From assembly GCA_965214775.1 (NCBI GenBank), contig OZ243974.1:2464001-2528000 (forward strand): a stretch of DNA of 64,000 nt, given 5' to 3'. The position numbers and the translations under genes are program-made. Of this stretch, positions 1-64,000 are shown one piece after another. The notes below the pieces were generated by a model, which saw only the letters and a program-made list of their open reading frames with translations, did not search any database and had not been told where the DNA came from. Source of the stretch: Nitrosopumilus sp. Lineage in GTDB: Archaea > Thermoproteota > Nitrososphaeria > Nitrososphaerales > Nitrosopumilaceae. How positions within the stretch are numbered: the stretch's first letter is position 1; each line of letters starts with the position of its first letter.

Positions 1-358
1 ACGGCTCCCTCCATGCAGCTACCAGGCAGTACGACTGGGCGCCCTCATCCTTTGCCTTTTGCGCCTTTTTTACGACTTGCTCGGGCTGCGGCAGCTGGTA
101 TGTCTCAATACCCGTATCAAAAAACGCAGACTGTCCGCAAAACGTACAGTCCTCGCTGCATGCGTTTTTCTTGATGTTGTTTAGCTGCTCGACGTCTACT
201 ATGTTCCCGTTAAAACCCCGGGTTATCTCATTGGCACATGCTGCCAGATCCCTGAGATCGTCTTCATTGGTGTTTAGCAGCCTTTCGGCTTCATCGGCAT
301 TGATCCCGATTCCGGAGAAAACCTTTTCCTGACATTCCCTGATAAACCCCAAACTCAA
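1..358 (-). CDS. bioB: Biotin synthase (radical SAM), 5' part; runs off the window edge
   Basis: Manual minus-strand translation from TTG at 358 gives ...NNIKKNACSEDCTFCGQSAFF...SYCLVAAWREP (CxxxCxxC motif); lies next to bioA/bioD. Confidence 0.9.
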   Translation of the reverse strand, partial: MSLGFIRECQEKVFSGIGINADEAERLLNTNEDDLRDLAACANEITRGFNGNIVDVEQLNNIKKNACSEDCTFCGQSAFFDTGIETYQLPQPEQVVKKAQKAKDEGAQSYCLVAAWREP

Positions 359-438
359 TGAATTGTTTCAAAGCGATCCATTAATAAAATAATTGGAAGG
401 GCCGTCGCAAAACCGTTGGCATGACATGGGGCCGTCGC

Positions 439-1761
439 TCAGACTGCCTGATTTTTTGCAGATTTTATGGTGTTGATGGCCCTCTGAATCAGGGAGTCTA
501 GTTCCTGCTCTGTTATGGATAACGGGGGTACCAGCATGACTATGTTGCCTAGGGTTCTCAGGTAGATTCCGTTCTTCCTGCCTTCCTCAAAGAAGATTCT
601 GTTTATTGATCTTTTGGGAGAAATCGGGATCTTTTTCTTTTGGTCCTGCACCAGTTCGATTCCCATAAGCATGCCCTTGTGCCTGACGTCTCCCACATAA
701 TCAATCCCGGAGATCTCCTCAAAGTATTTCTCAAAGACCCGTGATGTCTTTTGGACTTTTTTTATCAGGTTGTATTTCTTGTACATCTTCAGGTTCTCGT
801 TTGCAGCTGCTGCAGCAAGGGGGTTTCCGGTGTATGTGTGCCCGTGAAAGAGGTGCCTCTGCTCGCCGAATTCCCCCAGAAAAGAGTCATAGATTTTTTT
901 GCTTGACAGGGTTGCTGCCATTGTAAGGTATCCGCCTGTCAGCATCTTGCCGTATGCCACGATGTCTGGCGTGCTTTTTTGCTCCTCGTATTGGAACATG
1001 GAGCCCAGCCTTCCAAAACCTGTCGCAACCTCGTCTAAAACAAGCAGCACGCCGTATTTCTTGCACAGCCGGCCTATTTTTTCCTGAAAGCCCTCTGGAT
1101 ATATGACGACTCCTCCTGCAACCTGTGCGCCGCTCTCCATCACAAATGCAGCAACGTTGCCTTTTTTTGCAAACCTTTTTTCGATTTTCTCCAGGCAACT
1201 GCCTTGGTGCTCTTCTATTGACACGCCCTTGGGCAACCTGTATCTGTTGGGGGCTGGAAACCGGATGGTTGGAAATAACTGCCTTTTGAATTTGCCAAAA
1301 AATTCCGGAACGTACCCCACCGACATTGCCCCAAACGTGTCCCCGTGATATCCGTTTTCCAGTGCTGCGATCCCCGTTTTCCCCTTCTCTCCTGCATTCT
1401 TCCAGTACTGTAATGCAAGCTTGACTGCAATCTCCATTGCAGATGAGCCGTTGTCTGAAAAAAATACCCTGTGCATTCCAGGAGAAATCCGAACAAGCGA
1501 TTTTGCCAGCTTTTCTGCAGGCTCGTTTGTCAGGTTGAACATCGACGTATGTTGGGACATCCTGCTCTGATTTATGATTGCCCTGACTAGCTGTGCATTG
1601 GAATGGCCCCACACGTTGCACCACATCGATGCAACTGCATCAATCATTTTGTTGCCCCTGGAATCTGTCAGCCACACCCCTTTTGCCTTGGAAATCCTGC
1701 TAAATTCCTGCCATTCCTTCATCTGGGTGTTGGGGTGCCATACACAACTGGAGTCTTTCAA
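439..1761 (-). CDS. bioA: Adenosylmethionine-8-amino-7-oxononanoate aminotransferase
   Basis: VWHPNTQM, DAVASMWCNVWGH, GYHGDTFG, DEVATGFGR, GKMLTGGY, HGHTYTGNP class III aminotransferase motifs; bio cluster context. Confidence 0.95.
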   Translation of the reverse strand: MKDSSCVWHPNTQMKEWQEFSRISKAKGVWLTDSRGNKMIDAVASMWCNVWGHSNAQLVRAIINQSRMSQHTSMFNLTNEPAEKLAKSLVRISPGMHRVFFSDNGSSAMEIAVKLALQYWKNAGEKGKTGIAALENGYHGDTFGAMSVGYVPEFFGKFKRQLFPTIRFPAPNRYRLPKGVSIEEHQGSCLEKIEKRFAKKGNVAAFVMESGAQVAGGVVIYPEGFQEKIGRLCKKYGVLLVLDEVATGFGRLGSMFQYEEQKSTPDIVAYGKMLTGGYLTMAATLSSKKIYDSFLGEFGEQRHLFHGHTYTGNPLAAAAANENLKMYKKYNLIKKVQKTSRVFEKYFEEISGIDYVGDVRHKGMLMGIELVQDQKKKIPISPKRSINRIFFEEGRKNGIYLRTLGNIVMLVPPLSITEQELDSLIQRAINTIKSAKNQAV

Positions 1762-1835
1762 CTAGCTTGGTGAATCCGACTCTTCTTAAAAATTCAACGA
1801 TAAAGTTAAACAAGCATGACTCCTCAGAGAGTCTG

Positions 1836-2525
1836 TTGAAATCCCTTTTTGTAACCGGCACTGACACTGATGTGGGAAAGACGTATGTTGCAGCAGGTCT
1901 GGCAGTTGCCCTGCGCAAATCCGGCATCGATGTGGGCGTCATGAAGCCCTTTGCGGCAGGAACCGCCCAGAAAAAAGGCTTCAAATCCGAAGACGCCGAG
2001 GTTTTGGCACGCGCCTCTCAAACAAGTGATCCCGAACCCCTTGTAAACCCGCAGTTTTTCCCGGTTCCAGCCTCCCCATACACGGCATGGAAGAACCTGA
2101 AGACAAGGCCCAAAGTCGGCTCAGTTTTGTCAGCATATGAAAAACTTTCAAAACTGCATTCCATGCTGCTGGTGGAGGGCATGGGCGGCATCATGACTCC
2201 GATTCTAAAGAATTATTTTGTCGCCGACCTGATCAAGGACATGAACATTCCCGCGATTCTTGTTGCCGGGACCAGGGTCGGAACCATAAATCATGCGGTA
2301 ATGACTGCCCAAATGTGCCAAAAATACAAGATACCCGCCAAAGGCATCATCATAAACGACTTTGATTCAGGCGGATACAAGGCAAAAGAGCTTGCACGCG
2401 ACCTCAAGAGCCTTACAGGCATGCCTGTTTTGGGCTCCATTCCGTTTATCAGGGACATGGGCGACTCTTCCCTGTACAGGATCTTTAGGAAAAACCTAGA
2501 CATGGGACCGATTTTAAGGCAGTGA
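1836..2525 (+). CDS. bioD: Dethiobiotin synthase
   Basis: FVTGTDTDVGKT P-loop, MKP, VEGMGG, GTINH; start placed at TTG 1836, about 25 nt after TTAAA (ORF track begins at 1767). Confidence 0.93.
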   Translation: MKSLFVTGTDTDVGKTYVAAGLAVALRKSGIDVGVMKPFAAGTAQKKGFKSEDAEVLARASQTSDPEPLVNPQFFPVPASPYTAWKNLKTRPKVGSVLSAYEKLSKLHSMLLVEGMGGIMTPILKNYFVADLIKDMNIPAILVAGTRVGTINHAVMTAQMCQKYKIPAKGIIINDFDSGGYKAKELARDLKSLTGMPVLGSIPFIRDMGDSSLYRIFRKNLDMGPILRQ

Positions 2526-2529
2526 TCAA

Positions 2530-3807
2530 ATGGCATTCAAAGACTATCTTCTCCGAAATCTCTGGCTTCAAGTCGTTCTCTCCCTGATTGTGGGGCTTGG
2601 CGTCGGACTGGCCCTTGGGGATGAGGTCGGCATTGATCTGGATGACAACACGCTAGATGCGATGACGTCATACCTCAAAATTCCTGCCAACATATTTCTG
2701 AGTGTGATCATGATGATCATAGTCCCGTTAATCTTTGCATCCATCGTGGTTGCAATAACCAATTTGGGCGCAAAGGAAAAGTTAAAGACGCTTGGATTGG
2801 GAATCGGCGTTTATTTTGTCCTCACTACAACTGTTGCAATACTGATTTCAGTATCTCTTGCATCAGTAATAGCTCCTGGAAGCATTCTGGATCTTACTGC
2901 GCTCCAAGAAACGCACGACCTTTCTGAGGCTGATCTGAAGGTTACAGAGGGCTTTTCACTGGATGATATTCCAAATGCAGTCTCTGAGATTATTCCAAGA
3001 AATCCGATTGCCTCCTATCTTGAGGGGCAGATGCTCAGCATCCTGATAATGGCCGTAATTGTGGGCCTGTCGATGACTGCGCTGCCAAAGGAGTCTGTCA
3101 AGCCGTTGCTGGATCTGCTAGAATCCGTTCAAAAGATTACGCTGTACATCCTGCTTATGGCCATGAAGATCGTGCCCTTTGCCGTTTTTGGTCTGATAGT
3201 CGGAATGGTGGCCAAAGTGGGCGTAGAGACCATGGGCGGGCTGGGAGTCTACATGGGTACGGTGATTCTGGGTCTGGGTGCAATGCTGGGAGTCTACATG
3301 CTGATTCTGAGGCTGGTGGCAAAAAGATCGGTCTCCTCGACATTTTCAAAATTCCGCAATCCGCAGACCCTGGCATTCTCTACGGCAAGCTCCATGGCAA
3401 CCATGCCCGTGACGCTCAAGACTGCCGAGGAGGATCTCAAAGTAGACAGGCGCATATCAAAATTTGTAATTCCAATCGGGACGACTGTAAACATGGACGG
3501 CACTGCCTTGTACCAGGTAATCGCGGTATTCTTTCTGGCACAGCTCTTTGCAATTGAGCTGAGTCTTGTCTCTGTTCTGGTGATTATCATTACGTCTCTT
3601 CTGGCATCCATTGGGACCCCTGCCGTGCCCGGGGCCGGCGTGATCGTGCTGTCTACGATTCTAATTACAGTTGGAATTCCCCCCGTCGGCATCCTGTTGC
3701 TGATTTCTGTGGACAGGATCTTGGATATGATAAGAACAATGGTAAATGTTACGGGGGATCTTACGGCAACATGCGTGTTTGACAAGTTTGCCGGAGAGAA
3801 AAGCTGA
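2530..3807 (+). CDS. Dicarboxylate/amino acid:cation symporter (DAACS/GltP family)
   Basis: AFSTASSMAT, GTTVNMDGTALY and DRILDMIRTMVNVTGD motifs; multiple TM segments. Confidence 0.92.
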   Translation: MAFKDYLLRNLWLQVVLSLIVGLGVGLALGDEVGIDLDDNTLDAMTSYLKIPANIFLSVIMMIIVPLIFASIVVAITNLGAKEKLKTLGLGIGVYFVLTTTVAILISVSLASVIAPGSILDLTALQETHDLSEADLKVTEGFSLDDIPNAVSEIIPRNPIASYLEGQMLSILIMAVIVGLSMTALPKESVKPLLDLLESVQKITLYILLMAMKIVPFAVFGLIVGMVAKVGVETMGGLGVYMGTVILGLGAMLGVYMLILRLVAKRSVSSTFSKFRNPQTLAFSTASSMATMPVTLKTAEEDLKVDRRISKFVIPIGTTVNMDGTALYQVIAVFFLAQLFAIELSLVSVLVIIITSLLASIGTPAVPGAGVIVLSTILITVGIPPVGILLLISVDRILDMIRTMVNVTGDLTATCVFDKFAGEKS

Positions 3808-3818
3808 TGGCTTTGTTT

Positions 3819-4373
3819 TTAGATTTTCAAAATTTTGAATTTGCCGCCTCCTGTGACGCTGATGAACTGAGAAATCTCGAAAATTATTCTTGAAAAGGTG
3901 TTATTCTGTTTTTCAAGCACGAATGATCTTCTGTCTGTCTCCATTCTTTCTGACAGTACCAGCCAGACGTTTGTTTTTTCAGGCTGGATCTTATCCAATA
4001 CGGCAAGTTTTCTGCCGATGACCTCTTGGTTTGACGACTTTGGTATGCAGACTATTAATGATTTTTTTGCGTCTTTTTCCAGTGTTCTGATGTCTGGAAT
4101 TACGATGTCTATCTCGTGTCCCTGGTACCTTGTCTTTCTCTGACTGGAAATCAACGAATTTGTAAGCAGATAATGCAGCAATCCTGTTGCAAGCACTCCC
4201 ACTGCCTCGTCCTTTTCCCCCATGGCAAGAATTTCATCATAACAGTTCTCAGTTACGTCTTTGATCACGGCATCAAATCTCTTTTCAGAGACCAGTTGCG
4301 GGATTGTCTCTGATTTTTTTATGTATTCAAACAGGTGATCCCCGACGGAATCTGCCACATCTCTGTCCATCAT
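3819..4373 (-). CDS. Conserved hypothetical protein
   Basis: 184-aa ORF overlapping the HMG-CoA synthase stop; backbone-like composition. Confidence 0.7.
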   Translation of the reverse strand: MMDRDVADSVGDHLFEYIKKSETIPQLVSEKRFDAVIKDVTENCYDEILAMGEKDEAVGVLATGLLHYLLTNSLISSQRKTRYQGHEIDIVIPDIRTLEKDAKKSLIVCIPKSSNQEVIGRKLAVLDKIQPEKTNVWLVLSERMETDRRSFVLEKQNNTFSRIIFEISQFISVTGGGKFKILKI

Positions 4374-5764
4374 TCATTAAAGACATAGCGTCTTTCGCCT
4401 CTGGACTCTGCGTCTGTTTTGACGTGTACCAGTGTAAATTCCTTTGCTGGCTGCAGCATTGATTCGTTTGGAGACAGTTTGTTTTCGTGTAATTTCTCAT
4501 ATTCTTCCCATGTGAGTTTCCGTCTTTTGCCAATCTCCGCTTCCAGATTCATGTTCCTTACAATGTCCCTGTATTTTGGCCGGATAATTCCGCTAAATAC
4601 CATTGCACTGCTTCCGCTGCCATATGATCCGAACCCTACTCTTTTTCCCTCCAAATCGATTCCTTTTTGGAATTCAAACTCCAAACTGCTTCTGAATCCA
4701 AGGTAAAGCGATGCGGTGTACAGGTTTCCAATCATGCTTGATGCGACAAGCGAGCTGGCCATCTTTGACTCATACACTTCTTGATATTCCGGTGTCTTGG
4801 TAAACAGCTTTGTAAATTCATGATCCTGTGCCATGAACTCTTCGTCTCCTAGTACCGATTCTATGGTCCCCCTAGGATCTTTTGGTACCGGCTCTTCCAT
4901 TCCTATCTCTTGCAGAACCCTCTTCCATCTTGGAAGCTGCCTCCACTCATGCCTTACCAAGTATGCCAGTGCCTTCTTTCCCATGTTGCTGTATGGCAGG
5001 TGCATGTTGATATAGTCCATGTGATCAAGAATTGTCTCTCCTGGCTCTATCTTGATTAGTCCTGTGGAGATTACTTGTCTCTTGTATGCCTCCAGCGCTT
5101 TTCTGACTTGAATCATGTATAGCAAATTGGAGTACTGGCCATGTACAATCGGCGTTTCTTTTCCAAACGGCCTGTAAAAGTCATACTCGTCTTTAATTGA
5201 CGTGGATGTCACTTTGGGATCAAATGCCAGCAACCGGGGGTCGTCATTTAAAAGCATCACCACTGCCCCTGCCCCCTGCGTCATCTCGCCACTGGAGCCC
5301 AGGTCATATTTTGCAATGTCTGAGACTACGACAAGGGCGTACTTGCCCTCGGCCTCTCCTGCCCTGATCCAGTTGGTGTTGTCGTATAATGCGTAAGAGC
5401 CGCTGACACAGGCAAACTTTGTCTCGATTCCGCCGCAGTGCTCAAAGGCGCCCTGACCGTATACCTGCTCCAGCATTCCGACAACATACGAGTTCATAGC
5501 TTTTGACTCGTCAAACGACGATTCTGTTGAAACGTACAGTCTTCCGATATCTTCTGGCGACAGCTTGTTTTTCTGCATAATCTTCAGGCATGCATTTGCA
5601 GCAAGGATTGCCGGGTCCTGATTTGCATCAACTATTGCCATTTGGGAGACGCCAAGGCCCTTTTGCAATTTTACCGGATCCAATCCCCTTGCCGCTGCAA
5701 AATCCGTAGCATCTACATATAATCTGGGAATGTCTATTGCAATATCGTCGATTCCGGCTGCCAT
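4370..5764 (-). CDS. Hydroxymethylglutaryl-CoA synthase
   Basis: ESSFDESK, KFACVSG (catalytic Cys), DIAKY, GEMTQGAGA, DFYRP, HLPY, GNLYTASLY, SYGSG. Confidence 0.93.
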   Translation of the reverse strand: MAAGIDDIAIDIPRLYVDATDFAAARGLDPVKLQKGLGVSQMAIVDANQDPAILAANACLKIMQKNKLSPEDIGRLYVSTESSFDESKAMNSYVVGMLEQVYGQGAFEHCGGIETKFACVSGSYALYDNTNWIRAGEAEGKYALVVVSDIAKYDLGSSGEMTQGAGAVVMLLNDDPRLLAFDPKVTSTSIKDEYDFYRPFGKETPIVHGQYSNLLYMIQVRKALEAYKRQVISTGLIKIEPGETILDHMDYINMHLPYSNMGKKALAYLVRHEWRQLPRWKRVLQEIGMEEPVPKDPRGTIESVLGDEEFMAQDHEFTKLFTKTPEYQEVYESKMASSLVASSMIGNLYTASLYLGFRSSLEFEFQKGIDLEGKRVGFGSYGSGSSAMVFSGIIRPKYRDIVRNMNLEAEIGKRRKLTWEEYEKLHENKLSPNESMLQPAKEFTLVHVKTDAESRGERRYVFNE

Positions 5765-5866
5765 AAGCCTGCTTCCGGGGTTTTGCTAATAAGGATTGTG
5801 TGTCAATTTCTGTCAGATCCGGGGGAAATTTTTATGATTTTTTGTGCTGTTTTCGGCAAATGATCG

Positions 5867-6580
5867 CTAATTTTTTGATTTTTTGAGTTCACTTTCAAAA
5901 GTTTTTACAAATACCTCGTATGGCTGTGCGCCCACCAGTCTTGTAATGCTGCCGTCAGGGCCAATTACAAAGAATGCAGGCGTGCCTCCTAATTCCAGAC
6001 TCTTGGCATCCTTGTTGCTTGCAAGAATGGTCTGTGAATGAGTGCCTCTTGCCATGCATTCGGACCATTGTTCGACGTCCAATCCTGTCTCTTGGGCAAA
6101 TCTGAGTTGGTTTTCTGATGATGCCCATCCGTTATTTTCTCCGGTCCAGTTTGAGTACAAGGCGTCGTGATATTCCCAAAACAGCCCCTGATCACTTGCA
6201 CAGTGGGCTCCGTGGGAGGAAGTAACCGAATCGGGGCCAATTATGTTGTAATCCTTGAAGATCATCTTGACTTTTCCAGTGTCTACGTAATTTCTAATGA
6301 TTGATTCCTCTGTTGAATGGAAAAAGACGTTACAAAAATGACATTGATAATCTCCAAATTCAACTAGTGTGACTGGCGCATCTGATTTTCCGAGAACAGG
6401 CGAGCCGTTATCCAAAAATGTCATCATGGTGATTTTTGGCAGTCCTGGCTCTTTGATGGATGCAGAAGGTTCCATTTGAAGTTCCTCTTCGTTTGAAATA
6501 TGATCAAGTCCTAGAAAAACTGCAACCAACACAACAGCGGAAATTCCTGCACCGATGGCAACTGATGGCCCGTGAATCAA
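5867..6580 (-). CDS. DsbA-family thiol-disulfide oxidoreductase, membrane anchored
   Basis: EFGDYQCHFC (CxxC), GTPAFF cis-Pro loop, N-terminal hydrophobic segment. Confidence 0.9.
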   Translation of the reverse strand: MIHGPSVAIGAGISAVVLVAVFLGLDHISNEEELQMEPSASIKEPGLPKITMMTFLDNGSPVLGKSDAPVTLVEFGDYQCHFCNVFFHSTEESIIRNYVDTGKVKMIFKDYNIIGPDSVTSSHGAHCASDQGLFWEYHDALYSNWTGENNGWASSENQLRFAQETGLDVEQWSECMARGTHSQTILASNKDAKSLELGGTPAFFVIGPDGSITRLVGAQPYEVFVKTFESELKKSKN

Positions 6581-7060
6581 TGGTTTTCATGTTGCTTTCA
6601 GACATTTAGTCCTTTACAGGAGCAGCTCTGACTCTTAGACTTTATTCGTAATCGCCCGGATCGAAATATCATGTTTACAAGCTGATCATGCATCAGGCTG
6701 GCAGGCAGCGCCTCGCATTGTCCAAAATATTTGATCAAAACTGCAACTATTTTCAGTCGGTTGATTTAGATCCGGGATCCATCCTCGAACAGGAGTGATG
6801 GCAAAATCCGAGACCGTGCTCATACGGCAACTGAGGAAAGAGAATGAGCAGTACAGGCAAAGGCACAGGCAGGAGAAGATTCAGTACAAGAGGGAGGCCA
6901 GGCAGCAAGGGAGGGAGAGTGCACAGTACAAGCAAATGTACGAGCAGGTCTAGGACAAGATAGGGCAGTTAAACCAGAGGCTGGACTTTGAGCGCGGGTT
7001 CTGGCCTGTAACATGGAATGACAAAAGGCGTACCGCAGAGAACGCCGTGTTCATGCACAG

Positions 7061-8227
7061 AGAGTTGATTCGAAATTAGCAAATTTTGATCAAACAGACA
7101 CATAATGTACACCAACCCGATCCAAATACCAGTAAAATGTACAATTCATGAAGTTATTTGATAAATTGTCAAAAAAACCCCCGGACATTCAAGAAGATGT
7201 TTGCCGGCATGACTGCCCCCGAATTTGATTTGTTGTATGCAAAGGTGGCAAAAAAAAAACACCCAAAGATGGACAGAAAGAGGCTGATTTCTGCCAAAAA
7301 AGGCCGCAATCGTGACATCGGTGCAGGACGCCCGACTGCCCTCAGCCTAAAGGAGAGTCTTCTGCTGTCCCTGTTCTACTACAGGACGTACGTCACGCAG
7401 GACGTGGCATCTGCCATGTTCGGAATAGGACAGGCATCAGTCTCGCGCTCGATAGACAGGATTGCGCTGGTTCTCAAAAAGTGTCTGCTCATCCCCGAAA
7501 AGATCTATTCGGGCACCAAGAAAATCTCTTCAGCAGAGGAACTAATGGACGTATTACCGGAACTTGTCTGCCTGACAGATGCCTCAGAACAAAAGATATG
7601 CAGGCCCAAGAGAAAGGACATGGAGAAATCGCACTATTCAGGCAAGGCAGGCACGCACACAGTCAAGGTCCGGTATATCACCAACATCCACGGACTTGGT
7701 ACACAAGACACGCCCCACTCTCCGGGACGCGTAAACGACATCACGATATACCAGATGAGGCATCCCACGTTCCGGTACGACCAAAGAAAGGAGAAAGAGA
7801 AAGAGAAAAAGTGTCCCGGCGGCAGCGGGGATGGTGATGCGCCGCAGCAACAACAAAAGAGCACAAAGCTGCGGCACTACATGGATCGTGGATACCAGGG
7901 AGCACAGTCAGTGGATGCAGACACTGAAGTCATACTCCCTATCAAGAAAAAACCGGGCGGCAAGCTCACCGATGTGCAAAAAGAGTACAATATCACGCAC
8001 TCAAAGATACGCGTGTACGTGGAGAACGCCATACGCAGGGTCAAAACATACAGGATCATGGGCGACCGGTACCGAAACCCACTCAAAAAGTACGATCTTG
8101 CCAACAGTATCATGTGCGGACTGGTCAACGATAGGGCGCCGGCCAGAATCGCTGCTGCGGCCTAATGAGTGGCGGCAGCAGAACGGCTGCAGACGGGGCG
8201 CTCAATTTCTAATTTCGGATCACCTCT
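7061..8227 (+). mobile_element. IS5-superfamily (ISL2/DDE_Tnp_4-like) insertion sequence, copy 1
   Basis: Imperfect TIRs AGAGTTGATTCGAAATTAG (7061) / CTAATTTCGGATCACCTCT (to 8227); CAG on both flanks (7058-7060, 8228-8230). Confidence 0.85.
7158..8165 (+). CDS. DDE transposase (5' end possibly frameshifted in an A/C run near 7170)
   Basis: N-terminal HTH, DASEQ, YSGK..HTVK, MDRGYQG, RVYVENAIRRVKTYRI. Confidence 0.85.
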   Translation: MINCQKNPRTFKKMFAGMTAPEFDLLYAKVAKKKHPKMDRKRLISAKKGRNRDIGAGRPTALSLKESLLLSLFYYRTYVTQDVASAMFGIGQASVSRSIDRIALVLKKCLLIPEKIYSGTKKISSAEELMDVLPELVCLTDASEQKICRPKRKDMEKSHYSGKAGTHTVKVRYITNIHGLGTQDTPHSPGRVNDITIYQMRHPTFRYDQRKEKEKEKKCPGGSGDGDAPQQQQKSTKLRHYMDRGYQGAQSVDADTEVILPIKKKPGGKLTDVQKEYNITHSKIRVYVENAIRRVKTYRIMGDRYRNPLKKYDLANSIMCGLVNDRAPARIAAAA

Positions 8228-8295
8228 CAGGGCACCAGTTGAAGTTTCATAGAACGGAATGTGTTTTTCAGGATCGCACCGTTTTTTGCAGTGCG

Positions 8296-8481
8296 TTACT
8301 TTTCCCCGGCAGTCACAACTATGCTCCTGTTCTTTATTAGAAACTTTAGGCCGTTCGGATCACCCAAGATCTCAAGTATGGGTTTTGGCACGCGACAGGT
8401 CATGCTCTGTGAGCCGTCACGGTTGTTGTTTGCGCTCAAGCTCACATGAAACTCCTTGGCATCTTTCTTCCAGCGCGTCAC
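8296..8481 (-). CDS. Small AbrB/swapped-hairpin-like DNA-binding protein (61 aa)
   Basis: From GTG 8481: VTRWKKDAKEFHVSL...SMTCRVPKPILEILGDPNGLKFLIKNRSIVV; TTTATAAA about 25 nt upstream. Confidence 0.6.
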   Translation of the reverse strand: MTRWKKDAKEFHVSLSANNNRDGSQSMTCRVPKPILEILGDPNGLKFLIKNRSIVVTAGEK

Positions 8482-8568
8482 GCATCTATGATGGCACGGC
8501 GTTTTTATAAATCTTAACATGACGGTTAATGACAAGCAATAAATGACCATCATGTTAATGATACGTGT

Positions 8569-8654
8569 GGCAGGATTGCTTAGCAAGGTTAAAGCGACAG
8601 ATTCAGGATCTGTATCTCTCGCCGAGATCGTGGGTTCAAGTCCCACTCCTGCCG
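8569..8654 (+). tRNA. tRNA with CAG anticodon (nominally Leu), long variable arm, G discriminator
   Basis: Acceptor GGCAGGA/TCCTGCC, D-stem GCT/AGC, anticodon arm ACAGA-TTCAGGA-TCTGT, T-arm GTGGG-TTCAAGT-CCCAC. Confidence 0.85.
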
Positions 8655-8718
8655 CTATTCTTGGTTGTCTTGGTTCAATATTAACTGTTAGTGGGGGATT
8701 CACGTAAGAGTTTACCCC

Positions 8719-9241
8719 TCAGGCGACGTTTCCAGTCAGGGTCTTGGCGACCATCTCACTCACGTTGCAACCTTGGGCGCGCCAGTTCATCGTGCATGTC
8801 ATCAGTACGGTGAACATCTCCATGCCCTCCATGGTACGGAGTCTCTGGAATATCTTGCGCGCAATTACGGACGGCCTCAGTATGCGCTCGGCTAGATTGT
8901 TGGTGGGCTCCATGCCCGGATACAGCACGAACGTGTACAGGTATTCTGAGGCATTCTCAAGCTTTGTGGCAAATTTTTTGCAACCTGCCTCCCTGAATGC
9001 TACGGCCAGCGCGCGTGTCTCGACTACCAGCATGTCGTGTTGTTGCTGCCTGACACCGTTCTTCTTCTCCTCCGGTGGTGGTGGCCCCAGCCCCTTGGCA
9101 AAAAGAAATTTTTTCTTGAGGGCATCATACAGTTCGTGGGCCTGCCGGGAAGTCTTGCCGGCGTCCTTGGCCTCCCGGAGTATGTGTGCCCAGCACCACT
9201 GCCTGATCTTGAATACGACATATACGCCGTACCCATCAACT
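8719..9241 (-). pseudogene. IS66 transposase, C-terminal half
   Basis: TVDGYGVY..QWCWAHILRE...EPTNNLAERILRPSVIARKI IS66 motifs. Confidence 0.88.
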
Positions 9242-9315
9242 GTGTCAGGTTTATCACTCCCAGGCAGCAGAACCCCCCTTAAATCAGAGCCGTTCATTGC
9301 AGGGGGGGAAGGACA

Positions 9316-10758
9316 GTGAGTGACACCGCAAAAAAGGCGTGGGGACGGCACCGGAGGCTGCTTGAGGATCCCGACGTGAGGCGGTGGTGCGACAACATCG
9401 CAAGGGGAAGCGTGGTGACGGCCGAGGTCAGGCTGGGCAGGCTCGGCATCTACTGTGAGAGGACCGGCACCACTCCCAGGGCCTTTGCGCAGGCCGGAGT
9501 CGACGACGTGAAGAAAGTGGAGGACATGCTGATGGATCACGTCTCGTTTCTGGAGGGCAGGGGATACGCGCCCTCGTACATAGCAGACATCCTCACGGCG
9601 CTGCGCTCCTGGCTGTCGTTCAACTACGTCAGGCTTGCCCGGAGGATAAGGATCAAGAATGCGGACATTCCGGTGACGCTGGAGGACGAAGTGATTCCGA
9701 CCAGGGAGAGGATCCAGGACGTGCTGGACTCGGCGCCGGCAAGGGAGCGCGTGTCGATATCGCTGATGGCCTTCTCAGGGGTGCGACCGCAGGTGCTGGG
9801 CAACCACCACGGCGAGGACGGCCTCAAGGTGAGGGACATCCCGGATCTGGAGACAGACGGCAACGACGTCTCCTTTGCCCGGACGCCTGCAAGGATAACC
9901 GTAAGGCCGCAGCTGAGCAAGGCGGGACACCAGTACTTTACGTTCCTGCCAGAGGCCGGGTGCAGGTACATGCAGGGATACCTCAGGGAGAGGATCGCGG
10001 GGGGCGAGAAGATCGGACAGGACTCGCCCATAATCACGTTCGTGAGGGGGTACCGCGCAAAGTCAGGCGGCAAGACGTGTCACGTGAGGACGGTCACGGT
10101 GGCCAAGGGGATCAAGGGCGCCTTTGGCATAATCATGAGGGAGCGGCCCTACGTCCTGAGGTCGTACTTTGACACGCAGCTGCTGCTTGCAGAGAGCAGG
10201 GGCGCGATGACGCACGCGTACCGCCAGTTCTTCATGGGCCACAGGGGCGACATCGAGGCAAGGTATACCACCAACAAGCACAGGCTTGCCGACGAGCTCG
10301 TATCGGACATGAGGGAGGCCTACGGGCGCAGCCAGGGGTTCCTCGTACCGGGCGCCGAGGGGGAGGAGGCGGCGGCATCAAAGGACAGAAGGGAGCTGCT
10401 GCTTGAGATGTGGAGGGAGCAGGCGCAGCTGTACGGAATCGACCCCGTGAAGATAAGGATAGAAAGGCAGGGGGCGTCATCATCATCGCAGGGCAAAAGA
10501 GCCGGGCAGGCAGCTGCCGCAGATGATCAGATAGGCGCCATCAAGGCGGCCATTCAAAGGATAATCAGGGGGGAGGGCGGGGCACAGCCACTGGCAGGCG
10601 GCAAAAAGCCATACGAGGGCAGGCTGGTCGACGGCGAGAAGGATCTCGTGGCGTGCATCGAGGACGGATGGGAGGTCATAAGGGAGCTGAACGGCGGCAA
10701 GGTCCTTCTAAGACGCAGCACCGCAGGCGGGAGGGCGCCCCGTCACCCCGGCCAGTGA
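9316..10758 (+). CDS. Tyrosine recombinase / site-specific integrase (archaeal type)
   Basis: SGVRP (R), LSKAGH (K), RPYVLRSYF (YxxR in place of HxxR), FMGH, EARY (Tyr nucleophile); N-terminal SAM-like region. Confidence 0.9.
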   Translation: MSDTAKKAWGRHRRLLEDPDVRRWCDNIARGSVVTAEVRLGRLGIYCERTGTTPRAFAQAGVDDVKKVEDMLMDHVSFLEGRGYAPSYIADILTALRSWLSFNYVRLARRIRIKNADIPVTLEDEVIPTRERIQDVLDSAPARERVSISLMAFSGVRPQVLGNHHGEDGLKVRDIPDLETDGNDVSFARTPARITVRPQLSKAGHQYFTFLPEAGCRYMQGYLRERIAGGEKIGQDSPIITFVRGYRAKSGGKTCHVRTVTVAKGIKGAFGIIMRERPYVLRSYFDTQLLLAESRGAMTHAYRQFFMGHRGDIEARYTTNKHRLADELVSDMREAYGRSQGFLVPGAEGEEAAASKDRRELLLEMWREQAQLYGIDPVKIRIERQGASSSSQGKRAGQAAAADDQIGAIKAAIQRIIRGEGGAQPLAGGKKPYEGRLVDGEKDLVACIEDGWEVIRELNGGKVLLRRSTAGGRAPRHPGQ

Positions 10759-10952
10759 CCCGGCCGGCCCTCCATTTTCTGGCACGCCATCCCGGACGTT
10801 GCGGAGGGCGGCGCGTTGATCAGCTCAGGCCGCCTCCATGATGCCTGCATCTGCCCCGTCCGAGATCTCCACGTGCAGACAGCAGTGGGGATTCCTCCTG
10901 AAATGCCAGACCGGACCGGATGACCACGATGCAACGCCATCCTCCCGGAAGC

Positions 10953-11021
10953 TGGCAACGGTTGCCAACTAGCGGGAACCTTTCTTCTCTGTAGTTGGCA
11001 ACGGTTGCCAACTAGCGGGAA
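10953..11021. repeat. 43-bp-period repeats with 23-bp palindromes, cluster 1
   Basis: TGGCAACGGTTGCCAACTAGCGGGAA at 10953 and 10996. Confidence 0.85.
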
Positions 11022-11151
11022 TCAGCAGATCCGACTGTACCTGAAGACGCGGCAGAACGCCACGTTTTGACGATCATCTGATCCGTAGCGAACAGGCACA
11101 AAGATCCATGAGGAGCCAAGCAGGGAGGAGAAAAAGGCGCATGTGTAACCG

Positions 11152-11440
11152 CCATTTGATCTCCGGCCTTGAGAGGATCAAAGCCGTGGTCGTCAAAGGT
11201 ATTGCCATGCTTGCCTGCACCACGACTCGGGATGCTCCGCCCGCATCACCCGTCCTGAGATCTTTTCCCGCAGGCCTTGCCCCCACAGGCTTTCATTGTC
11301 GTGCCGTTTGACTCGTCGTCCACCGGAAGAAGCTCCATGCCCCAAGCCACAGCCTGTCTGCAAGTCTCTTTGGGACGCCGGACACGGCTGCCCCGCTGCC
11401 GTGCCCACAGATGACCCCGGGCCATGCCTTTCGTACGGAT
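11152..11440 (-). pseudogene. Decayed AbrB-like gene, array module 1
   Basis: Minus frames give VRKAWPGVICGHGSGAAVSGVPKRLADRLWLG and ...LSRPEIK; frameshifted, stop lost; close paralog of module 2. Confidence 0.6.
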
Positions 11441-11559
11441 TCCGTGCGTCCAGAGCCTGGACAAACTCAGGGCGTGTCTTTGCAAGCTTTGCAAAAAAAC
11501 CTTGCAATCTTTGCAAAGACGTTCGTGGCAGGCTGACTCGCATTACCCTGTGGTTTCCC

Positions 11560-11850
11560 AAAAAACGAGACCAGAGCGCCCGGGCCCTCAACGAGGCCCC
11601 TGACCCCACACAGCCTTCCGGGGAGTCAGAGTCGTCCCGGTCCCTTATCTTCACCTGAGTGAAAAATTCCCTCAGGCCCCACACTGTCATTCCGGATCGA
11701 GGGCCGAGGCATTCTCGCGGGCTGAAATCACTACGATTAATCACAGATGACTGATCTCAAGACTTCACAATGATGTCATGTCTGGGGAAGGGGTCGAAAC
11801 TGTCAGAAAACATGGCAGGAACCAAAGCATGAGAAACAGAGTTGTAAACA
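11560..11850. repeat. Conserved hairpin-rich module core, copy 1 of 4
   Basis: GGGCCC hairpin-CTGACCCC-CCGGG..CCCGG hairpin-CACCTGAGTGAA..CCTCAG; recurs near 12988, 13915, 15278. Confidence 0.85.
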
Positions 11851-11901
11851 GCTGCCGGGAGCACGTAAGGTACAACATGACAAAGTGGAAAGAGATGTAG
11901 C

Positions 11902-11982
11902 GCGCACATCAAAAAATGGATCATGGTTTTGCCGCATCGTGCCTATTTCGATAAAAAACATCCCGTTTTCGACTGTGCGCAC
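11902..11982. repeat. ~80-bp dispersed MITE-like repeat
   Basis: GCGCAC...GTGCGC ends; inverted homologs at ~54397-54474 and, partially, 43797-43840. Confidence 0.6.
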
Positions 11983-12315
11983 CATGACCGGCCATCCTTC
12001 GGGCATTCTGCCTTACCGCATAATCCTGCCTGAAATTTGAAACTTGGCAAAAAAATCACCAAGATGATCAGCGGATCCCCGGCCAAGAGGGCCAGGGATC
12101 ATCGATGATGGGAGGTTGCCCCCGGGCGGCACTGCCTGCCGGGATCTTGGTGATCATGTCCACATATCGCATCCCGGGGATGGGGCAAGCTCTTGCCTTG
12201 GCGATCCCCCGATGATATCTGCGTTTATCCTGCGAGTTCCCCTCGGGCAGGCAGCAGTGAGTATTTTCCTAAAGCGCCAAAGGCCGAGCCGGATGACCGC
12301 AATGCAACACCGCAA

Positions 12316-12430
12316 TCTTCCCTGTAGTGGACTACAGTAGCCCACTAGCGGGAACTTTTCTTCCCTGTAGTGGACTACAGTAGCCCACTAGCGGGAACTT
12401 TTCTTCCCTGCTACTGGCAACCGTTGCATG
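12316..12430. repeat. 43-bp-period repeats with 23-bp palindromes, cluster 2
   Basis: TAGTGGACTACAGTAGCCCACTAGCGGGAACTTTTCTTCCCTG at 12325 and 12368, plus a degenerate TGGCAACCGTTGCA unit. Confidence 0.85.
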
Positions 12431-12438
12431 TGTAATCA

Positions 12439-12745
12439 TCATTTGATCTCCGGCCTTGAGAGCGGATCAAAGCCGGGATCATCAAAGGAATTGTCGTGTC
12501 TGGGCCTGTCCCGCGCCTTTGAGGGCGCGCCGTCCACACCGCCCGTCTTGAGATCCTTTTTTGCAAGCCTTGCCTTCATCGGCTTTGCCATTGTCGTGCC
12601 GTCTGACTCGCCCGTCAGGAGAAACCCCTCCCCCCCTCTATGCTCCAAGCCACAGCTTGTATGCAAGTCTCTTTGGGACGCTGGACACGACTGCCCCACT
12701 GCTGTGCCCGCAGATGACTCTGGGCCATGTTTTTTGTACAAGTTA
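12439..12745 (-). pseudogene. Decayed AbrB-like gene, array module 2
   Basis: QKTWPRVICGHSSGAVVSSVPKRLAYKLWLGA* then a frameshift into ..RLAKKDLKT..DPLSRPEIK*. Confidence 0.62.
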
Positions 12746-12822
12746 CATGCATTCAGAGCTTGAAACAAACTCAGGGCACGTTTTTGCAAGCTTTGCAAAA
12801 AAACCTTGCAAGCTTTGCAAAG

Positions 12823-12940
12823 GTAACAGGTTAGCCCCTGCCTAGAGTTGGAGTTGCATCCCTTGCCGGCCAGGCATGAAAATCACAACTGCAGGCAGAT
12901 TCATGCCTGATTGCTGCTTAGGCAGGGGCTAACCTGTTAC
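12823..12940. mobile_element. 118-bp MITE with IS66-like GTAA ends
   Basis: Perfect 22-bp TIR GTAACAGGTTAGCCCCTGCCTA; 8-bp TSD TTGCAAAG (12815-12822, 12941-12948); empty site visible in the paralog at ~11511. Confidence 0.92.
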
Positions 12941-12987
12941 TTGCAAAGACATTCGTGGCAGGCTGACTCGCATTACCCCGTGATTTT

Positions 12988-13280
12988 CCAAAAAACAAGA
13001 CCAGGATGCCCGGGGCCCTCAACGAGGCCCCTGACCCCACACAGCCTTCCGGGGAGTCAGAGTCGTCCCGGTCCCTTATCTTCACCTGAATGAAGAACTT
13101 CCTCAGACCCCACACTGTCATTCCGGATCGAGGGCCGAGATATCCTCGCTGGCTGAAATCATTACGATTAATCACAGAGGACTAATCTCAAGATTTCATA
13201 ATTATGTCATGTCTGGGGAAGGGGCCGAAACTGTCAGAAAACATGGCAGGAACCAAAACATGAAAAACAGAGTTGTAAAC
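12988..13280. repeat. Conserved hairpin-rich module core, copy 2 of 4
   Basis: Near-identical to 11560-11850. Confidence 0.85.
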
Positions 13281-13425
13281 AGCCATTGGGAGCACGTAAT
13301 ATACAACATGACAAAGTGGAAAAAGATAGGGCTTGACAGGTGTCACATATGGTCCAAAAGCCCCCAGATACACCAGATTCACGCCTCCCTTGTGGATGAG
13401 GAGAAAAGAGACGTAAGGCTGATGT

Positions 13426-13734
13426 CTATTTGATCCTGAATTTTTCCAAGGCACTCGTCCTAGGGGCGGCCTCTCCGGCGGGGGAGCCTTCGTTCTTTTG
13501 TCTGCATTCCCTCATTGCCTCATCAAAGACCCGCTCATATCGGTCAATGTCTGTGAGGTCCTTTTTTGACAGGCTCTTTCCACCCGGTGTCAGCACGATT
13601 TTGCCGCCAAGGTCGTGGAACCGTATGTGTTCGCCTGATCTCAAACCTAGGCTTTGTACCATCACGGACGGAACGACCACAAAAAATGAACAATTGTCCT
13701 TGATGCGGAGCCTTCGCTCATGTATTTTTTCCAT
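13426..13734 (-). CDS. AbrB/MazE-like DNA-binding protein, array module 3 (102 aa)
   Basis: ERRLRIKDNCSFFVVVPSVMVQSLGLRSGEHIRF swapped-hairpin pattern; CTTAAA TATA about 26 nt upstream of ATG; ends ..EKFRIK. Confidence 0.75.
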   Translation of the reverse strand: MEKIHERRLRIKDNCSFFVVVPSVMVQSLGLRSGEHIRFHDLGGKIVLTPGGKSLSKKDLTDIDRYERVFDEAMRECRQKNEGSPAGEAAPRTSALEKFRIK

Positions 13735-13769
13735 GCCGTCAGCAAATGTTGGATATTCATTTAAGACTC

Positions 13770-13855
13770 GGTGCCAAAGGCGCCAAAAAATGGCGCCAAA
13801 GGTGCGTTTGGTACCTGCCCGACAGGGGCCAAAGGCGCCAAAAAATGACGCCAAA
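13770..13855. repeat. Six GGCGCCAAA-type direct repeats upstream of module 3 AbrB
   Basis: Copies at 13770, 13779, 13792, 13825, 13834, 13847 (two blocks, 55-bp period). Confidence 0.85.
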
Positions 13856-13914
13856 GGCCCTAATCTCCGAGGGCCAGTAACGGAATTTCAACTCGCATTA
13901 ATACACAAAACACG

Positions 13915-14195
13915 AAAAACGAAACCAGAACACAAGGGCCCCCGAAGGGCCCCCTGACCCCCCACAGCCTTCCGGGACGCCGAACCGTCCCAGTCCCTTA
14001 TCTTTACCTGAGTGAAAAATTCCCTCATATCCCATTGAATCAGGCAATCGTCTTTGGATAGACAGGATGAAATCATGCCCGCCAACCGGGAATCATTACA
14101 GTTAACCCCGGATGATTGATTTCAAAATTAGTGTCATGTCCGGAGGAATATCAAGAACCATGGCAGGAATCAAGAACATGAAAAACAGAGTTTAT
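13915..14195. repeat. Conserved hairpin-rich module core, copy 3 of 4
   Basis: GGGCCC-CCGAA-GGGCCC, CTGACCCC, GGGACG/CGTCCC, ACCTGAGTGAAAAATTCCCTCA. Confidence 0.8.
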
Positions 14196-14567
14196 CAATT
14201 CTGAGGATATTGGCTATTTCCCTTTCTATCCTGTCATGATACATCATGTGTCTCGGAATCTTTTGAATCTTTTGCACGCCAAAAATCTGTAATTTTTAAT
14301 CACTCATTGGCTGTCATAGGAATCATCCGGGGAGATCATCTTCCCAAGGACAGGACGGGGGCCTTGTCGCCTGTGGTTGCAGGATGCCCTAAAAGCAGAG
14401 TCCGCAGCTCCGGATAAAGCCGTCCCGGGCATGTCAGATACAACATGGCAAAGCGGAAAAACTTGGCTTTGAGCAGTGTCACGTGTGGTCAAGGAACCCA
14501 AAGGTTCACGAGATCCTCGCCGGCCTTGACGAAAAAGAGGGACGGATGTCAGGACTGGTGTCATTTG
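14112..14567 (+). pseudogene. Decayed unknown ORF ('X') convergent with the next AbrB gene
   Basis: Peptide blocks conserved among modules (SE[DG]IGYFPFYPV..SRNLLN; HV[RI]YNM[AT]K; CH[IV]WS) interrupted by stops and frameshifts. Confidence 0.5.
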
Positions 14568-14827
14568 ATGTGGAGTTTTTTGAGCTTTTCTGCAGACAGA
14601 TCCGTCTCCCTCATCATGTCGTCCAGAACCCTGTCGTACTTGGTCCTGCCCTTCTCCGGGACATCTGCTGTATGCGCGGGGATCAGCTCCAGCCTGTCCG
14701 GGTGCGCCCCGAACTCGACGAGCTGGCCCTCGGCAATGCCGAGATCGTCTGCCAGCGCCTTTGGAACCGTAACGATGAGGCTGTCGCCCTGCCTGCGCAC
14801 CTTTCTGTAGTGTTTTCTTTCAGACAC
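14561..14827 (-). CDS. AbrB/MazE/SpoVT-family DNA-binding protein, array module 4 (88 aa)
   Basis: YRKVRRQGDSLIVTVPKALADDLGIAEGQLVEF classic AbrB motif; GTG start about 23 nt after CTTAAA; ends ..KKLHIK. Confidence 0.85.
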   Translation of the reverse strand: MSERKHYRKVRRQGDSLIVTVPKALADDLGIAEGQLVEFGAHPDRLELIPAHTADVPEKGRTKYDRVLDDMMRETDLSAEKLKKLHIK

Positions 14828-14879
14828 ATACTGTAACCGTGTTCTTTGATTTAAGGGCCAGAGTTTTTTTGCAAAATGT

Positions 14880-15222
14880 ACATAATGTAGCTTTTCACTA
14901 TTTTCAGGCTTCAAAAAGCTACATTTTCACTACTTCCGGTTCAACATAATGTAGCTTTTCACTATTTTCAGGCTTCAAAAAGCTACATTTTCACTACTTT
15001 TCAAATCACTATTTTCACTACTTTCACTACTTTTCAAATCACTATTTTCACTACTTTCACTACTTTTCAAATCACTATTTTCACTACTTTCACTACTTTT
15101 CAAATCACTATTTTCACTACTTTCACTACTTTTCAAATCCATACTTTCACTATTTTTTGCACTCACAAATCCATACTTTCACTATTTTTTGCACTCACAA
15201 ATCCATACTTTCACTATTTTTT
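14880..15222. repeat. TTTCACTA-based tandem repeats upstream of module 4 AbrB
   Basis: 33-bp unit TTTCAAATCACTATTTTCACTACTTTCACTACT about 4 times, plus duplicated flanking variants. Confidence 0.9.
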
Positions 15223-15277
15223 GCCCCATGATTTCAACTCCCACACACCAGACCTCTCGCATTATACCACCACACAC

Positions 15278-15550
15278 GAGAAACGAGACCGGCCCGCCCG
15301 GGCCCCTACGGGGGCCCTTGACCCCCGACAACCTTCTGGGACGTCAGAGCCGTCCCAGCCCCTTGAGTCCTACCTGAATGAAGAACTTCCTCAGACTCCA
15401 TACCATAGCTAAGCCGACGAGATAAAACCAACCATCCACGGGCTATCATTAACCACAGATAACCAATTTTAAAATCATAATATCATGTACGGAGGAATGT
15501 CAAGAATCATGACAGGAGTCAAATGACCATGAAAACACGGAGTTTACAAA
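15278..15550. repeat. Conserved hairpin-rich module core, copy 4 of 4
   Basis: GGGCCCC-TACG-GGGGCCC and CTGGGACG-N7-CGTCCCAG; homology to copy 3 continues to ~15655. Confidence 0.8.
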
Positions 15551-15706
15551 ATCTGAGGGTATTGGCTATTTCCCTTTCTATCCTGTCACGATGTACTACA
15601 CGTCTCGGAATCTTTTGAACTTTTTGCCCCTCAAGATTCATGATATTTTTAATCATTCTTTGGTTATCATCAGATCATTTGAGAATATTAGACTTTATGC
15701 GTAATC

Positions 15707-16900
15707 GGGGTTGTCCAAAAAATTTCCGCAAAACGACCGACAAGCTTATAGATCATGAGCGCACGGCGCCGAAAATGATTTTGATCTGCCGATCCTGGAT
15801 ATCCCAATGAGCAACAACAGGAAGGACACGGACTATAACCGCCTTTACGAGCAAAAGCGCAGGCAGGAGAGCTCCCGCAAGAAGAGGACAAGGAGGAACC
15901 TGGGAAAGATCGTACGCAGGGTGGCCAAGAAGATGGCCGCCGAAACGGGAATCGATGCCGGCCTTGCGTGGTCTGCCATACGCATTGCGATCCTCAGAAT
16001 CGAGAATCGCCTGTCCTACAGGAGGATGGTCACGCACCTGGAGTCAAACCCGGACGATCTCAGGAGATGCGGCCTGAGTCGTACGCTCTCCAAGTCGACG
16101 CTGCACAACAGGATGACCATGCTCTGGAGAATGGGCAAGGACTTTATGGACGAGGTCGTACTGGCCATGTCCGAAGGCGAGCGCATAGCGGACCTGCACG
16201 GCGACTCGACGGGATTCGGCCTCCGCAAGTACAAGAGCTGGAGCCACGCAAAACATGGGGAGGTGACCGGACACGACTTTGCAAAACTGCACGCAATTGC
16301 TGCAATCGGGGGCAAGATACTGTCATTTGAGGCCACGCCGGGCACGTCGGGGGACTCGCCGGAGTTTGCCCGCATGATGAGCCGCATCCCCAAGGGCGGA
16401 TACGGAATCGTGGCGCTGGATTCGGCATACGACTCGTACAAAAACTGCGAGCTGATTGCAAAGAGCGGCCGCGGACCTGTCATAAAGCCGGCAAAGGGGC
16501 ATGAAAAGCCACGCGGGTTTGGCGCCCGGGCCAGGATGCTGCAGTGGCTGCGTGACAGGCCAGACGAGTTCTGGCAGGCCTATCACAAGAGGAGCCAGGC
16601 AGAGTCCCTGTTCTCGGTAATGAAGGAAAGGGCTGGATCCGTCCTGCGTGCAAAGCTGGACGGAACCATCACTGTAGAGCTGTTCGCTCGCGTGTTGTGC
16701 TACAACCTTACGGTGTAAATCATCACAAATCCCGTACTGTTGGACCGCAACACTACCGTAAGGTATGGCCTGCATGGATATTTGCGTTGCTGTATGCGCC
16801 GTTCTGGCCGTCCGGGGCCGCCAAGTGCTCTATATTGCCGTCTGAGACTGCCTATATCGGGGGCAAATTGGCAGCCTGCGGAAAAAAATTGGACAACCCC
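15707..16900 (+). mobile_element. IS5/IS4-like insertion sequence
   Basis: TIRs GGGGTTGTCCAA.. / ..TTGGACAACCCC; no TSD seen. Confidence 0.8.
15807..16718 (+). CDS. DDE transposase
   Basis: GDSTG, KLHA, LDSAYDS, YHKRSQAESLFSVMK. Confidence 0.88.
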   Translation: MSNNRKDTDYNRLYEQKRRQESSRKKRTRRNLGKIVRRVAKKMAAETGIDAGLAWSAIRIAILRIENRLSYRRMVTHLESNPDDLRRCGLSRTLSKSTLHNRMTMLWRMGKDFMDEVVLAMSEGERIADLHGDSTGFGLRKYKSWSHAKHGEVTGHDFAKLHAIAAIGGKILSFEATPGTSGDSPEFARMMSRIPKGGYGIVALDSAYDSYKNCELIAKSGRGPVIKPAKGHEKPRGFGARARMLQWLRDRPDEFWQAYHKRSQAESLFSVMKERAGSVLRAKLDGTITVELFARVLCYNLTV

Positions 16901-16908
16901 ACACGCGG

Positions 16909-17949
16909 TGTTTCATATGAAAATTAGTTCCGCCCCTCATTAGTATCCTTCTCCATCCATTTGGGGTCGCTTTTCCTGATCGCTTCTGTGGCCTCCCGGC
17001 TCCGGAACGCCATTCTGGGAGTCTCTGCACGCTTGATGTCAAGCGACCAGTGCGTCCTGTGCTCGTTGTAGAACTCGATGAACTCGTCTACCTTCTCAAA
17101 GTGCGTCAGCTCCTTCTCAAGCGTTCTGAACCACCTCTCCAACTTGCCGTTGGTCTGGGGGTGATGCGGACGCGAGTTGAGCAGGACGATGCTGTGCTCT
17201 AGCAGCTCGTTCTCAAACAGCGTGGGCGTCCAGCTGCCCCTTGGGGTACCGCGCCTGGCTGACGTAAAGCAGCTGCCGTTGTCCGAGAGTACCTGGGCCG
17301 GCGTCCCGAACTCTTTGATGGCCTTGCGCAGCACCAGGACTGCGTTCTCCGAGGTCGCGCGCTCAAAGACGCCAAATCCGGTTATGCACCGCGAGGAATC
17401 GTCAAGATATGCCACCAGATTGAGTTTTTCTAGGCGTGAATCCTTCATTTCGTGCCAGTCCACGTGCCACATTGCATTGGAGTACTTGCGCTCATAGCGC
17501 AGCCACTTGAGCTGTCTGGGTCTGGCAGGCGAGCCGTCCGTTATTCCCTCGACCTTCATGATCCTGTATACTGCATGGTAGCTTATCTGCCTGCCTGCGG
17601 CCCTCATGCGCAATGCCAGCCTCTCCACACCCGACGGCATCCGCGCATATGCGTCAAGGACCGCCTCCACATCCACGGGATCCGTGTCCATGCAGGGCCT
17701 TCCTGCCCCGCTCCGTGGCAGGACTGTGCCGGAGCTGCGGAATCTGGCCCATATCTTCCTGACATACCTGTCGCTGATGCCCAGCTCCCGGGCTATCTGC
17801 TTTGCAGGCACGCCCTTTTTCCTCTGCTTTTCTATGTACCGGAGCGACTTTTCCTCCAATTTTTTCCTCACGTTTTTTGATCGGTACAGCCTAAAATAAT
17901 CCTTCAAAGTACGCCTGATCTTAGGCGGAACTAATTTTCGTATGATAGA
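16909..17949 (-). mobile_element. IS481-family insertion sequence
   Basis: 26-bp imperfect TIR TGTTTCATATGAAAATTAGTTCCGCC; 15-bp direct repeat CAACCCCACACGCGG at 16894-16908 and 17950-17964. Confidence 0.88.
16924..17871 (-). CDS. IS481-family (rve) transposase
   Basis: HTH, WHVDW, LDDSSR, LSDNGSCF, HPQTNGKLERW; start set at GTG inside the TIR-bounded interval. Confidence 0.9.
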   Translation of the reverse strand: MRKKLEEKSLRYIEKQRKKGVPAKQIARELGISDRYVRKIWARFRSSGTVLPRSGAGRPCMDTDPVDVEAVLDAYARMPSGVERLALRMRAAGRQISYHAVYRIMKVEGITDGSPARPRQLKWLRYERKYSNAMWHVDWHEMKDSRLEKLNLVAYLDDSSRCITGFGVFERATSENAVLVLRKAIKEFGTPAQVLSDNGSCFTSARRGTPRGSWTPTLFENELLEHSIVLLNSRPHHPQTNGKLERWFRTLEKELTHFEKVDEFIEFYNEHRTHWSLDIKRAETPRMAFRSREATEAIRKSDPKWMEKDTNEGRN

Positions 17950-18000
17950 CAACCCCACACGCGGCGGTAGCCTTTTTAGAAACATGTCCGTAGTCCTGCC

Positions 18001-19413
18001 ATGATCAGGCGCCTTGCCGTAACAGGACTTTTCCTCGTTCTGGCAGCAGCTGCCGCTGCCACCGCGCACGCAGAGGTGCCACCGCCCCCGCTAAAGCAGC
18101 TTGCAGCCGGCGTCTCTCCCGACGGGGTCCTGTGCAGGGAGGGGCTCGTGCTGGTCGTGCGCGACACCGGCGGCGCAGTATGCGTGAGGGATAACACTGC
18201 AGAAAGGATGGGGTGGACCGTAACTATACCAGATGCCGGCACCGCCGAGTCCACGCACCTGCTGCTGCAGGCCGGCGGCCTGGTGCCAGTCGAGATTTCG
18301 GACTATTCTGGGATCGTGTCAGCAAACAACGACTTTGCAGTCGACTTTTACTCACACGTAGCCAGGCAGGAGGGCAAAAACATCGTATTCTCACCGTGGA
18401 GCATCTCCAGCGCCTTTGCACTCGCACACGAGGGGGCGGGGGGCGACACGAGGGACGAGCTCACAGATGCGTTCGGGTTTCCGGAGGAAAAACGCCTGCA
18501 GTTTGGCTCGGCAATGGTGGATCTGAACAGGCCCGACACAGAGTACCGGCTGTCGGTTGCAAACGCACTGTGGCTTGCAGAATGGCTCGAGCCGCTAGAG
18601 GAGTACGTGCAGACCGCAAGGATATACTACGACAGCGGCGTGGAGATGGTGGACTTTGGGTCCGGTGACGCGGTCAAGACGATTAACGGGTGGGTGTCAG
18701 ATAACACCGGCGGCAGGATAAAAGAGGTCATGGCGCCCGGCTCCGTCGGCGCCGCAACGCCGCTGGTCATAACGAATACAGTATACTTCAAGGGCGACTG
18801 GGTGAACACGTTTGGCGGAGGCAGTACCATCGAGGACTACCCGTTCTGGGCGACCCCCGACAAAAAGGTAACGGTTCCGATGATGTACACAAAGGATGTT
18901 GGCTACAGGCACGCAAACGTGGGCACGCACCAGATCCTTGAGATGCCGTACGTGGGCGACCGCATCTCCATGCTAGTACTGCTGCCAAACGAAAAGGGCG
19001 GGATAGGCGAGCTGGAGGGGATGCTGAGCGCCGAGAGCCTCGAGGAGTGGAAGGGAGATCTTGTAGATAAAATACTGCAGGTCTATTTTCCAAGATTCAG
19101 CCTTGACATCTCGTACAATCTAAGAGAGGACCTGTCCGCGATGGGCGTGACCTCGATCTTTGGCGAGGGGGCCGACCTTTCTGGCATCGCCGGGGACGAG
19201 CGGCTGCACGTGTCAGACGCAGTCCACAAGGCGTTCATAAACGTAAACGAAAAGGGGACGGAGGCCGGGGCCACAACTATAATAGCATCTAGTTCGTCAG
19301 GGCCTCCGACGTTTACAGCAGACCACCCGTTTGTCTTTGTCATACAGGACATGGAGACGGGCAACATACTGTTCATCGGAAGGCTGTCCGACCCGTCCCA
19401 GAGCGGCAGGTGA
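18001..19413 (+). CDS. Secreted serpin (serine protease inhibitor) with N-terminal Cys-containing domain
   Basis: Signal peptide, NIVFSPWSI, NTVYFKGDW, hinge EKGTEAGAT, FTADHPFVFVI..ILFIGR. Confidence 0.93.
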   Translation: MIRRLAVTGLFLVLAAAAAATAHAEVPPPPLKQLAAGVSPDGVLCREGLVLVVRDTGGAVCVRDNTAERMGWTVTIPDAGTAESTHLLLQAGGLVPVEISDYSGIVSANNDFAVDFYSHVARQEGKNIVFSPWSISSAFALAHEGAGGDTRDELTDAFGFPEEKRLQFGSAMVDLNRPDTEYRLSVANALWLAEWLEPLEEYVQTARIYYDSGVEMVDFGSGDAVKTINGWVSDNTGGRIKEVMAPGSVGAATPLVITNTVYFKGDWVNTFGGGSTIEDYPFWATPDKKVTVPMMYTKDVGYRHANVGTHQILEMPYVGDRISMLVLLPNEKGGIGELEGMLSAESLEEWKGDLVDKILQVYFPRFSLDISYNLREDLSAMGVTSIFGEGADLSGIAGDERLHVSDAVHKAFINVNEKGTEAGATTIIASSSSGPPTFTADHPFVFVIQDMETGNILFIGRLSDPSQSGR

Positions 19414-19805
19414 GCCGGCACATGGTACGCCACATGTGGGCGTGCCGGCACACGCTGTCCTGCACGGCCGCTGCAGACTATGGATGCACAGCTATCCCGG
19501 CAGGCAACGGCTCGCCCTGGCCGCCTTGATCTACGTCATGTGTGTGGTGCCCAGCTTGGACAATCACTTATCCGTGCGATCCCGACCTCACCGCTGCCCA
19601 GCATGCTGTCCGAACACCATCCTCCGGTGCATCCGTGAGTCATATCTGGGAAGACTGCACCTGTGAGAGGTCAAGGTCGTTGCAACATGCAGGCACGAAT
19701 CTTGTTGCAAGATGATTTGGGCATGGCTGAAAACCGGGGTGGCCCAGCCGATTACCTGCGCCCCATGCAAACGTCTTTTATAAAACACCATGATAATCTT
19801 AAGGC

Positions 19806-22800
19806 ATGAACCAAGCAGTCGCATGTCTTGCCATCCTGCTGCCAGTCTTGCTCTCCGTTCCGGCTTTGTCATTCTCAGAGTCAGGTGAGGTACAAGACAA
19901 CCTGTACAAGTTCGATGACGGCTTTTATGAAAAGATCCAGCACATGCAGAACATGACATCGCATGGAAGGGCAGACAGTTCGGACAACGCAACACTGGCT
20001 GCACATTCCGTAATAATAGTCACAGATGACGGATACGAAGACGGATTGGAGCAAACGCTAAGGGAGATGGGCTCGCGGGACATATTCAAGTCAAAGAGCC
20101 TGGACTTTCTCATCGCCGACGTCCCGGTGAACAGGATAGCGGAGCTGGCAGGCTATGATCACGTCTACAAGCTTGGAGACGGACATGGGGAAATGACATC
20201 GTCGGCATCACCGTCAAGACTACCGCCGGCACTGACACTGGCGCAGGCCAAGGCCGTAGTTGGCGCCACCAACGTAGGCTCCGACGTGTATCCGTATACT
20301 GGCAGGGAGATCACCGTTGGACTGATTGGTACGGGCACGGATTTTACACACCCTGATCTGCAAAACAAGAATGCTGCCTCGCTCCTATGCACCCAACTCC
20401 AATGCATTAATGCTTCACTGCTGGCCGGTACCAACCGTGCCACTTCGACTTCCGCAGTCATAGCATCCAACAGCACCAACCCCGCAATGGCGGGGATGGC
20501 ACCAGACTCCATGATACACGACGCTCGCTTAGCTGGCGTGACTCACGTGGGTGAGAGTTCCGTGGCAAAAAATACCTTTGCCAGGGCACTTGATGAGATG
20601 ATGACCAGCGATATCACTGTGGCACTTTCAATACTGGCAAATACTGAAAGTTATGGATGCAACGACTATTCTGCCCTCACCATTGTCACCGACAGGGCGG
20701 TACACGAGGGCTTGAGCTTTTCCATGGCCATCGGAAACAAACCAGATAACACGGCGGCGTTTCCCCCGCCACACATACAGAAGCTGGCATGCGGCTTTAA
20801 CTACATCAGCGCAGGTGCAGTCGACAAGGACAGAATCCTGTGGAGTGACAGCGTTCCCGGACCTGCCCAGTTCAACACCCCTGGCGGCGACTCACCCAGA
20901 ATAAAGCCCGAGATAACCGCAATCGGCGTAGATCTTGACCTTGCACGGGCCGCAGATCGCAGAAATATGATAAACCGTGACTATGAAATAGACAGCGGCA
21001 CGAGCTTTGCCACCGCCTTTGTGGCAGGCGCCAGTGCCCTGATCCTAGAAAAGCAGCCGGACTACCGGCATCTGGAGATAAAGTCCGCACTGCTGCTCGG
21101 CGCAGACTGGCAGGCAGACACGCCGGCGACGGCAGCAGACTATGATAACCGGAGGGCCGGGATATACGATACCATGAACCGGTACGGCTTTGGCATACTC
21201 AACGCAACGAGATCACTTGACTATGCCAACGACAACCAGTACCCGAACGTCCTGTACGACCAAAGCTCAGGCGACTTTGATGCAAACTCGTACAGGATCT
21301 ACGCAGGCGCAGGCGAGCAGGTAAAGGTGCTGCTGTCCTGGCTGGTGCATCCGAGAGGCACGGTACTGTCGCCCACCCTTCCAATCGGCAGCCCCCACAT
21401 CCAGCTTCCAAGCCAGTACCACAACTATGACCTGGCGGTGACGTTTCCCAACGGCGTGACAAGGACGAGCGACTCTGACGTCCAGAACAACGAGTTCGTC
21501 GTGTTTGACGCGCCGGAGACCGGATTCTACACCATCACCGTGAGCTCCGACGGGACGCTGACGACTGCCATCGGCGAGCCGTACACCCTGGCAAGCACGC
21601 ACGGGATAGACAAGTTCCCATACGACCTCGTCGTCCCGGTCACGGAGTTCGCAGACGACTTTGAGTCGGACCTCTCAAAGTGGGACCTGTCCGGCGACTC
21701 TGACTGGGAGATCGGGGACCCCGACGAGGACGTGCCCGGCGAGAACAGCCGGACAAACCAGGCGCTCATATCGAGCAACTGCGACACTGACTGCATCGCC
21801 ACGACATCCTCGACGTTTGACACGCAGGACGCGCTGACCGTCTCCTTTGACAGGTTCGTTGACTCCAGCGTCGATGCCGGGGAGGGCCTGTTTGTAGAGT
21901 ACTCTGCAGATGGAACCAACTGGATCAATCTTGCAAGCTATACCCACAACAACCGCGAGGACAGCGGCTCGTGGAGCAGCGAGTCCCTGTCCCTGGACAT
22001 CACGGAGGACACCGCAAAGATCAGGTTCGTGGCAAAGTCCAGCTCCTCAAGCGAGCACGTCGAGATAGACAATGTTGCAGTCATGGAAAGTGACGGAGGC
22101 GGACCCTCGGACACGACTGACCCCGTAATCACCGCGCCCGCCGACGTCACGGCCGAGGCCACCGGCGTGCTGACTGCCGTATCCATAGGGCAGGCCACTG
22201 CCATCGACAATCTGGATCCCGACCCGGCGATAACAAACGACGCACCAGAGTCGTTTCCCATAGGCGACACCACAGTCACGTGGACTGCCACGGATGACTT
22301 TGGCAACACGGCCACTGCCACCCAGACTGTTACGATACAGGACACCACGCCGCCCTGGATCACGGCGCCTGCCGACCGTACCGCAGAGGCCACCGGCGTG
22401 CTGACCGTGACATCCATAGGGCAGGCCACTGCCATCGACATTGCCGATCCCGACCCCACAATAACAAACGACGCACCCGCGTCGTTCTCGCTAGGCGACA
22501 CGGTAATCACATGGACTGCCACAGATGATTCGGGCAATGCGGCCACTGCCACCCAGACTGTTACGGTTCAAGATACCACGCCGCCGAGCATCACGGCGCC
22601 TGCTGACCATACAGCAGAGGCCACCGGCGTGCTGACCACAATATCAATAGGGCAGGCCACTGCCACCGACAATCTGGATCCCGATCCTGTCATCACGCAC
22701 GACGCACCAGAGTCATTCCCGCTCGGCGACACCATAGTGACATGGACTGCCACAGATGACTTTGGCAACATGGCGACTGTCACCCAGACTGTTACGATAC

Positions 22801-25292
22801 AGGACACGACACTGCCGAGCATAACCGCACCGCTAGATGTCACAACCGAGGCTTCCGGCGTGCTGACTGTAACATCCATAGGGCAGGCTACGGCCACCGA
22901 CAACTTGGATCCCGACCCGGCAATCACAAACGACGCACCGGAATCGTTTCCCCTAGGTAGCACGACAGTCACGTGGACTGCCACGGATGATTCGGGCAAC
23001 GCGGCCACTGACACCCAGACTGTTACGATACAGGACACGACACTGCCGAGCATAACCGCACCGCCAGATGTCACAACCGAGGCTTCCGGCGTGCTGAGTA
23101 TAATATCAATAGGTCAGGCCACGGCCACCGACACTGCCGATCCCGACCCGGCAATCACAAACGACGCACCGGAATCGTTCCCGCTCGGCGACACCATAGT
23201 GACATGGACTGCCACGGATTCCTCCGATAATGCCGCCACGGCCACACAGACCGTGACGATACAGGACACCACGCCGCCGAGCATCACAGCACCCGCCGAT
23301 CATACGGCCGAGGCTGCCGGCATCATGACAATCCTGAATGCCGGCGACTATGGGACTCCCACCGTGTCTGACATTGCCGATCCCAGCCCCACAATCACAA
23401 ACGACGCACCGGAATCGTTCCCGCTCGGCAACACCACGGTAACGTGGACTGCCGCCGATTCCTCTGGCAACGAGGCGACTGCCGCCCAGACCGTTACGAT
23501 ACAGGATACGACGCCGCCTGCCATCTCCGGCCTGCGCAATATATCCGTGGATGATCCGGCGGGCCGGGGAATGGAAGTCAGCTACGATGCGCCTACAGCT
23601 ACAGACCTCGTAGATGGGGCCGTGGCAGTATCATGCACGCACGAGTCAGGATCGACGTTTGCGCCCGGATTCACCGAGGTGTCATGTATGGCGACAGACG
23701 GCTCTGCAAACTCGCTGCGGGACTGGTTTATCATACACGTGGACGCATCTGACGCCATCCTGGACGTCTCGCAGACCGTGAGCACGGGCCGGTCCACGTG
23801 GAGCGTCACGGGCCCGGACAGGATATTCGCGGGGCAGACCTTCGAGTATACCGTAACCCTCGAGGACGGGGCGAGGCCCAGGGAGGAGGCCCTTGCCGTG
23901 TACAGCGCTGCGCCGGATACGCGGTACCTCGGATGGCATGATCCCGATGCAGACTGCCAGACTATATTGTGCGCGGGGTTTCCCGAACAAAAGCACAACA
24001 CGTACAAGATAGCCAGTGACGAGGACTCGCCGTATACTGCCATGCACAACAAGATGAAAAAGTCCAGATCCAGCCACACCATACTGTTGCAGCCGGCAGC
24101 CGACGCGCCGGCGGGGGCGCAGGCCACAGTCGGCATGCTGGACGCCAGCTACAACCCGGTGGGAGGCATACCGGTAACGGTGATGCCGCCGTCCACGAGG
24201 ACGGTAACGGACGGGGACACCACCTGGAGGATCACGGGCCCCGACAGGATATTTCCGGGACAGACATTCGAGTATACCGTGACCCTTGATGGCACAAGGC
24301 ACCAGCACGACGCCCTTGCCATATACAGCGACTCGCTTACGGTGGACGACTTTGGGGGACTCGCGGATGACTCTGCATGCGGCACGACCGTATGCACTGA
24401 CTTTCCCGGGCAGCGGCGCCGCACGATGGAACTTGACAACCACGCAGGCTCCTCATACGACGTGAGGTATCACACGATCAACGCGCCCGGCTCCCAGTAT
24501 ACGATACTGCTGAGGATCGCCGACGACGCAGACGCGGGAGGCACGTTCAGGGTAGGCCTAGTGGACGGGGACGGAAGTCCGATGGGCGGCATACGGGTCA
24601 CGATCGCCGATCCCGTGACCGTAACGGCCCCCTATGAGGAGCTCGTGGCAGGCCTGTCCTTTGAGGGCAGCTTGGCAGATATCACAGGGGACAACAACGG
24701 CACGGCTGCAGGGGGTATCTCATACGTGGAGGGCAGGATAGGCAGGGGGCTGCAGCTTGACGGCTCTACGAACGTCACCCTCGCGGGGGAGGCCGACTTT
24801 GACTTTGGGCGGACCGACCCGTTCAGCATTGCGTTCTGGCTCAGGCAGGATGCGCCCGTCAACGGCAGCACCATGATAATGTCCAAGGCAGAGTCGTTCG
24901 GCCATACCGGCTCGTACGTGTGGGTATGGGGAGGGGCGCCCAACAGGGTCCTGCTTTCGATACACGACAACTCCACGTTCATAAACGTGCATACACCGCA
25001 ACACATGAACATGTCAGACGGCGCCTGGCACCATATCGCATTCACGTACGACGGCTCGGGCGCAAAGGAGGGACTGAACGCGTATATCGACGGCGAGCAC
25101 CGGGACTATGACCACTTCCGCAGGGGCCAGGGGCTGGCAGGCGACACGACAAACGACCATGCGTTTACGGTGAGGACCACCAGCTGGGGGGACCCCGACA
25201 GGATCGACTCGGTGCTTGACGAGCTGCGCGTGTACGGCGCCGAGCTGTCGGCCCGGCAGGTGCGGCTGCTGCATGCGGCGGGCCTCGGCTAG
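19806..25292 (+). CDS. Giant secreted S8 (subtilase)-like protein with 7 HYR repeats and C-terminal LamG domain; probably catalytically dead
   Basis: Signal peptide; VGLIGTG..HPDL, KPEITAIG, SGTSFATAFVAG; DTTPPxITAP repeats; WHHIAFTYDG..LDELRVY LamG. Confidence 0.88.
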   Translation: MNQAVACLAILLPVLLSVPALSFSESGEVQDNLYKFDDGFYEKIQHMQNMTSHGRADSSDNATLAAHSVIIVTDDGYEDGLEQTLREMGSRDIFKSKSLDFLIADVPVNRIAELAGYDHVYKLGDGHGEMTSSASPSRLPPALTLAQAKAVVGATNVGSDVYPYTGREITVGLIGTGTDFTHPDLQNKNAASLLCTQLQCINASLLAGTNRATSTSAVIASNSTNPAMAGMAPDSMIHDARLAGVTHVGESSVAKNTFARALDEMMTSDITVALSILANTESYGCNDYSALTIVTDRAVHEGLSFSMAIGNKPDNTAAFPPPHIQKLACGFNYISAGAVDKDRILWSDSVPGPAQFNTPGGDSPRIKPEITAIGVDLDLARAADRRNMINRDYEIDSGTSFATAFVAGASALILEKQPDYRHLEIKSALLLGADWQADTPATAADYDNRRAGIYDTMNRYGFGILNATRSLDYANDNQYPNVLYDQSSGDFDANSYRIYAGAGEQVKVLLSWLVHPRGTVLSPTLPIGSPHIQLPSQYHNYDLAVTFPNGVTRTSDSDVQNNEFVVFDAPETGFYTITVSSDGTLTTAIGEPYTLASTHGIDKFPYDLVVPVTEFADDFESDLSKWDLSGDSDWEIGDPDEDVPGENSRTNQALISSNCDTDCIATTSSTFDTQDALTVSFDRFVDSSVDAGEGLFVEYSADGTNWINLASYTHNNREDSGSWSSESLSLDITEDTAKIRFVAKSSSSSEHVEIDNVAVMESDGGGPSDTTDPVITAPADVTAEATGVLTAVSIGQATAIDNLDPDPAITNDAPESFPIGDTTVTWTATDDFGNTATATQTVTIQDTTPPWITAPADRTAEATGVLTVTSIGQATAIDIADPDPTITNDAPASFSLGDTVITWTATDDSGNAATATQTVTVQDTTPPSITAPADHTAEATGVLTTISIGQATATDNLDPDPVITHDAPESFPLGDTIVTWTATDDFGNMATVTQTVTIQDTTLPSITAPLDVTTEASGVLTVTSIGQATATDNLDPDPAITNDAPESFPLGSTTVTWTATDDSGNAATDTQTVTIQDTTLPSITAPPDVTTEASGVLSIISIGQATATDTADPDPAITNDAPESFPLGDTIVTWTATDSSDNAATATQTVTIQDTTPPSITAPADHTAEAAGIMTILNAGDYGTPTVSDIADPSPTITNDAPESFPLGNTTVTWTAADSSGNEATAAQTVTIQDTTPPAISGLRNISVDDPAGRGMEVSYDAPTATDLVDGAVAVSCTHESGSTFAPGFTEVSCMATDGSANSLRDWFIIHVDASDAILDVSQTVSTGRSTWSVTGPDRIFAGQTFEYTVTLEDGARPREEALAVYSAAPDTRYLGWHDPDADCQTILCAGFPEQKHNTYKIASDEDSPYTAMHNKMKKSRSSHTILLQPAADAPAGAQATVGMLDASYNPVGGIPVTVMPPSTRTVTDGDTTWRITGPDRIFPGQTFEYTVTLDGTRHQHDALAIYSDSLTVDDFGGLADDSACGTTVCTDFPGQRRRTMELDNHAGSSYDVRYHTINAPGSQYTILLRIADDADAGGTFRVGLVDGDGSPMGGIRVTIADPVTVTAPYEELVAGLSFEGSLADITGDNNGTAAGGISYVEGRIGRGLQLDGSTNVTLAGEADFDFGRTDPFSIAFWLRQDAPVNGSTMIMSKAESFGHTGSYVWVWGGAPNRVLLSIHDNSTFINVHTPQHMNMSDGAWHHIAFTYDGSGAKEGLNAYIDGEHRDYDHFRRGQGLAGDTTNDHAFTVRTTSWGDPDRIDSVLDELRVYGAELSARQVRLLHAAGLG
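22110..23750 (+). repeat. Intragenic HYR-domain repeats (x7)
   Basis: ~78-aa units DTTxPxITAP..VTWTATD..GN. Confidence 0.85.
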
Positions 25293-25620
25293 CTTGTGCG
25301 ATCACGGCGGGCCCGGCCTGCGGCAAGATCCTGTACTGGCCAGTAAGGATTCTCGAAGTGTTTCATGATCAGACGCCCCTGCAAACGGACGATGACATTG
25401 AAGGATTTGTGACTGCCGGCATGCCCCACAGGCGGCACTGCCTGCCGGGGCCTTTGCTGCCGCGCATTCCGCGCGGTATCTTCCGGAGGGGGCAAGGCTC
25501 TTGTCGCGTATTGGTAGAACGCAATCCAAAACAATTTTAAGCCGACGCATCCGTTGATACGGTGAGCATCTTGATGGGATTCAAACGTGTGGGGGTTTCA
25601 TCGCTTGGGTGTGGTAAACC

Positions 25621-26550
25621 GTAACTGGTTTATCATAATACGGAAAGTTCGTATCCACTACGACCCTGGCCCTGCTGGGTGCGGCCAGCGTGTGGACGCC
25701 GGTCGTGGAGCCGTCCTTGTTCTTGCCCACTATTACCCATATGCGGGCCGTCCTGCCGTTGTATGGCATGGCAGTCTCGTTAATGTGCAGATAATCAGAA
25801 TCCTTGATGGCCTGCTTGATACCCTTTACGCTGGGCTTTATTGCCTTGGTGCAGGCCCTCAGGCACTGCAACACGCCTGCCTCTGAGACATCCATGTCCA
25901 GGATTTCTGAGCACATTGTGGCCGTTGCCTGTATGGAGGCAGGTGCCATGTGCATTGAGGTTATCATCCCCGTAATGTTTGGTCCAAACTCGGTTCCCTG
26001 CACGTTCCAGTCCCTGTCATCCTCGATACACACGTGGCCGCAGTCGGCGCATTCGCGTTTGTATGCGGTGTGCTCTGTCGTGACCGGTTTGGGCTTCTTG
26101 GGGATCTCAGTCACGGTCTTTGAGAACAACTTTTCGGGCTTTTTCATGTTGGTGCTGTTGCACTTGTCGCACTTTTTGGGGCAGTGCTTTACAAACTCGG
26201 TCGGTTTTCTCTTGTGTGATACTCCCTTGTGTCCCGGTTTGCGGCCCGGTTTTGCCTTTGCAGATGCCGGTACGTTGCCTGATGCCTTTGCAGCAGCAGT
26301 CTTTTTCTGTCTGGTAGGAATCGAGTTCTGCGAGGAGGGGGTGTGCGGGTTCTCGTAATATTTGATGTGCTGTTTGAGCTGCTGGTTTTCTGCCGTCAGC
26401 AGCACGACCTGTGTTGCAAGCTCGGCCTTCTCTGGCATCTTTGACTACTACCTGCTGCAGATCGGCGATGGTTTTCTCATTCTTTCGGCACTCGGCTATG
26501 AGACGTGCAATCTCGTCGCGCAGTATCTTGACCTCCGAGCCTGATGACAT
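25621..26550 (-). pseudogene. IS66 transposase, N-terminal half
   Basis: Coiled coil, PSS..KPGRKPGHKG, CDKC/CADC Zn finger, LHINET (DET Asp changed to Asn); frameshift near 26440. Confidence 0.87.
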
Positions 26551-26677
26551 GCATTTTCCTAGGTACTACTATCTTATAGATCGGGTGGTCAGAAAGAATT
26601 CACCAAATAGGTAAGGGGTAAACTCTTACAGATGGGCAGTTCAAATCCTATTTATAATCTCGTGATCGCGATACGCT

Positions 26678-26872
26678 GTGTTGCGCAGAATATATCCCGT
26701 GTTTGTAGGCCTGCCGGCATTTGGCGCGATCATCATATCTGTTGGAATGGCAATTGACAACGACGAGTACTGGCTGATTGCAGATTACACTACCATCAGC
26801 ATCTTTGTGGCATCTGCCATATTCCTGTTCGTGTTCAGGTCAAAGGCTTACGGGCAACAACTGTCGTCATAA
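26678..26872 (+). CDS. Small membrane protein
   Basis: 64 aa, two hydrophobic segments, TTTATAA about 25 nt upstream. Confidence 0.5.
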   Translation: MLRRIYPVFVGLPAFGAIIISVGMAIDNDEYWLIADYTTISIFVASAIFLFVFRSKAYGQQLSS

Positions 26873-26876
26873 TAAC

Positions 26877-28013
26877 GGGGTTGTTTCCTAATTCGGCAAT
26901 CTAGTCTAATTTTTTAGATTCTACACTATATTGATCAGAACGGGCGTGGTTCTCTAATGACGGAACATAAGAGACGCAATGGGTACTGGAAGTATTACCA
27001 TGCTGCCCACACCCAAGAAATGGTGTTTCTCCTATCCAATATAGTTTCCTTGATCGTGGAGAACCCGTGTCCCGTGAAGGTTGGTTCCGGACCGGGTCGG
27101 CCAATAGTCCACAGCCGTGACAAGCTGGCATGCCTGTGCATATTGATGGTGTGTCTGGATATGACATACCGTGACACGCAGTGCATTGCGCACTTTCTAA
27201 GGCTGCCTCGCTGGAACGACGAGCCGGTGCCAGACCACGTCACCCTGTGCAAATTCATGCCAAAGATTCCAAACAAGTGGCTTGAGGAGATGATATCAGA
27301 AACTGCACGCAGATGCCTTGCAGGGTTTGACCTGTCTGCACTCAAGCTTGCGGCCGACAGCACCGGCGTCGTTACTGACAGATACGACAAGAAGAAGAAG
27401 AGAAAGGATCTCAAGCCAAAGAAGGTGACGGGCAAAAAGGCCGATTCTAGGCACGAATCTGGCGCAAAAAAGGCCGAAAGAAAGAGAAAGGCCAAGCCCT
27501 ACAAACAATATCTAAAGTGGCACGTGGCATCCGTGCTGGGCCTGCAGGTAATCCTGGCATGCCGGATTACCTCAGACAGAATGGCAGACACTACCATCCT
27601 AAGATCACTCTTGCAGAGAATTGGAAAGATCGGACTCGGATTCTCTGGCATCTTCAACGCCGACAGGGATACGACTCGGATGAGAACATAAGGATCCTCA
27701 AGGAATCCGGAATGAAACCGAACATCAAGCTGAGAGATAATGCAGTCCGTACCAAAATGAAACACAGGAAGGAAGCCTCCGAGGCGTTTGATCCGGAATC
27801 CTACACGATGCGCGCGATGATAGAGGGAATCTTTGGCGCAGAGGAGGCAGAGAACCACAGGCTGATGTGCAGGTTCAGAAAGGCATCCACCCGCAGAAGG
27901 TTTGGCCTGTGCAAGGCCATAGGATGGAACCTTGAGGTGCTAAACAGACTCAAGTGCGCTGCAAAGCTCGGGATACCGGTGGAGGCAGCATGAGTGAATT
28001 AGGAAACAACCCC
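26877..28013 (+). mobile_element. IS5/IS4-like insertion sequence with 9-bp TSD
   Basis: 18-bp TIR GGGGTTGTTTCCTAATTC; TSD CATAATAAC at 26868-26876 and 28014-28022. Confidence 0.92.
26957..27993 (+). pseudogene. Frameshifted DDE transposase
   Basis: ADSTG, KWH, NADR|GYDS broken by a frameshift near 27666, RAMIEGIFG. Confidence 0.85.
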
Positions 28014-28270
28014 CATAATAACCCGTTAAACATTGAAACAATTTCGCTGGCAGAACCTCTTCCTTGCAGACAGATTATGCACGAGATGCCCCCGCGTCAT
28101 CAGGCGTCTCAAATATTCTGGCAGACAAAAGTCTCCGCTTTATCTCCCTTTGTTGTATATCAGCATTCTCAGAAGTACCGCATCAAATTATCCTAGGCTC
28201 GAAACAATTCAGATGAGGATGCCTGCAGATCCGCATGTCGGCTCCTGCACCGCCACGAGTATAGCAACGG

Positions 28271-28705
28271 TCACAAGTAATTGAGGGCATTGACCGGCGA
28301 TCTGTAAATGTACTTGTACATACAAAGGTGGGCAAACGACACCGTCCTGTAATACTTGGATATGGCCTGCCGCAGCTCGCTGATCTTTCTGTACACAATC
28401 CCCCTGAAAACAAAATGCTTGCCCAGGTTCCAGCATTCTTCTACGACATTGAGGTACGGCGATCCCTTCGGGATCATTATCCGTCTGACATCGGGGTGGT
28501 CGGCCAGATATTTTGCGACGTCAGTAGATCTGTGCACGCTCCACCTGTCGCAAAAGACGGCAACCTTGCCAAACTTGGCACGCAGTGCCTCCAAACATTC
28601 TATGAACTCCACCGACGTAAACGATCCCGTAAACGTTCTGAACAGCCTTCTGCCGTCTTCTGCGATGCTTCCAAACACGGCCACCTTCGTGTGGTCTCCA
28701 GAGTA
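28271..28705 (-). pseudogene. IS630 transposase, C-terminal half
   Basis: VFGSI, CDRWSVH, PKGSPYLNVVEECW (DDE_3-like). Confidence 0.85.
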
Positions 28706-28784
28706 TAGCAACGAGCAGAAATAATTGAGGTTTTTTACGTGTAGTTATGACCTATTTTGACTCAAAGACTTATGCCCGTTGCTA

Positions 28785-29576
28785 TACAAGCCATCATACA
28801 CGCTAAATAATGAGGCACCATTCGAAGACCAAATGGCCAGATACCTGATGAAAAAGTGGAAAGTCATACAGGAAGGCGGCTATGAGGGAGCGGTTTTCCT
28901 GTTAGACGAGTTTCATACGATCAAGAATGTAAAACAGAACAACTGGCACATGCTTACCGATTTTACCGGGGCGATAAACGACGTACAAACCAGGGGTTGC
29001 CGATATTCGTTTGTTTTATGCGGACTTCCAATTCTGCCAGAAAACGTCAAGATAGCACGCTCTTATTCGGAGAGGATGTTTGCATCTGTGCCAATAACCA
29101 GTCTAGATACTGCAAGTGCCAGGAAGGTCATCTCAGGGCCACTCATCGATACCGACTGGAAATTCTCTGATGAACTAGTGGACTCGATCGTACGAGACAC
29201 GGACGGATACCCGTATTTTATCCAGTTCTTCTGTAGCGAGATTATAAATCGCATAAACAGGGAAGAGATTGATGTTGGCTACTACGAGCAGGTTTAAAAT
29301 TCAATAAAAGACAGTCTGTGGCTTGATTTTTTTGATTATCGTATGAAAGCGTTAAGCAGTGGACAGAGGCAAATTTTATACTCAATGGCTTCCATACCGA
29401 AGGGAAAAATTACCTTCTCATCTATCTACAACCTGGTGAATATGAGCAAGGGAACATTCTCAAAACATCTAAAACGCCTTGAGGAAAAGGGCCTTATCTA
29501 TCGGCCCGAACGTGGAATATACCAGCTTCTGCTGCCAATGCTACGAGAGTACCTTCTGAGACGAGACCCAAATTAA
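28785..29576 (+). pseudogene. 5'-truncated archaeal AAA/P-loop ATPase with C-terminal wHTH
   Basis: Walker B FLLDEFH, DTDGYPYFIQ, in-frame stop at 29295-29297, then wHTH (SKHLKRLEEKGLIY); Walker A absent. Confidence 0.75.
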
Positions 29577-29577
29577 A

Positions 29578-29659
29578 TAGACTTTATGCGTAATCGGTTC
29601 AGATCTGGGATTATTATGAACAAATTCATCTCATTCAGGTCGATTACGCATACAGTCTA
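29578..29659. mobile_element. 82-bp MITE
   Basis: TAGACTTTATGCGTAATCG / CGATTACGCATACAGTCTA (18/19); solo ends of the same type at ~6635 and 15689. Confidence 0.7.
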
Positions 29660-30027
29660 ATGTCCAAATTCATAAAAAGTAACTTCGAAGCAACTCTAGT
29701 TCCAAAGTCGGCAAAACGGGGTTCCCGGAGAAAGTCGGCAAAGTCGGCAAAACGGGGTTTCAGATACTTAAACATGATCTCAAAGATTCTTAGACCAGGA
29801 TTGTCGCCTAATTCATCAGAATTTCTGAAAACCATCGAGTTGCCATATGGATCAGGCGTGCAAAAGGGCGGAAATTCAGAAAAACGTGCAGATTGAGCCA
29901 AACAAGTGGAATTGGGCGGCATCCCACCCCTTTGATACCGTGCGCTTGCCATATATCAGAACGTCCATAATCATGGATGTTATAATATATATTAAAATAG
30001 GATAAAAAGTGAATATTATAATACAAA

Positions 30028-30684
30028 TTGAAATCCACCACGCTGTTTCAAAAACTGCAAATAGACAAAAAGGAGCTCGTCACGTCCGCGGAGCTAAAAC
30101 AATACTGCAAAAAGGGGGGCTTTGACTATGATCTGGCGATTAAAAGCCTGGTGAGGGGCAGGCGCCTAGTGAGGGTTTTTCGCGGAATATACTATGTAAG
30201 GGCGCCAGACGAGATTGTTTTGGGAAAAAGCAGGTACAGTCATCTTGAGCTGGTGGCAAGGGGACTGGATCTGAAGAATGTGGAAAACTGGTATTATGGC
30301 CTTTATACTGCGCTCAAGCTCAACAATATGACACACGAGACATTTGTAGTCAGCGACGTCATAAACGACTCGATATTCCGGCAGAACCCCATGAAAATAG
30401 GCGATCACAGGTTCAAATTCACAAAAATTTCAAAAAAACTAACAGGTTTTGGAATAAGAAGGGGAGGGGGAGGAAAAATCAGGTATTCGGATCCGGAGAA
30501 AACAATCCTTGACTTTATCTACCTGTGGCGGCAGAACGGAAGATCAAGCAAAAGAATAGTGTCCGACGTGATTGACTGGAGTCAAAAAATCTCAGAAAAA
30601 AGAATGAAAAAATACTTGAAAAATTACCCGAAAACAACGAAGGAAACAGCATGTGAGGTACTGCATGAGAGAGAATCTGATTGA
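30028..30684 (+). CDS. Type IV toxin-antitoxin antitoxin, AbiEi-like
   Basis: N-terminal wHTH (LVRVFRGIYYV), YYGLYTAL, YSDPEKTILD; overlaps AbiEii. Confidence 0.85.
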   Translation: MKSTTLFQKLQIDKKELVTSAELKQYCKKGGFDYDLAIKSLVRGRRLVRVFRGIYYVRAPDEIVLGKSRYSHLELVARGLDLKNVENWYYGLYTALKLNNMTHETFVVSDVINDSIFRQNPMKIGDHRFKFTKISKKLTGFGIRRGGGGKIRYSDPEKTILDFIYLWRQNGRSSKRIVSDVIDWSQKISEKRMKKYLKNYPKTTKETACEVLHERESD

Positions 30685-31597
30685 CGCGGTAGCCGACAGG
30701 CTTGGCGTTCCTCAAAAGGAGCTGCTAGAAAAGGACATGATCCTGCATGAAATTTTGTACAGACTTTGTGATGACGAGTATTTTCTGGAAAACTATGTCT
30801 TCAAGGGCGGAACGTGCCTTGTAAAGTCATACATTGGATACCACAGGTTTTCTGAGGATCTAGACTTTACGTGGAGGGATCAGCCCGCATTTGAGGGAAA
30901 ATCCCGCAAAGAAATTTACAATAGGGCGTCTTCTGAGGCCGGCAAACTGGGTGGGATGCTTGAAAAAATCGCGGATGAGTTCGACTTGGAATTCAAAAAC
31001 GACCAAAAGGACACCGGTTACTTTCAGTTCGGAGGGGGAGGAAAAATGCTCACGGTTTTTGTGTGGTATCGGTCAGAAATTGAGAGCAGGCGCTCCATGA
31101 TTAAAATCCAGGTAAATTTTCTAGAAAAAATCCATTATGGCACTGAGAGGCGAAAATTATCCGGCATGATAAGCGGAGACGAGAGCCTGAAACTTGTCTT
31201 TGGCAACCACCCGTATCTTGAGGAGATACAGTGCTTGGCATACAGACCGGAGGAGATACTGTGTGAGAAAATCCGGGCTATAATGACCAGACGTGGAATA
31301 AAGGCGAGGGATTTTCTTGACATCTTCCTAATCTGTGAGAAGATTGGAATAAGATTACCCGATGTTGCAGAAAATGCGGTTTCCAAGATAAACTACTCTG
31401 CAAAGATGAACAAGAAGCATCGCAACAACTTGGAAGGTAAAGCAGAGTCACTGAAATCCGGCGAATTGTTTGCGTGGGAGGATGAAGAAAACCGCCTACT
31501 GCTTGCAGATATTGACAAGGAAGGATTCATGGCGTTCAAGGGTGAGTTGGAGGCGTTTTTACAGGAATCAATCGTGCCTAATTTGAAAAGAGACTGA
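30665..31597 (+). CDS. Nucleotidyltransferase toxin, AbiEii/AbiGii family
   Basis: LEKD, FKGGTCL..YHRFSEDLDF, EKIRA..KARDFLD. Confidence 0.92.
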   Translation: MRENLIDAVADRLGVPQKELLEKDMILHEILYRLCDDEYFLENYVFKGGTCLVKSYIGYHRFSEDLDFTWRDQPAFEGKSRKEIYNRASSEAGKLGGMLEKIADEFDLEFKNDQKDTGYFQFGGGGKMLTVFVWYRSEIESRRSMIKIQVNFLEKIHYGTERRKLSGMISGDESLKLVFGNHPYLEEIQCLAYRPEEILCEKIRAIMTRRGIKARDFLDIFLICEKIGIRLPDVAENAVSKINYSAKMNKKHRNNLEGKAESLKSGELFAWEDEENRLLLADIDKEGFMAFKGELEAFLQESIVPNLKRD

Positions 31598-31719
31598 ATG
31601 TCGATTGCGCAGGACATGCGGTTGGCAGACGCCGAGTACAGCGTGGTTATGAGCTCCTATCAATCAGGCATGAATTGGCATGTATGGTTATGATTTTCAC
31701 GCCTGGCCAACAGGGGGAC

Positions 31720-32130
31720 GTGACCACATACACGTTTTGCACCCTGCGGCGCGACAGGCCGTGCCGGCACATCAGTCTTCGGACATGTTCTGTGCCGTAT
31801 TCTATCCCGGTGGCATCCCTTATGTCGTCGCGCACCGTCGTGACATCGATCCGCTGCGTGTAGTGGACAGGTCCATTATGGCGGCAATCCTTTTTCCGTC
31901 CGCCTCGCCTGCATCCGGAACGGAGGATCCCGGAGGCCGTTCATGCCGTCCTCTAAAAACCTCGCCGGCCGGCTGCGCACGGAATTCTCACTGCACCGGA
32001 CCACCTTCTTGCAGCCTCGGGCACACCTGCATCGTCCTCTGGTACAAACATCAACGCCATGATCTTTTTGTAGACTTGGCATCCTTTTCTTTGCGCATGG
32101 CCTCTGACAGGCCGTCTGTTTCTCTTGCCA
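31720..32130 (-). pseudogene. Truncated, frameshifted IS630 transposase N-terminus
   Basis: Paralogous to 32380-32804. Confidence 0.75.
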
Positions 32131-32208
32131 TGCCCACTATCCCGGTTACGTGATCATCATACCTTTCGAATGACCTTGTTTTGGCTCAAAGACTTATGCT
32201 CGTTGCTA

Positions 32209-32804
32209 TACAATGCCACGCTTCTGGTGCCGACCAGACCCCATACGTATCTGTCGTATGCGCCCTGCACAAAGAACGCCTCATCAGATGACACTAACGT
32301 AAAACCGTCGTTTTTCAGGCACAGAATACGCACGTTTTCAAGGTATCGCTGCCACGAGCATGCCGTACTCGGGATGGCATGGTTGACATGTATGTTTTGC
32401 ATCTTGCGGCGCGACAGGCCGTGCTGGCGCATCAGTCTTCGGACGTGTTCTATGCTGTATTGTATCCCGGTGGCATCCCTTATGTCATTGCGCACCACCG
32501 TCATGACATCGGTACTTTTGCATGCAGTGGACAGATCCATTATGGCTGCAATACTTTCTCTGTCCACCTTTGGCCTGCATCCGGAACGGGGAAGATCCCG
32601 GAGGCAGTCCATGCCGTCCTCCGAGAACCTCGCCGGCCGGCTGCGCACGGAATTCTCGCTGCACCGGATCACCCTTCTTGCAGTCTCGGGCACGCCCACG
32701 TCGTCTTCTAGCATAAACATCAGCGTCATGATCTTCTTGTAGACTTTGGCATCCTTTTCTTTGCGCATGGCCTCCGACAGGCTTTTGTCTGTTTCTTTTG
32801 CCAT
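32209..32804 (-). pseudogene. IS630 transposase, N-terminal half
   Basis: HTH, DLPRSG, YSIEHVRRLM, VSSDEAFF (first catalytic Asp). Confidence 0.85.
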
Positions 32805-32998
32805 GCATACTGCGCCAGTTACGTGATCATCATACCCTTCAAATGATCCTGTTTTGGCTCAAAGACTTGTGCTCGTTGCTATAGGTTACTTCTGGGAAGA
32901 CTGTATATCCACAGAGTTGATTCAAAATCAGAGGCCGTGCGAGTTTTTCAAGCATGTCTCTGATTAATCTAAATAAGTGGGCCCAAATATGTCAAATT

Positions 32999-34051
32999 AT
33001 GAAGAAGGTTTTTGTTAATGGTTATGGCTCTATTGGCAGCAGAATTACCTCGTTTCTAAAAGATGATCCTGAAATTTCTGTGGTAGGGGTCGGAAAATAT
33101 TCTCCAGATGAGAGGGTATCTGTTGCCAGATCAAAAGGACTAGATGTTTATGTTCCAGAACAAAAGCAAGGCGATTTTTCAAACTATAAAATTTCAGGCA
33201 CCATAGAGTCTGCTTTGGACAAATGTGACTTGGTCATTGATGCGGCACCCGGAGGACACGGATATAAAAACAAGACAAACCTCTATGGGCCAAGAAACAT
33301 TCCTGCAATATATCAGGGCGGCGAATCGACGACGGGTTCAAAAGCAGTATCTGATCTGCTGTTCAATTCCAGGGCAAACTATGATCTTGCAGTGGGAAAA
33401 AACCATGTAATGCAGGGAAGCTGCAATGTCACGGGAATGGGCAGGATTTTGGAACCGCTCCGTGATAAGTTTGGCGAGAACATAATTCGTTTTGATGTGA
33501 CTCTTGTAAGGAGATGGGCAGACATTGAACAGGCGGAAAAAAAAATATCCGACACCATTGAAATGACCCAATCCCCGCACCACGGTGACGATGTCAAGAC
33601 ATACTTTGGAAAGGATGCGCCCCTTTTTGTTCGGGCAATCAAAGTTCCGACAAGACAAATGCATCTACACATAATGGATGTTCGATTCAGGCGCACCGCC
33701 CCAAAACCCTCGGAAATTCATGAAATTTTCACAGATGAGTTCGGCGTTGCCACATTGTGGACTGCCAAAGGAACAAAAGACGTAAGGGACTGTGCCAAAA
33801 ACATGGGATTCAATTTCACCGACACCAACATGATCCACATCCATGCAAACATGACTGCATCAGTCGGGGATACCGTTCAAATAATGTATTCTGATGATCA
33901 GACAGGAATAGTCATTCCTGAAAACCACATGTTGATGCAGGCAATGCTCTTTGAGAAAACATATCAGGAGGCGTTTGAGCACACAGAGTCGATTTTCCAC
34001 ATGAAAGAAAAAAAGCAAAGACTCCAAGAGCATTTTGCAAAGAAAGACTAG
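32999..34051 (+). CDS. gap: Archaeal type II glyceraldehyde-3-phosphate dehydrogenase
   Basis: VNGYGSIG, YQGGE, GSCNVTG, RRWAD, HHGDDV, VIPEN. Confidence 0.9.
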   Translation: MKKVFVNGYGSIGSRITSFLKDDPEISVVGVGKYSPDERVSVARSKGLDVYVPEQKQGDFSNYKISGTIESALDKCDLVIDAAPGGHGYKNKTNLYGPRNIPAIYQGGESTTGSKAVSDLLFNSRANYDLAVGKNHVMQGSCNVTGMGRILEPLRDKFGENIIRFDVTLVRRWADIEQAEKKISDTIEMTQSPHHGDDVKTYFGKDAPLFVRAIKVPTRQMHLHIMDVRFRRTAPKPSEIHEIFTDEFGVATLWTAKGTKDVRDCAKNMGFNFTDTNMIHIHANMTASVGDTVQIMYSDDQTGIVIPENHMLMQAMLFEKTYQEAFEHTESIFHMKEKKQRLQEHFAKKD

Positions 34052-35301
34052 GCTCTGATTCTTTCTATTCTGATTTTTTCGGGAATGTTTTTGGAGACCT
34101 TTTCCACCACTATTCTTAATTTGCCAACTTCCACCTTGTCTCCCTCTTGAGGAATATCTTGTAATCTTTCATGGAGCAGCCCGCTAAGTGTCGCATAATC
34201 ATCACCCTCGGGAATCTTTGTCTCAAAGACCTTGTTGATAACGTCAATCTCTATGTCTCCGTCTGTGAGAATTGTATCTTGATCAATTCTCTTGTACTGT
34301 GTGGGTCTTGCCTTGTCTGTCTCATCTTCAATTTCCCCGACAATCTCCTCAAGCAGATCCTCCAAGGTCACCAGCCCTTCGACGCCACCATGCTCATCGA
34401 CTACCATGGCCATGTGCGTTTTGCGACCCTTCATCTCTTTTAAAAGCGCACTGACCATTTTTTCTTGGGATGCAAACACCGGTTTTCTTGCAATCTGTTC
34501 AAGACTGGCCATCTTGTTGTCTTTTTCCAGCTCCTTTAGGACGTCTCGTACATGAATGAACCCTACAATGTCATCACTCGTCTCCCCGTAGATTGGAATT
34601 CTTGAATGCCCGCTTTGATTGATTTGTGGCAGCGCTTCAAAAAGCAGCATTTTTGAGTGAAGCGAAAACATCTTTGTTCTTGGAGTCATTACTGAGCGAA
34701 TTACCGTGTCATCAAACTTGAGGGCACCGTGCACCATCTCCATCTCCTCTTTCTCGATTGCCTTTTCTTCCATTCCTTGATCAATTACCCCCTTGATCTC
34801 CTCTTCTGTGATTGGCGGAGGCGCATAGCTGCTGCCGGTAATCTTTACGACCCCCTTTGTAACAATTTCAAAGAATTTGACAACGGGATAAAATACATAG
34901 CTGAATCCCAGCAGAACCGGCGCATATCTTAGAGCAATTTTTGTGGAATTTGCATTACAATACGTTTTAGGGGTAATCTCCCCGAAAATCAGAATCAAGA
35001 ACGTCATGACCCCGACGGCAATTCCCAGACCCTCGTCTCCAAACAGCCTAATTGCCACGCTTGTTGCAAGTGCAGATGCCCCGACGTTAACTAGGTTATT
35101 GCCCAGATTGACGCTGGACATCATCCAGCTGGGGTTGTTTTTCAACCTGTGAAGGGCCTTGGAGCCCTTTTTTCCCTCGTTGAACAATTGGACCACCTTG
35201 GATTTTCTAACTCCGACAAGTGCCACTTCTAACCCACTGAAAAATCCTGACAGTCCTATGAGAACAGCTAGCGCTGAAATCTCCATCCATAATTCTACCA
35301 A
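34048..35301 (-). CDS. Hemolysin/CNNM (DUF21-CBS-CorC) family membrane protein
   Basis: SGFFSGLE, GEITPK, MTPR, HSRIP, VDEHGG..EDLLEEIVGEI. Confidence 0.92.
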   Translation of the reverse strand: MVELWMEISALAVLIGLSGFFSGLEVALVGVRKSKVVQLFNEGKKGSKALHRLKNNPSWMMSSVNLGNNLVNVGASALATSVAIRLFGDEGLGIAVGVMTFLILIFGEITPKTYCNANSTKIALRYAPVLLGFSYVFYPVVKFFEIVTKGVVKITGSSYAPPPITEEEIKGVIDQGMEEKAIEKEEMEMVHGALKFDDTVIRSVMTPRTKMFSLHSKMLLFEALPQINQSGHSRIPIYGETSDDIVGFIHVRDVLKELEKDNKMASLEQIARKPVFASQEKMVSALLKEMKGRKTHMAMVVDEHGGVEGLVTLEDLLEEIVGEIEDETDKARPTQYKRIDQDTILTDGDIEIDVINKVFETKIPEGDDYATLSGLLHERLQDIPQEGDKVEVGKLRIVVEKVSKNIPEKIRIERIRA

Positions 35302-35446
35302 GGTATTCCTCCGAAAAATTTCTTAGAACAACAAGTGTCATCCATTTAGTTTTTTTGCACCATCTCTAGGTTATCTGATAAAATTTCACACAACCAGAAT
35401 TTAAGGATTAAGATGCTCAAGAATAAGCCGAGCCTGAATATTGGGA

Positions 35447-36790
35447 CTAGTTTTTCGGGGGGTTTGCAAACTTGTTTGCAGGATTGCTGTGATAATCAAC
35501 TGGAATCATGGCATCCTTTTGACGCCCAGTCAGAATTCCGACTATAACGTCGTCTTTTTTTATGACTTCCTCAGAAACCAGCTTCCTTATTCCTGCCACT
35601 GATGCGCCTGATGCCATCTCACAGTCAAACCCGTTCAGCCCGACAACTGACATTCCATCTAGCATTTCTGAATCTGAGACGGTGGTGACAACACCGTTTG
35701 TAAGTTCCAGCGCTCTTAGCCCTTTCAAAATATTTGCCGGACGCCCGATCTGGATTGCAGTTGCCCTGGTTTTTGGCCTCAGACCCTCCTTGTCCAAATG
35801 ATCATAGTATCTTGAAATCAGTTCTGTATTCGGGCTTCCGTTGTTCCACCTGAGTTCTTCCTCTTCAAACGTTCCGTTGTACAAATCTGACAACGTGCTT
35901 GCCCCTTTGGAATTGATTACTGCAATTCGGGGGATTTTTTTAATCCATCCCCATTCGTACAGTTCCATCAACGCCTTTCCGCAACTAGACGTGTTTCCCA
36001 GCGCCCCCCCGGGATAGACTATCCAATCAGGGGATTCCCAATTCAGATATTCCAGCGCCCTAAACGGAATTGTTTTTTGTCCCTCAATTCTAAACGGGTT
36101 TACCGAGTTGACTGTGTATCCGTCACGATTGTGCGCATCATCCAATGACTGCTTTAGCGCATCATCAAAATTCCCGTCAACTTCGACAATTTGAGCGCCA
36201 AATTGGTATGCCTGGCTTAATTTTCCCGGGGCAATCATGCCTGCCGGAATATACACGTCACACTCAATCCCTTCGTTTGCTGCAAACATTCCTGCAGAAG
36301 CTGACGTGTTCCCAGTCGAGGCGCATACTATTTTTTTGGCGCCAACCATTTTTGCATGGGTGACTGCGGTTGCCATTCCGTTATCTTTGAACGAGCCGCT
36401 TGGATTGTATCCTTCTGGCTGCAGCCACATGTTGCTGCTTTCCAAGCCTGCAAATTCTGCAGCCTTTGACATCTGGTATGGTTTTGACTGTCTGCCTTCA
36501 GCTCCGTCCAAGGAGACAAGGAATTTTGAACACTCTTCATTTTTTTCGGTATCTATCTGACAAAAATTCAGCAGTTCTCTGAACCTCCAAACCCCGCTTT
36601 CATTAAAGATGCTCCCTTGGGGGTCTTGCCTTTGATAAAAAACATCCTTTAGTTTTTCAGCAGGCCTGTTCTTGTATTTTACATCAAGCAGGTGGCCTTT
36701 GCTACATTGGACATTCGTACTTTTAATATCATACTCCAAGCCGCAGTTTGGGTCAACACATTTGAGATATGCATCGCCCTTCATTGCCAT
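35447..36790 (-). CDS. thrC: Threonine synthase
   Basis: NPSGSFKD, CASTGNTSAS, NSVNPFRIEGQKT, ATAIQIG; start at ATG 36790. Confidence 0.92.
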   Translation of the reverse strand: MAMKGDAYLKCVDPNCGLEYDIKSTNVQCSKGHLLDVKYKNRPAEKLKDVFYQRQDPQGSIFNESGVWRFRELLNFCQIDTEKNEECSKFLVSLDGAEGRQSKPYQMSKAAEFAGLESSNMWLQPEGYNPSGSFKDNGMATAVTHAKMVGAKKIVCASTGNTSASAGMFAANEGIECDVYIPAGMIAPGKLSQAYQFGAQIVEVDGNFDDALKQSLDDAHNRDGYTVNSVNPFRIEGQKTIPFRALEYLNWESPDWIVYPGGALGNTSSCGKALMELYEWGWIKKIPRIAVINSKGASTLSDLYNGTFEEEELRWNNGSPNTELISRYYDHLDKEGLRPKTRATAIQIGRPANILKGLRALELTNGVVTTVSDSEMLDGMSVVGLNGFDCEMASGASVAGIRKLVSEEVIKKDDVIVGILTGRQKDAMIPVDYHSNPANKFANPPKN

Positions 36791-37440
36791 TACCAATGTT
36801 TGGTGATAATTTAAAGCGTTAGTCCGTCTGGGTGCCGTCTGATTCTGTTCTCTTCTTAGACTCGTCCTGCCATAAATGCAGACGGTTTCAAACGCGGCAC
36901 GGGACATATTTGGTCATTTGGCCAAGTACCAAAAGGACAGTACCGCACAAATGGCGCAGAGGGCCGCTGCAAAACACGAACGGTTTTTGCACATTTTTTT
37001 TCAAGCCGGAATGTGGAGAAGGATGAAGAGAGAAGGATGAGGGTGCCAAACCATAAACATGACCAAGAAAAAAATGGACTGCGCGGCAGATAGTTGATTT
37101 GAAATTAACAGATTCGGATCATGTATAAACAAATTCACACTGTTAAACCGACTAAGACAGTGCTTGCAAGTGAAGAGCCGCCTGTAAGTTACTTGGCAAG
37201 TGTGCAGAAAAATCACGGCAACTACAGCTTTTGATTTCGAACCGACTCTTAAACCACGGCAGACAAGACAAAAAAATAATGTGTAATGGACATTCTGAGG
37301 CATTTGGCATGCTCAACGCGTCTTCTAGGGCCAACAACATTGCAAGCAGTTCGGACTGCTTTTGGGAATCAAAGAAAATTTTGATTTTTGACCGGAAAGC
37401 AGAACGGCAACTTTAGATTAGCTTAGGCCTGAAACAAAAT

Positions 37441-37815
37441 GTGGTAACTTATCGTGAATATCTGAGGAATATCTTGCTCCAGATTCAGGAATCCCATGTA
37501 AATCTTAATGAGATAAGGGACAAGCCAGGAGATCTTGATCTGATCAACAAGGAGATGCTGAAAATCAACGGGATGATCAAGGTAATCCTGACAAAAATTG
37601 GACCTGAAAAGATTCCAAATTCTGACTTTCCTCCCCTGAAATCAAAACTGAAAAACTATATGGAAAATTACTTTTTTGAAAAAGAGATTGAGACCATGGC
37701 ACCTTTGTATTCTGATGACGTAAACCGAATAAAAAACATGCGCTTAAAAATCATCGAAGCATTAAATGACAAGAAAATGATGGATGCCATTGGGGATATG
37801 ATTGAAAAATTATGA
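37441..37815 (+). CDS. Hypothetical protein
   Basis: 124-aa helical ORF with backbone-like composition. Confidence 0.7.
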   Translation: MVTYREYLRNILLQIQESHVNLNEIRDKPGDLDLINKEMLKINGMIKVILTKIGPEKIPNSDFPPLKSKLKNYMENYFFEKEIETMAPLYSDDVNRIKNMRLKIIEALNDKKMMDAIGDMIEKL

Positions 37816-37919
37816 GCGAAAAAAAGTGTGTTTTATGCGGATGCAGGGATCATAGATTGTTTGGCTGCAATAGGCACATGGCAAAACAATGCAGTTGCTA
37901 TAAAACAGACAAATAGGAT

Positions 37920-38033
37920 CTATTTTCTTCTAGGTCCTGATCTTTCATGGAAGTTGATGCAGCACTTGCATTCTTTTTCAAGACATTCTGCCTCGTCATG
38001 ATGTCCGCAAATTCCACACTCGCAACTGGCCAT
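37920..38033 (-). CDS. Cys/His-rich microprotein (37 aa), metallothionein-like
   Basis: MASCECGICGHHDEAECLEKECKCCINFHERSGPRRK; TTATA about 25 nt upstream. Confidence 0.65.
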   Translation of the reverse strand: MASCECGICGHHDEAECLEKECKCCINFHERSGPRRK

Positions 38034-38087
38034 ACATTGGATAGGCATCTTTCGAATATAATGTATGCACTAATTTTTTTATGATTT

Positions 38088-38420
38088 TCAGGTCAAATGG
38101 GGTTGTTTCTTTGATTTTGATTTTTTTGCCGGCTTTTCTTTTTCTTGCAGCTCTTTTTCAATTTCCTCGGCTTTGCTGTCTACTGCCTTTATGATTTTTT
38201 GAATCAATCCGTCTAAATCGCTATCGTCTGCATCCGGCTCTACGTTGCTTGCAATTTGATTAATCGTGTTTGAAATTTCTGCACTTACGTCCTCAAAACT
38301 CTCCGGATCTTCATATGCTGCATTATAGAGGTTTTTTAGGTTGTTGATATGGCCAATGACCTGTTCTGTCAGGACAACTCGGTAGTCAGTCCCGTTAACT
38401 TCGAACTCTTTTGAACTCAT
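38088..38420 (-). CDS. Hypothetical acidic protein
   Basis: 110-aa ORF with TATA upstream. Confidence 0.7.
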   Translation of the reverse strand: MSSKEFEVNGTDYRVVLTEQVIGHINNLKNLYNAAYEDPESFEDVSAEISNTINQIASNVEPDADDSDLDGLIQKIIKAVDSKAEEIEKELQEKEKPAKKSKSKKQPHLT

Positions 38421-38466
38421 ACGTCATTTTCAAAATCTTTAGTTTATAATGTTTTTCAGTAGTACG

Positions 38467-38625
38467 CGGTTGTCCAAAAAATTTTTGCAAAATGACTGCC
38501 AAGATTATAGATCATGGACGCACGGCAGCAAAAGCAATTTTGATCAGTCGATCCCAGTAATCATGATGAGCAACGACAGAAAGAACACAGAGTACTACCT
38601 ACACTACAAGCAAAAGTGCAGACAG
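38467..38625 (+). mobile_element. 5' remnant of the 15707-type IS
   Basis: GGTTGTCCAAAAA.. end and MSNDRKNTEY start resemble 15707-15870; cut by the ISL2-like copy. Confidence 0.65.
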
Positions 38626-39829
38626 AGAGTTGATTCGAAATTAGCAAATTTTGATCAAATGGGCACAATGTACACCAACCCGATCCAAATGCCAGTAAAA
38701 TGTACAATTCATAAAGTTATTTGATAAATTGTCAAAAAACCCCCGGGACATTCAAGAAGATGTTTGCCGGCATGACTGCCCCCGAATTTGATTTGTTGTA
38801 TGCAAAGGTGGCAAAAAAACACCCAAAGATGGACAGAAAGAGGCTTTCTGTTTTCTGCCAAAAAAGGCCGCAAGCGTGACACCATCGGTGCCGGCCGTCC
38901 GACTGCCCTCAGCCTGGAGGAGAGTCTTCTATTGTCCCTGTTCTACTACAGGACGTACGTCATGCAGGATGTGGAATCTGCCATGTTTGGCATTGGACAT
39001 CAGGCATCAGTCTCGCACACCATTAACAGGATTGCACCGGCTCTCAAAAAATGCCTATCGATCCCCGAAAAGATCTATTCGGGCACCAAGAAAATCTCTT
39101 CAGCAGAGGAACTAATGGACGTATTACCGGAACTTGTCTGCCTGACAGATGCATCAGAGCAAAAGATATGCAGGCCCAAGAGAAAGGACATGGAGAAATC
39201 GCACTATTCAGGCAAGGCAGGTACGCACACAGTCAAGATCCAGTATATCACCAACATCCACGGTCTCATAGTGCACAAGCCGCCCCACTCTCCGGGACGC
39301 GTAAACGACATCACGATGTACCAGATGAGGCATCCCACGTTCCGGTACGACCAAAGAAAGAAAAAGAGAAGAAAAAAGAGAAGCGTCCCGGCAGTAGTAT
39401 GGATGATGATGATGCGCCGCAACAGCAACAGCAATAGCAACAACAGCAACAGCAATCGCAGAGTGTAAAGCTGCAGCACTACATGGATCGCAGATACCAG
39501 GGAGCACAGTCAGTGGATGCAGGCACGGACGCCATACTCCCCACCAAGAAAAAACCGGACGGCAAGCTCACCGATGCGCAAAAAGAATACAATATCACGC
39601 ACTCAAAGATACGTGTGTACGTGGAGAACACCACACGCAGGGTCAAAACATACAGAATAATGGGCGACCGGTACTGAAACCCACTCAAAAAGTACGACCT
39701 TGCCAACAGTATCGTGTGCGGACTGGTCAACGATAGGGCGCCGGTCAAAATCGCTGCTGCGGCCTAATGAGTGGCGGCAGCAGAACGGCTGCAGACGGGG
39801 CGCTCGATTTCTAATTTCGGATCATCTCT
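38626..39829 (+). mobile_element. ISL2-like IS copy 2 with pseudogenized transposase
   Basis: Same TIRs as 7061-8227; several frameshifts and a stop; flanks CAG/CTG. Confidence 0.85.
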
Positions 39830-40207
39830 CTGTAGATATACAGTGGAGGGAGATAAAGCAGATGCTGTCTGCCAGGATATTTAATACGCTTGATTAGATG
39901 TAGTTCGTGCGGAGGATGTTTGCCGGGGGGAGAGATCCTTCCGGTAAAGATGTTCCGATATTTGATGGGCTGACTGCAGCAGCATCAGCAACAACAACAG
40001 CAATAGCAACAACTGTCGTGTTCCATACTGTCAGGTCTAGTACGCCTTGCGAAGGCATAAGTGATTTGCTTGCCAGGAGTTTGTCCCTTGATGCCACGAA
40101 TTCTGTCTGTTTTCCCATGCATGTGCGATGGTTTGCTTGATCTTAATGTTTGAATCAAAAGCAGTTGTCAAAACCATCCGTTTTTTATGAATTGACTAGC
40201 ATAAAGT

Positions 40208-40960
40208 CTAGAATACTATGTAATCCAAGGCAGAAGCATCGCTGATCAATCTCGTATGTTTTGAGCCTATCACGTATCCGTTTTTGATATCACTTGCGGG
40301 GATCCATCTGTTAGTTGATGTATAGTGTCTTTTCTCTTGCAATTCTCGTTCGATAGCTTCGATGTCAAACTCTCCTTCTTCTACTTCTTGAGTTGCCAGA
40401 TGTTTTATCGTAACCAAAATTTTTGTTACTTTTACACGATCCCCGAATTTCCATTTTACTGGTGGAATTTCATCTGAAACTTCTAGCACTTTGATTTTCA
40501 TTTGTTTATTTCCAAATGCATCGTGGCTGATGAGTGTTCTTTCATCGGTAAATTCCTCAAAACTGATTCGTGAATTTACTTCTGCATCCGATGCCGTTTC
40601 TAGCAATGCTGCAGCGCTAAATTTTGATGAGTCCTGCCTTTCTTCTGCAGAATACTCGATGTTTTCTGCCACAGGTTCTGCTACCGGTTCTGGTTCTGCC
40701 ACAGGTTCTGCTACCGGTTCTGGTTCTGCCACAGGTTCTGGTTCTTTGACATTAGCAGCCTGCTGAGATCTCTTGACTTTGTGAACCCTCCTTGCCTCTT
40801 CCTCCCATTCCAATTGAGCTTGCTCTTCTTTTGAATTATCGCCACTGGGTCGTGAATCCTTTTCTTCAATTTTTTGAATTTCCTTGTCTGCCACTGTTTT
40901 AGTTGATGTTTCTTTATTGCTGGAATTTTCAGCAGAATCAGCATTATTTTCAGCAGACAA
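40208..40960 (-). CDS. Hypothetical protein with acidic N-terminus and EPEPVA repeats
   Basis: 250-aa ORF, repeats at ~40666-40743. Confidence 0.75.
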   Translation of the reverse strand: MSAENNADSAENSSNKETSTKTVADKEIQKIEEKDSRPSGDNSKEEQAQLEWEEEARRVHKVKRSQQAANVKEPEPVAEPEPVAEPVAEPEPVAEPVAENIEYSAEERQDSSKFSAAALLETASDAEVNSRISFEEFTDERTLISHDAFGNKQMKIKVLEVSDEIPPVKWKFGDRVKVTKILVTIKHLATQEVEEGEFDIEAIERELQEKRHYTSTNRWIPASDIKNGYVIGSKHTRLISDASALDYIVF

Positions 40961-41003
40961 TACTGTATTTTTTCACATTATCCATAAAAACGATTTGTAA
41001 AAA

Positions 41004-41591
41004 TCATTGGTTTTTGGCACTAGGCCTTTGCTTGGTTTTAAATGGCATCTTTGCTTCTTTTAGCTTGCGTTCGCTTCGTTTCCCATCTACTTTTGCAAAG
41101 AATTTTCCATCATAAGTACAAACACAATCCGTTATGTCCAGTGACTCATCCCAGATCTTAAAGTATTCCCGTAATTCCCGACTTTCATATTTTCTCAACC
41201 CGATTCTTTTTTTAGACAAAAATTTGAATGCCAACAAAACCTGTCTTTTCTTGTAAATGTCAAACGTCCTTGTCCATTGGAGGCATCTCTCAATTTGATC
41301 ATACGGTACTGCAAGCGAGGTATTGGTTCCTGATTTTGCCTCAATAGCACAGATTACGCTGTCTTTGGTATTCACAGCTAACACATCAGGCAATCCCACA
41401 CTTGGGGAGCCTAGTCTGAAGGCCTTCCAGTCTTCTGCACTGTTGAACCTTTTGACAATCGTGTCTTCCCACTGATACCCCCTCTGCCTCCGTGTTTTTA
41501 CTGCCTTTTGATTATTTTTGCTTGGTTTGCCGGCAGGTGTCTTTTTCTGCAACGATTTGGATGAACTCTTCTCCCTCATGTCTTTTTTCAT
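41004..41591 (-). CDS. Holliday-junction resolvase-like (Hjc) PD-(D/E)xK nuclease
   Basis: RGYQWE, PDVLA, IEAKS. Confidence 0.8.
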   Translation of the reverse strand: MKKDMREKSSSKSLQKKTPAGKPSKNNQKAVKTRRQRGYQWEDTIVKRFNSAEDWKAFRLGSPSVGLPDVLAVNTKDSVICAIEAKSGTNTSLAVPYDQIERCLQWTRTFDIYKKRQVLLAFKFLSKKRIGLRKYESRELREYFKIWDESLDITDCVCTYDGKFFAKVDGKRSERKLKEAKMPFKTKQRPSAKNQ

Positions 41592-41841
41592 ATTCTTTCA
41601 TTATAGTACAAAGGGTAACTGTATGATAACCAAGAAAAACTGGCAGTGTGATTAAGAATACTTGTTTTCAGTTTGGCAAAAAGCTGCTCGTTTTTGAACC
41701 TGGCAGCAGTTGGGGTTTCAACTGTTCCGAGGCCATCAGGCAATCACAACAGTCATCCCAGAAGTAATTCGAAAAGCGACTTTAATCTTGAAACAGCTTG
41801 ATCCAGACTACCTGCAAATCCGCATGCCACCGTATCCACTG

Positions 41842-42094
41842 AAAGGTGATCCAAATTAGAAACCGTACGAGTTTTTCAAGTAATTTCGCAGATAATCTGT
41901 ATTTTTGGTGATGTTTTGAGATGATTTATTCAAATTCATCCACAAACAATCTTGCCTTACTAATCATCCAGGTGAAAAGTGCTAAAAAATCAAGTAAAAA
42001 CAGAATCCGGACAGGAGGCACGATGCCTGGATATAAGGACAAAACAGTAAATCTCATTTACGTTTCACCTAGCTGCTAATTTTGAATCAACTCT
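41842..42094. mobile_element. Non-autonomous derivative (MITE) of the ISL2-like IS
   Basis: Ends AAAGGTGATCCAAATTAG / CTAATTTTGAATCAACTCT; flanked by CTG/CAG. Confidence 0.65.
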
Positions 42095-42332
42095 CAGGAC
42101 AGCGCGGCCACGACATCATAAATAGGAACTGATCTGCCGGATCCAGAAAGTAGTTTGCTGATGGCACATATGACACAAAAGCAGCCTCCTTTACTGAGTA
42201 CGTCGAATCCGAGTGCTTGTGTGTCTGTTTGCGATGCACACGCACCTGATAGCCTGATCCGTCACCGTCACTGCGGTAAGAGCGCGTTTTTTTATCATGT
42301 GTTCAATAGTCCATGATCTCAGCCATAAACGG

Positions 42333-42629
42333 CTAGAACTTTTTTGCTTTTTTCATGCTGCGTTCTAATTTTTGACTGGCAGGCCCAGTCCAGAAAAACG
42401 AACCGTCCTTGTCAAACGTGACTTTGCCCTGTTTTTCTAAAATATCCAGGATAAAATTAAACGACGGGTATTGCATTCCCTTGGGCAGCATGTTATACAG
42501 CTTACGCTTGGTTTCAAATTCTTTGTTTTCTAGGATTAGTTTTTCGACCTGGACAAAACTTCTTAGCGTGGGATTGTGTTTTCTGCTCTTGTCTAAAATA
42601 TAATCCAAAATGGCAGTTGGTTTGGTCAT
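42333..42629 (-). CDS. Small winged-helix protein, putative antitoxin
   Basis: KRKLYNMLPKGMQYPSFNFILDILEKQGKV; downstream of the RelE-like gene. Confidence 0.6.
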   Translation of the reverse strand: MTKPTAILDYILDKSRKHNPTLRSFVQVEKLILENKEFETKRKLYNMLPKGMQYPSFNFILDILEKQGKVTFDKDGSFFWTGPASQKLERSMKKAKKF

Positions 42630-42687
42630 TTTGCCTTCAACACTCTGTGCATACCTGTGATATTTATACATATGTACGTTTATGTAC

Positions 42688-42779
42688 GTAAGAGTTTACC
42701 CCATCTCGAGGAATACGGCGTGGTAGGCACGATCATGAATGTCCCGGCCAGCCTTGTCGCCTGAGGGGCAAACTCCTAC
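42688..42779. mobile_element. 92-bp IS66-derived MITE
   Basis: GTAAGAGTTTACCCC / GGGGCAAACTCCTAC; 9-bp TSD TTTATGTAC. Confidence 0.88.
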
Positions 42780-42792
42780 TTTATGTACTGTA

Positions 42793-43104
42793 TTAGTATT
42801 TGAATCTGTTTTCATACATGCTATGATCAGTTAATTCCATAAGAAACGCTGACCTTTCTTCTCGAAAAGTTGTAATCGAATAGATCAGTCTCATACCTTC
42901 GTGCAAATACACATGAAATGCATTATCAATTCCATGTCTTTTTTTGTAGTATTTTGGCACGGTTTTGAATTTTATCTTCTCTCCGCAAATGACATCCTTT
43001 TTCAGATTCTCGATAATCCCTTTAACGTCTTTGAAAACTGCGCCTGATTTATCCAAAGACGAGAACACCGGATCGAAATCTTTGCAATCGCCATACACTT
43101 TCAT
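42793..43104 (-). CDS. RelE-like putative toxin
   Basis: GEKI..VPKYY..NAFHVYLHEGMRLIYSI..ELTDHSMYENRF pattern. Confidence 0.6.
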   Translation of the reverse strand: MKVYGDCKDFDPVFSSLDKSGAVFKDVKGIIENLKKDVICGEKIKFKTVPKYYKKRHGIDNAFHVYLHEGMRLIYSITTFREERSAFLMELTDHSMYENRFKY

Positions 43105-43236
43105 TGATGTGTTGTGTAATCAATATCAAATATTGGTATCTGGAAAAGCATTCCAAAATAACCGCCCAAGGCCGTGTCTTTTGTCGTACTGAATCTTCGG
43201 GACGTAAAATTTTCTCAGAAAAAAACACCATGGCAT

Positions 43237-43620
43237 CTATTCTGACCATTTGTTCATTTTTACCACTCTTATCTTGCCCCTGCGCGTCATACTGCGCAGT
43301 GATCTCTGCATCTCCTTGACGGTCTTGTACAGCCGGTTTAAAGTAGCATTTTTGAACCCGCACCACTGCCCCTCCGAGCCGTTCAACTCCGGCGTGTACG
43401 GCAACATGTATTTTAGCATCATGTCCCCGTTCCACTTGGTCATCTTTCTCTTGAGTTCTGCTGACTTGTGGTACGATGCGTTGTCGACAAACAGTCGCAC
43501 CTTGCCGTACTTGCAGCGCAGCGCCTTGAGAAATTTGTGGAACATATCGTGTTGGCCTTTTAGTAAAAGCAGCAGTCAAGGCCGTTTGCCGACATGGCCC
43601 CTATGGCGTAGAACCTCTCC
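43237..43620 (-). pseudogene. IS630 transposase C-terminal fragment
   Basis: VDNASYHKS, LPYTPELNGSEGQW. Confidence 0.8.
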
Positions 43621-43659
43621 TTGGGCAGGTTGGGCGGCGTGGAGGCCGGCTCGCCCACG

Positions 43660-43794
43660 ATAGTTGGTTCGAAATTAGCAAACTCTGATTAGTTGTGAAC
43701 GAGTGCATGAAACGGCTCAAAACACCAACAAAATACAAACTGTCTGTGAAATTACATGAAAAACTCGTACGGTATCTGATTTCGGATCACCTCT
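43660..43794. mobile_element. ~135-bp MITE of the ISL2-like family
   Basis: ATAGTTGGTTCGAAATTAG / TTTCGGATCACCTCT; interior matches 41845-41940 inverted. Confidence 0.7.
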
Positions 43795-44011
43795 CAGGCA
43801 CGGTATCTCAAAACTATGATCCATTTTTTGATGTGCGCACCAGGTTAAAACAAAAAAGAGGAGAGGGACGCATCAACCTTCATCTGGCCGTTGGCTGATG
43901 CCAGGCCCACCTGGCAAAAACCCAAGGCTGCGGCATCCTGCAAGGCAGCGCGCCTTAGCTCAGAACCCAATCCTCAATGAGTTTATCAGGCCCCGGCATT
44001 CAACAAGACTG

Positions 44012-44836
44012 TTGGAGGATTTAGCTCAGAAAATCACTGCGCTCAAGCAGGAATTTGCCAGAACGTATTCTGGAAGTGCGCACATCCAGGAGATACTGCC
44101 GCTGGATTCGACTAGCTCGTTTGAAATTGACGCCAAACATTTGAAACAGCTGCACGAATTTCTCGCAAAGAATCCCATCTACCTTAATCATTACGAGGAT
44201 GAAATTCTTGAAACCTCCTGCGTTGTTTATGAGGGGGACATCAACCAATACTGGCTGAACAGCATCAAACACGGCTCTAGCTGCCAACCCTTCTATCCGA
44301 CATGGATGATTTCTGCCTATCTGCTGGGCAGCATTGCAAAAAGCCTGGGTTGCCATGATTTAGTCGACATCGGTTCAGGCGATGGACGCATTGCCTTTTC
44401 TGGAAAAATTCTTGGAATGAATTCCCGCAGTATTGAAATTGATGAAATGCTTGTTGATTTGCAAAATGCCATTATCACTCAGACAAGCCAGGATTTTCAT
44501 CCTCTTTGCCATGACGCGCTGGAATTGGATTATGCCCGGTTGCAGCTGGCATCTCCCGTATTTTTCATTGGGGGGCTGCCCCAGATGGGAGGGGATCTTC
44601 TTGCAGCAGGCATCATAGAAAAAATCAAGAAAATCCCAGATCTGCAAGAAAATACCTGTGTTGTCTTTGCAGGTACACATGCCAAACGCCAGCTGTCAAA
44701 TAGCCAGGATGACGGAGGCTGGAGCGATTTGATTGAAAGGCACGGTCTAAAAGTGATTCAATCAGCTTCATTGCCCGCGGTCTGGACGTTTGATCAAAAA
44801 GTTGAAACCCCGTACATATTTACAAGATTTAACTGA
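44012..44836 (+). CDS. SAM-dependent methyltransferase-like protein
   Basis: PFYPT, LVDIGSGDGRI, SIEID; TTG start after TTTAT. Confidence 0.75.
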   Translation: MEDLAQKITALKQEFARTYSGSAHIQEILPLDSTSSFEIDAKHLKQLHEFLAKNPIYLNHYEDEILETSCVVYEGDINQYWLNSIKHGSSCQPFYPTWMISAYLLGSIAKSLGCHDLVDIGSGDGRIAFSGKILGMNSRSIEIDEMLVDLQNAIITQTSQDFHPLCHDALELDYARLQLASPVFFIGGLPQMGGDLLAAGIIEKIKKIPDLQENTCVVFAGTHAKRQLSNSQDDGGWSDLIERHGLKVIQSASLPAVWTFDQKVETPYIFTRFN

Positions 44837-45137
44837 CTTCAAAAAAATAGGCATTGTCCTTGATTCCGCATTTTGATATCGTAACAGTTTTTCCAACTGC
44901 CGGAACTTTGCTGGCTTTTGCGATTATTTTAAACGAGTCTTCTATTGCCACTATGCAAAAATAATCGCCATCCTTCTTTGAAAACTCGACGATTTTAGCC
45001 TCAAAATCCTGCCTTTTTAGCTCGATTTTTCCAAAGCAATGGCTGCAATAGTCTGACGGGGGCCAGCTGATTTTCTTGCACTGCGTGCATCTTGGGATTA
45101 GAAAATCCCCCATGCCCAACTTTTCTTCAAACCTCAC
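44829..45137 (-). CDS. Zn-ribbon/OB-fold (DUF35-like) protein
   Basis: CTQC..WPP..CSHC; coupled to the thiolase. Confidence 0.85.
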   Translation of the reverse strand: MRFEEKLGMGDFLIPRCTQCKKISWPPSDYCSHCFGKIELKRQDFEAKIVEFSKKDGDYFCIVAIEDSFKIIAKASKVPAVGKTVTISKCGIKDNAYFFEVS

Positions 45138-46243
45138 TTTTCTAGCACCAAAACTGTCGATGACGTGGCAGCAGCTGACATGTTGTGTACTAGGCCTGCT
45201 TTGGCGTCATCAATTTGCCTCGAATCAGCTCCTCCCTGCAACTGCTGGACCACCTCGATTGTTTGCGCAATGCCTGTCGCACCCAAAGGGTGTCCTGTCC
45301 CAATCAGGCCCCCGCGCGGATTAATTCTAAAGTTATCTGTTTGGTGCAACTCTTTGATCATTGACATTGCCTTTCCGTCTTCAGTGAATCCCATCGACTC
45401 TAGGGCCATGGGCTCACATACTGTGAACGCGTCATGCAACTCAACTACGTCAATGTTGTCGGCGCCTTTTTTTGCCATCCTTAGTGCCGCGTTTGCCGCG
45501 TCTCTTGTAGATTCCATGGAATGAAACGAACTGCTTTTGGTAAATCCCGCAGAGGTTGTTTTTTGGCCAATGCCTGCAATCCATACGGGCTCAGGCGTCA
45601 TTGACTTTGCCTTCTCCTCGGAAGCCAGAATTACAGATGCGCTTCCGGTACACGGCCTGGAGCAGTCAAGCAACCTAAGATCCTCGGTAATCTGTCTTGA
45701 GTTTGTGACCTCGTCAACAGAAAACGTTTTCCTTGAAAGGGCGTTTGGATTGTTTTTTGCCTGCTTGTGATTCTTGACTGGGACAAGTGCCAACTCCTCT
45801 TCTGATATTGAGAACTGGTTTTTGTATGATTTTGTAAGCAACGACGCCCAGAACACCGGATGCTTGAACTGTCCCCTTGAATTGTCCCAGTCCAATATCT
45901 GTCCTGGACTGTCAAATCTTTCGGCCCCTGAAACAAGAACCGCCTCGGACAATCCCGAGGCAATATACGAGTATGCCGAAACGATGGAGTTTGTGCCCGA
46001 ACTGCACAAGTTTTCAATTGAAATCGAAGTCTTGGGCTGAATTCCCGCCATCTCTGCAATGATTGGGCCAAGATACTTTGAATTGTCGTTGGTAGATATC
46101 ATCACCCCGTCAATGTCATTTTTGTCGATTTTGGGATTTTTGATGAATAATTCTGCTGCCGAATCCATCAACAGGTCCTCGATCTTCCTGTCTTCCTTGG
46201 AAAACGGGGTAATTCCATATGCGGCAATTCCTACCCTAGTCAT
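45134..46243 (-). CDS. Thiolase-family protein (acetyl-CoA acetyltransferase)
   Basis: ENLCSSG, ELHDAF, GHPLGATG, HN. Confidence 0.9.
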   Translation of the reverse strand: MTRVGIAAYGITPFSKEDRKIEDLLMDSAAELFIKNPKIDKNDIDGVMISTNDNSKYLGPIIAEMAGIQPKTSISIENLCSSGTNSIVSAYSYIASGLSEAVLVSGAERFDSPGQILDWDNSRGQFKHPVFWASLLTKSYKNQFSISEEELALVPVKNHKQAKNNPNALSRKTFSVDEVTNSRQITEDLRLLDCSRPCTGSASVILASEEKAKSMTPEPVWIAGIGQKTTSAGFTKSSSFHSMESTRDAANAALRMAKKGADNIDVVELHDAFTVCEPMALESMGFTEDGKAMSMIKELHQTDNFRINPRGGLIGTGHPLGATGIAQTIEVVQQLQGGADSRQIDDAKAGLVHNMSAAATSSTVLVLEK

Positions 46244-47208
46244 GTCTCCTCGAAGAATGTCCGCCGTAGCAAATCAAACGAGTCTTTTGTGTCTCCTACC
46301 GGATTAAACTGGATGATCGGCAGCCCGATTCCTGTATCTCTGAACTCTTGCAGCTGGTTTTTTCCCTCGTCGGGCGTTCCTGCAATGCACAATGATCTTA
46401 ACATTGAATCTGTCACCAATTCGTGGATTGATTTTAATCCCGATTTTTTGTATTCGCTAAAAATGTCCCTGGTTTCGCTTTCAAAACCTGTTTTTGCCAG
46501 AAATTCCCTGTATGTCTTTCCTACCGCAATGTAAAACGACAGCGTCTTTTTTGCCCTCTGAACAGCTTTTTCAGAATCATCAGACACACACGTGATTAAC
46601 TGGCATGTTACATCAATTTTTTTCTTTTTTTGCATTTTTGAAATCGTTTCTTTCAACTCTGCTTTTGGACGCAGGTAAAATATTACTCCGTCTGCCATGT
46701 CCCATGCCAGCTCCACCATTCTCTGATTGACTGCTGCAAGATAAATCGGAACATAGTTTCTATACGGCCTGATAAGCAGTGAAAAATTCTTCAAATTGAA
46801 GATCTCCCCGTCATAGTTTACCTGCTTTCCTGACAGAGCCAGTCTGATGATCTCAACGTATTCTTTCATTCTTTGTATCGGCTTTTCAAATTTGTATCCG
46901 TGAAACGCCTCAACTATCGGAAGGCTGCCTGCTCCAAGCCCCAGAACCAGCCTGCCTTTTGACAGGGTGTCGACAGTTGCCGCCCCCATCGCTATGGCAG
47001 AGGGGCTCCTCGAATAGATGTTGATGATAGATGAGCCGATCTTTTGGATTGCCGTATTTTGTGCCACTGTGCCAAGCATGGCACAACTCTCCATTCCCCA
47101 CGTCTCAGGTATCCATACCGCTTCTGCCTGTGTGTCTGAAATGGATTGAGCGCAGCTGACGACTTCATTTATAGAGAGCAGCGAGCCCAGGCTGCAAGAA
47201 ATACGCAT
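46240..47208 (-). CDS. Luciferase-like (LLM) flavin/F420-dependent oxidoreductase
   Basis: WIPE, SRSP, GRLVLGLGAG, PIYLAA, ADGV. Confidence 0.88.
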   Translation of the reverse strand: MRISCSLGSLLSINEVVSCAQSISDTQAEAVWIPETWGMESCAMLGTVAQNTAIQKIGSSIINIYSRSPSAIAMGAATVDTLSKGRLVLGLGAGSLPIVEAFHGYKFEKPIQRMKEYVEIIRLALSGKQVNYDGEIFNLKNFSLLIRPYRNYVPIYLAAVNQRMVELAWDMADGVIFYLRPKAELKETISKMQKKKKIDVTCQLITCVSDDSEKAVQRAKKTLSFYIAVGKTYREFLAKTGFESETRDIFSEYKKSGLKSIHELVTDSMLRSLCIAGTPDEGKNQLQEFRDTGIGLPIIQFNPVGDTKDSFDLLRRTFFEET

Positions 47209-47267
47209 GAATCTGCTACGAACAGTCGATATTTAGTGTATCAGTTTTAGCAACAGGTAAAATTTGG

Positions 47268-47453
47268 TTGAGGATAGGCATTATGAGAGCCAGATTCCAT
47301 AGGTTTTTGTTGGAAACAATCACAACTGTTGGGGAAAAACCGAAAAGCAGTTTCTGGACGGATGCTACAAGGTATGCCTCTGCCAGCAAAGACGAATCGT
47401 TTGTGGAGGAAGTTGCATACATGATGGTCACGCTTCATAGAACCGGCGCATAA
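47268..47453 (+). CDS. Small hypothetical protein
   Basis: 61-aa ORF filling the intergenic gap; no motif. Confidence 0.35.
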   Translation: MRIGIMRARFHRFLLETITTVGEKPKSSFWTDATRYASASKDESFVEEVAYMMVTLHRTGA

Positions 47454-47461
47454 CTTTTCAT

Positions 47462-48136
47462 TCATTTTATTATTTTGCCTATCTCAGAGGAGGCTTCCTC
47501 CATGTCTTTGAGTGAATCAATTGAAAGCCATCTTGCGTTTTTAAAAACTACGGTGTTCAACCTTTCATTTTTTGCATACTTTGGAAACGCCGTCTTTTCA
47601 ATGTCTCCTTTTGACGGCAAATCCTTGATGATGTCCTTGTCCAAATGGTACAGTCCCGCATTCATCCACACACAGCTGATCTCTTTTTTCTCCTTGAAGT
47701 TTTTAATTTTGTTTTCATTTTCATCGATATCCAAAATTCCGAATTTTGTTCTTGCCTTTATGGCTGCAATGGAGTTGTTTGTTTTTGCAAGCTTTCTCAT
47801 GTCTATGTCGGTAATCACATCGCCGTTAATCACAAAAAAAGACTTTTCCTTGATCAGTTTTGCGGCCTTTTTGATTGCTCCCCCTGTTCCAAGGGGCGTT
47901 TTCTCTACTGAAAAATCAATCTTAACGCCAAAGTCCTTTACGTTTAGGTATCTTTCAATCATCTCGGTTTTGTAACCAGTACAAACGACGACTTGCTTTA
48001 CGCCAAACTGTTTGAGGTATCTAATCTGCCATTCGATTATCGGTATGTTGTTAATTGGGACTAGTGGCTTGGGCACATAATCTGTCACGGGTTTTAGTCT
48101 TTTGCCCTTTCCTCCTGCAAGAATCATCGCTTTCAT
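47462..48136 (-). CDS. Sugar-phosphate nucleotidyltransferase
   Basis: ILAGGKGKRLKP..PKPL, PLGTGGA, NGD, NAGLY. Confidence 0.92.
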   Translation of the reverse strand: MKAMILAGGKGKRLKPVTDYVPKPLVPINNIPIIEWQIRYLKQFGVKQVVVCTGYKTEMIERYLNVKDFGVKIDFSVEKTPLGTGGAIKKAAKLIKEKSFFVINGDVITDIDMRKLAKTNNSIAAIKARTKFGILDIDENENKIKNFKEKKEISCVWMNAGLYHLDKDIIKDLPSKGDIEKTAFPKYAKNERLNTVVFKNARWLSIDSLKDMEEASSEIGKIIK

Positions 48137-48721
48137 AAAACAACAGTATGAACCAGACTATATCAAAATTTTCACGGCTTTTTTTGTTGTTCTGATTCGT
48201 TTGAATTTGCCGTTGAGTTTGTTTTTCCTGCAGTTTTTACCAGATATTTGAGGCAGTGTTTCTGTTTCAAACAATTCCAGTCTTGCGCAGAGATTTGATG
48301 CAGCTGATCGTGCCGTAAGCCGTTTGTACTCTGCGCACAAACTTTGTTTTGATCGGCATTCGTTGGCAGCAAAATTCATGCCTGAACTTGCAGAGACTGC
48401 CTGCTGTGATTCAACGTATTTTCCAATATCAAGCCCCTTTCTGGCATCTATGCAGTTGAACCTGGTGGGAGAAAAGAGAGGCAGAGGCAGGGGATGGCAG
48501 GGATGCAGGGGAGTCTCAGATGAGCGTCCTTTAGTTTTTCCGGGCGTACAAGCTGCAATTTTTCGGTTCAGTTGGCGCTTGATTCACTCTCTGTCATGTA
48601 ATAGTGCAATTCCGTATAGCACTCTACGCAGTATTTCTCATAGCTTGTATGCTCACAGTCATAGACTTTTCTTACATCGTTGTTGCATTTTGCGCATGTG
48701 GGCGGCATGATGACAACACGT

Positions 48722-49126
48722 CTAGGATTTTGCTATTTTGATGCCGCCTAATGCCAGTTGGATTGCGGCAGGAACAAACATCATTGCAATTGATGCCGTC
48801 GGGTCGTCTCTATCAGCATCAACAGTAGCTGCCTCTGCCGGTGCAGGCATTGCCAAAACAACCAGGCCGCCAATTACTATCAGAATGCCTGAGATAACTA
48901 TCATTATTCCCAATCCCTTTGAGGGTTCCTTTCTTGCAATGAAAAATGCAATGATTGGTAAAATTAACGCCGGACCTCCAAGGCCCATTCCTCTTTGCAT
49001 GTGATCAAGAGGCAAAAATCCGTGATCGCTGTCTGATAATGACATGGCAACTGCAACATCGGCAGCATAAAGTACAAGCAGTCCGATTGCAATTCCTGCA
49101 AGGATTAGTGCAGCAGACAGTGCCAT
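48722..49126 (-). CDS. Small membrane protein (about 4 TM)
   Basis: Hydrophobic segments; TATA upstream. Confidence 0.75.
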   Translation of the reverse strand: MALSAALILAGIAIGLLVLYAADVAVAMSLSDSDHGFLPLDHMQRGMGLGGPALILPIIAFFIARKEPSKGLGIMIVISGILIVIGGLVVLAMPAPAEAATVDADRDDPTASIAMMFVPAAIQLALGGIKIAKS

Positions 49127-49160
49127 AGCAAACCCAAATTTTCACAGTTAATAAACCTAA

Positions 49161-50306
49161 TCAGACGGATTCCACGACTGCTCTGGGTTTTATTTCTTCT
49201 AGGCGCTCTAGCAACTGATCGATTGTTTGCCCTTTACTTCCTACAAGATTGAAATGTCCCAGTTTTCTCAACGGTTTTGAAATCTTCTTCCCGTACATTT
49301 TGAGATATAGGTTTTCAACATCCAGTTTGAGAGGCATGTACTCTCCCTGGAAGCTCTTGTCGCCCAAAATATTGTACATGATCGTGTTGTAAACCAGCTT
49401 TGTACTTCCAAGATCCAAACCCAGAATTGCCCTTAGATGCTGCTCAAATTGAGACGTTTCACTGGATTGCAGGGAATGGTGCCCTGAATTGTGAACTCTT
49501 GGCGCGATTTCATTAATCATGATTTGATCATCCTGGGTGACAAACATTTCAATTCCAAAAACGCCTGCGCCCTTTAGCACTGTCATGGTTTTTTCTGCAA
49601 TACCTTTGGCATTTTTGATTGTTTGTTCTGAGACTCGTGCAGGCGCAATTGTCTCTCTGAGAACGTTCTCCTCGTGGATGTTTTCCACAAGCGGATATGT
49701 CTTGATCTGGCCTTTTGTGTTTCTTGATGCAATCACCGATACCTCCATCCTAAATGGAACGAATCTCTCCAGCATGAGCTTCTGGCCTTTAAAGTGATCA
49801 TATGCCTTTTGAACGTCCTCATATGCGTCTATTTTGTAATTTCCTCGCCCGTCATACGCATCCCTTCGTGCCTTGAGCAAGACCGGCAATCCGTACTCTT
49901 TGATTCCCTTTTTCACGTCCTCAACTGACCCGATCTGAACAAAATCCGGCACTAAAATCCCGTTTTCTCTGAGAAATGTCTTTTGCAGGAATTTGTCCTG
50001 GACGGTTTTTAGTGTTTCAGGAGACGGATTGACCTCGGCATTTTTTTCAACGGATTTTAAAACGTCACTGTCTCCGGATTCAATCTCATAGGTGATGATG
50101 TCGGATTTTTCAGACAGCTCTACGATTGCATCCCTGTCTTTGAAATCCGCAATAATCTGTTCTGCACCGGCCTGCGCTGCAGGGCAATTTTCCGTAGGAT
50201 CCAAAACAATGATTTTTTCAATTTCTCCTGTCATGTTTTTGGCAGCCTCGACAATCATCATGCCAAGCTGGCCACCTCCGATTATGCCCAGGATTTTGCC
50301 CATCAA
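49161..50306 (-). CDS. purK: N5-carboxyaminoimidazole ribonucleotide synthase
   Basis: GIIGGGQLG, YDGRGN, NEIAPRVHNSGH, RKLGH. Confidence 0.95.
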   Translation of the reverse strand: MMGKILGIIGGGQLGMMIVEAAKNMTGEIEKIIVLDPTENCPAAQAGAEQIIADFKDRDAIVELSEKSDIITYEIESGDSDVLKSVEKNAEVNPSPETLKTVQDKFLQKTFLRENGILVPDFVQIGSVEDVKKGIKEYGLPVLLKARRDAYDGRGNYKIDAYEDVQKAYDHFKGQKLMLERFVPFRMEVSVIASRNTKGQIKTYPLVENIHEENVLRETIAPARVSEQTIKNAKGIAEKTMTVLKGAGVFGIEMFVTQDDQIMINEIAPRVHNSGHHSLQSSETSQFEQHLRAILGLDLGSTKLVYNTIMYNILGDKSFQGEYMPLKLDVENLYLKMYGKKISKPLRKLGHFNLVGSKGQTIDQLLERLEEIKPRAVVESV

Positions 50307-50378
50307 TCTTCATCAAATGCCGGAATACAAATAGCTAATGCTGAGATCTGAGATATCGTTATTGTTAATTAGTCACCT

Positions 50379-50969
50379 GTGTCTTCTATATGTGTGATAT
50401 TTTCAAAAAAACCCCTGGTTGGCATCATAATGGGATCTAGTTCTGATTCTAGAATCATGAAAGGCGCCGCAGAGATCTTGGATGAATTCAATATAAAACA
50501 CGAAGATCAGATCATTTCTGCGCACAGAACCCCGTCCAGATTGGCCGAATACGCCAAACATGCAGAAAAAATGAACTTTGAGATAATCATTGCAGGAGCC
50601 GGAGGGGCGGCACATCTTCCAGGCATGATCGCATCTCACACGGTAATTCCCGTAATCGGAGTTCCGATTCTTGTATATAATGACAAGCACCATAAAAAAA
50701 CAGATACTGAGAAATTCTCTGCATTTGGGGGGTTGGATTCGCTACTGTCCATTACAGAGATGCCGTCCGGCTCTCCTGTCGTAGCTGTTGGAGTCAACAA
50801 GGCAGGCAATGCCGGAATTTACGCAATGAAAATCTTGGCAAACAAGCTTCCCGAATTAAGAAAAAAACTGCAGCAGCACAAATCTGATCAGCACGAATCT
50901 GTCGTCAAGGAGTCTGAAATGATGAAAAAACAGGGACTGTCTGATTTTGCAAAAAAAAGGTTCAGATGA
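50379..50969 (+). CDS. purE: N5-CAIR mutase
   Basis: IMGSSSD, SAHRTP, AGAGGAAHLPG. Confidence 0.95.
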   Translation: MSSICVIFSKKPLVGIIMGSSSDSRIMKGAAEILDEFNIKHEDQIISAHRTPSRLAEYAKHAEKMNFEIIIAGAGGAAHLPGMIASHTVIPVIGVPILVYNDKHHKKTDTEKFSAFGGLDSLLSITEMPSGSPVVAVGVNKAGNAGIYAMKILANKLPELRKKLQQHKSDQHESVVKESEMMKKQGLSDFAKKRFR

Positions 50970-50972
50970 TCA

Positions 50973-52184
50973 TCACGTCATTAATTTGAATTGAATGTTC
51001 CTTTGCCTTAGGGATTCGATTAGTTTTTCTGCCTGCTCCTTTCCCTGGGTTTCCAGGCTTAGTGTAACGCCTGCTGATCCTGCATTGATGTCCGAACTCA
51101 GTCTGTCGTGTACCACCTCTACAATGTTTGCATTTGCCATGGTTATTTCATCAACAATCTCTTTGAAGGCCCCCGGCCTGTCAGGCAGCAGAACCGAAAT
51201 TTTGAGCAACCTTCCCATGGTTGCCAGTCCCTTGTCGACAATCTGTCCAAGCAGGTACATGTCCACATTTCCCCCTGCCAGTATTGCGACCACTTTTTTT
51301 CCAGGAGAAGGTTTTTTTGAAATCAGATAAGCCAGGCTTGCAGCACCGGCTGGTTCTACGACAAATTTCATCCTCTCCATTAGCAGAAACATGGCTTTTG
51401 TAATCTCTGTGTCATCTACAAGGACAACATCATCAATCAGCCCGTTAATCACAGAAAAGGTCAGCTGTCCGGGAATTTTTACAGAAATTCCATCTGCAAT
51501 GGTCCTGCTGCTGCCTCCGCTAGATACCAGCGTGCCCTGCTTTACTGACTCGTACATTGAAGGAAATGACTTGGACTGGACCCCTATGACCCTGATGTCC
51601 GGATTTTTCTGCTTGATCGCAATCAGTGTCCCCGCTGCCAACCCTCCGCCCCCTATTGGCAGGTACACTTCATCCACATCCGGCAGATCCTCTAGGATTT
51701 CCAGTCCTATCACTCCCTGGGCTGCTATGATTTGCGGATCATCAAATGCGTGAATCATTGTGGCACCTGTCTCCTTGGAGATCTCTTTTGCCTTTAGGGA
51801 GGATTCGTCATAGTTTACACCCTCCAAGATCACAGTGGCCCCGTACCCCCTGGTTGCAGCAACTTTTGCAGGGGATGCGTTTTTTGGCATTACAATCGTA
51901 CACGGTATGTTCTCCAATGACGAGGCAAAGGCAACGCCTTGTGCGTGGTTTCCTGCCGATGCGGCAACAACGCCTTTCTTCTTTTCTTCATCAGGCAGCG
52001 TTCTGATTTTGTAATACGCCCCTCTGATCTTAAACGAGCCTGTTTTTTGTCTAAACTCCGCCTTTAAGAAGACGTCTGACTCTGTCAGCCTGCTAAATGT
52101 AGGCGAGTGTATCAGGGGGGTTTTCTTTATCTCGTTTCCCCTCATCGAGTTTGCCTTTTCAATTTCCTCATATGCCAGATTCAT
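50973..52184 (-). CDS. ilvA: Threonine ammonia-lyase with C-terminal ACT domain
   Basis: QKTGSFKIRGA, ASAGNHAQG, PIGGGGL, LPDRPG. Confidence 0.9.
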   Translation of the reverse strand: MNLAYEEIEKANSMRGNEIKKTPLIHSPTFSRLTESDVFLKAEFRQKTGSFKIRGAYYKIRTLPDEEKKKGVVAASAGNHAQGVAFASSLENIPCTIVMPKNASPAKVAATRGYGATVILEGVNYDESSLKAKEISKETGATMIHAFDDPQIIAAQGVIGLEILEDLPDVDEVYLPIGGGGLAAGTLIAIKQKNPDIRVIGVQSKSFPSMYESVKQGTLVSSGGSSRTIADGISVKIPGQLTFSVINGLIDDVVLVDDTEITKAMFLLMERMKFVVEPAGAASLAYLISKKPSPGKKVVAILAGGNVDMYLLGQIVDKGLATMGRLLKISVLLPDRPGAFKEIVDEITMANANIVEVVHDRLSSDINAGSAGVTLSLETQGKEQAEKLIESLRQRNIQFKLMT

Positions 52185-52341
52185 TGGAAATGATGCTTGG
52201 TAAATGGCGTATTTGTCTTCTTCTATTGAAAAATTACACCTCTGGCCAGTTTTGTGCGTGATTTTTAGGGAATGCCTAAATAGTTCAAAATTCTCGTTGA
52301 AATCATATCAAGGGATCAGAAGCTCCCCTTTGAGAAGTTTC

Positions 52342-53202
52342 TCATCTTCTGGTTCCTTGGTCTTGTGCTTTGATGATTTGATGAAATTCGTCTAATTTTT
52401 GCATGATGTTTTCTTTTACCGTTCCTGGCATTTTTTTCGGATCAAACAAGCCTTCCCGGTTGTTATCCTTGACAAACTCAAGGTCAAAGGTACAGAGACA
52501 CCCCTCTTCTCCTGTCACTAGCTTTGAGTCATCAATAAGGACGGGAGTGATTTGGTATGTTTCTACCAGCAATGAATCCAGTTCCCTGAACAGCCTTGTT
52601 TTTCTTTCTGATAATTTTTGAAAATTTGTCCCCCCTGATTTTTCAATCTCCGCATAAATTTTTTCCCTAAACTCGTCATTTTCGTAAAAGATTTTAAATA
52701 ATTTTTGATGATCAAAGTCCCTGTATCCCATTTCCCTGAGTTTCTGCAAAACAAAGTCGTCGCTGTTATCTGACAGTTGCTGCTCTTGACTCTTTGTCAA
52801 ATCCACAACCTCTGCCAATTCTTTCTGACAGTCGATTACCCTCTGGTCTGGTTTGTAGTACAATAATACGTGAAACTGAATTGAGACGTGTCCTGAAACC
52901 AGGTAGTTGCCCTCGATGATTTCAAACTTTGCAAAAATTCTTCTAATGTCTTCATTGTTTGAGATAGAGACATCCTGGATGGACCATCCTTTTAATTTTT
53001 GAACAGTCATTTGGAAAAAATCCGATATTTTTTTCGGATCAAATGTTTTTTGTTCTGTTACCGTGGAATCCCCCATCATGACTTTGACTGGAACAGTGTC
53101 AGACAGATTTTTGATTTTGTTTAGGAACGTACTCTGGATCTCCTCATTTTTTGTGTTTAGCAATCGAATGAATTCATCGGGGGATCTAGCTCCAAGCCTC
53201 AC
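52342..53202 (-). CDS. Conserved hypothetical protein
   Basis: 286-aa ORF, backbone-like composition. Confidence 0.75.
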   Translation of the reverse strand: MRLGARSPDEFIRLLNTKNEEIQSTFLNKIKNLSDTVPVKVMMGDSTVTEQKTFDPKKISDFFQMTVQKLKGWSIQDVSISNNEDIRRIFAKFEIIEGNYLVSGHVSIQFHVLLYYKPDQRVIDCQKELAEVVDLTKSQEQQLSDNSDDFVLQKLREMGYRDFDHQKLFKIFYENDEFREKIYAEIEKSGGTNFQKLSERKTRLFRELDSLLVETYQITPVLIDDSKLVTGEEGCLCTFDLEFVKDNNREGLFDPKKMPGTVKENIMQKLDEFHQIIKAQDQGTRR

Positions 53203-53274
53203 AAAATCATGCCGCCTAGCCCTCTCCTTAAACCTTCATTAATGTCTAAATACATAAAATCATACTTTTTCATT

Positions 53275-53400
53275 GTGAAGGAGAAAGGCAAAATCCTGTG
53301 CGAGCATTGTGATGGCGAAATCACAGAATACTATCATGAAGGATATGAGGGAAATAGGGGCAAATGTCCTAAATGTGGCGCCGATTTTCCTTTAGAGTAG
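53275..53400 (+). CDS. Small zinc-ribbon protein
   Basis: CEHC..CPKC; abuts the cyclase gene. Confidence 0.6.
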   Translation: MKEKGKILCEHCDGEITEYYHEGYEGNRGKCPKCGADFPLE

Positions 53401-54234
53401 GTGAAAAATATGTCCGATGAGCCAAAAACCAAAAACACTGAATCCAAGGAGGCTCCTGAAAACAAGGAGCAGTCCGCATCTCAAATCAACGTGGTAGACA
53501 TGCTCCTGAGTACAAACCGCGAGAAGATTTTAGATTCTGAAACAATGATTCTGGAAACCCAGAAAAGAGTGTGGGGCGCCCTAAAGAAGGGCTATGAATA
53601 TTCAGGCGTAATTGATGATTCTGAAAAATTTCTCAGGAAAAACGTTTTCTCAAAATTGGACATGATGATATTGTATGTTGATTTAGTTGGCTCCACAACA
53701 ATGACACTGGAAATGCCTGAAGAAAAAATTGCGATAATCATCAGTTCGTTTGCACAAGAGATGGCATCCGTCATCCGTCAACACCAGGGATATGTCTTAA
53801 AATTTGTCGGAGATGCGGTAATCGGGTATTTTGTCGCAGAAGGAAACGGCCTGCTTGCAGCAGATAATGCAGTCAATTGCGCAAAATCCATGATCACGGT
53901 GATTCAAAAAGGAATCAATCCCATCCTAAATCAGTATGATTATCCTGACTTGATGGTAAAAGTCGGTGTTGACTTTGGGCAAAACATTATTGTTCGTTAC
54001 GGCTCAGATGTTGAGAATTCCCACGTTGATCTGATGGGGCCCGCAATGAACATTGCAGCTAAGATTCAAAGCATGGCAAAACCCAACCAAATCTTGATTG
54101 GCAGCGACGTATTTCAGAGGTTGCACCCCACAACCCAAAAGGAATTTACCGAAATTATCTGGAAAAACAACGAATGGAAGTACCGTTCACGACTAACTGG
54201 TCAATTATACGCAGTTTATGAACACACGAAATAA
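53401..54234 (+). CDS. Class III adenylate/guanylate cyclase
   Basis: YVDLVGST, KFVGDAV, VGVDFG, GPAMNIAAKIQ. Confidence 0.9.
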   Translation: MKNMSDEPKTKNTESKEAPENKEQSASQINVVDMLLSTNREKILDSETMILETQKRVWGALKKGYEYSGVIDDSEKFLRKNVFSKLDMMILYVDLVGSTTMTLEMPEEKIAIIISSFAQEMASVIRQHQGYVLKFVGDAVIGYFVAEGNGLLAADNAVNCAKSMITVIQKGINPILNQYDYPDLMVKVGVDFGQNIIVRYGSDVENSHVDLMGPAMNIAAKIQSMAKPNQILIGSDVFQRLHPTTQKEFTEIIWKNNEWKYRSRLTGQLYAVYEHTK

Positions 54235-54336
54235 CATCATTGATTGTATGCGGTTGCCTGTCTTTTGGCCATCATTTACACATTCAGTCAAGAAAAATTC
54301 TCAATCAAACTAGGTACTGAACCTGCACATCATCAT

Positions 54337-54517
54337 GTACGAGTTTGCCCCCCACCTGAGATACGGCGTGGCAGACGTGATCATGAAGACTCCATAGTGC
54401 GTGCAGTTGAAAACGGAATATTTTTTTGGCAAAATATGCACGATGTGTCAAAATCGTATTCTATTTTTTGATGTTGGTACTGCAGTCAGCAGTGTAACCT
54501 GGGGGGTAAACTCTTGC
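54337..54517. mobile_element. IS66-derived MITE containing the ~80-bp repeat
   Basis: GTACGAGTTTGCCCC / GGGGTAAACTCTTGC; 9-bp TSD CATCATCAT. Confidence 0.8.
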
Positions 54518-54637
54518 CATCATCATCAAACCGCCGGAACAAAATGAGATGTTGTTTTGCAACTAGAATGGAAATGGCGACAAGGCACACATAAGCTCAC
54601 AACAGATTTTTGAGAATTATTTTTAACAAGGCAAAAG

Positions 54638-54784
54638 CTATACTGTAAAGTTATCCGGACACTCTACGTGCTCATAATGATGTTCTGTGAACTGCTCCTG
54701 AATCACATAGATGACAATCTTGTGTAGGTCCTTATCTTCGATGTCTTTTTTGCATTTTAGACAAATCTTCTTTTTTTCTGCCAT
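54638..54784 (-). CDS. 48-aa zinc-finger microprotein
   Basis: MAEKKKICLKCKKDIEDKDLHKIVIYVIQEQFTEHHYEHVECPDNFTV (CxxC...HxxC). Confidence 0.65.
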   Translation of the reverse strand: MAEKKKICLKCKKDIEDKDLHKIVIYVIQEQFTEHHYEHVECPDNFTV

Positions 54785-55042
54785 ACGTATCAGCGATCTA
54801 AAATGGTAGACTATAAGAGTCAGCGATCAGCTTGAATTGAGCAAAGATGACTGATTTTTTACTAATCGGTATATCAAACATAAGCGGTTGGGCCACACAC
54901 CATGGCACGCAGTCAGGCCACCTACTCCTTACATGCAGGCACAAATTTTGCAATGCGGGTGGTTTTTATGTCTAACAATCATTGATTCTGACACACCAAT
55001 CTGCAACAACCCTTCCGGATCCCCCGAAAATTAAATCCTTAT

Positions 55043-55753
55043 ATGCAATTCTGGACAGCTGAATCTGACATGGAGCAAATGATGAAAAGGGCAGAAATCG
55101 TGCTAGAGGGCATTGTCCAGGGCGTGGGACTTCGCTACACGGTTCGGTACGATGCAGGGATATGCGGCCTCAAGGGATATGTCATGAACCTAAGCGACGG
55201 CACAGTAAAAATCGTATGCGAAGGCAGAAAGGACAGCATCGAGAGGTTTGTTACAATGCTGGAAAATCTCAAGGATCCCATACTCGTACAAAACATTCAA
55301 AAAATCCATTCTGAAAAAAAAGACGAGTTTAAAACGTTTGAGATCAGGCACGAGGGCATGGATGCCCAAGCAACACAAAACATGTCACTTGAACAAAAGA
55401 ACTTCAAACTCTCGCAGACAATACTGGCAGAGATGGTGGAGGGGTTTGGCACCGGTGCCACGTATCTAAAAAAACTGGATTCAAAGCAGGATCAGATGCT
55501 AGACAAGCAGGATCAGATGCTAGACAAGCAGGATCAGATGCTAGACAAGCAGGATCAGATGCTAGACAAGCAGGATCAGATGCTAGACAAGCAGGATCAG
55601 ATGCTAGACAAGCAGGATCAGATGCTAGACAAGCAGGATCAGACAATCTCTGAGATACACAATTTGTCATCAAACGTAAGTGACATGCTAGACTCGAGAT
55701 TTCAAAAACTAGAGTCTGAAATATTCAAAATAAAGCAAAAGTTAGAGATATAG
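55043..55753 (+). CDS. Acylphosphatase fused to a coiled-coil repeat tail
   Basis: GIVQGVGLR, GYVMNLSDGTV; KQDQMLD x7. Confidence 0.85.
   Translation: MQFWTAESDMEQMMKRAEIVLEGIVQGVGLRYTVRYDAGICGLKGYVMNLSDGTVKIVCEGRKDSIERFVTMLENLKDPILVQNIQKIHSEKKDEFKTFEIRHEGMDAQATQNMSLEQKNFKLSQTILAEMVEGFGTGATYLKKLDSKQDQMLDKQDQMLDKQDQMLDKQDQMLDKQDQMLDKQDQMLDKQDQMLDKQDQTISEIHNLSSNVSDMLDSRFQKLESEIFKIKQKLEI
55484..55643 (+). repeat. Perfect 21-bp tandem repeat (7 copies plus a partial)
   Basis: AAGCAGGATCAGATGCTAGAC. Confidence 0.95.
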
Positions 55754-56314
55754 TTGCAGATAATTGATTCATACATTTCAATGTAATGGGATAACCCATG
55801 CCTAGGTAACAATCAGGCGCACGTTTGCCCGCAGCTGTGCTTTTCATGCATGTCCGGCAGGTGGTCGTGACGTTGATTCTGTCTACGGACTATCTGTTAA
55901 TTTCAACACCATAACAGGCAGATAGATGTCCGAACTAGCTCAAGGTACGATCTTGCAAGTAGCATCGTGTGCGTGCAGTTTCTTGGCCATCTTTACAACC
56001 TGTACTTCCTCTCTTGTTACCTGCAATAAGCCTAGTGCATCAGGCCAGGATCGGGTGCGGGATGATGATGATGATGATGACAGGACAGACAAGTATGAAA
56101 AAGGGACACATGGTCTAATGCCGGCCCAGTCATCTCGTCGCATTGCCATCAGGTGTTGTAGAAGAGAATCTTGCATGCATCCAGGTACGCAAGATCGGCG
56201 GCATCCAGAACCACATGATCATAAAAGACTGCTGCCACGCTCAATTCAGTGGCTGCCCAGATGCTTGCCATCAAACGCCCAAAGGCAGAAATATAGCAAA
56301 AATTGCAATAAATT

Positions 56315-56689
56315 ATGGATGACATGGTAATAAGGCAATTACAAGACATCTATGGAATGAATCCAAACACTCCGCACATGGCTTTGCAGTTTCCAAGACT
56401 GCCGCCGGGGCTTTTACATCCCATGTTCAAAATTCATGAAAATCCCGTAAAAGAACAACTCTCAAAACAGGCATCTACAATTAATCAAAAATTGCAGGGA
56501 TTTCAGCACATGTATCAGCAATATGCGGCAGGACTGCTAACGATGAATTCTGCAATCATACCTCCTGGACACCCATTATACACAAGGCAAAATTCAGTTG
56601 AAACACTACAGACAGAAAATGACAAACTTCTCAAAGAAAACCTGGAATTAAAGAAGAAAATACAAAAAGAGTCCGAGCAAAGATCCTAA
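56315..56689 (+). CDS. Hypothetical protein with C-terminal coiled coil
   Basis: 124-aa ORF. Confidence 0.65.
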   Translation: MDDMVIRQLQDIYGMNPNTPHMALQFPRLPPGLLHPMFKIHENPVKEQLSKQASTINQKLQGFQHMYQQYAAGLLTMNSAIIPPGHPLYTRQNSVETLQTENDKLLKENLELKKKIQKESEQRS

Positions 56690-56743
56690 CCTCGTTTCAA
56701 CTTTTGTAACTGGTAAGAATCCTTATAAATTCAGAAACCCACT

Positions 56744-57136
56744 TTGTTCATGGTAAAAACTCCTGCAGACAAGTGGAAGGCAGCAATTGCAAAATACAGA
56801 AAACAGTGCCAGGATATCCTGGGACTTTCAAAAGATATCCGCTATTCTGGCGTAATAAACAGTTACGGCAGAACGTTAACTGGCATAGTCCGTCCTGACT
56901 TGAAACCGTTGTTAAAATCCGAACAAGTCAAAAATGAATTCTTTATAGTTTCGACATTGGTGTCGCTAAGAAAGGAATCCGTTTCAACAGTTGGAAAATT
57001 AGAACACATGGTTTTACATCACCAAAAAGTCACCATAGTACTGTTGCAAAAAAGAGACGTAACATACTATGTCTCAATTAACAAAAAAGAAAAAAACCTG
57101 GAAAATATTGTCTCTTCGATTAAAAAGATAATCTAA
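56744..57136 (+). CDS. Roadblock/profilin-like thaumarchaeal protein
   Basis: IRYSGVINSYGR..G..R pattern. Confidence 0.7.
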   Translation: MFMVKTPADKWKAAIAKYRKQCQDILGLSKDIRYSGVINSYGRTLTGIVRPDLKPLLKSEQVKNEFFIVSTLVSLRKESVSTVGKLEHMVLHHQKVTIVLLQKRDVTYYVSINKKEKNLENIVSSIKKII

Positions 57137-57546
57137 GCGGGGGTAAATCCCTGGTATCCGCTAGTTTGTTGGGCTTTGTCTCCAAAGATCGGCTCGAATA
57201 ACGATATCAGATATCCGTCTGGGTCTACAATGACTGCATTTTTTCCCGCATCCTTTTCTACGATGTCACGATGAATTTTAACTCCTTTTTCTTTTAATTC
57301 ATCAACTGCAGCTTGGACATCTCCTACAAGGAAACCTATTGTGATGCCGTTATCTATTGAACTGCCCACATGTTCGGCAGTCAGCGATGCTGGATGCAAA
57401 CTCAACAGAGCTCCCGTAGTTCCCAGGTCGACCCATGCCCTTCTCTGATTCTTAATTGGAAGTCCAATGATTCCGTTGTAGAACGCTATTGATTTGTCTA
57501 TGTCAGTTACAGCCAAAATCACGTTTCCGACTTTTTTGATGTTCAC
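57133..57546 (-). CDS. VOC/glyoxalase family protein
   Basis: VTDIDKSIAFY..GL, DPDGY. Confidence 0.88.
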   Translation of the reverse strand: MNIKKVGNVILAVTDIDKSIAFYNGIIGLPIKNQRRAWVDLGTTGALLSLHPASLTAEHVGSSIDNGITIGFLVGDVQAAVDELKEKGVKIHRDIVEKDAGKNAVIVDPDGYLISLFEPIFGDKAQQTSGYQGFTPA

Positions 57547-57579
57547 AGATACCTTACCTCAAAGCTCTTTAAATCATTT

Positions 57580-57798
57580 TCACTGAACCTCAACCATGGT
57601 TTCGGTTCTCTCAACACCGGCAATTTTTTGGATTTGATGGGTAACTTCCTTGATTTCTGCCAATTCTTGAACGTCAATTATTGCTACTGCGTCAACCTGA
57701 CCGCTTGTTGGGAATGAATCTGAAACAGAATTCACTCTTCTCAATCTGGCAGCGATTAATTTTTTAGGTGATTTTACCAAAATAATTGCCCTTACCAA
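57580..57798 (-). CDS. Stand-alone Lrp/AsnC ligand-binding domain protein
   Basis: SGQVD..IQKIAGVERTET. Confidence 0.8.
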   Translation of the reverse strand: MVRAIILVKSPKKLIAARLRRVNSVSDSFPTSGQVDAVAIIDVQELAEIKEVTHQIQKIAGVERTETMVEVQ

Positions 57799-58046
57799 CC
57801 CAGATTGACCTCCACCTCGATTAACGTCTCAGTCGTCACAATGTCCTTGATTTTTTTAAAATCAATTACCATGTTGTTGATTTCGTCAATTCCGCCTTGC
57901 AACAATACGCTGATATCTGCTCTTCCTGTAACTACCATTATTTGTTTCACAATCCTTCTTTTTTTCTTTAAAATTTGGACTACGGCATCTACCTTGCCTG
58001 GTTTAACAGTGATTAAACACAACGCTCGCATGCAGTATATACACAT
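57792..58046 (-). CDS. Stand-alone Lrp/AsnC ligand-binding domain protein
   Basis: VKPGK..VTGRAD..IVTTETLI. Confidence 0.8.
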   Translation of the reverse strand: MCIYCMRALCLITVKPGKVDAVVQILKKKRRIVKQIMVVTGRADISVLLQGGIDEINNMVIDFKKIKDIVTTETLIEVEVNLGW

Positions 58047-58063
58047 CCGACTCGGATAAAGAT

Positions 58064-58588
58064 TTAGTCAAATGCCTCTTGTGAGCGTGCCTCTTCAAGA
58101 TATGCCCTTCTTTCCTCATTTACCTTTTCTTGGTCGATCTCAATATCGTCGTCTACAATTACAATTCCCATGTCTCCCATGGGCGGTTCTTTGGATACTT
58201 TTTTCGTGGTTTTTGCCTTACTTTTAGAGGCCGCCTTTGACTTTGTCGTCTTTGTATTTGATTTTGCCGCTGCCTCCTTTTTCTTTGCCGCTGCCTCCTT
58301 TTTCTTTGCCGCTGCCTCCTTTTTCTTTGCCGCTGCCTCCTTTTTCTTTGCCGCTGCCTCCTTTTTCTTTGCCGCTGCCTCCTTTTTCTTTGCCGCTGCC
58401 TCCTTTTTCTTTGCCGCTGCCTCCTTTTTCTTTGCCGCTTTAGTCTCTACTTTTTTTGCAGCCTTTGCCGCTTTAGTCTCTACTTTTTTTGCAGCCTTTG
58501 CCGCTTTAGTCTCTACTTTTTTTGCAGCCTTTGCCGCTTTAGTCTCTACTTTTTTTGCAGCCTTTGCCGCAGTCTTTTTTTCAGCCAT
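58064..58588 (-). CDS. Lys/Ala-rich histone-H1-like protein with acidic C-terminus
   Basis: AAKAAKKVETK x4 and KKKEAAA x8, encoded by perfect 33- and 21-bp repeats. Confidence 0.75.
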   Translation of the reverse strand: MAEKKTAAKAAKKVETKAAKAAKKVETKAAKAAKKVETKAAKAAKKVETKAAKKKEAAAKKKEAAAKKKEAAAKKKEAAAKKKEAAAKKKEAAAKKKEAAAKKKEAAAKSNTKTTKSKAASKSKAKTTKKVSKEPPMGDMGIVIVDDDIEIDQEKVNEERRAYLEEARSQEAFD

Positions 58589-58799
58589 GAATGTCGAAAA
58601 TCAAGAGGCAGTCTAGCTATTAAACATTATGCAGAATCAGATTTTTCAAAAAACATTTTACTTTCCGGCGATCAGTCAATAACAATTTCATATTTTTTTG
58701 ATTTTCTTTAAAATTTTATATTTGTAAAATAAGGCCGTCTTAGTCAATATTTGACTCCCCAGATACCTTATCAAATCCCTTGTTAATTGACTTTAGGAG

Positions 58800-59141
58800 G
58801 TGGAGAAAATAGCAACACTAGCAGATTATGCAACGATTGGCGATTCGGCAAGCTTGGCAAAAATTGGCGATAATGCATTCACCATAACATCAATCGAAGA
58901 TTCTGATTATGTTCAGGGATCTGATGTAACAAAAGGTGTAAAAATCACCACAAGAGAGACGTTTGAAATTGATGGCAATTTCATCAACAAATTCTATACT
59001 ACCAGAGTGGCAATAGTTAAGAAATTCAACAATGAGCGACTGAGAACCGATGTCAACAATGGCAAACCCCTTGGCCCTGTCAAATGTGTCTTGGAAAAAT
59101 CATCATCTGGAAAAAATTTTTACAATTTAATCGATGCATGA
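58800..59141 (+). CDS. Hypothetical protein
   Basis: 113-aa ORF preceded by GGAG and followed by a T-run. Confidence 0.7.
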   Translation: MEKIATLADYATIGDSASLAKIGDNAFTITSIEDSDYVQGSDVTKGVKITTRETFEIDGNFINKFYTTRVAIVKKFNNERLRTDVNNGKPLGPVKCVLEKSSSGKNFYNLIDA

Positions 59142-59421
59142 AAACGATTTTCAACCTTTTCTTTTTTTTCAAAAGATATGGCGTAATCAAAGCCTGTATT
59201 CCATCTGGAAAAAATGCGAGTCAGACCATTGTTTTTGCTTGTTTATTGACATAATTTGAGGTATCGTGTTTCACGCCTTGTTTTTTGTTTTTGTCTGATT
59301 TTTCAGCACGGTATGCTTGTATGCAATACTAGAACAAATCAGCACTTTATCACATGTCATCATTACAGATAAGACCATTTTTGAAAATAGTTTTTTAATT
59401 AATTGCATTGTAGGTAATTGT

Positions 59422-59868
59422 ATGAAATCAAAGATCAGCTGGATTGTTGGATTGTGTAGTATTCCTTTGATTTTGTTGATTGTGATACCTCAAAGCAACA
59501 TTGACTGTACCGGAGATGCCATGTGCATTAAGGGGAAAATCAGCAATATTGTTGATGGGGACACTCTGGATGTGGGCAAGCATCGAGTCCATTTATCATT
59601 GACATCTTCCCCTGAATTGGACCAATTTGGAGGCATTGAGGCCAAAGAATATGTGAAAAAAACGTGTCCTGTGGATTCTGATGTGTTGGTTGATGAGGAT
59701 GATGGCCAAGTTGATGCAAGTCCCGACAGAATAACTGGCAAGGTTTATTGTCAGGGTATTTTATTAAACGAAAAAATTTTAGAGGCACGACATGGCCAAA
59801 TCTCTTCTGTGTTTTGCTCTCAAAGTGAATTTGGAAATGAAGAATGGGCCACAAAATACGGATGTTAG
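59422..59868 (+). CDS. Thermonuclease (SNase)-family protein, membrane anchored
   Basis: IVDGDTL, PEL..GIEAK, LNEKIL..G. Confidence 0.8.
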   Translation: MKSKISWIVGLCSIPLILLIVIPQSNIDCTGDAMCIKGKISNIVDGDTLDVGKHRVHLSLTSSPELDQFGGIEAKEYVKKTCPVDSDVLVDEDDGQVDASPDRITGKVYCQGILLNEKILEARHGQISSVFCSQSEFGNEEWATKYGC

Positions 59869-59874
59869 TTAAAG

Positions 59875-59948
59875 TGCCGCGGGCGGGATTTGAACGCGCG
59901 ACAGCCCGGTCTTCAGCCGAGTGCTCTCCCAGGCTGAGCTACCACGGC
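59875..59948 (-). tRNA. tRNA-Phe(GAA)
   Basis: GCCGTGGTAGCTCAGCCTGGGAGAGCACTCGGCTGAAGACCGGGCTGTCGCGCGTTCAAATCCCGCCCGCGGCA cloverleaf; one C-C mismatch in the T-stem. Confidence 0.92.
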
Positions 59949-59991
59949 ACTTAGAAAAAAGGACTCAGTTGAGGAATTAAAGTTTGTCTTT

Positions 59992-60528
59992 TTAGTTCTT
60001 CCACAAAATATCTCCTCTGTCGCTTCTCTTGTTGATCAAGCGTCCCAGTACAAATAGAAGATCCGACAATCTGTTAAGGTATCTTATGCAGTTAGAGTTA
60101 ATCTCGTCTTTTTCACTCAGGTTGACCACCAACGTTTCAGCTCGTCGAGTCACCGTCCTGACATGGTGTGTTTGGGCTGCAGCAGGAACCCCTCCAGGCA
60201 AAATAAAGTTCGTCAGCAAAGGCAGCTCTGATTCAAATTTATCAATCAGCAGTTCCAGCTTCTCGATCATCTCCAATGACACTCTGTTTTTTGAGTCATT
60301 AAGATTCGGATTAGACAGGTCAGCCCCGACTAGAAACAAGTCATTTTGAACATTTGTCAATGTTTCCGAAATGTCCCTGTCCAGAGAATGGGACAAAACT
60401 ATTCCCAAGGCTGCGTTAATCTCGTCAATGGCCCCATATGCCATGATTCGCCGGTGTGATTTCCCAATACGGAGGTTTCCCTGGAGTCCCGTGCTTCCAT
60501 CATCCCCTGTTTTGGTGTAAATCTTCAT
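59992..60528 (-). CDS. ATP:cob(I)alamin adenosyltransferase (PduO type)
   Basis: MKIYTKTGDDG, YGAIDE, FILPGG, RRAE, YLNRLSDLLF. Confidence 0.93.
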   Translation of the reverse strand: MKIYTKTGDDGSTGLQGNLRIGKSHRRIMAYGAIDEINAALGIVLSHSLDRDISETLTNVQNDLFLVGADLSNPNLNDSKNRVSLEMIEKLELLIDKFESELPLLTNFILPGGVPAAAQTHHVRTVTRRAETLVVNLSEKDEINSNCIRYLNRLSDLLFVLGRLINKRSDRGDILWKN

Positions 60529-60613
60529 GGTGATAATACTATGGGCAATCAACTATTATGTTGTTCGAAAAAATCTCAAAATTCATTACATGGGAAATCA
60601 TGACAAAATCACG

Positions 60614-61147
60614 ATGATGATGATGGAAAAGTTTCTTGACATTGCCATTAACCTCAAGAAAATACCCCGCAGAGGATGGGTTGAAAAACTAGATCTGAAA
60701 AATCCCGAGTCTGTGGCAGACCACACCTTCATGATGAGCGTGGTGGGGATGCTGGTATCGGATTATGAAGATCACGATTTTGAAAAAATCCTAAAGATGA
60801 CATTGCTGCATGACTTGGCCGAATCAAAAATAGGAGATTTCACTCCTGATCAAATCCCCAAAGAAAAAAAACTAGAGTTGGAAAATCGGGCTTTCCGTGA
60901 GCTGTTCGGTTTGCTGCCTTCCAACCTGCAAGAAAACTATCAAAAAATTTGGAACGAATTCACAGAATGCAAAACAGACGACTCCAAACTTGTTCATGAA
61001 ATTGACAAATTAGAGATGGCCATTCAGGCAAAAAAATACGAACAAAGTGGAATTTCTAGAGAAAAGTTGCAGACATTCTACGATTCAGCAGAAAAAGGGA
61101 TTCACCATCCCAAATTAAAAGAATTATTTACAAAGATGTGCAAGTGA
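60614..61147 (+). CDS. HD-domain hydrolase (YfbR/HDDC2-like)
   Basis: RRGW, ESVADH, LHDLAE, DKLE. Confidence 0.9.
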   Translation: MMMMEKFLDIAINLKKIPRRGWVEKLDLKNPESVADHTFMMSVVGMLVSDYEDHDFEKILKMTLLHDLAESKIGDFTPDQIPKEKKLELENRAFRELFGLLPSNLQENYQKIWNEFTECKTDDSKLVHEIDKLEMAIQAKKYEQSGISREKLQTFYDSAEKGIHHPKLKELFTKMCK

Positions 61148-61152
61148 CAGCA

Positions 61153-61377
61153 ATGTCTGAGCAAAACAAAGACGAGTTAATCGAAGCTCAAAAACAGGTA
61201 ATCGGCATCTTGTTTGAGGTGATAAAACGCCTTCAGGCAAACAACGATCTTGACGAAGAGTATTTCAAAATCGTATCAAGCCCCAACAATGATGAAAAGC
61301 GGTTAAGGGAAATCATCAAGGAAAGGGCAGAAAACGCCAAGATTGCAGGCAGGCTGCTAGGGCAACTGGAGATATAG
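61153..61377 (+). CDS. Hypothetical protein
   Basis: Short helical ORF in operon with the HD hydrolase. Confidence 0.7.
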   Translation: MSEQNKDELIEAQKQVIGILFEVIKRLQANNDLDEEYFKIVSSPNNDEKRLREIIKERAENAKIAGRLLGQLEI

Positions 61378-61379
61378 CA

Positions 61380-61715
61380 TCAACATATGTGGCTGCTGTT
61401 ACCGCTGTCACTACCGCTATTGCAATCATCATCTGAAATCATTCTCAATTGTGATCCTTGTTGAAATTTGTCCTGAACATAATTTGACAAGTTTGCAATT
61501 CTGATGATTGGCTCTCTTGTCCTCCAACTTCCCTCGTTTTCAAACCAGAACTCTATCTCATCCACATCGTATCTTTCTCCGTCCTCGACTAATTTTTTAA
61601 AAATGGATTTTATTTCACTGACTTCTGATTCGGACAGTTTTGATTTGTCTTCAACCATGGTTGTAATTTCGTTTAGCTTGACGATTATTGGATTTGTCAG
61701 GGGCATAATCTGCAA
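61380..61715 (-). CDS. Hypothetical protein
   Basis: 111-aa ORF. Confidence 0.7.
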   Translation of the reverse strand: MQIMPLTNPIIVKLNEITTMVEDKSKLSESEVSEIKSIFKKLVEDGERYDVDEIEFWFENEGSWRTREPIIRIANLSNYVQDKFQQGSQLRMISDDDCNSGSDSGNSSHIC

Positions 61716-61788
61716 GCATGGGGGATTCTATAACAATCTTTATTCTGAGGCAATATTGTTTTTATAACAAATCAAATCTCTTCCAAGC

Positions 61789-62136
61789 ATGCAGTATTTT
61801 CAAGCCCTAAAACTAGGACAAAAAAGGGTTGCCAAAGCAAGGGAATACCTGAATAGTCTGACTGATGGAAAGGCCATGCCTGCATTGGCACTTGTTGAGA
61901 ACAAATCAAGTGTATGGGAGCCCGTGGGCGAGGAGAATCTGTACGCATTTGTGGATGAATCTGCAGGTTTTGTTCTAACTGACAACAGTGGCTACATCTT
62001 GGCCCTGGTAGACAGGAGTGGGGCGTCTAAAACCATAGTTCAGGGAGTGACCAAGCCTCAAAAGGAAAGCCTGGAAAAAGCGTTTCAGGCAGACAGCATC
62101 CCGAAATTTGAAGGCAGGGTCATACTTCCAGTATAG
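61789..62136 (+). CDS. Hypothetical protein
   Basis: 115-aa ORF, TTTATAA upstream. Confidence 0.72.
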   Translation: MQYFQALKLGQKRVAKAREYLNSLTDGKAMPALALVENKSSVWEPVGEENLYAFVDESAGFVLTDNSGYILALVDRSGASKTIVQGVTKPQKESLEKAFQADSIPKFEGRVILPV

Positions 62137-62172
62137 CCAGAAAACGCAAGCCTTTAGTTATCATGTTGTGGA

Positions 62173-63408
62173 GTGGAAAAGGAAATGGGCAGATTTACCC
62201 AAGAAATTGAAGTTAGCGGACACCTGATTGACTCGATGATCCTGACTAAAATCTTTGACAAGGTCATGGATCTTAAAGGGGAATTCCAGGTTGAAGAAAT
62301 CAGCATCGGAAAAAGGAAAAAGGATCAATCATTTGCCAGGTTGCAAATCATCGCTAAAAATCAAAGGCATCTGGATGAAATTCTAAACACGGTTTATCGG
62401 GAAGGTGCAGTTTCCAAAATTCAAAAAGAAGTCGATTTGAAAAAATCCCCGAAAAATTACGTGATGCCTGATAATTTTTACAGCACAACTAACAACCACA
62501 CACAGGTTTTTCACAAAGGAGGATGGATTCAGGTTGAAAACATGATGATGGACAAATGTATTGTGGTAAAGTCAGGCAGGGCGTTTTGTGTTCCTGTAAG
62601 GGATGTGAAAAGGGGAGATGCCATTGTCGTCGGGGACAAGGGCGTCAAGATCACGCCTCCCGAAAGACCAAGGGAGGGGGTAAACGTATTTGAGTTCATG
62701 GGAAGTTCAAGTTCAAGCGAGAGGCCAACACAACATATTGCCAAAAAAGTGGCAGACGACATTTTTGAAACCAGAAAGAAAGGGGGGAAAATTGTAATCG
62801 TCGGAGGTCCTGCAATTGTACATACCGGTGCAGATGATGCGATTGCCGAATTGATAAGATCCGGCTACATTCACGGAGTTCTGGCAGGAAATGCGCTTGC
62901 AGTACATGATATAGAGTATGCAACGCTGGGCACCTCGTTGGGGATGAACGTGGATGATGCAACGCTGGCATACCACGGACATAGAAACCACATGGATGCA
63001 ATCAATGCCGTATTCAAGGCAGGCTCAATCCCCAACATGGTCAAGACCAAGAAACTTCAACGGGGGATCATGTACGAATGCGTAAAGAACAGAATCCCGT
63101 TTGTCCTGGCCGGCTCAATCCGTGATGATGGTCCGCTGCCTGATGTAATCACGGATGTCGCACAAGCTCAAAGGGAATACAAAAAGGTGCTAAAAGACGC
63201 AAGCATGGTCATCATGATTTCTACAATGCTTCACTCTATTGCAACGGGAAACATGCTTCCTGCAAATGTCAAGGTCATTGTTGTTGATATCAACCAGCCG
63301 ACTGTTACAAAACTCATGGACAGGGGGACATGGCAGGCACTGGGAATCGTATCTGATGTTGGCGCCTTTTTGCCCATGGTAGTACAGCAAATTAGAAAAA
63401 AGAGATAG
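62173..63408 (+). CDS. TIGR00300-family (LOR/SDH-like, ornithine cyclodeaminase-related) protein
   Basis: GHLIDS, FYSTTN, FMGSSSSSERP, LAGNALAVHDIE, AGSIRDDGPLP, HSIATGN. Confidence 0.88.
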   Translation: MEKEMGRFTQEIEVSGHLIDSMILTKIFDKVMDLKGEFQVEEISIGKRKKDQSFARLQIIAKNQRHLDEILNTVYREGAVSKIQKEVDLKKSPKNYVMPDNFYSTTNNHTQVFHKGGWIQVENMMMDKCIVVKSGRAFCVPVRDVKRGDAIVVGDKGVKITPPERPREGVNVFEFMGSSSSSERPTQHIAKKVADDIFETRKKGGKIVIVGGPAIVHTGADDAIAELIRSGYIHGVLAGNALAVHDIEYATLGTSLGMNVDDATLAYHGHRNHMDAINAVFKAGSIPNMVKTKKLQRGIMYECVKNRIPFVLAGSIRDDGPLPDVITDVAQAQREYKKVLKDASMVIMISTMLHSIATGNMLPANVKVIVVDINQPTVTKLMDRGTWQALGIVSDVGAFLPMVVQQIRKKR

Positions 63409-64000
63409 TCAAGAAGCAGCCTAGTATGCAGCAATCTCGTCCCGTTCGGGTCAAATTCTGATGGCAGTCTTTACAGGGGTAACCCGACTCATGGCGGCTG
63501 CACGCGGATCTGCAGGCGGCCTAACCTGACCTGTGTCAAACTTGGAGCCGTTTTTCCGGGAACTTCTGGGAAGGCCGGATGGACAAATTGACGGATTGAT
63601 GGATTTGTTTGCAGTCTCTACGTTGGTTATATGTTCATTTTTGCCACATTAACATTGCCCCTGAGAGATTATCCGAGGTTGAAAGCCGTGCAAGTCCGTG
63701 CCCTGATTTTTCTGTGCATCTGTCAAGTAATTTTACATACAGACAACCTGTCATTTGTAGGCACTAATCGATTTGATGCAGGTCCATTCGTGCATGATCC
63801 GAATCTGCCAATTTCGAATCAACACTCGTGGGTGCCCAACTATGCCGGGGCCGTCGCCTGGCGATCTGCTGATCTTCTCAACCTGGATGCTATCCCCAGA
63901 ATGATGCACAAAAGCAGGGCTATGACTCCCGCGATTGCCGCGCTCGTGAGCAGATCCATGCCGGAGCCGGCCCGTACCGGAGCCGGCCACTCATCTGGCC

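Follow-up and report, generated by a model that had tools for sequence, protein, structure and literature searches.

Tyrosine integrases are usually regarded as requiring identity across the overlap between recombining sites. To our knowledge, the exceptions to overlap identity (CTnDOT, NBU1 and Tn916) are all bacterial. Integrases of the NBU1 type are related to IntDOT and have the same tolerance of heterology, and the targets of Tn916-type elements are stretches of bent AT-rich DNA. Xer-dependent elements of the CTX-phi type undergo one strand exchange beside a homologous edge, after which the junction is resolved by replication.

In the case of IntDOT, as described in PMC2817482, 2 bp of identity are needed at the first cleavage and mismatches are tolerated in the remaining overlap. 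Site-specific integrases, such as those of lambda and, in archaea, SSV1, are described as occasionally using look-alike sites with mismatches, which can trap the element (PMC8371274). For the cryptic integrated elements of Thaumarchaeota, att repeats of 8 bp at minimum and 17 bp in the median have been given (Krupovic et al. 2019, PMC6563490); the sites named in the main text of that work are tRNA genes, intergenic regions and 3' ends of genes, the words "IS66" and "MITE" being absent there.

Here we describe a locus in a 64,000-nucleotide stretch of a Nitrosopumilus genome (hereafter the window), in which positions 9242-25620 are a 16.4-kb thaumarchaeal integrative element, probably of the "cryptic integrated element" type. 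With the window copy, integration despite incomplete homology in the overlap can be seen in nature.

Insertion into an IS66 Element

The insert comprises exactly 16,379 bp, its placement being ambiguous by 2 bp (GT), and separates two parts of an insertion sequence that belongs to the IS66 family, as indicated by DDE_Tnp_IS66 matches on both halves and by terminal inverted repeats:

8704..9241, minus strand: C-terminal half of the transposase gene of the target IS66-family IS, left of the insert (Pfam DDE_Tnp_IS66, E 2.2e-19)
25621..26629, minus strand: N-terminal half of the same type of gene, right of the insert (Pfam DDE_Tnp_IS66 and zf-IS66)

The terminal repeat of the left part begins at 8704; the terminus of the right part was also located, and this part is contiguous with the left half in intact copies. 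An earlier note on this DNA, made from the sequence alone, had given the two junction strings, which are present at the coordinates it named, and had claimed that joining 9241 to 25621 restores the IS66 gene. The intact copies agree with this claim. When each half was compared by BLAST with its own genome, base 9241 was contiguous with 25621 in eight full IS66 copies, and all ten listed IS66 copies run uninterrupted across the insertion site, so that the empty site is seen in the same genome. Eight of these ten read exactly ..CAACT/CGACT-GTAACT-GGTTTATCAT.., and the joined frame YYDKPVTVDGYGVY was found in all four intact copies that were translated. Both window halves are 97-98% identical to one common set of copies; therefore two IS66 variants are not suggested. 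The 8-bp target duplication of IS66 was visible neither at the window copy nor at four other copies, so that it offers no proof of an origin of the two halves from one copy. An orthologous empty locus was not found in G041, a distantly related genome, where the window flanks are all repeats. An Rfam scan of the window returned two tRNAs only, with no match for the repeats or the element ends.

Ends and Spacers of the Window Copy

At each junction the element is bounded by a core made up of two arms and a 6-bp spacer:

9232..9257, plus strand: attL core, with target arm 9232-9241, spacer GTGTCA 9242-9247 and element arm GGTTTATCAC 9248-9257
25611..25636, plus strand: attR core, with element arm 25611-25620, target-native spacer GTAACT 25621-25626 and target arm GGTTTATCAT 25627-25636
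9248..9278, plus strand: left terminal inverted repeat of about 31 bp (22/31 against the reverse complement of 25590-25620)
25590..25620, plus strand: right terminal inverted repeat, ending in arm GTGGTAAACC, counterpart of 9248-9278
25521..25607, plus strand: sub-terminal block shared in conserved form by the six right ends that the element family has in this genome

Imperfect inverted ends in an 11-6-11-like core had been proposed, and the ends are indeed identical at 17/25 and 22/31 positions; the first value was reached by just five of 200,000 random anchored 25-mer pairs. Also in line with the earlier reading, one half-site comes from the target, where GGTTTATCA matches the left arm of the element (the right arm of the attP core) at nine of ten positions. 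The spacers of the window insertion are truly heterologous. GTGTCA and GTAACT differ at three of six positions (3, 4 and 6), instead of the four first counted, and share positions 1-2 (GT) and 5, the direct repeat between attL and attR being limited to GT. The attL site retains the spacer of the element and attR that of the target, so that the genetic crossover falls within the GT that both spacers have at positions 1-2.

Integrase and Gene Content

The integrase gene begins 68 bp inside the left end of the element:

9316..10758, plus strand: integrase, a divergent tyrosine recombinase of 480 aa (family profile and predicted fold)

This protein matched no Pfam family even at E <= 10, and gave no relevant NCBIfam match, no PHROG match and no single-sequence PDB match. 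A profile of 37 homologues, in turn, matches XerA 4a8e (E 1.6e-7), and the best Foldseek matches of the AlphaFold model (pLDDT 85.8) are XerA, IntI4, Cre and XerH, with probability 1.00 over 325-368 aligned columns, among 45 PDB matches at E <= 1e-3. A TAL effector match (E 7e-4) was taken as spurious; the fold of Tn1549 Int matches distantly (E 1.8e-3). Judged by its modeled two-domain fold (core-binding and catalytic), the integrase belongs among the tyrosine recombinases, as had been claimed for the gene at the left end. R157, K202, Y279, H309 and Y317 are invariant among the 37 homologues and R282 is kept in at least 90%; from spacing and context we infer that they may fill the catalytic R-K-H-R-H/W-Y roles, with Y279 replacing the first His. 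The family comprises 1,655 cluster representatives and is widespread in Nitrososphaerota and Bathyarchaeia.

Other features inside the element are the following:

13426..13854, minus strand: small AbrB/MazE-like DNA-binding protein, a weak match (Pfam MazE_antitoxin, E 0.0049, which falls short of the curated threshold)
14561..14914, minus strand: small AbrB/MazE-like DNA-binding protein (Pfam MazE_antitoxin, E 1.8e-8)
15706..16810, plus strand: IS with a DDE_Tnp_1 transposase (Pfam, E 2.7e-14)
16909..17947, minus strand: rve-type IS (Pfam rve, E 4.7e-13)
18001..19413, plus strand: cargo, serpin (Pfam Serpin, E 1.9e-106)
19806..25292, plus strand: cargo, secreted subtilase of 1828 aa with HYR repeats and a LamG-like domain (Pfam Peptidase_S8, HYR in seven stretches, Laminin_G_3)

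The DDE_Tnp_1 IS has repeated copies in the genome and is also present in the G041 copy of the element, within its continuous 99.9% match to L020. A 17-bp direct repeat lies on either side of the rve-type IS (16892-16908 and 17948-17964). This IS has seven genome copies at 99.6-100% identity and is missing from the G041 copy; it entered the element after the element's arrival. Scans of 25 ORF translations against Pfam or PHROGs detected neither excisionase nor conjugation genes, in agreement with the earlier note. That the two AbrB/MazE-like proteins act as directionality factors is speculation.

The Same Element in G041 and Sister Elements

Compared with the window copy, the copy in G041 has an identity of 99.92% along 7,671 bp and of 100% along 3,864 bp, chromosomal DNA of the two genomes being only 67-74% identical. 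The G041 copy is inserted in a multicopy MITE-like repeat of roughly 120 nt, the same repeat being found next to an orphan right end (R5) in the window's genome, and it has GTGTCA at both junctions, with an 11-bp direct repeat. GTGTCA at both junctions indicates that the attP core is GTGGTAAACC-GTGTCA-GGTTTATCAC, the attP spacer being deduced from the G041 copy and R5. At R5 this 6-mer is native to the MITE-like repeat, as seen in uninterrupted copies of the repeat.

Two sister elements have both ends in the window's genome. One (B/R2), in an rve IS gene, carries CTCTCC at both ends and a 7-bp direct repeat; CTCTCC is present once in four of the seven listed uninterrupted IS copies. The other (C/R3), at the 3' end of a tRNA-Ala gene, has identical spacers at both ends and a 12-bp direct repeat. 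Spacers are hence identical in three of the four complete attL/attR pairs and heterologous in one, that of the window. Pairing of D with R4 was rejected, since their flanks come from separate rve-IS subfamilies and are not closest to the same copies. A D-type left end in G041 (L116) was likewise rejected as a source for the attP spacer of D: it adjoins the right end of another family and no plain target.

The family occupies many kinds of sites (a tRNA-Ala gene, rve IS genes at three or more positions, the MITE-like repeat and IS66), which would suit a Tn916-type transposon, as the earlier note had proposed. Staggered cuts would then carry the 6-bp flank along as a coupling sequence, homology would not be required as a rule and targets would be relaxed. 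Moreover, with GTGTCA native to the cognate repeat, a sequence carried from the last site is formally indistinguishable from the element's own spacer. Two other junctions give a hint of heterologous spacers as well. At the orphan right end R1 the target-native spacer is CTGCAA, and this end is 98% identical (counted on the alignment) to R2, whose spacer is CTCTCC; D has target-native CGCTCC, versus CCTTCC or CCATCC in its closest relatives. Nevertheless, R1 and D are without partners, which makes the attP spacers of both assumptions. The inverted ends and heterologous window spacers of that proposal stand, but the very same element in G041 and two sisters have identical spacers and no excisionase or conjugation genes were detected in the 25 translations, so that we consider a Tn916-type transposon unlikely. 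Being the element's own attP spacer as well as the native 6-mer of its cognate target, the GTGTCA at attL does not have to be read as an arbitrary coupling sequence.

The position of the overlap was also scanned, with windows of 5-8 bp. At length 6, only the 6-bp spacer was mismatch-free in three of the four complete pairs, and no window of 5-8 bp was mismatch-free in all four. Alternatively, the right arm (GGTTT..) might hold the true overlap, in which case the window event would be fully homologous and the spacer would not be the crossover region. A 5-bp window placed at the start of this arm indeed has no mismatch in three pairs (window, C/R3 and G041), and window attL and attR share nine identical bases in that arm. 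Tyrosine recombinases, however, have a stagger of 6-8 bp, and no window of 6-8 bp is mismatch-free in these three pairs, while B/R2 has two mismatches in the 5-bp window. Additionally, the arms are symmetric around the 6-bp spacer, and a right-arm crossover would leave the target's spacer at attL, where the window has the element's. Such a placement of the overlap is highly improbable.

Read Support and Target Availability

When sequencing runs were searched with 121 nt spanning attL, ten were listed, and four of these were compared over 8900-25950: three are short Logan contigs, and the fourth (X9) consists of raw reads, with none aligning. Neither a circle joint nor an empty-site joint was seen in these four runs over that interval, the material being mostly short contigs. 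The left-end 25-mer had no exact match in metagenome contigs or in viral contigs.

An origin without the integrase, by illegitimate or GT-microhomology joining, successive rearrangements or misassembly, would agree with the mere 2 bp of identity at the crossover and with a genome rich in IS copies with orphan right ends. On the other hand, the insertion is base-precise on both sides, the element breaks exactly at the attP core known from G041, and the 9/10 arm match lies in the target at precisely the neighbouring position. In run X3, a contig spans 9214-9756 with no differences, a weak argument with just 28 nt on the IS66 side (31 required) and a run that may be the source sample. We regard an origin without the integrase as very unlikely.

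No perfect cognate site exists in this genome: GTGTCAGGTTT occurs once, as the window's own attL, and GTGTCA is present in just nine of the 84 repeat copies spanning the site. GTAACTGGTTTATCA occurs at nine places in the genome, the window's attR among them. The IS66 site has a plain identity of 16-17 to the 26-bp attP core; as 496 genome positions reach at least 16 of 26, this value is not exceptional and the choice of the IS66 site is only partly explained.

Discussion

We think it probable that the window copy results from secondary-site integration into IS66 across a mismatched spacer, by a family that normally recombines at matched spacers. This reading refers to a single event and to a putative cleavage position. 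The inverted ends of about 31 bp represent the two arms of the attP core, and the cognate site of the element is the multicopy MITE-like repeat. As comparison among copies shows, the family normally recombines with targets bearing the same 6-bp spacer, giving rise to direct repeats of 7-12 bp. The window copy entered a secondary site in the IS66 gene instead, one that matches nine of ten positions of the right arm and three of the six spacer positions. The integrase would have cleaved and exchanged a strand on the side of the GT, the 2 bp that are able to pair. From there, a second, homology-independent exchange may have left mismatches to be sorted by replication, in the manner of IntDOT, or the Holliday junction may have been resolved by replication or by a host resolvase, as in Xer-dependent phage integration; the sequence outcome would fit a second strand exchange and Holliday-junction replication equally. 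Excision should be impaired, since attL and attR now have different spacers.

The earlier note had concluded that the integrase works without overlap homology. Heterologous spacers are indeed present in the window insertion, but they are not supported as a rule, given the identical spacers of the other three pairs. The integrase is best read as able to recombine across a mismatched overlap, which is not shown as its normal habit. It is possible, although we hold this only tentatively, that the integrase family is naturally heterology-tolerant in the IntDOT manner, with 2 bp at one edge being enough and arm recognition mattering more than spacer identity. If so, homology-independent tyrosine recombination would be seen in archaea for the first time, and multicopy IS genes and MITEs might be used as landing pads, allowing moves between distantly related hosts.

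The two genomes offer a matched comparison, with the same element at a cognate site with identical spacers and at a mismatched one, and with the crossover narrowed to 2 bp. Moreover, attP, the MITE site and the IS66 site form a testable set of substrates for an uncharacterised archaeal integrase family that lies outside curated models. The family repeatedly lands in transposase genes and MITEs, sites that are safe and multicopy yet hide the element from direct-repeat detection. The serpin and subtilase cargo has passed between distant ammonia-oxidising archaea in very recent times, and no transfer genes are visible. A 99.9% identical copy is already present in a genome whose chromosome is just about 70% identical.

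Comparison with Known Systems

Among described elements, those of PMC6563490 resemble the window element, as far as they are described there, in their tyrosine-type integrase, short att repeats (7-12 bp in matched copies of our family), internal IS insertions and lack of viral or conjugative hallmark genes. Unlike in them, the att direct repeat of the window copy does not extend past GT, and the family is found in the transposase gene of an IS66 element, in rve IS genes and in a MITE-like repeat, in contrast to the sites named in the main text of that work.

Tn916, Tn1545 and Tn1549 share with the window copy a tyrosine integrase, 6-bp heterologous coupling spacers and the lack of target duplication. 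They differ in that no Xis or transfer genes were found here, spacers are normally identical in our element and its sisters, and the targets resemble the element's arms instead of being bent and AT-rich. A CTX-phi-type route is possible for the window copy, but this element encodes its own integrase, is double-stranded and measures 16 kb.

By analogy, the closest mechanistic parallel would be IntDOT of the Bacteroides element CTnDOT. As described in PMC2817482, it shares with the window copy a mostly heterologous overlap with about 2 bp of identity at the first exchange, and a target with a motif of roughly 10 bp in common with the element end. Heterology is the rule there, whereas here it is found in one of four complete pairs; in the window copy, moreover, the two identical bases are at one edge of the spacer and the shared arm motif is beyond the other. 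Further differences are the 6-bp spacer versus a 7-bp overlap, the archaeal host, the lack of a conjugation module and the very distant protein family. Finally, compared with the secondary sites of lambda and SSV1, the window copy has three mismatches in a 6-bp overlap, and the same element is known at its cognate site elsewhere, which makes visible which junction keeps which spacer.

Exact Insertion into an IS66 Gene

The two junction strings described in the earlier note are present where it had placed them. Each half of the interrupted IS66 gene was searched separately against the window's own genome (G000, a single contig of 2.83 Mb), and in eight full IS66 copies the equivalent of base 9241 directly adjoins the equivalent of 25621, which is the expected empty site. 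The site is uninterrupted in all ten printed IS66 copies, eight of which read exactly ..CAACT (or CGACT) GTAACT GGTTTATCAT.. Joining the halves restores the IS66 frame, as had been proposed, YYDKPVTVDGYGVY being found in all four intact copies translated. Both halves are assigned by Pfam to DDE_Tnp_IS66 and are 97-98% identical to one common set of copies, giving no sign of an origin in different IS66 variants.

Because the intact copies are contiguous across the site, the insert is exactly 16,379 bp long (9242-25620), its position being ambiguous by 2 bp since GT is common to both sides. The insertion carries no target duplication. The ends are inverted repeats, matching at 17 of 25 and 22 of 31 positions, and the former value was reached by only 5 of 200,000 random pairs of anchored 25-mers. 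The earlier observation is confirmed, with a correction: the two spacers differ at three of six positions and not at four. Only 48 bp separate the IS66 terminus from a tRNA-Leu(CAG) gene (8569-8655); this IS66 copy may therefore occupy, or adjoin, a further hotspot of integration.

Integrase and Cargo

The features within the element are as follows.

Start at 9316, 68 bp in from the left end: integrase ORF, 480 aa
16909-17947: rve IS, a later arrival
Within the element: two small AbrB/MazE-like proteins
Within the element: DDE_Tnp_1 IS
Within the element: serpin
Within the element: subtilase of 1,828 aa, with HYR and LamG-like domains

The 480-aa protein is a tyrosine recombinase overlooked by curated models. 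It had no Pfam match even at E <= 10, none in PHROG, none in a single-sequence search of PDB and no meaningful one in NCBIfam. Its family is large: a word-indexed search placed 1,400 of 8,000 scored candidates at E <= 1e-3, mostly from Nitrosopumilaceae, Nitrosotalea and Nitrososphaera and with a few entries labelled "site-specific integrase", and an exhaustive search gave 1,655 family representatives at 50% identity, 422 of them with E <= 1e-30. In a 37-member alignment R157, K202, Y279, H309 and Y317 never vary, and at least 90% of members keep R282; these may be interpreted as the catalytic residues of a tyrosine recombinase, the first His being replaced by Tyr. The family profile matches archaeal XerA (4a8e, E 1.6e-7; 5hxy, 1.5e-3), and an AlphaFold model (pLDDT 85.8) aligned over 325-368 columns, at probability 1.00, with XerA, IntI4, Cre and XerH, and less strongly with Tn1549 Int.

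The absence of excisionase and conjugation genes remarked on earlier holds for all 25 translations scanned. A direct repeat of 17 bp (16892-16908 and 17948-17964) borders the rve IS, which is present in seven copies in G000 (99.6-100% identity); target duplications are rarely of such length. The stretch 10833-15690 contains internal duplications (e.g., 11139-11896 resembles 12426-13327) and short multicopy repeats (11896-11986 and 12820-12940), and shares 77-95% similarity with stretches of G000, at 577-581 kb and 1216-1220 kb, that lie beside other elements.

A Twin Element at Its Cognate Site

A one-genome-per-species scan with the integrase revealed a 100% identical protein in a Nitrosopumilaceae MAG (G041, 3.2-Mb contig, locus L020). 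The element carrying it matches that of the window at 99.92% identity across 7,671 bp and at 100% across 3,864 bp (L020, L092), lacks only the rve IS at 16909-17947 and is located elsewhere in the genome. Since the elements are near-identical while the two chromosomes share no more than 67-74% identity (best non-repeat matches, 16-kb stretch), the element must have moved horizontally very recently. Its serpin and subtilase cargo would have travelled without visible transfer genes.

In G041 the left junction (attL) reads ..TTTGAATT GTGTCA GGTTTATCAC.. and the right one (attR) ..GTGGTAAACC GTGTCA GGTTTGGAAT.., the identical spacer lying inside an 11-bp direct repeat. The flanks are a copy of a short, MITE-like repeat of ~120 nt with terminal inverted repeats, which serves as the cognate attachment site of the element. 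In G000 this repeat gave 111 BLAST matches, 84 of them spanning the attachment site; it also flanks an orphan right end (R5), and its uninterrupted copies show GTGTCA to be native to it. Because GTGTCA stands at both G041 junctions and is native to the target repeat, the element's own core (attP) would be GTGGTAAACC-GTGTCA-GGTTTATCAC, its spacer common to the cognate target.

The repeat, whose terminal inverted repeats are CAGTCTTC.. / ..GAAGACTG, had no match in Rfam. It occurs also at 63450-63580 of the window and, for example, at G000 292821-292955, and its site 6-mer varies among G000 copies (GTTTCG in 15, GTTTCA in 14, GTGTCA in 9).

Sister Elements and Ends

In G000, tblastn recovered three close integrase paralogues (B, C and D, with 78-79% identity) and roughly eight more distant ones (40-45%). 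Of the ends that nhmmer models located there, four are left ones (those of the window copy, B, C and D) and six are right ones (that of the window copy and R1-R5); a fuzzy inverted-repeat search of G000 added no left end. All family ends share a common plan of right arm, 6-bp spacer and left arm, with the integrase just within the left end. Two sister elements have both ends.

Sister elements of G000 with paired ends
B/R2: 34.6 kb; in an rve-type IS gene; spacer CTCTCC at both junctions
C/R3: ~70 kb; at the 3' end of tRNA-Ala(GGC); 12-bp direct repeat

CTCTCC is present once in four of the seven printed uninterrupted rve IS copies, the other three having 2-3 differences. The right ends R1 (1774257), R4 (797464) and R5 (2043881) are orphans, and no partner matches D. 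Right ends exceed left ends (6 vs 4 in G000); in G041 a right-end query gave 18 matches, ~10 covering the terminal part, and a left-end query four. The orphan right ends could stem from deletions, rearrangements or elements mobilised in trans.

An 87-nt sub-terminal block (25521-25607, starting GCAATCCAAAACAATTTTAAGCC) is kept at all six right ends, even across subfamilies, and a CCCCCCTTAAA block at each of the four left ends; within attP, both blocks might act as arm-type binding sites or belong to the integrase promoter. A second family of ends (..GGATCCAATATGGTG.CGGTACCC) lies after subtilase-gene paralogues (G000 1226327-1226409, 1448470-1448551, 409035-408955 and others; L021 9850-9932), one of them adjoining a tRNA-like sequence. 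The position of one such end in G041, directly against a left end of D type, suggests tandem integration. At locus L038 of G041, left-end-like repeats at 9719 (+) and 18416 (-), one degenerate, face each other 8.7 kb apart; GGGGG.C.GAACCCGCTG.GG precedes both, and ARAGORN found no tRNA there.

A Probable Secondary-Site Event

The window copy is precisely inserted, in the manner of an integrase, at a look-alike core with heterologous spacers. As the earlier note held, the target supplies one half-site, matching the left-end arm at 9 of 10 positions; its spacer matches that of the element at only three of six (positions 1, 2 and 5). The element's spacer stands at attL and the target's at attR, and for this reason the crossover is confined to the GT common to both. 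Set beside the matched copies, the IS66 insertion is best read as a secondary-site event. Another placement of the overlap might have made all events homologous, but every 5-8 bp stretch between -8 and +8 relative to the spacer has a mismatch in at least one of the four complete attL/attR pairs, and at a length of 6 bp no stretch other than the spacer is free of mismatches in three of them.

G000 has no perfect cognate site: GTGTCAGGTTT is present just once, at the attL of the window copy itself, GTGTCA is carried by only 9 of 84 site-spanning repeat copies, with weaker right arms, and GTAACTGGTTTATCA occurs at nine places. These data suggest that recognition of the arms can count for more than a matching spacer. 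The IS66 site does not stand out by plain identity to the 26-bp core, as 496 positions of G000 score at least 16.

Two unpaired ends, with attP spacers assumed for both, hint at further events of the mismatched-spacer kind. The spacer at R1, CTGCAA, is native to the target, yet the R1 right end is 98% identical (manual alignment count) to that of R2, whose spacer is CTCTCC; the two likewise agree at positions 1-2. D keeps a target-native CGCTCC, its relatives having CCTTCC or CCATCC. The earlier interpretation is partly supported: integration without full overlap homology describes the window insertion but not a rule, since only one of the four complete pairs is heterologous.

The first strand exchange would have occurred at the GT edge, where pairing of the two swapped bases is possible. 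The Holliday junction might then be resolved by replication or a host resolvase, as in Xer-dependent phage integration, or the second exchange might need no identity, residual mismatches being segregated by replication. IntDOT is described in the latter terms, with an identity-independent second exchange (PMC2817482). The two routes cannot be separated from sequence. Excision should be hindered because the attL and attR spacers now differ, a situation that an archaeal recombinase review presents as a route to element capture (PMC8371274).

Comparison with Known Systems

In the window copy, a site-specific integrative element of an archaeon occupies a secondary site where the overlap is mismatched, and its twin at the cognate site of another genome allows comparison. 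The event works like that of IntDOT/CTnDOT and its outcome resembles that of Tn916, to which extent the Tn916-type reading stands; yet the element belongs to neither family, because heterology is exceptional here (one of four pairs) and accessory modules are missing, no excisionase or transfer genes having been found in the 25 translations scanned. The main text of Krupovic et al. (PMC6563490) names tRNA genes, intergenic regions and gene 3' ends as targets and contains neither "IS66" nor "MITE"; the element is of a kind with the "cryptic integrated elements" that this paper describes from Thaumarchaeota, whose att sites are short.

Follow-up and report, generated by a model that had tools for sequence, protein, structure and literature searches.

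Thaumarchaeal ICEs have been described by Krupovic et al. 2019 with a gene set of VirB4-like and VirD4/TraG-like ATPases, a prepilin peptidase and TFIIB; no relaxase candidate was reported for them, and it is possible that archaeal conjugation transfers DNA in double-stranded form (PMC6563490). As far as the text of that paper was available to us, AbrB and SpoVT do not occur in it, and neither a segment of ATPase, nuclease, AbrB and repeats, nor its concatenation into an array, nor the element called Block 2 below was found in its main text (PMC6563490). The DNA studied here is like these ICEs in two respects: another place in the same genome, locus B, holds their signature gene set, and the mobile island of interest carries a tyrosine recombinase, one paralogue of which abuts a tRNA gene.

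Plasmid R388 has the layout oriT-accessory-coupling-protein-relaxase, including a trwA-oriT module. This module and integrative mobilisable elements resemble our system in that a small site-specific DNA binder, a putative one here, is encoded next to repeats and palindromes and beside a coupling-protein gene, and the mobilisable elements also in being islands with integrase and cargo without transfer machinery. However, R388-type modules combine a ribbon-helix-helix binder with a HUH relaxase, whereas here an AbrB fold and a PD-(D/E)xK-like enzyme are found, with no known nick site and in an archaeal host. The AbrB/MazE/VapB antitoxins and transition-state regulators share the swapped-hairpin N-domain (PF04014, TIGR01439) with our proteins, and the layout here suggests autoregulation via repeats at the gene's own promoter; in contrast to those antitoxins there is no co-directional toxin gene, and the partner gene runs towards AbrB and is linked to an ATPase of conjugation. 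Integrons (IntI, attI, attC) are similar in having a tyrosine recombinase followed by head-to-tail units, each with a palindromic element, but our array shows no attC signature, the site of recombination is located away from the units, their order does not vary, and they bring promoters of their own plus a leftward gene.

The window, i.e. the whole stretch of 64,000 nt of a Nitrosopumilus sp. genome that was analysed, contains an island of 16.4 kb (9257-25616) inserted in an IS66 transposase gene, which is split into 25581-26438 and 8719-9256. At the left junction in the IS66-like copy (attL, 9238..9256) the IS sequence stops at ...CAACTGT and the island starts GTCAGGTTTATCA, while at the right junction (attR, 25617..25635) the IS66 copy resumes; an intact IS (G000 2076222-2077774) runs uninterrupted across the point of the left junction. 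The 480-aa integrase (9316..10758, plus strand) gave no sequence match in Pfam, NCBIfam, PHROG or PDB, but its AlphaFold model (pLDDT 75.7) matches XerA, IntI (rank 3), Cre and lambda Int, with 43 PDB matches at E<=0.001, and fold search thereby confirms it as a true tyrosine recombinase. A search returned 1400 homologues, some of which, among the matches listed, are named 'site-specific integrase', and three close paralogues (78-80% identical) have no modules downstream. Its crossover site is located 58 nt upstream of the integrase gene, at the island ends and not in the cores. A serpin (18001-19413, plus strand) and a subtilase/HYR/LamG protein of 1828 aa (19806-25292, plus strand) form the cargo; no transfer genes and no Rep, ParA or ParM genes were found in the island. 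Since a copy that is 99.9-100% identical sits at another target in the genome of another genus, the island moves.

Next to the integrase four head-to-tail units are found, all with a conserved non-coding core. A repeat search of the window returned four-copy families spaced 1431/922/1365 and a 300-nt pair at 92%, and a profile of the four cores matched the window copies with E = 4e-82 to 7e-97 (nhmmer), so the four repeated units seen in the sequence-only reading are real. Core 1 (11530..11861; GC palindromes 11571-11687; nhmmer E 6.6e-97) and core 2 (12960..13292; 91% identity to core 1) belong to type 1, core 3 (13885..14210; palindromes 13925-14040) to type 3 and core 4 (15250..15562; palindromes 15289-15406) to type 4, all on the plus strand. 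Modules 1 and 2 are 91% alike and modules 3 and 4 only 70%, matching the close and diverged paralogs recognised earlier. Modules 1 and 2 are a recent simple tandem duplication; three paralogous types of unit make up the array, type 1 being the duplicated one. The GC hairpins proposed for the cores hold up as short palindromes, but they are not stabler than shuffled sequences (z -0.25 to -2.4) and covariation was looked for in them without success.

Several further elements interrupt or flank the array. Two units of ~45 nt, each palindromic, lie left of module 1 (distal repeats, 10932..11021, repeat search), and a paralogous block sits at 12308-12397. A 118-nt MITE-like hairpin insertion with a perfect 22-nt inverted repeat (12823..12940) separates the operator-like repeats from core 2; contig depth at this insertion is 3777 vs 173 and 142 in the adjacent bins (run X1), and a mir-210 match there is spurious, produced by the hairpin itself. 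An IS (DDE_Tnp_1 by Pfam, 15707..16900) with 24-nt terminal inverted repeats truncates the tail of module 4. The genome is rich in IS copies.

Each module also has a leftward AbrB-like gene, intact in modules 3 and 4 and frameshifted in modules 1 and 2, as had been proposed. AbrB4 (14561..14827, minus strand, 88 aa, GTG 14827) exceeds the Pfam MazE_antitoxin cutoff (PF04014; 34.6 bits vs 24.7, E 1.8e-08) and matches TIGR01439 AbrB (E 1.1e-05); AbrB3 (13426..13734, minus strand, 102 aa, ATG 13734) stays under the Pfam cutoff (17.2 bits, E 0.0049). The pseudogenes AbrB1 (11012..11400, minus strand, several frameshifts, stop lost, by six-frame reading) and AbrB2 (12439..12798, minus strand, one frameshift) were compared with an intact 135-aa type-1 homologue of a related genome (L037:14426-14833). 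This intact gene gives no match in a Pfam search, and the type-1 genes are assigned to AbrB, provisionally, solely by alignment with the family. Purifying selection acts on AbrB3 and AbrB4: dN/dS is 0.12-0.66 over 10 AbrB pairs, with 0.17-0.5 for AbrB3 vs its paralogues and 0.41-0.47 for AbrB4. The TATA boxes noted for modules 3 and 4 can be read as a TATA-like CTTAAAT ~24-35 nt before the likely starts of both genes. The private repeat blocks are likewise real and their words track the AbrB/core type: TTGCAA hexamers in type 1 (11474..11520, repeat search), two ~36-nt units with GGCGCC-N7-GGCGCC in type 3 (13762..13860), and in type 4 an array (type 4a, 14860..15230, repeat search) with units of 9, 15, 24 and 33 nt, 15 TTTCACTA words occurring within 450 nt before core 4. 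Because repeat type goes with AbrB/core type, the earlier idea of a panel of specificities may apply to the array, the AbrB proteins being, by analogy, the putative binders of these operator-like repeats.

The rightward ORF of the modules is, as suspected, decayed. ORF X1 (11778..11900) is a truncated stub; ORF X2 (13209..13433, 74 aa) aligns over its last 52 aa to the C-terminus of a nuclease-like protein and lacks the catalytic-looking D/ExE region; ORF X3 (14340..14560), recovered as tblastn pieces in two frames, is a pseudogene of the last ~75 aa with frameshifts plus one stop (all plus strand). The parent protein of 187 aa is encoded intact within this genome only at G000 611482-612042, and its model (pLDDT 87) shows a wHTH and a restriction-endonuclease-like fold, the nuclease matches being weak (E 1e-3 to 3e-2). 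ORF X is a dead 3' stub of this wHTH and nuclease-like gene of a conjugative element, and the motif recurring at the module junctions is the convergent stop overlap of the ORF X fragment and AbrB. In locus B the intact gene comes after a TrwB/TraG-like (VirD4-like) ATPase, and VirB4-like, prepilin-peptidase, TFIIB and actin-like ALP genes are present as well. Contigs from marine metagenomes repeatedly show a triad, ATPase > nuclease > < AbrB, accompanied by repeats particular to each locus: the nuclease gene is immediately preceded by the ATPase gene in 71/80 loci, a convergent ORF follows within <=45 nt downstream in 62/66, 30 of 48 such ORFs match Pfam MazE_antitoxin, and locus-specific repeats precede the convergent ORF in 8/8 loci inspected out of the 66.

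The most constrained part of the modules is Block 2, a stem-enclosed element of ~85 nt (module 3, 14158..14239, 93.1 bits, with a 9-bp stem P1 and an inner hairpin; module 4, 15507..15591, 100.8 bits; both plus strand). The copies W4 and A3 differ at 3/85 nt, with a dS of 0.80 for the adjoining AbrB genes. A 1-nt indel shifts the frame between types 3 and 4 while the bases stay conserved, hence Block 2 is not coding. In stem P1 both sides have changed in 5/9 pairs, and pairing holds in 95.3% of cells; the covariation score of 0.166 (0.061 in shuffles, reached by 0/500) comes from few lineages (x127, the related x131 and x132, plus the outer pair with its A-U/G-C swap) and from a structure that these sequences themselves had supplied. 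A DNA site whose inverted repeats co-evolve would give the same signal as an RNA stem. Module 4 has a TATA-like ATTTTAAAATCATAATAT at 15466-15483 and a T5 run at 15646-15650, and in module 3 Block 2 is followed by a CTTTTG/CAAAA hairpin (14269-14285) and a T5 run (14293-14297). Judged from promoter, strand and ends as read from the letters, Block 2 would be a small RNA gene on the plus strand; no match was found in Rfam and no antisense target when one was looked for. Plasmids control replication by pairs of repressor and small RNA such as CopR/RNAIII of pIP501, and the omega protein acts at heptad arrays. These share with our modules a small repressor (a predicted one here), an iterated operator and an adjoining short structured putative RNA gene with promoter and terminator, but here no replication gene is controlled. 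Block 2 is missing from modules 1 and 2 and absent from all 71 metagenomic ATPase-nuclease-AbrB loci searched, so AbrB need not be accompanied by it. It is kept in 9/151 family genomes and in 5/24 genera, and in other genera the 3.6-9-kb stretches examined contain it but no AbrB or integrase matches.

Our genome holds 10 cores, some of them partial, and a related genome gave 15 BLAST matches. All cores fall into three types and cluster by position type, not by locus. The order 1>3>4 holds in five arrays (W, the window, and A, C, E and F), and a fixed order is what the sequence-only reading itself had named as speaking against its model, although one ancestral array with this order may have been copied, so that the five are not repeated evidence of constraint. 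We tentatively interpret the modules as control cassettes, each type with its own AbrB/operator pair, together with a small RNA, and the array as the control region of the island. Each unit type descends from the distal end of a thaumarchaeal conjugative DNA-transfer cluster with the layout VirD4-like ATPase > wHTH-nuclease > < AbrB, then repeats. The intact AbrB of modules 3 and 4 would be a small swapped-hairpin DNA binder, transcribed from the TATA box some 25-35 nt ahead of the start codon, with the type-specific repeats directly upstream as its operators, and the core of both modules would hold an RNA gene that has a TATA-like box and an oligo-T stop of its own.

The most serious competitor, which we nevertheless regard as unlikely, is that the modules are oriT-like cassettes in which repeats and palindromes form the cis site, AbrB is an accessory binder and the nuclease a nicking enzyme, such that sites with a dead nuclease let several ICE types mobilise the island in trans. 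The recurrence of repeats and AbrB beside nuclease and VirD4-like ATPase (71/80 and 62/66 loci), an island with integrase and cargo that lacks transfer genes, its near-identity in two genera and, in the available text on thaumarchaeal ICEs, the missing relaxase candidate (PMC6563490) would all fit. However, there is no nick site, relaxase fold or HUH motif, the nuclease matches are weak, AbrB is convergent with the nuclease gene rather than in a shared operon, the strong constraint on Block 2 with its TATA box and T-run is left unexplained, and the possible transfer of double-stranded DNA in archaeal conjugation (PMC6563490, available text) points the same way. If instead the modules were decaying debris, left by recombination among conjugative elements that shared a host and then copied together with the island, one would understand the frameshifted AbrB1 and AbrB2, the stubs in place of every ORF X, the MITE and IS inside the array, the partial cores and the many IS copies of the genome; the intact AbrB3 and AbrB4 types under selection, the near invariance of Block 2 where synonymous sites are saturated and its retention in five genera make this quite improbable.

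A partition site or replication origin of the excised island, with the repeats as centromere-like or iteron sites for AbrB and the GC palindromes as origin, recalls omega heptad arrays and parC iterons in the long 9-nt-word array of module 4 and could be connected with the ALP gene of locus B, but the island lacks Rep, ParA and ParM, three to four serial origins or centromeres would be unusual, and no 1.3-kb circle was seen (contig joints were ambiguous); we give this slightly less credence still. It is very doubtful that AbrB/MazE-fold proteins are antitoxins of the nuclease, kept as orphan anti-addiction genes: the MazE_antitoxin and 'addiction module antidote' matches, a long antitoxin-like C-terminal tail and the survival of AbrB3 and AbrB4 beside a dead nuclease speak for it, yet the genes are convergent and no operon, and the coupling of nuclease and VirD4-like ATPase points to DNA processing. 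Least credible by far are the integron-like stack and the serial capture of ~1.3-kb mini-replicons by the adjacent recombinase, both suggested by the sequence-only reading. Head-to-tail units beside a recombinase whose model also matches IntI, and a module number that varies from 1 to 4 among loci, would fit such assembly, but the crossover site is at the island ends (9238-9256/25617-25635), the order does not vary and cores group by type, the three integrase paralogues lack modules, single cores occur without integrase inside the 20-kb stretch examined, ORF X is a stub, and neither an attC-like site nor a Rep gene is present.

The modules are best read as remnants and control units, in fixed order, that derive from archaeal conjugative elements and lie within a mobile island. 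In such control cassettes, every AbrB would bind its own repeat array and thereby control how its own gene and the divergent core RNA are transcribed. Through such own-array binding the island would carry several regulator/operator specificities, matched to several types of conjugative elements, which it might use for cross-regulation or immunity.

Judged from their sequence, the four tandem units beside the integrase (modules 1-4, or W1-W4) are copies of the end segment of a conjugative-element transfer cluster, joined in fixed order inside an integrase-bounded island. The sequence-only reading had described four repeated units with a common core, and these are indeed present. Repeat finding over 9500-17000 yielded four-copy repeat families with spacings of 1431, 922 and 1365 nt as well as a 300-nt repeat pair of 92% identity, and a profile made from the four window cores matched them at E = 4e-82 to 7e-97. 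The alignment of the four units spans ~320 nt and begins at the box CTCGCATTA. The motif noted at the module junctions is real, too, and represents the stop-to-stop overlap of the convergent pair of ORF X and AbrB gene. The proposed AbrB-like identity of the leftward genes held for modules 3 and 4. AbrB4 exceeds the cutoff of Pfam PF04014 (34.6 bits versus 24.7) and also matches TIGR01439 (AbrB family); AbrB3 stays below it at 17.2 bits, and the type-1 protein in its intact 135-aa version has no match in Pfam. This intact version is encoded in a related genome, the second module-bearing genome (3.2 Mb, placed in another genus), and genes 1 and 2 of the window are broken copies of this third AbrB type. 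Among ten pairs of AbrB3/AbrB4-type genes dN/dS ranges from 0.12 to 0.66.

Modules 1 and 2 arose by a recent tandem duplication and are 91% alike. Module 2 is set apart by a 118-nt perfect-hairpin insertion at 12823-12940 with perfect inverted ends of 22 nt. Its contig depth is 10-20x that of its flanks, which points to a multi-copy MITE-like element; an Rfam mir-210 match in the modules falls on this hairpin and is spurious. Downstream of the broken genes AbrB1 and AbrB2, at 10932-11021 and 12308-12420, lie palindrome-containing repeats of ~45 nt (CTGGCAACGGTTGCCAACTAGCGGGAAC and a paralogous variant), in the position that the nuclease stub occupies in modules 3 and 4. Between modules 1 and 2, the stretch 11913-12182 probably represents one more small repeat element; it has other matches in the genome (85% to 48717-48989) and also matches, in inverse orientation, sequence that lies behind two further integrase paralogues.

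The island measures 16.4 kb and extends from 9257 to 25616. The stretches 8704-9256 and 25617-26629 are halves of one IS66-like copy whose transposase gene was split by the insertion, and the same IS is found intact elsewhere in the genome. At the left crossover (9238-9256) CAACTGT is joined to GTCAGGTTTATCA and at the right crossover (25617-25635) AAACCGT is joined to AACTGGTTTATCA, with the uninterrupted IS reading CAACTGTAACTGGTTTATCA. These junction sequences and the split IS identify the island as a site-specific insertion. Its attachment site precedes the integrase gene by 58 nt. The 480-aa integrase has no match in Pfam, NCBIfam, PHROGs or PDB sequences. Its model has 43 matches in the PDB at E<=0.001, among them XerA (on top at 1.7e-06), IntI, XerH, Cre and lambda Int, and predicts the two-domain tyrosine recombinase fold of Xer, Cre and lambda Int. 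Residues R157, K202, R282, H309 and Y317 are invariant among 27 homologues, and they may correspond to the tyrosine recombinase catalytic set R..K..H-x-x-R..H/W..Y. Twelve tblastn matches to this integrase family were counted in the 2.83-Mb genome. One paralogue at 653-654 kb, 79% identical, begins right after the 3' end of a tRNA gene (...CCTTCCGGTCCA; 654515-654680), so that the usual target of the family seems to be a tRNA gene, with the window copy residing in an IS66 transposase gene. tRNA-Leu-derived att repeats were not found in the modules, where only IS ends matched.

Besides the integrase and the four modules, the island carries IS copies, a serpin and an 1828-aa subtilase/HYR/LamG protein. 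Serpin and giant HYR/subtilase genes are multi-copy in this genome, several of them near module loci (for example at 1223-1226 kb, adjoining array C). In the related genome (locus L043) we found the island 99.9-100% identical, with the same ends in a different target, whereas elsewhere the matched parts of these genomes share ~90-96% identity. This difference argues for a recent transfer between genera. The related genome's island lacks the IS copy at 16909-17949. That copy is IS481-like and one of seven in the genome that are 99.6-100% identical; by this near-identity the IS looks recently active.

The cores belong to a larger family. A profile search found 10 of them in the own genome (one contig): four in the window, three in array A (577.6-580.2 kb) and one each at loci B (610.5 kb), C (1216.7 kb) and D (1596.4 kb). 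A partial eleventh core, C2, near 1219.8 kb appeared only with a longer query and a regional profile search. In the related genome, BLAST with the core query returned 15 matches. In a tree and identity matrix, 18 cores fall into three clades, which we call type 1 (W1, W2, A1, E1, F1), type 3 (W3, A2, G, C) and type 4 (W4, H, B, E3, D, I), where E and F denote further arrays and G, H and I further units. The clades cross loci: W3 and A2 are 96% alike versus 70% for W3 and W4. The order is 1>3>4 in arrays W (the window), A, C and E and 1>3 in F, and the reverse was seen in none; losses and duplications are the only changes seen between related arrays. Two units are mosaics (L039:9568-9892 and L041:10032-10510): G has a type-3 core with type-1 (TTGCAA) repeats, and I a type-4 core beside an AbrB3-like fragment. 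Thus, the operator/AbrB part and the core recombine as separate pieces. Loci D, F and H have their core behind integrases from a second subfamily, which share 41-47% identity with that of the window, and three close paralogues of the window integrase (78-80% identical) have no modules downstream. Scans with a core word and a Block 2 core pattern (Block 2 being a stem-closed element in modules 3 and 4) gave 0 matches in viral contigs and 0 in metagenome contigs; in the genome collection, scanned for core and Block 2 patterns, one other genome matched.

What the units derive from is indicated by ORF X. Its copies align to the C-terminal 50-75 residues of a 187-aa protein, of which the only intact version lies at 611482-612042 of the own genome. 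Two conserved segments, TDLVAYD and VEIES, are missing from these stubs. The model of the full protein (pLDDT 87.4) has an N-terminal MarR-like winged helix and a C-terminal domain that matches BstEII, NucS/EndoMS, EcoT38I, R.BspD6I and Hjc in Foldseek, with matches that are weak (E = 1.4e-3 and above) yet mutually consistent. Its gene follows a TrwB/TraG-like coupling ATPase at locus B, which also encodes a VirB4/HerA-like ATPase, a prepilin peptidase, a TFIIB homologue, an actin-like protein and an AbrB homologue (PF04014, 28.6 bits). This gene set is the one described for thaumarchaeal ICEs in PMC6563490. The features that define such ICEs (VirB4 and VirD4 ATPases, prepilin peptidase, TFIIB and integrase) are all found at locus B; the window island has the integrase and end-segment remnants only. 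A search of 606-610.5 kb for the other end of the locus B conjugative element found no repeats of at least 9 nt of the tRNA end upstream of the integrase at 654 kb.

A metagenome contig scan returned 80 loci (L047-L126) encoding relatives of the nuclease-like protein. A VirD4-like ATPase lies directly upstream in 71 of the 80, and most of the other nine contigs begin near the gene. Where at least 700 nt follow the nuclease-like gene (66 loci), 62 loci have a 70-140-aa ORF that converges on this gene and stops no more than 45 nt from its end; 30 of 48 such ORFs scanned (45 metagenomic and three of the module family) match PF04014. Locus-specific direct or inverted short repeats within ~130 nt upstream of the convergent ORF start were present in all eight loci inspected of these 66, spaced by 9 or ~24 nt in five. 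As many metagenome contigs are near-duplicates, these counts overstate independence. The same arrangement of ATPase, then a protein combining wHTH and PD-(D/E)xK-like parts, then a convergent AbrB gene with repeats, is seen at 611001-614500 of the own genome, and the middle protein is a candidate for a DNA-processing role in archaeal conjugation. Repeat words track module type in both genomes studied: TTGCAA for type 1, GCCAAAGG/GGCGCC for type 3, TTTCACTA for type 4a and TGTACATA for type 4b.

Mean identity in the aligned terminal units is 86-92% in core/Block 2 columns versus 60-68% in the AbrB coding region, and Block 2 is the most conserved stretch of all. A TATA-like box (ATTTTAAAATCATAATAT in module 4) lies ~26 nt before it, and a CTTTTG/CAAAAG hairpin with a T5 run (at 14293-14297 in module 3 and 15646-15650 in module 4) follows. 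Just past an ATGAAAA common to both, types 3 and 4 are offset by a 1-nt indel; a 2-nt deletion occurs in one copy, and the ATG is missing from several. Together with the flanking features this argues that Block 2 is not protein-coding. Small ORFs on either strand of the core were likewise dismissed, given their non-conserved start codons, frames that differ by type and the 2-nt deletion. A 9-bp stem (rTGACAGGA/TCCTGTCAy) encloses the Block 2 core (68-99 nt), inside which lies an AGGG/CCCT hairpin, and more distant copies in other genera show compensatory changes. Across 18 sequences both sides changed in 5 of the 9 stem pairs and 95.3% of cells pair, compared with 42-61% in slid controls; the covariation score of 0.166 (0.061 in shuffles) was reached by none of 500 shuffles. 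Block 1, the core's GC palindromes, is kept as sequence, with no covariation and no unusual stability (weak fold z-scores).

With a covariance model run over 151 family genomes from 24 genera, we located Block 2 in nine genomes and five genera, with eight copies in each module-bearing genome and one or two elsewhere; none occurs at the 71 metagenomic trio loci (ATPase, nuclease-like gene and AbrB gene with repeats). In one genome of another genus it lies 149 nt downstream of a 23S rRNA gene on the same strand, and in another genome between two tRNA genes (L135:1501-1581 and L128:1311-1394). Ten ORFs scanned next to Block 2 in other genera gave only two transposases and one BNR protein. No Rfam family matches the cores at E<=1, nor Block 2 in other genomes except for rli24, far below threshold (27.5 bits versus a gathering score of 100). 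Block 2 does not fit a C/D box sRNA, in which the C box (RUGAUGA) and D box (CUGA) adjoin a terminal stem: its conserved CUGA lies ~25 nt away from the terminal stem, and the C-box-like word is not conserved. Antisense targets of Block 2 in the genome were sought with chance-level matches only. Matches of 15-16 nt ~1 kb from two other integrases fall inside a long ORF, a third falls in non-coding sequence immediately behind the integrase of locus D, and all three were judged to be chance.

How could such an array have arisen? One proposal was an integron-like stack built by the adjacent recombinase. Integron cassettes recombine at flanking attI/attC sites and vary in content and order between related arrays. 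Here, crossover takes place at the island ends, which a second copy shares, with cores at no junction, and the module order is fixed. In the fold search the integrase model resembles IntI about as closely as XerA and Cre. All arrays may descend from one ancestor, so that the fixed order speaks against ongoing capture without proving functional constraint. Serially captured mini-replicons with iteron-type origins were also proposed; no Rep-like gene was found in the island. Contigs of four runs over 8400-17000 showed no clear circle joints, a weak test with short fragments and no array-spanning piece; joints that skip or go back have sides of 20-54 nt and may come from paralogous arrays. The units are neither captured replicons nor integron cassettes. 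Toxin-antitoxin systems were weighed as well. A Type II operon disagrees with an AbrB gene whose only neighbour is convergent. In module 4 the repeat array leads into the core as in a Type III (ToxIN-like) system, but no conserved ORF follows and frames differ between types.

For the transfer-cluster segments themselves, the best-supported reading is that the AbrB proteins are putative type-specific repressors, each of which would be autoregulated and act on divergent promoters, one of them driving a putative small structured RNA. The nuclease part of the units has decayed. Type-3 and type-4 AbrB genes with their putative operators are maintained, as is the Block 2 element. We know of no relaxase or origin of transfer in archaeal conjugation. 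A more far-reaching reading, which we consider unlikely, is that ATPase, nuclease, AbrB and repeats form the missing Dtr/oriT-like DNA-processing module of thaumarchaeal conjugation, with the PD-(D/E)xK-like protein as relaxase analogue. The island would then be an archaeal integrative mobilisable element that keeps three transfer-site specificities with AbrB accessory proteins and a new small RNA, riding several conjugative-element types. A transfer-origin role fits the gene neighbourhood and the recent move between genera, and a mobilisable element, if true, would explain the identical island copy in another genus. For thaumarchaeal ICEs, PMC6563490 states that no relaxase candidate was detected.

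In conclusion, we describe a conserved trio adjoining the coupling ATPase, in which a nuclease-like protein is joined by an AbrB-fold binder and by repeats private to each locus. The island derived from this trio, with its eukaryote-like cargo (serpin, HYR-subtilase), moved recently between two Nitrosopumilaceae genera, and Block 2 is a new, strongly constrained RNA-like motif without an Rfam family. If the units were merely regulators, they would still be a neat example of how modules decay and duplicate within a mobile island.

Follow-up and report, generated by a model that had tools for sequence, protein, structure and literature searches.

Conserved hairpin clusters of thaumarchaeal integrative elements as candidate structured single-stranded domains

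The LhrC1-5 RNAs of Listeria form a tandem family of related small RNAs, with several stem-loops and with unpaired stretches rich in C. Plasmid copy-control modules, e.g. ColE1 RNA I/II, pIP501 CopR with RNAIII, and pMV158 CopG with RNAII, consist of a small repressor and a multi-stem-loop antisense RNA. RSF1010 oriV and R388 oriT exemplify iteron-type origins, which have hairpin priming signals, and oriT regions.

The window, i.e. the whole stretch of 64,000 nucleotides that was analysed here, from the genome of an ammonia-oxidising archaeon of the genus Nitrosopumilus, contains four hairpin clusters that resemble each of these systems in part. As in LhrC1-5, paralogous units of ~110 nt are arranged head to tail, and each has three stem-loops that vary in the loop and are joined by C-rich linkers. 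In contrast to LhrC1-5, the clusters are archaeal and are located on a mobile element, and in front of each unit stand iterons of its own and, in many cases, an AbrB-like gene. A gene for a small DNA-binding repressor beside a non-coding region with three stem-loops, and pairing on both strands, are shared with plasmid copy-control, but here no Rep gene lies downstream, the units are in tandem, and the loops are not unit-specific. RSF1010 oriV and R388 oriT also combine iterons, GC-rich inverted repeats, and a conserved short sequence in a non-coding region of a few hundred bases that adjoins genes for small DNA-binding proteins, whereas our locus has several units with different iterons, and an initiator or relaxase was not detected. 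Integron attC/cassette arrays, including the archaeal ones of PMC9668308, have in common with the locus the ~1-kb units beside a tyrosine-recombinase-type gene, the hairpin-forming repeats with conserved pairing, and the small antitoxin-like genes in the units. However, an integron attC site is one imperfect palindrome, whereas three hairpins and a conserved leader of 45 nt are present here; furthermore, this array lacks R''/R' boxes and has a fixed unit order, and its integrase lacks PF00589, faces the array, and has a different core.

The array is carried by an integrated island (9241..25631, + strand) that splits an IS66-family transposase gene into two halves (8719-9540 and 25581-26438, both on the − strand). 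The junctions were placed by comparison with intact IS66 copies, which also revealed the att core GGTTTATCA at the left end (9248..9256, +), within the imperfect repeat GTCAGGTTTATCAC, and at the right end (25627..25635, +), within AACTGGTTTATCAT. The GC content is 0.55-0.61 in the island and 0.40-0.49 in the flanks. In genome G242, the region 9241-25631 is 99.94-99.96% identical, only 16909-17947 is missing, and the array is the same, with zero units gained or lost. An integrase of 480 aa that belongs to a thaumarchaeal family is encoded at the left island end (9316..10758, +), and its gene points toward the array. It has at least 1400 homologues, three of which bear the source name “site-specific integrase”, and paralogues at 11 places in the genome, one of which adjoins the 3′-end of an apparent tRNA gene (recognised by eye). 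The motif R..HxxR..H..Y was seen by eye only, and no match to Pfam (E ≤ 0.01, PF00589 included), PHROG, or NCBIfam was obtained.

The units form a head-to-tail series that is flanked by the integrase gene on one side and by the cargo genes on the other and shares their orientation. The hairpin clusters are the 5′ domain of a conserved element of 360-450 nt, which is homologous in all four window copies and begins at a sharp boundary, AACTCGCATTA, right behind the unit-specific iterons. After this unit start, (T)TTCAACTCGCATTA, follow a leader of ~45 nt, the hairpins H1-H3 with C-rich linkers, and, where the copy is complete, another structured domain. The limits of the copies were derived from nhmmer and alignments, and the clusters were scored with model R1. 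Unit 1 has type A iterons (TTGCAA repeats, repeat family D10; 11477..11518), element copy w1 with a truncated 3′ domain (11538..11900, +), and hairpin cluster 1 (11576..11688, +; 117.8 bits). Type A iterons (D10; 12781..12822) also precede unit 2, where w2 again has a truncated 3′ domain (12968..13330, +) and contains cluster 2 (13007..13119, +; 111.8 bits). These iterons are interrupted by a 126-bp palindromic insert (I2; 12815-12940), which is separate from the elements and is omitted by the contigs of three of the four DNA runs. A small ORF of 41 aa (MTKW..CHIWS..; 13308..13433, +) has homologous frames that are intact in four of about eight distinct copies, with conservative changes, and profile searches gave zero family matches for it. 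Its end converges with that of the type B AbrB/MazE-like gene (13426..13737, −), for which the longer ORF 13426-13854 gave a PF04014 match short of the curated cut-off (E = 0.0049) and which has a 95% identical orthologue at the a locus.

Unit 3 consists of type B iterons (GGCGCCAAAGG repeats, family D19; 13770..13857) and the full-length copy w3 (13892..14333, +) with cluster 3 (13930..14041, +; 107.5 bits) and a 3′ domain core (14160..14237, +), in which helix P1 (ATGGCAGGA/TCCTGTCAT) surrounds the block GAGGATATTGGCTATTTCCCT. The type C AbrB/MazE-like gene (14561..14836, −) has a PF04014 match on the longer ORF 14561-14914 (E = 1.8e-8) and a TIGR01439 match below the curated cut-off (E = 1.3e-5). 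It is followed by type C iterons of a 33-nt and a 32-nt repeat family (D1 and D3; 14880..15220) and by the full-length copy w4 (15256..15690, +), which comprises cluster 4 (15294..15407, +; 111.3 bits; H1 15300-15317, H2 15336-15358, H3 15374-15394) and a 3′ domain core (15509..15589, +) with P1 (ATGACAGGA/TCCTGTCAC) and the block at 15555-15575. Next to w4 an IS is inserted (15706-16810), the limits of which were taken from its other copies.

The hairpin sequences themselves had been described correctly in the original prediction. The H1 arms GGGCC(C) enclose the loops CTCAACGAG, CCGAA, and TACG, and both the (C/T)TGACCCC that follows H1 and the third motif, ACCTGA[GA]TGAA..CCTCA, are present in all four window copies. 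H2 switches from CCGGG/CCCGG in copies 1 and 2 to CTGGG/CCCAG in copy 4, and copy 3 has the half-changed form CCGGG/CCCAG. The T-run that was said to end the cluster on the minus strand is found as T5-6 in three of the four window copies, but not in copy 4, which has TTTCTC instead.

The proposal that selection acts on the structure of the cluster is supported by comparisons between copies. Three genomes provided 26 distinct copies, and in the alignment of these 87.3% of the cells pair, compared with 30-58% with slid partners, and changes on both sides are found in 13 of the 23 pairs. The number of doubly changed cells is 45 versus 14 ± 3 in shuffles, and none of 500 shuffles attained the observed value; this alignment was fitted to the model and therefore leans toward structure. 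In an unfitted alignment of 13 copies, taken from this genome and G242, 85.2% of the cells pair, compared with 27-59% with slid partners, and only five of the 23 pairs change on both sides, which was attained by 16 of 500 shuffles. Within this genome most stems are conserved in sequence, and one other genome supplies most of the covariation. In G167, which belongs to another genus, the arms are GGGCUCCC/GGGAGCCC for H1, GGGCCGG/CCGGCCC for H2, with the loop CAGAG retained, and CCGGGCCGG/CCGGCCCGG for H3, and the fold z-scores of the copies are about −4. Homology to G167 extends beyond the model: the leader of ~45 nt ahead of H1 aligns, and an integrase is encoded just upstream that is 43% identical (E = 5e-142; ORFs of at least 110 aa were listed). 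The same fold with different letters in relatives argues for selection on the shape.

Palindromic operators for further regulators, acting as duplex DNA, or a functionless selfish repeat of the REP or MITE type would be in agreement with the largely conserved stem sequences in this genome, with the decay of hairpins in some copies (H1 is gone in d and L053, and c, a2, and L057 have a damaged H3), and with an IS-rich genome that contains a true palindromic insert (12815-12940). However, G167 replaces all arms by complementary ones, and the spacing of the arms varies, e.g. 7, 8, or 9 nt in H2, which is not what one would expect of a duplex DNA site for a dimeric protein. In addition, an HMM search of the 2.83 Mb genome yielded 12 cluster instances, all inside 11 homologous elements, and no solitary copy, so that the cluster is not independently mobile; the clusters showed neither terminal repeats nor target duplications and keep a fixed position and direction with respect to the integrase. 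Such operators or repeats are thus distinctly improbable. An IS end or a MITE was rejected based on the same 12 of 12 matches and because the adjacent IS (15706-16810) excludes the element. Hairpin ends of the IS200/IS605 type were also rejected, as the Y1 family (PF01797) has no match in the genome but matches control genomes.

The indels had been predicted to break reading frames and the conservation not to be at the protein level. Indeed, 30 of the 33 distinct gap runs have a length that three does not divide, and none of the 17 stop-to-stop frames has a Pfam match at E ≤ 0.01; a coding sequence or a pseudogene was therefore rejected. A comparison with Rfam (release 15), which the prediction had suggested, showed that the clusters match none of the described RNA families: only two tRNAs of the window reach the gathering score, and none of the eight weak matches at E ≤ 5 overlaps a hairpin cluster.

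The part of the original prediction that found no support is the attC-like recombination site. The clusters would then be sites for the adjacent integrase, attC-like or other, and the units would be mobile cassettes. The array adjoins the integrase gene, the units have sizes of 0.9-1.4 kb with one small gene each, and H2 resembles two 8-bp inverted arms with a 7-nt spacer. However, pairs of R'' (RYYYAAC) and R' (GTTRRRY) boxes 40-130 nt apart are absent from both strands of 10700-15800 (0.86 ± 1.3 in shuffles), and the H2 spacer ranges from 7 to 9 nt. The unit order A-B-C is common to the window and a arrays, the B-C part of it also being present in the d/e array, and a second genome has the island with 99.95% identity and without gain or loss of a unit. 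GGTTTATCA, the core of the crossover at both ends of the island, has no match within H1-H3; the clusters were thus also rejected as att sites of the island's own integrase, whose core is found at 9248-9256 and 25627-25635. Detection of IntI combines PF00589 with an IntI-specific profile, according to PMC9668308. A neighbouring integrase of the IntI type was rejected, as 9316-10758 has no Pfam family at E ≤ 0.01, and its gene reads toward the array. Taken together, a recombination site is very unlikely.

Wobble counts and fold z-scores of the clusters gave no sign of a bias to one strand. An RNA formed from one strand is expected to show more G.U than A.C, and the wobble cells are balanced, with 31 G.T versus 47 A.C in the 26 copies and 17 versus 23 in the smaller set. 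Composition-corrected fold z-scores were alike on both strands for the six copies tried, e.g. −2.0 on each strand for cluster 3; the values for cluster 4 are −2.3 (+) and −0.8 (−). For all 26 copies the minus strand has the lower raw fold energy, which may reflect only its G-richness. Reading by eye, we saw no clear archaeal TATA/BRE ahead of the element boundary.

Another possibility is that the cluster is the 3′-end and terminator region of leftward (minus-strand) transcripts from the unit to its right, which the three hairpins and the T-run behind them would stop. Of the 11 copies in this genome, 10 have a minus-strand T5-6 12-20 nt beyond H1, a scan for terminator-like sites gave minus-strand sites at three of the four window clusters and 10 sites in the region versus 5.6 ± 2.2 in shuffles, and a C.A beside H3, conserved in 20 of 24 copies, would become U.G if the minus strand is read. 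In contrast, the T-run is gone in window copy 4 and in all four copies of G167, while the hairpins are kept; most T-runs of G167 are on the opposite strand, within the iterons; and three conserved hairpins with conserved linkers far exceed the needs of termination. A function in termination is therefore improbable.

The element recurs beyond the window. Twelve copies of the cluster occur in a second genome, and a third genus yielded five weak matches with full compensation in all three stems. The element has a fixed position and direction within the islands: in six of seven loci examined, i.e. five of the six in this genome (window, a, c, and d/e) and the one in G167, the order on one strand is integrase-like gene, n repeats of iterons plus hairpin cluster, and cargo. 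For six of the 11 elements in this genome, a MazE/AbrB match (one below the Pfam cut-off) lies just upstream on the opposite strand, and the same arrangement is found in L028, an AT-rich relative. Element copies are 61-96% identical, compared with 18-36% for the AbrB-like paralogues, and thus the non-coding element is kept better than the neighbouring genes. The iteron type tracks the adjacent AbrB paralogue, which suggests that the iterons are operators. The 3′ domain also looks like a folded strand. Its helix P1 has at least five fully complementary arm pairs among 24 distinct copies from four genera, and its position ahead of RTCAA is constant in 23 of the 24.

Alternatively, iterons and hairpins together might form a cis-acting DNA site that works single-stranded or extruded, i.e. 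an origin-like module of the excised island such as a replication origin, a single-strand initiation signal, or a transfer origin. The iterons directly abut every cluster, and pairing is about equal on both strands, as expected for folded DNA. The 3′ domain contains an invariant 12-nt loop on a short GC stem, which we take to have the general look of a nick site. Copy b is located in a conjugation-type region, ~1.2 kb from a TrwB/VirD4-like gene and near genes for VirB4-like and VirB11-like ATPases. However, tandem arrays of up to four or more units with differing iterons are unlike a single origin, the iteron types suggest operators, and zero replication or transfer genes were found among the ORFs of the window island. 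The genome lacks matches to TrwC, Relaxase, MobA_MobL, and Y1_Tnp (PF08751, PF03432, and PF03389 for a relaxase acting on an oriT), although an archaeal relaxase of an unknown type is possible, and none of the 44 ORFs around copy b is a Rep-like or relaxase gene. An origin-like module is thus rather unlikely.

In the most likely interpretation, the hairpin cluster works as a folded single-stranded domain, most probably of RNA. Transcription, its direction and promoter, the binding of AbrB to the iterons, and the role of the fold are what we infer from the arrangement: the iterons would be operators for the AbrB/MazE-type DNA-binding proteins encoded between the units, and each operator would control the start of a rightward transcript, with the hairpin cluster as its 5′ part. 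The units could be stand-alone RNAs or leaders, with one repressor apiece, and the stem-loops might act as a fold, in stability, in processing, or as a protein platform. The array may thus represent, as a plausible but tentative reading, a set of related structured RNAs or leaders that are switched one by one through their iterons and AbrB proteins. For the family of thaumarchaeal integrative elements, this would mean that the cluster most likely opens a repeated regulatory unit.

Between 11560 and 15400, the plus strand carries a non-coding element in four homologous copies. A sharp boundary, (T)TTCAACTCGCATTA, marks the start of each copy (11538, 12968, 13892 and 15256), and a leader of ~45 nt and the stem-loops H1, H2 and H3 follow. 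The three stem-loops form the hairpin cluster, which a covariance model delimits to 11576–11688, 13007–13119, 13930–14041 and 15294–15407 (all plus strand). The arms are GGGCC(C) in H1, CTGGGACG/CGTCCCAG in H2, and CCTGAG../..CTCAGG in H3, and the linkers are C-rich (TGACCCCC.ACA.CCTTC and GTCCCTTATCTTTA). Re-reading of the four copies showed that the hairpins, loops and motifs had all been described correctly in the original prediction. In copies 3 and 4 a second conserved domain follows, giving ~440 nt in total; copies 1 and 2 are truncated, with the 3′ part of this domain missing.

A search with an HMM of the element yielded 11 elements in the 2.83 Mb genome, i.e. the four in the window, three that form a second array at ~0.578 Mb, and copies b, c, d and e. 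They are 61–96% identical to one another. One element contains two clusters, and one has the second type only. A search of the same genome with the cluster alone gave 12 matches, 12 of 12 inside elements. This absence of solitary copies argues against a selfish repeat; that the clusters are such a repeat, or duplex operator sites, is quite improbable. A MITE was rejected on the same grounds, and the genuine palindromic insert of 126 bp (see below) is separate. The element was also considered as an IS end, including the left end of the downstream IS, and this was discarded because the limits of the IS exclude it.

The claim that indels break the reading frames was borne out, as 30 of the 33 distinct gap runs have lengths not divisible by three, and none of 17 stop-to-stop frames of the element had a Pfam match at E ≤ 0.01. 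At gathering scores, Rfam identified only two tRNAs in the window, and at E ≤ 5 no match covered the hairpin clusters. No described family matches the element, which by type belongs with the structured non-coding modules in control regions of mobile elements. Several candidate identities were dropped: a small hydrophobic peptide across the 3′-domain block (by eye, only ~4 of 9 full copies have an open frame), a decayed toxin gene following the AbrB genes (frames of 86–88 aa, not conserved), and C/D-box, H/ACA and hammerhead-like readings (checked by eye only, Rfam support being absent). The hairpin pattern had no matches in metagenome_contigs or viral_contigs. BLAST with a full element copy gave no match in 40 relatives; among 150 other genomes of the genus, six had short matches only, five of these to the 3′-domain block.

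To evaluate the pairing, an alignment of 13 copies was built without a model. In this alignment, 85.2% of the cells pair, compared to 27–59% with slid partners. Five of the 23 pairs are altered on both sides, a value that is reached by 16 of 500 shuffles; in this lineage, the sequence of the stems is largely conserved. The covariance model of the cluster (R1) retrieved 12 copies in this genome, 12 in the genome G242, five weak matches (25–31 bits) in G167, which is assigned to another genus, and none in the genomes G179 and G258. In the G167 copies, all three hairpins are retained but built from other bases, i.e. GGGCUCCC/GGGAGCCC in H1, GGGCCGG/CCGGCCC in H2 (with the same loop as here, CAGAG), and CCGGGCCGG/CCGGCCCGG in H3; these copies have fold z-scores of about −4. 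Their homology does not depend on the model alone, because the 45-nt leader before H1 can be aligned between the two genomes and an integrase 43% identical to that of the window (E 5e-142) lies directly upstream of the clusters. In an alignment of 26 distinct copies, fitted to the model, 87.3% of the cells pair (30–58% with slid partners). The doubly changed cells in this model-fitted alignment number 45, versus 14 ± 3 in shuffles, none of 500 reaching 45. With 13 of the 23 pairs altered on both sides, pairing and double changes support the predicted selection on structure, in an alignment that is model-fitted and takes most of its covariation from one other genome.

The 3′ domain contains a near-invariant block, GAGGGTATTGGNTATTTCCCT, in which a 12-nt loop is closed by a short GC stem. 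Around this block lies a helix, P1, with arms that vary by lineage but remain complementary: ATGACAGGA/TCCTGTCAT, GTGGCAGGA/TCCTGCCAC, CACTGGC/GCCAGTG, TGTAGGC/GCCTACA, TTCGTGGCT/AGCCACGAA and GCTAACTGGT/GCCAATTAG. RTCAA follows the 5′ arm of P1 in 23 of 24 distinct copies. Of 401 genomes sampled across the family, 10 contain the block (4 of 27 genera), as do two short metagenome contigs; in genome_contigs it was found at four overlapping loci of a single record, and in viral_contigs it had no match. The hairpin cluster is missing in AT-rich relatives that have the 3′ domain, and the single block match in G167 lies far from the hairpin-cluster arrays. The two are separable domains. Taken by itself, the 3′ domain is a compact motif of ~75–150 nt (14160–14237 and 15509–15589 in the window; also at the compared loci L020–L023, L028, L031, L036–L041 and L048), in which the covarying closing helix is combined with a middle hairpin that varies and a conserved hairpin whose loop is UAUUGGNUAUUU. 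It has no Rfam match, and the invariant loop showed no complementarity to tRNA genes.

Each element is preceded by unit-specific iterons, which are TTGCAA repeats in type A, GGCGCCAAAGG repeats in type B, and repeats of 32–33 nt in type C. The order A-B-C is common to the window and the second array, and B-C is found in the d/e pair. Six of the 11 elements of this genome are accompanied by an AbrB/MazE-like gene on the opposite strand (one match is below Pfam's cut-off). In the window, these genes lie at 13426–13737 (with type B iterons) and 14561–14836 (with type C iterons). These paralogues are only 18–36% identical, and therefore the non-coding element is better conserved than the neighbouring genes. 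Outside this genome, the AbrB link is clear by Pfam at only one other locus (L028) and weak at L048. In type A units, a conserved stretch of 320 nt, without a family match, stands where the AbrB-like gene sits elsewhere. It is preceded by box pairs of 26–43 nt ending in CTAGCGGGAA, at 10932–11021 and 12308–12397, in the versions TGGCAACGGTTGCCAACTAGCGGGAA and CTGTAGTGGACTACAGTAGCCCACTAGCGGGAA. An ORF of 38–41 aa (13308–13433; MTKW..G.E.CH[VI]WS[RK]SP.IH..) converges on the AbrB-like genes and overlaps their stop. It recurs at genome positions 611609(−) and 579900(−) and at L015; 4 of ~8 distinct copies are intact with conservative substitutions, and the rest are frameshifted.

The type A iterons of unit 2 are interrupted by the 126-bp palindromic insert (12815–12940; perfect arms 12823–12844 and 12919–12940), on which weak Rfam mir-210 matches fall. 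The insert is polymorphic, being skipped by contigs in three of four DNA runs, and is a highly repeated MITE-like element because its depth is 10–30 times that of its neighbours.

Upstream of the units, and in their orientation, an integrase-like gene is present at five of the six loci in this genome, and cargo genes follow downstream on the same strand. The exception is copy b, whose surroundings (genome 606–630 kb; L034, L035) are of conjugation type. They comprise a TrwB/VirD4-like gene, an actin-like ParM/ALP gene, a prepilin peptidase, a VirB4/TraG-like gene and a T2SSE (VirB11-like) ATPase; a search of this region for a relaxase detected none. In G167, the integrase is followed on one strand by at least four units of iteron set and hairpin cluster, with several iteron families, and then by Schlafen/AlbA-, PLD- and HATPase-type genes. 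Downstream of the integrase homologue at G167:C1:641001-657000 (L063/L090), at least six tandem-repeat families of 20–33 nt are interleaved with hairpin clusters.

The array of the window sits in an island of 16.4 kb (9241–25631), inserted into and splitting a transposase gene of the IS66 family. Its junctions were fixed by comparison with intact IS66 copies, which also revealed an imperfect direct repeat with the shared att core GGTTTATCA (9248–9256 and 25627–25635). The island is 99.94–99.96% identical in G242, which is assigned to a different genus; the match (G242:C2 ~3190739–3206070; L091/L092) ends exactly at the island ends, the flanks differ, and only the IS at 16909–17947 is lacking. 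This points to a very recent inter-genus transfer or to a labelling or assembly problem. The 480-aa protein at the left end (9316–10758) belongs to a large thaumarchaeal family that some sources call a site-specific integrase. It was not recognised by Pfam, PHROGs or NCBIfam, a PDB sequence search gave no match, and pairwise BLAST against a PHROG-positive integrase of 458 aa was not significant. One paralogue abuts the 3′ end of an apparent tRNA gene, recognised by eye. Two IS elements directly follow unit 4 (15706–16810 and 16909–17952); the second has at least seven genome copies at 99.6–100% identity and dozens of diverged relatives, in a genome that is unusually IS-rich for its family. The cargo at 18001–25292 comprises a serpin (470 aa) and, after it, a subtilase of 1828 aa that carries a laminin-G-like domain in addition to seven HYR domains.

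The position of the att core bears on the idea that the hairpins are an attC-like site for the integrase: the core lies elsewhere and is unlike the hairpins. Furthermore, no R″/R′ boxes were found, the H2 spacer varies (7–9 nt), the units keep a fixed order, and the array does not differ between the two genomes. A recombination site is thus highly improbable. Contigs of the DNA runs X1–X4 showed only the polymorphism of the 126-bp insert and joints explicable by paralogous arrays, and were uninformative on unit mobility. An origin-like single-strand DNA site would be an unlikely alternative. A site for known HUH nucleases was rejected, as a search of the genome found none of TrwC, Relaxase, MobA_MobL and Y1_Tnp.

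G.T and A.C cells number 17 and 23 in the smaller set and 31 and 47 in the larger set. Fold energy is lower on the minus strand in all 26 copies; this strand is, however, the one rich in G, and composition-corrected z-scores favoured neither strand in the six copies tried. The predicted T-run on the minus strand follows H1 in 10 of the 11 copies here but in none of four G167 copies; a minus-strand terminator region is improbable. The simplest reading would be a rightward transcript from the units, because integrase, units and cargo are co-oriented and the element is positioned just after the iterons. We tentatively propose that the products of the units may be structured RNAs or leaders that are siblings of one another, with an iteron/AbrB operator of its own beside the start of each; discrete plus-strand RNAs would then begin near AACTCGCATTA. 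A further-reaching version, in our view unlikely, would make each unit a self-contained switch, in which an iteron operator, read by the unit's own AbrB-family protein, drives the conserved structured RNA, the array being a bank of sibling RNAs through which the island would act on host or rival elements or on its own maintenance. One possibility would be an RNA effector checked by a labile repressor, i.e. a repressor-guarded RNA addiction module. In the literature searched, nothing resembling such an RNA array came up for thaumarchaeal elements. If true, it would be a regulatory or addiction RNA array of a kind not described in Archaea.

Integrated elements of ammonia-oxidising archaea are mostly "cryptic", with the integrase as the only signature gene (PMC6563490). 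The present results provide a conserved non-coding hallmark for one cryptic family, i.e. an integrase followed by repeated units of iterons and three-hairpin cluster and by cargo genes of defence-like or secreted-protein type. The family is active, with the hallmark in three genera and an island 99.95% identical in two genomes of different genera. The hallmark offers a handle on how such islands are regulated or propagated. With a covariance model at hand for broader searches, the cluster is a candidate, compact and open to testing, for a new structured RNA or single-strand DNA signal of archaea.
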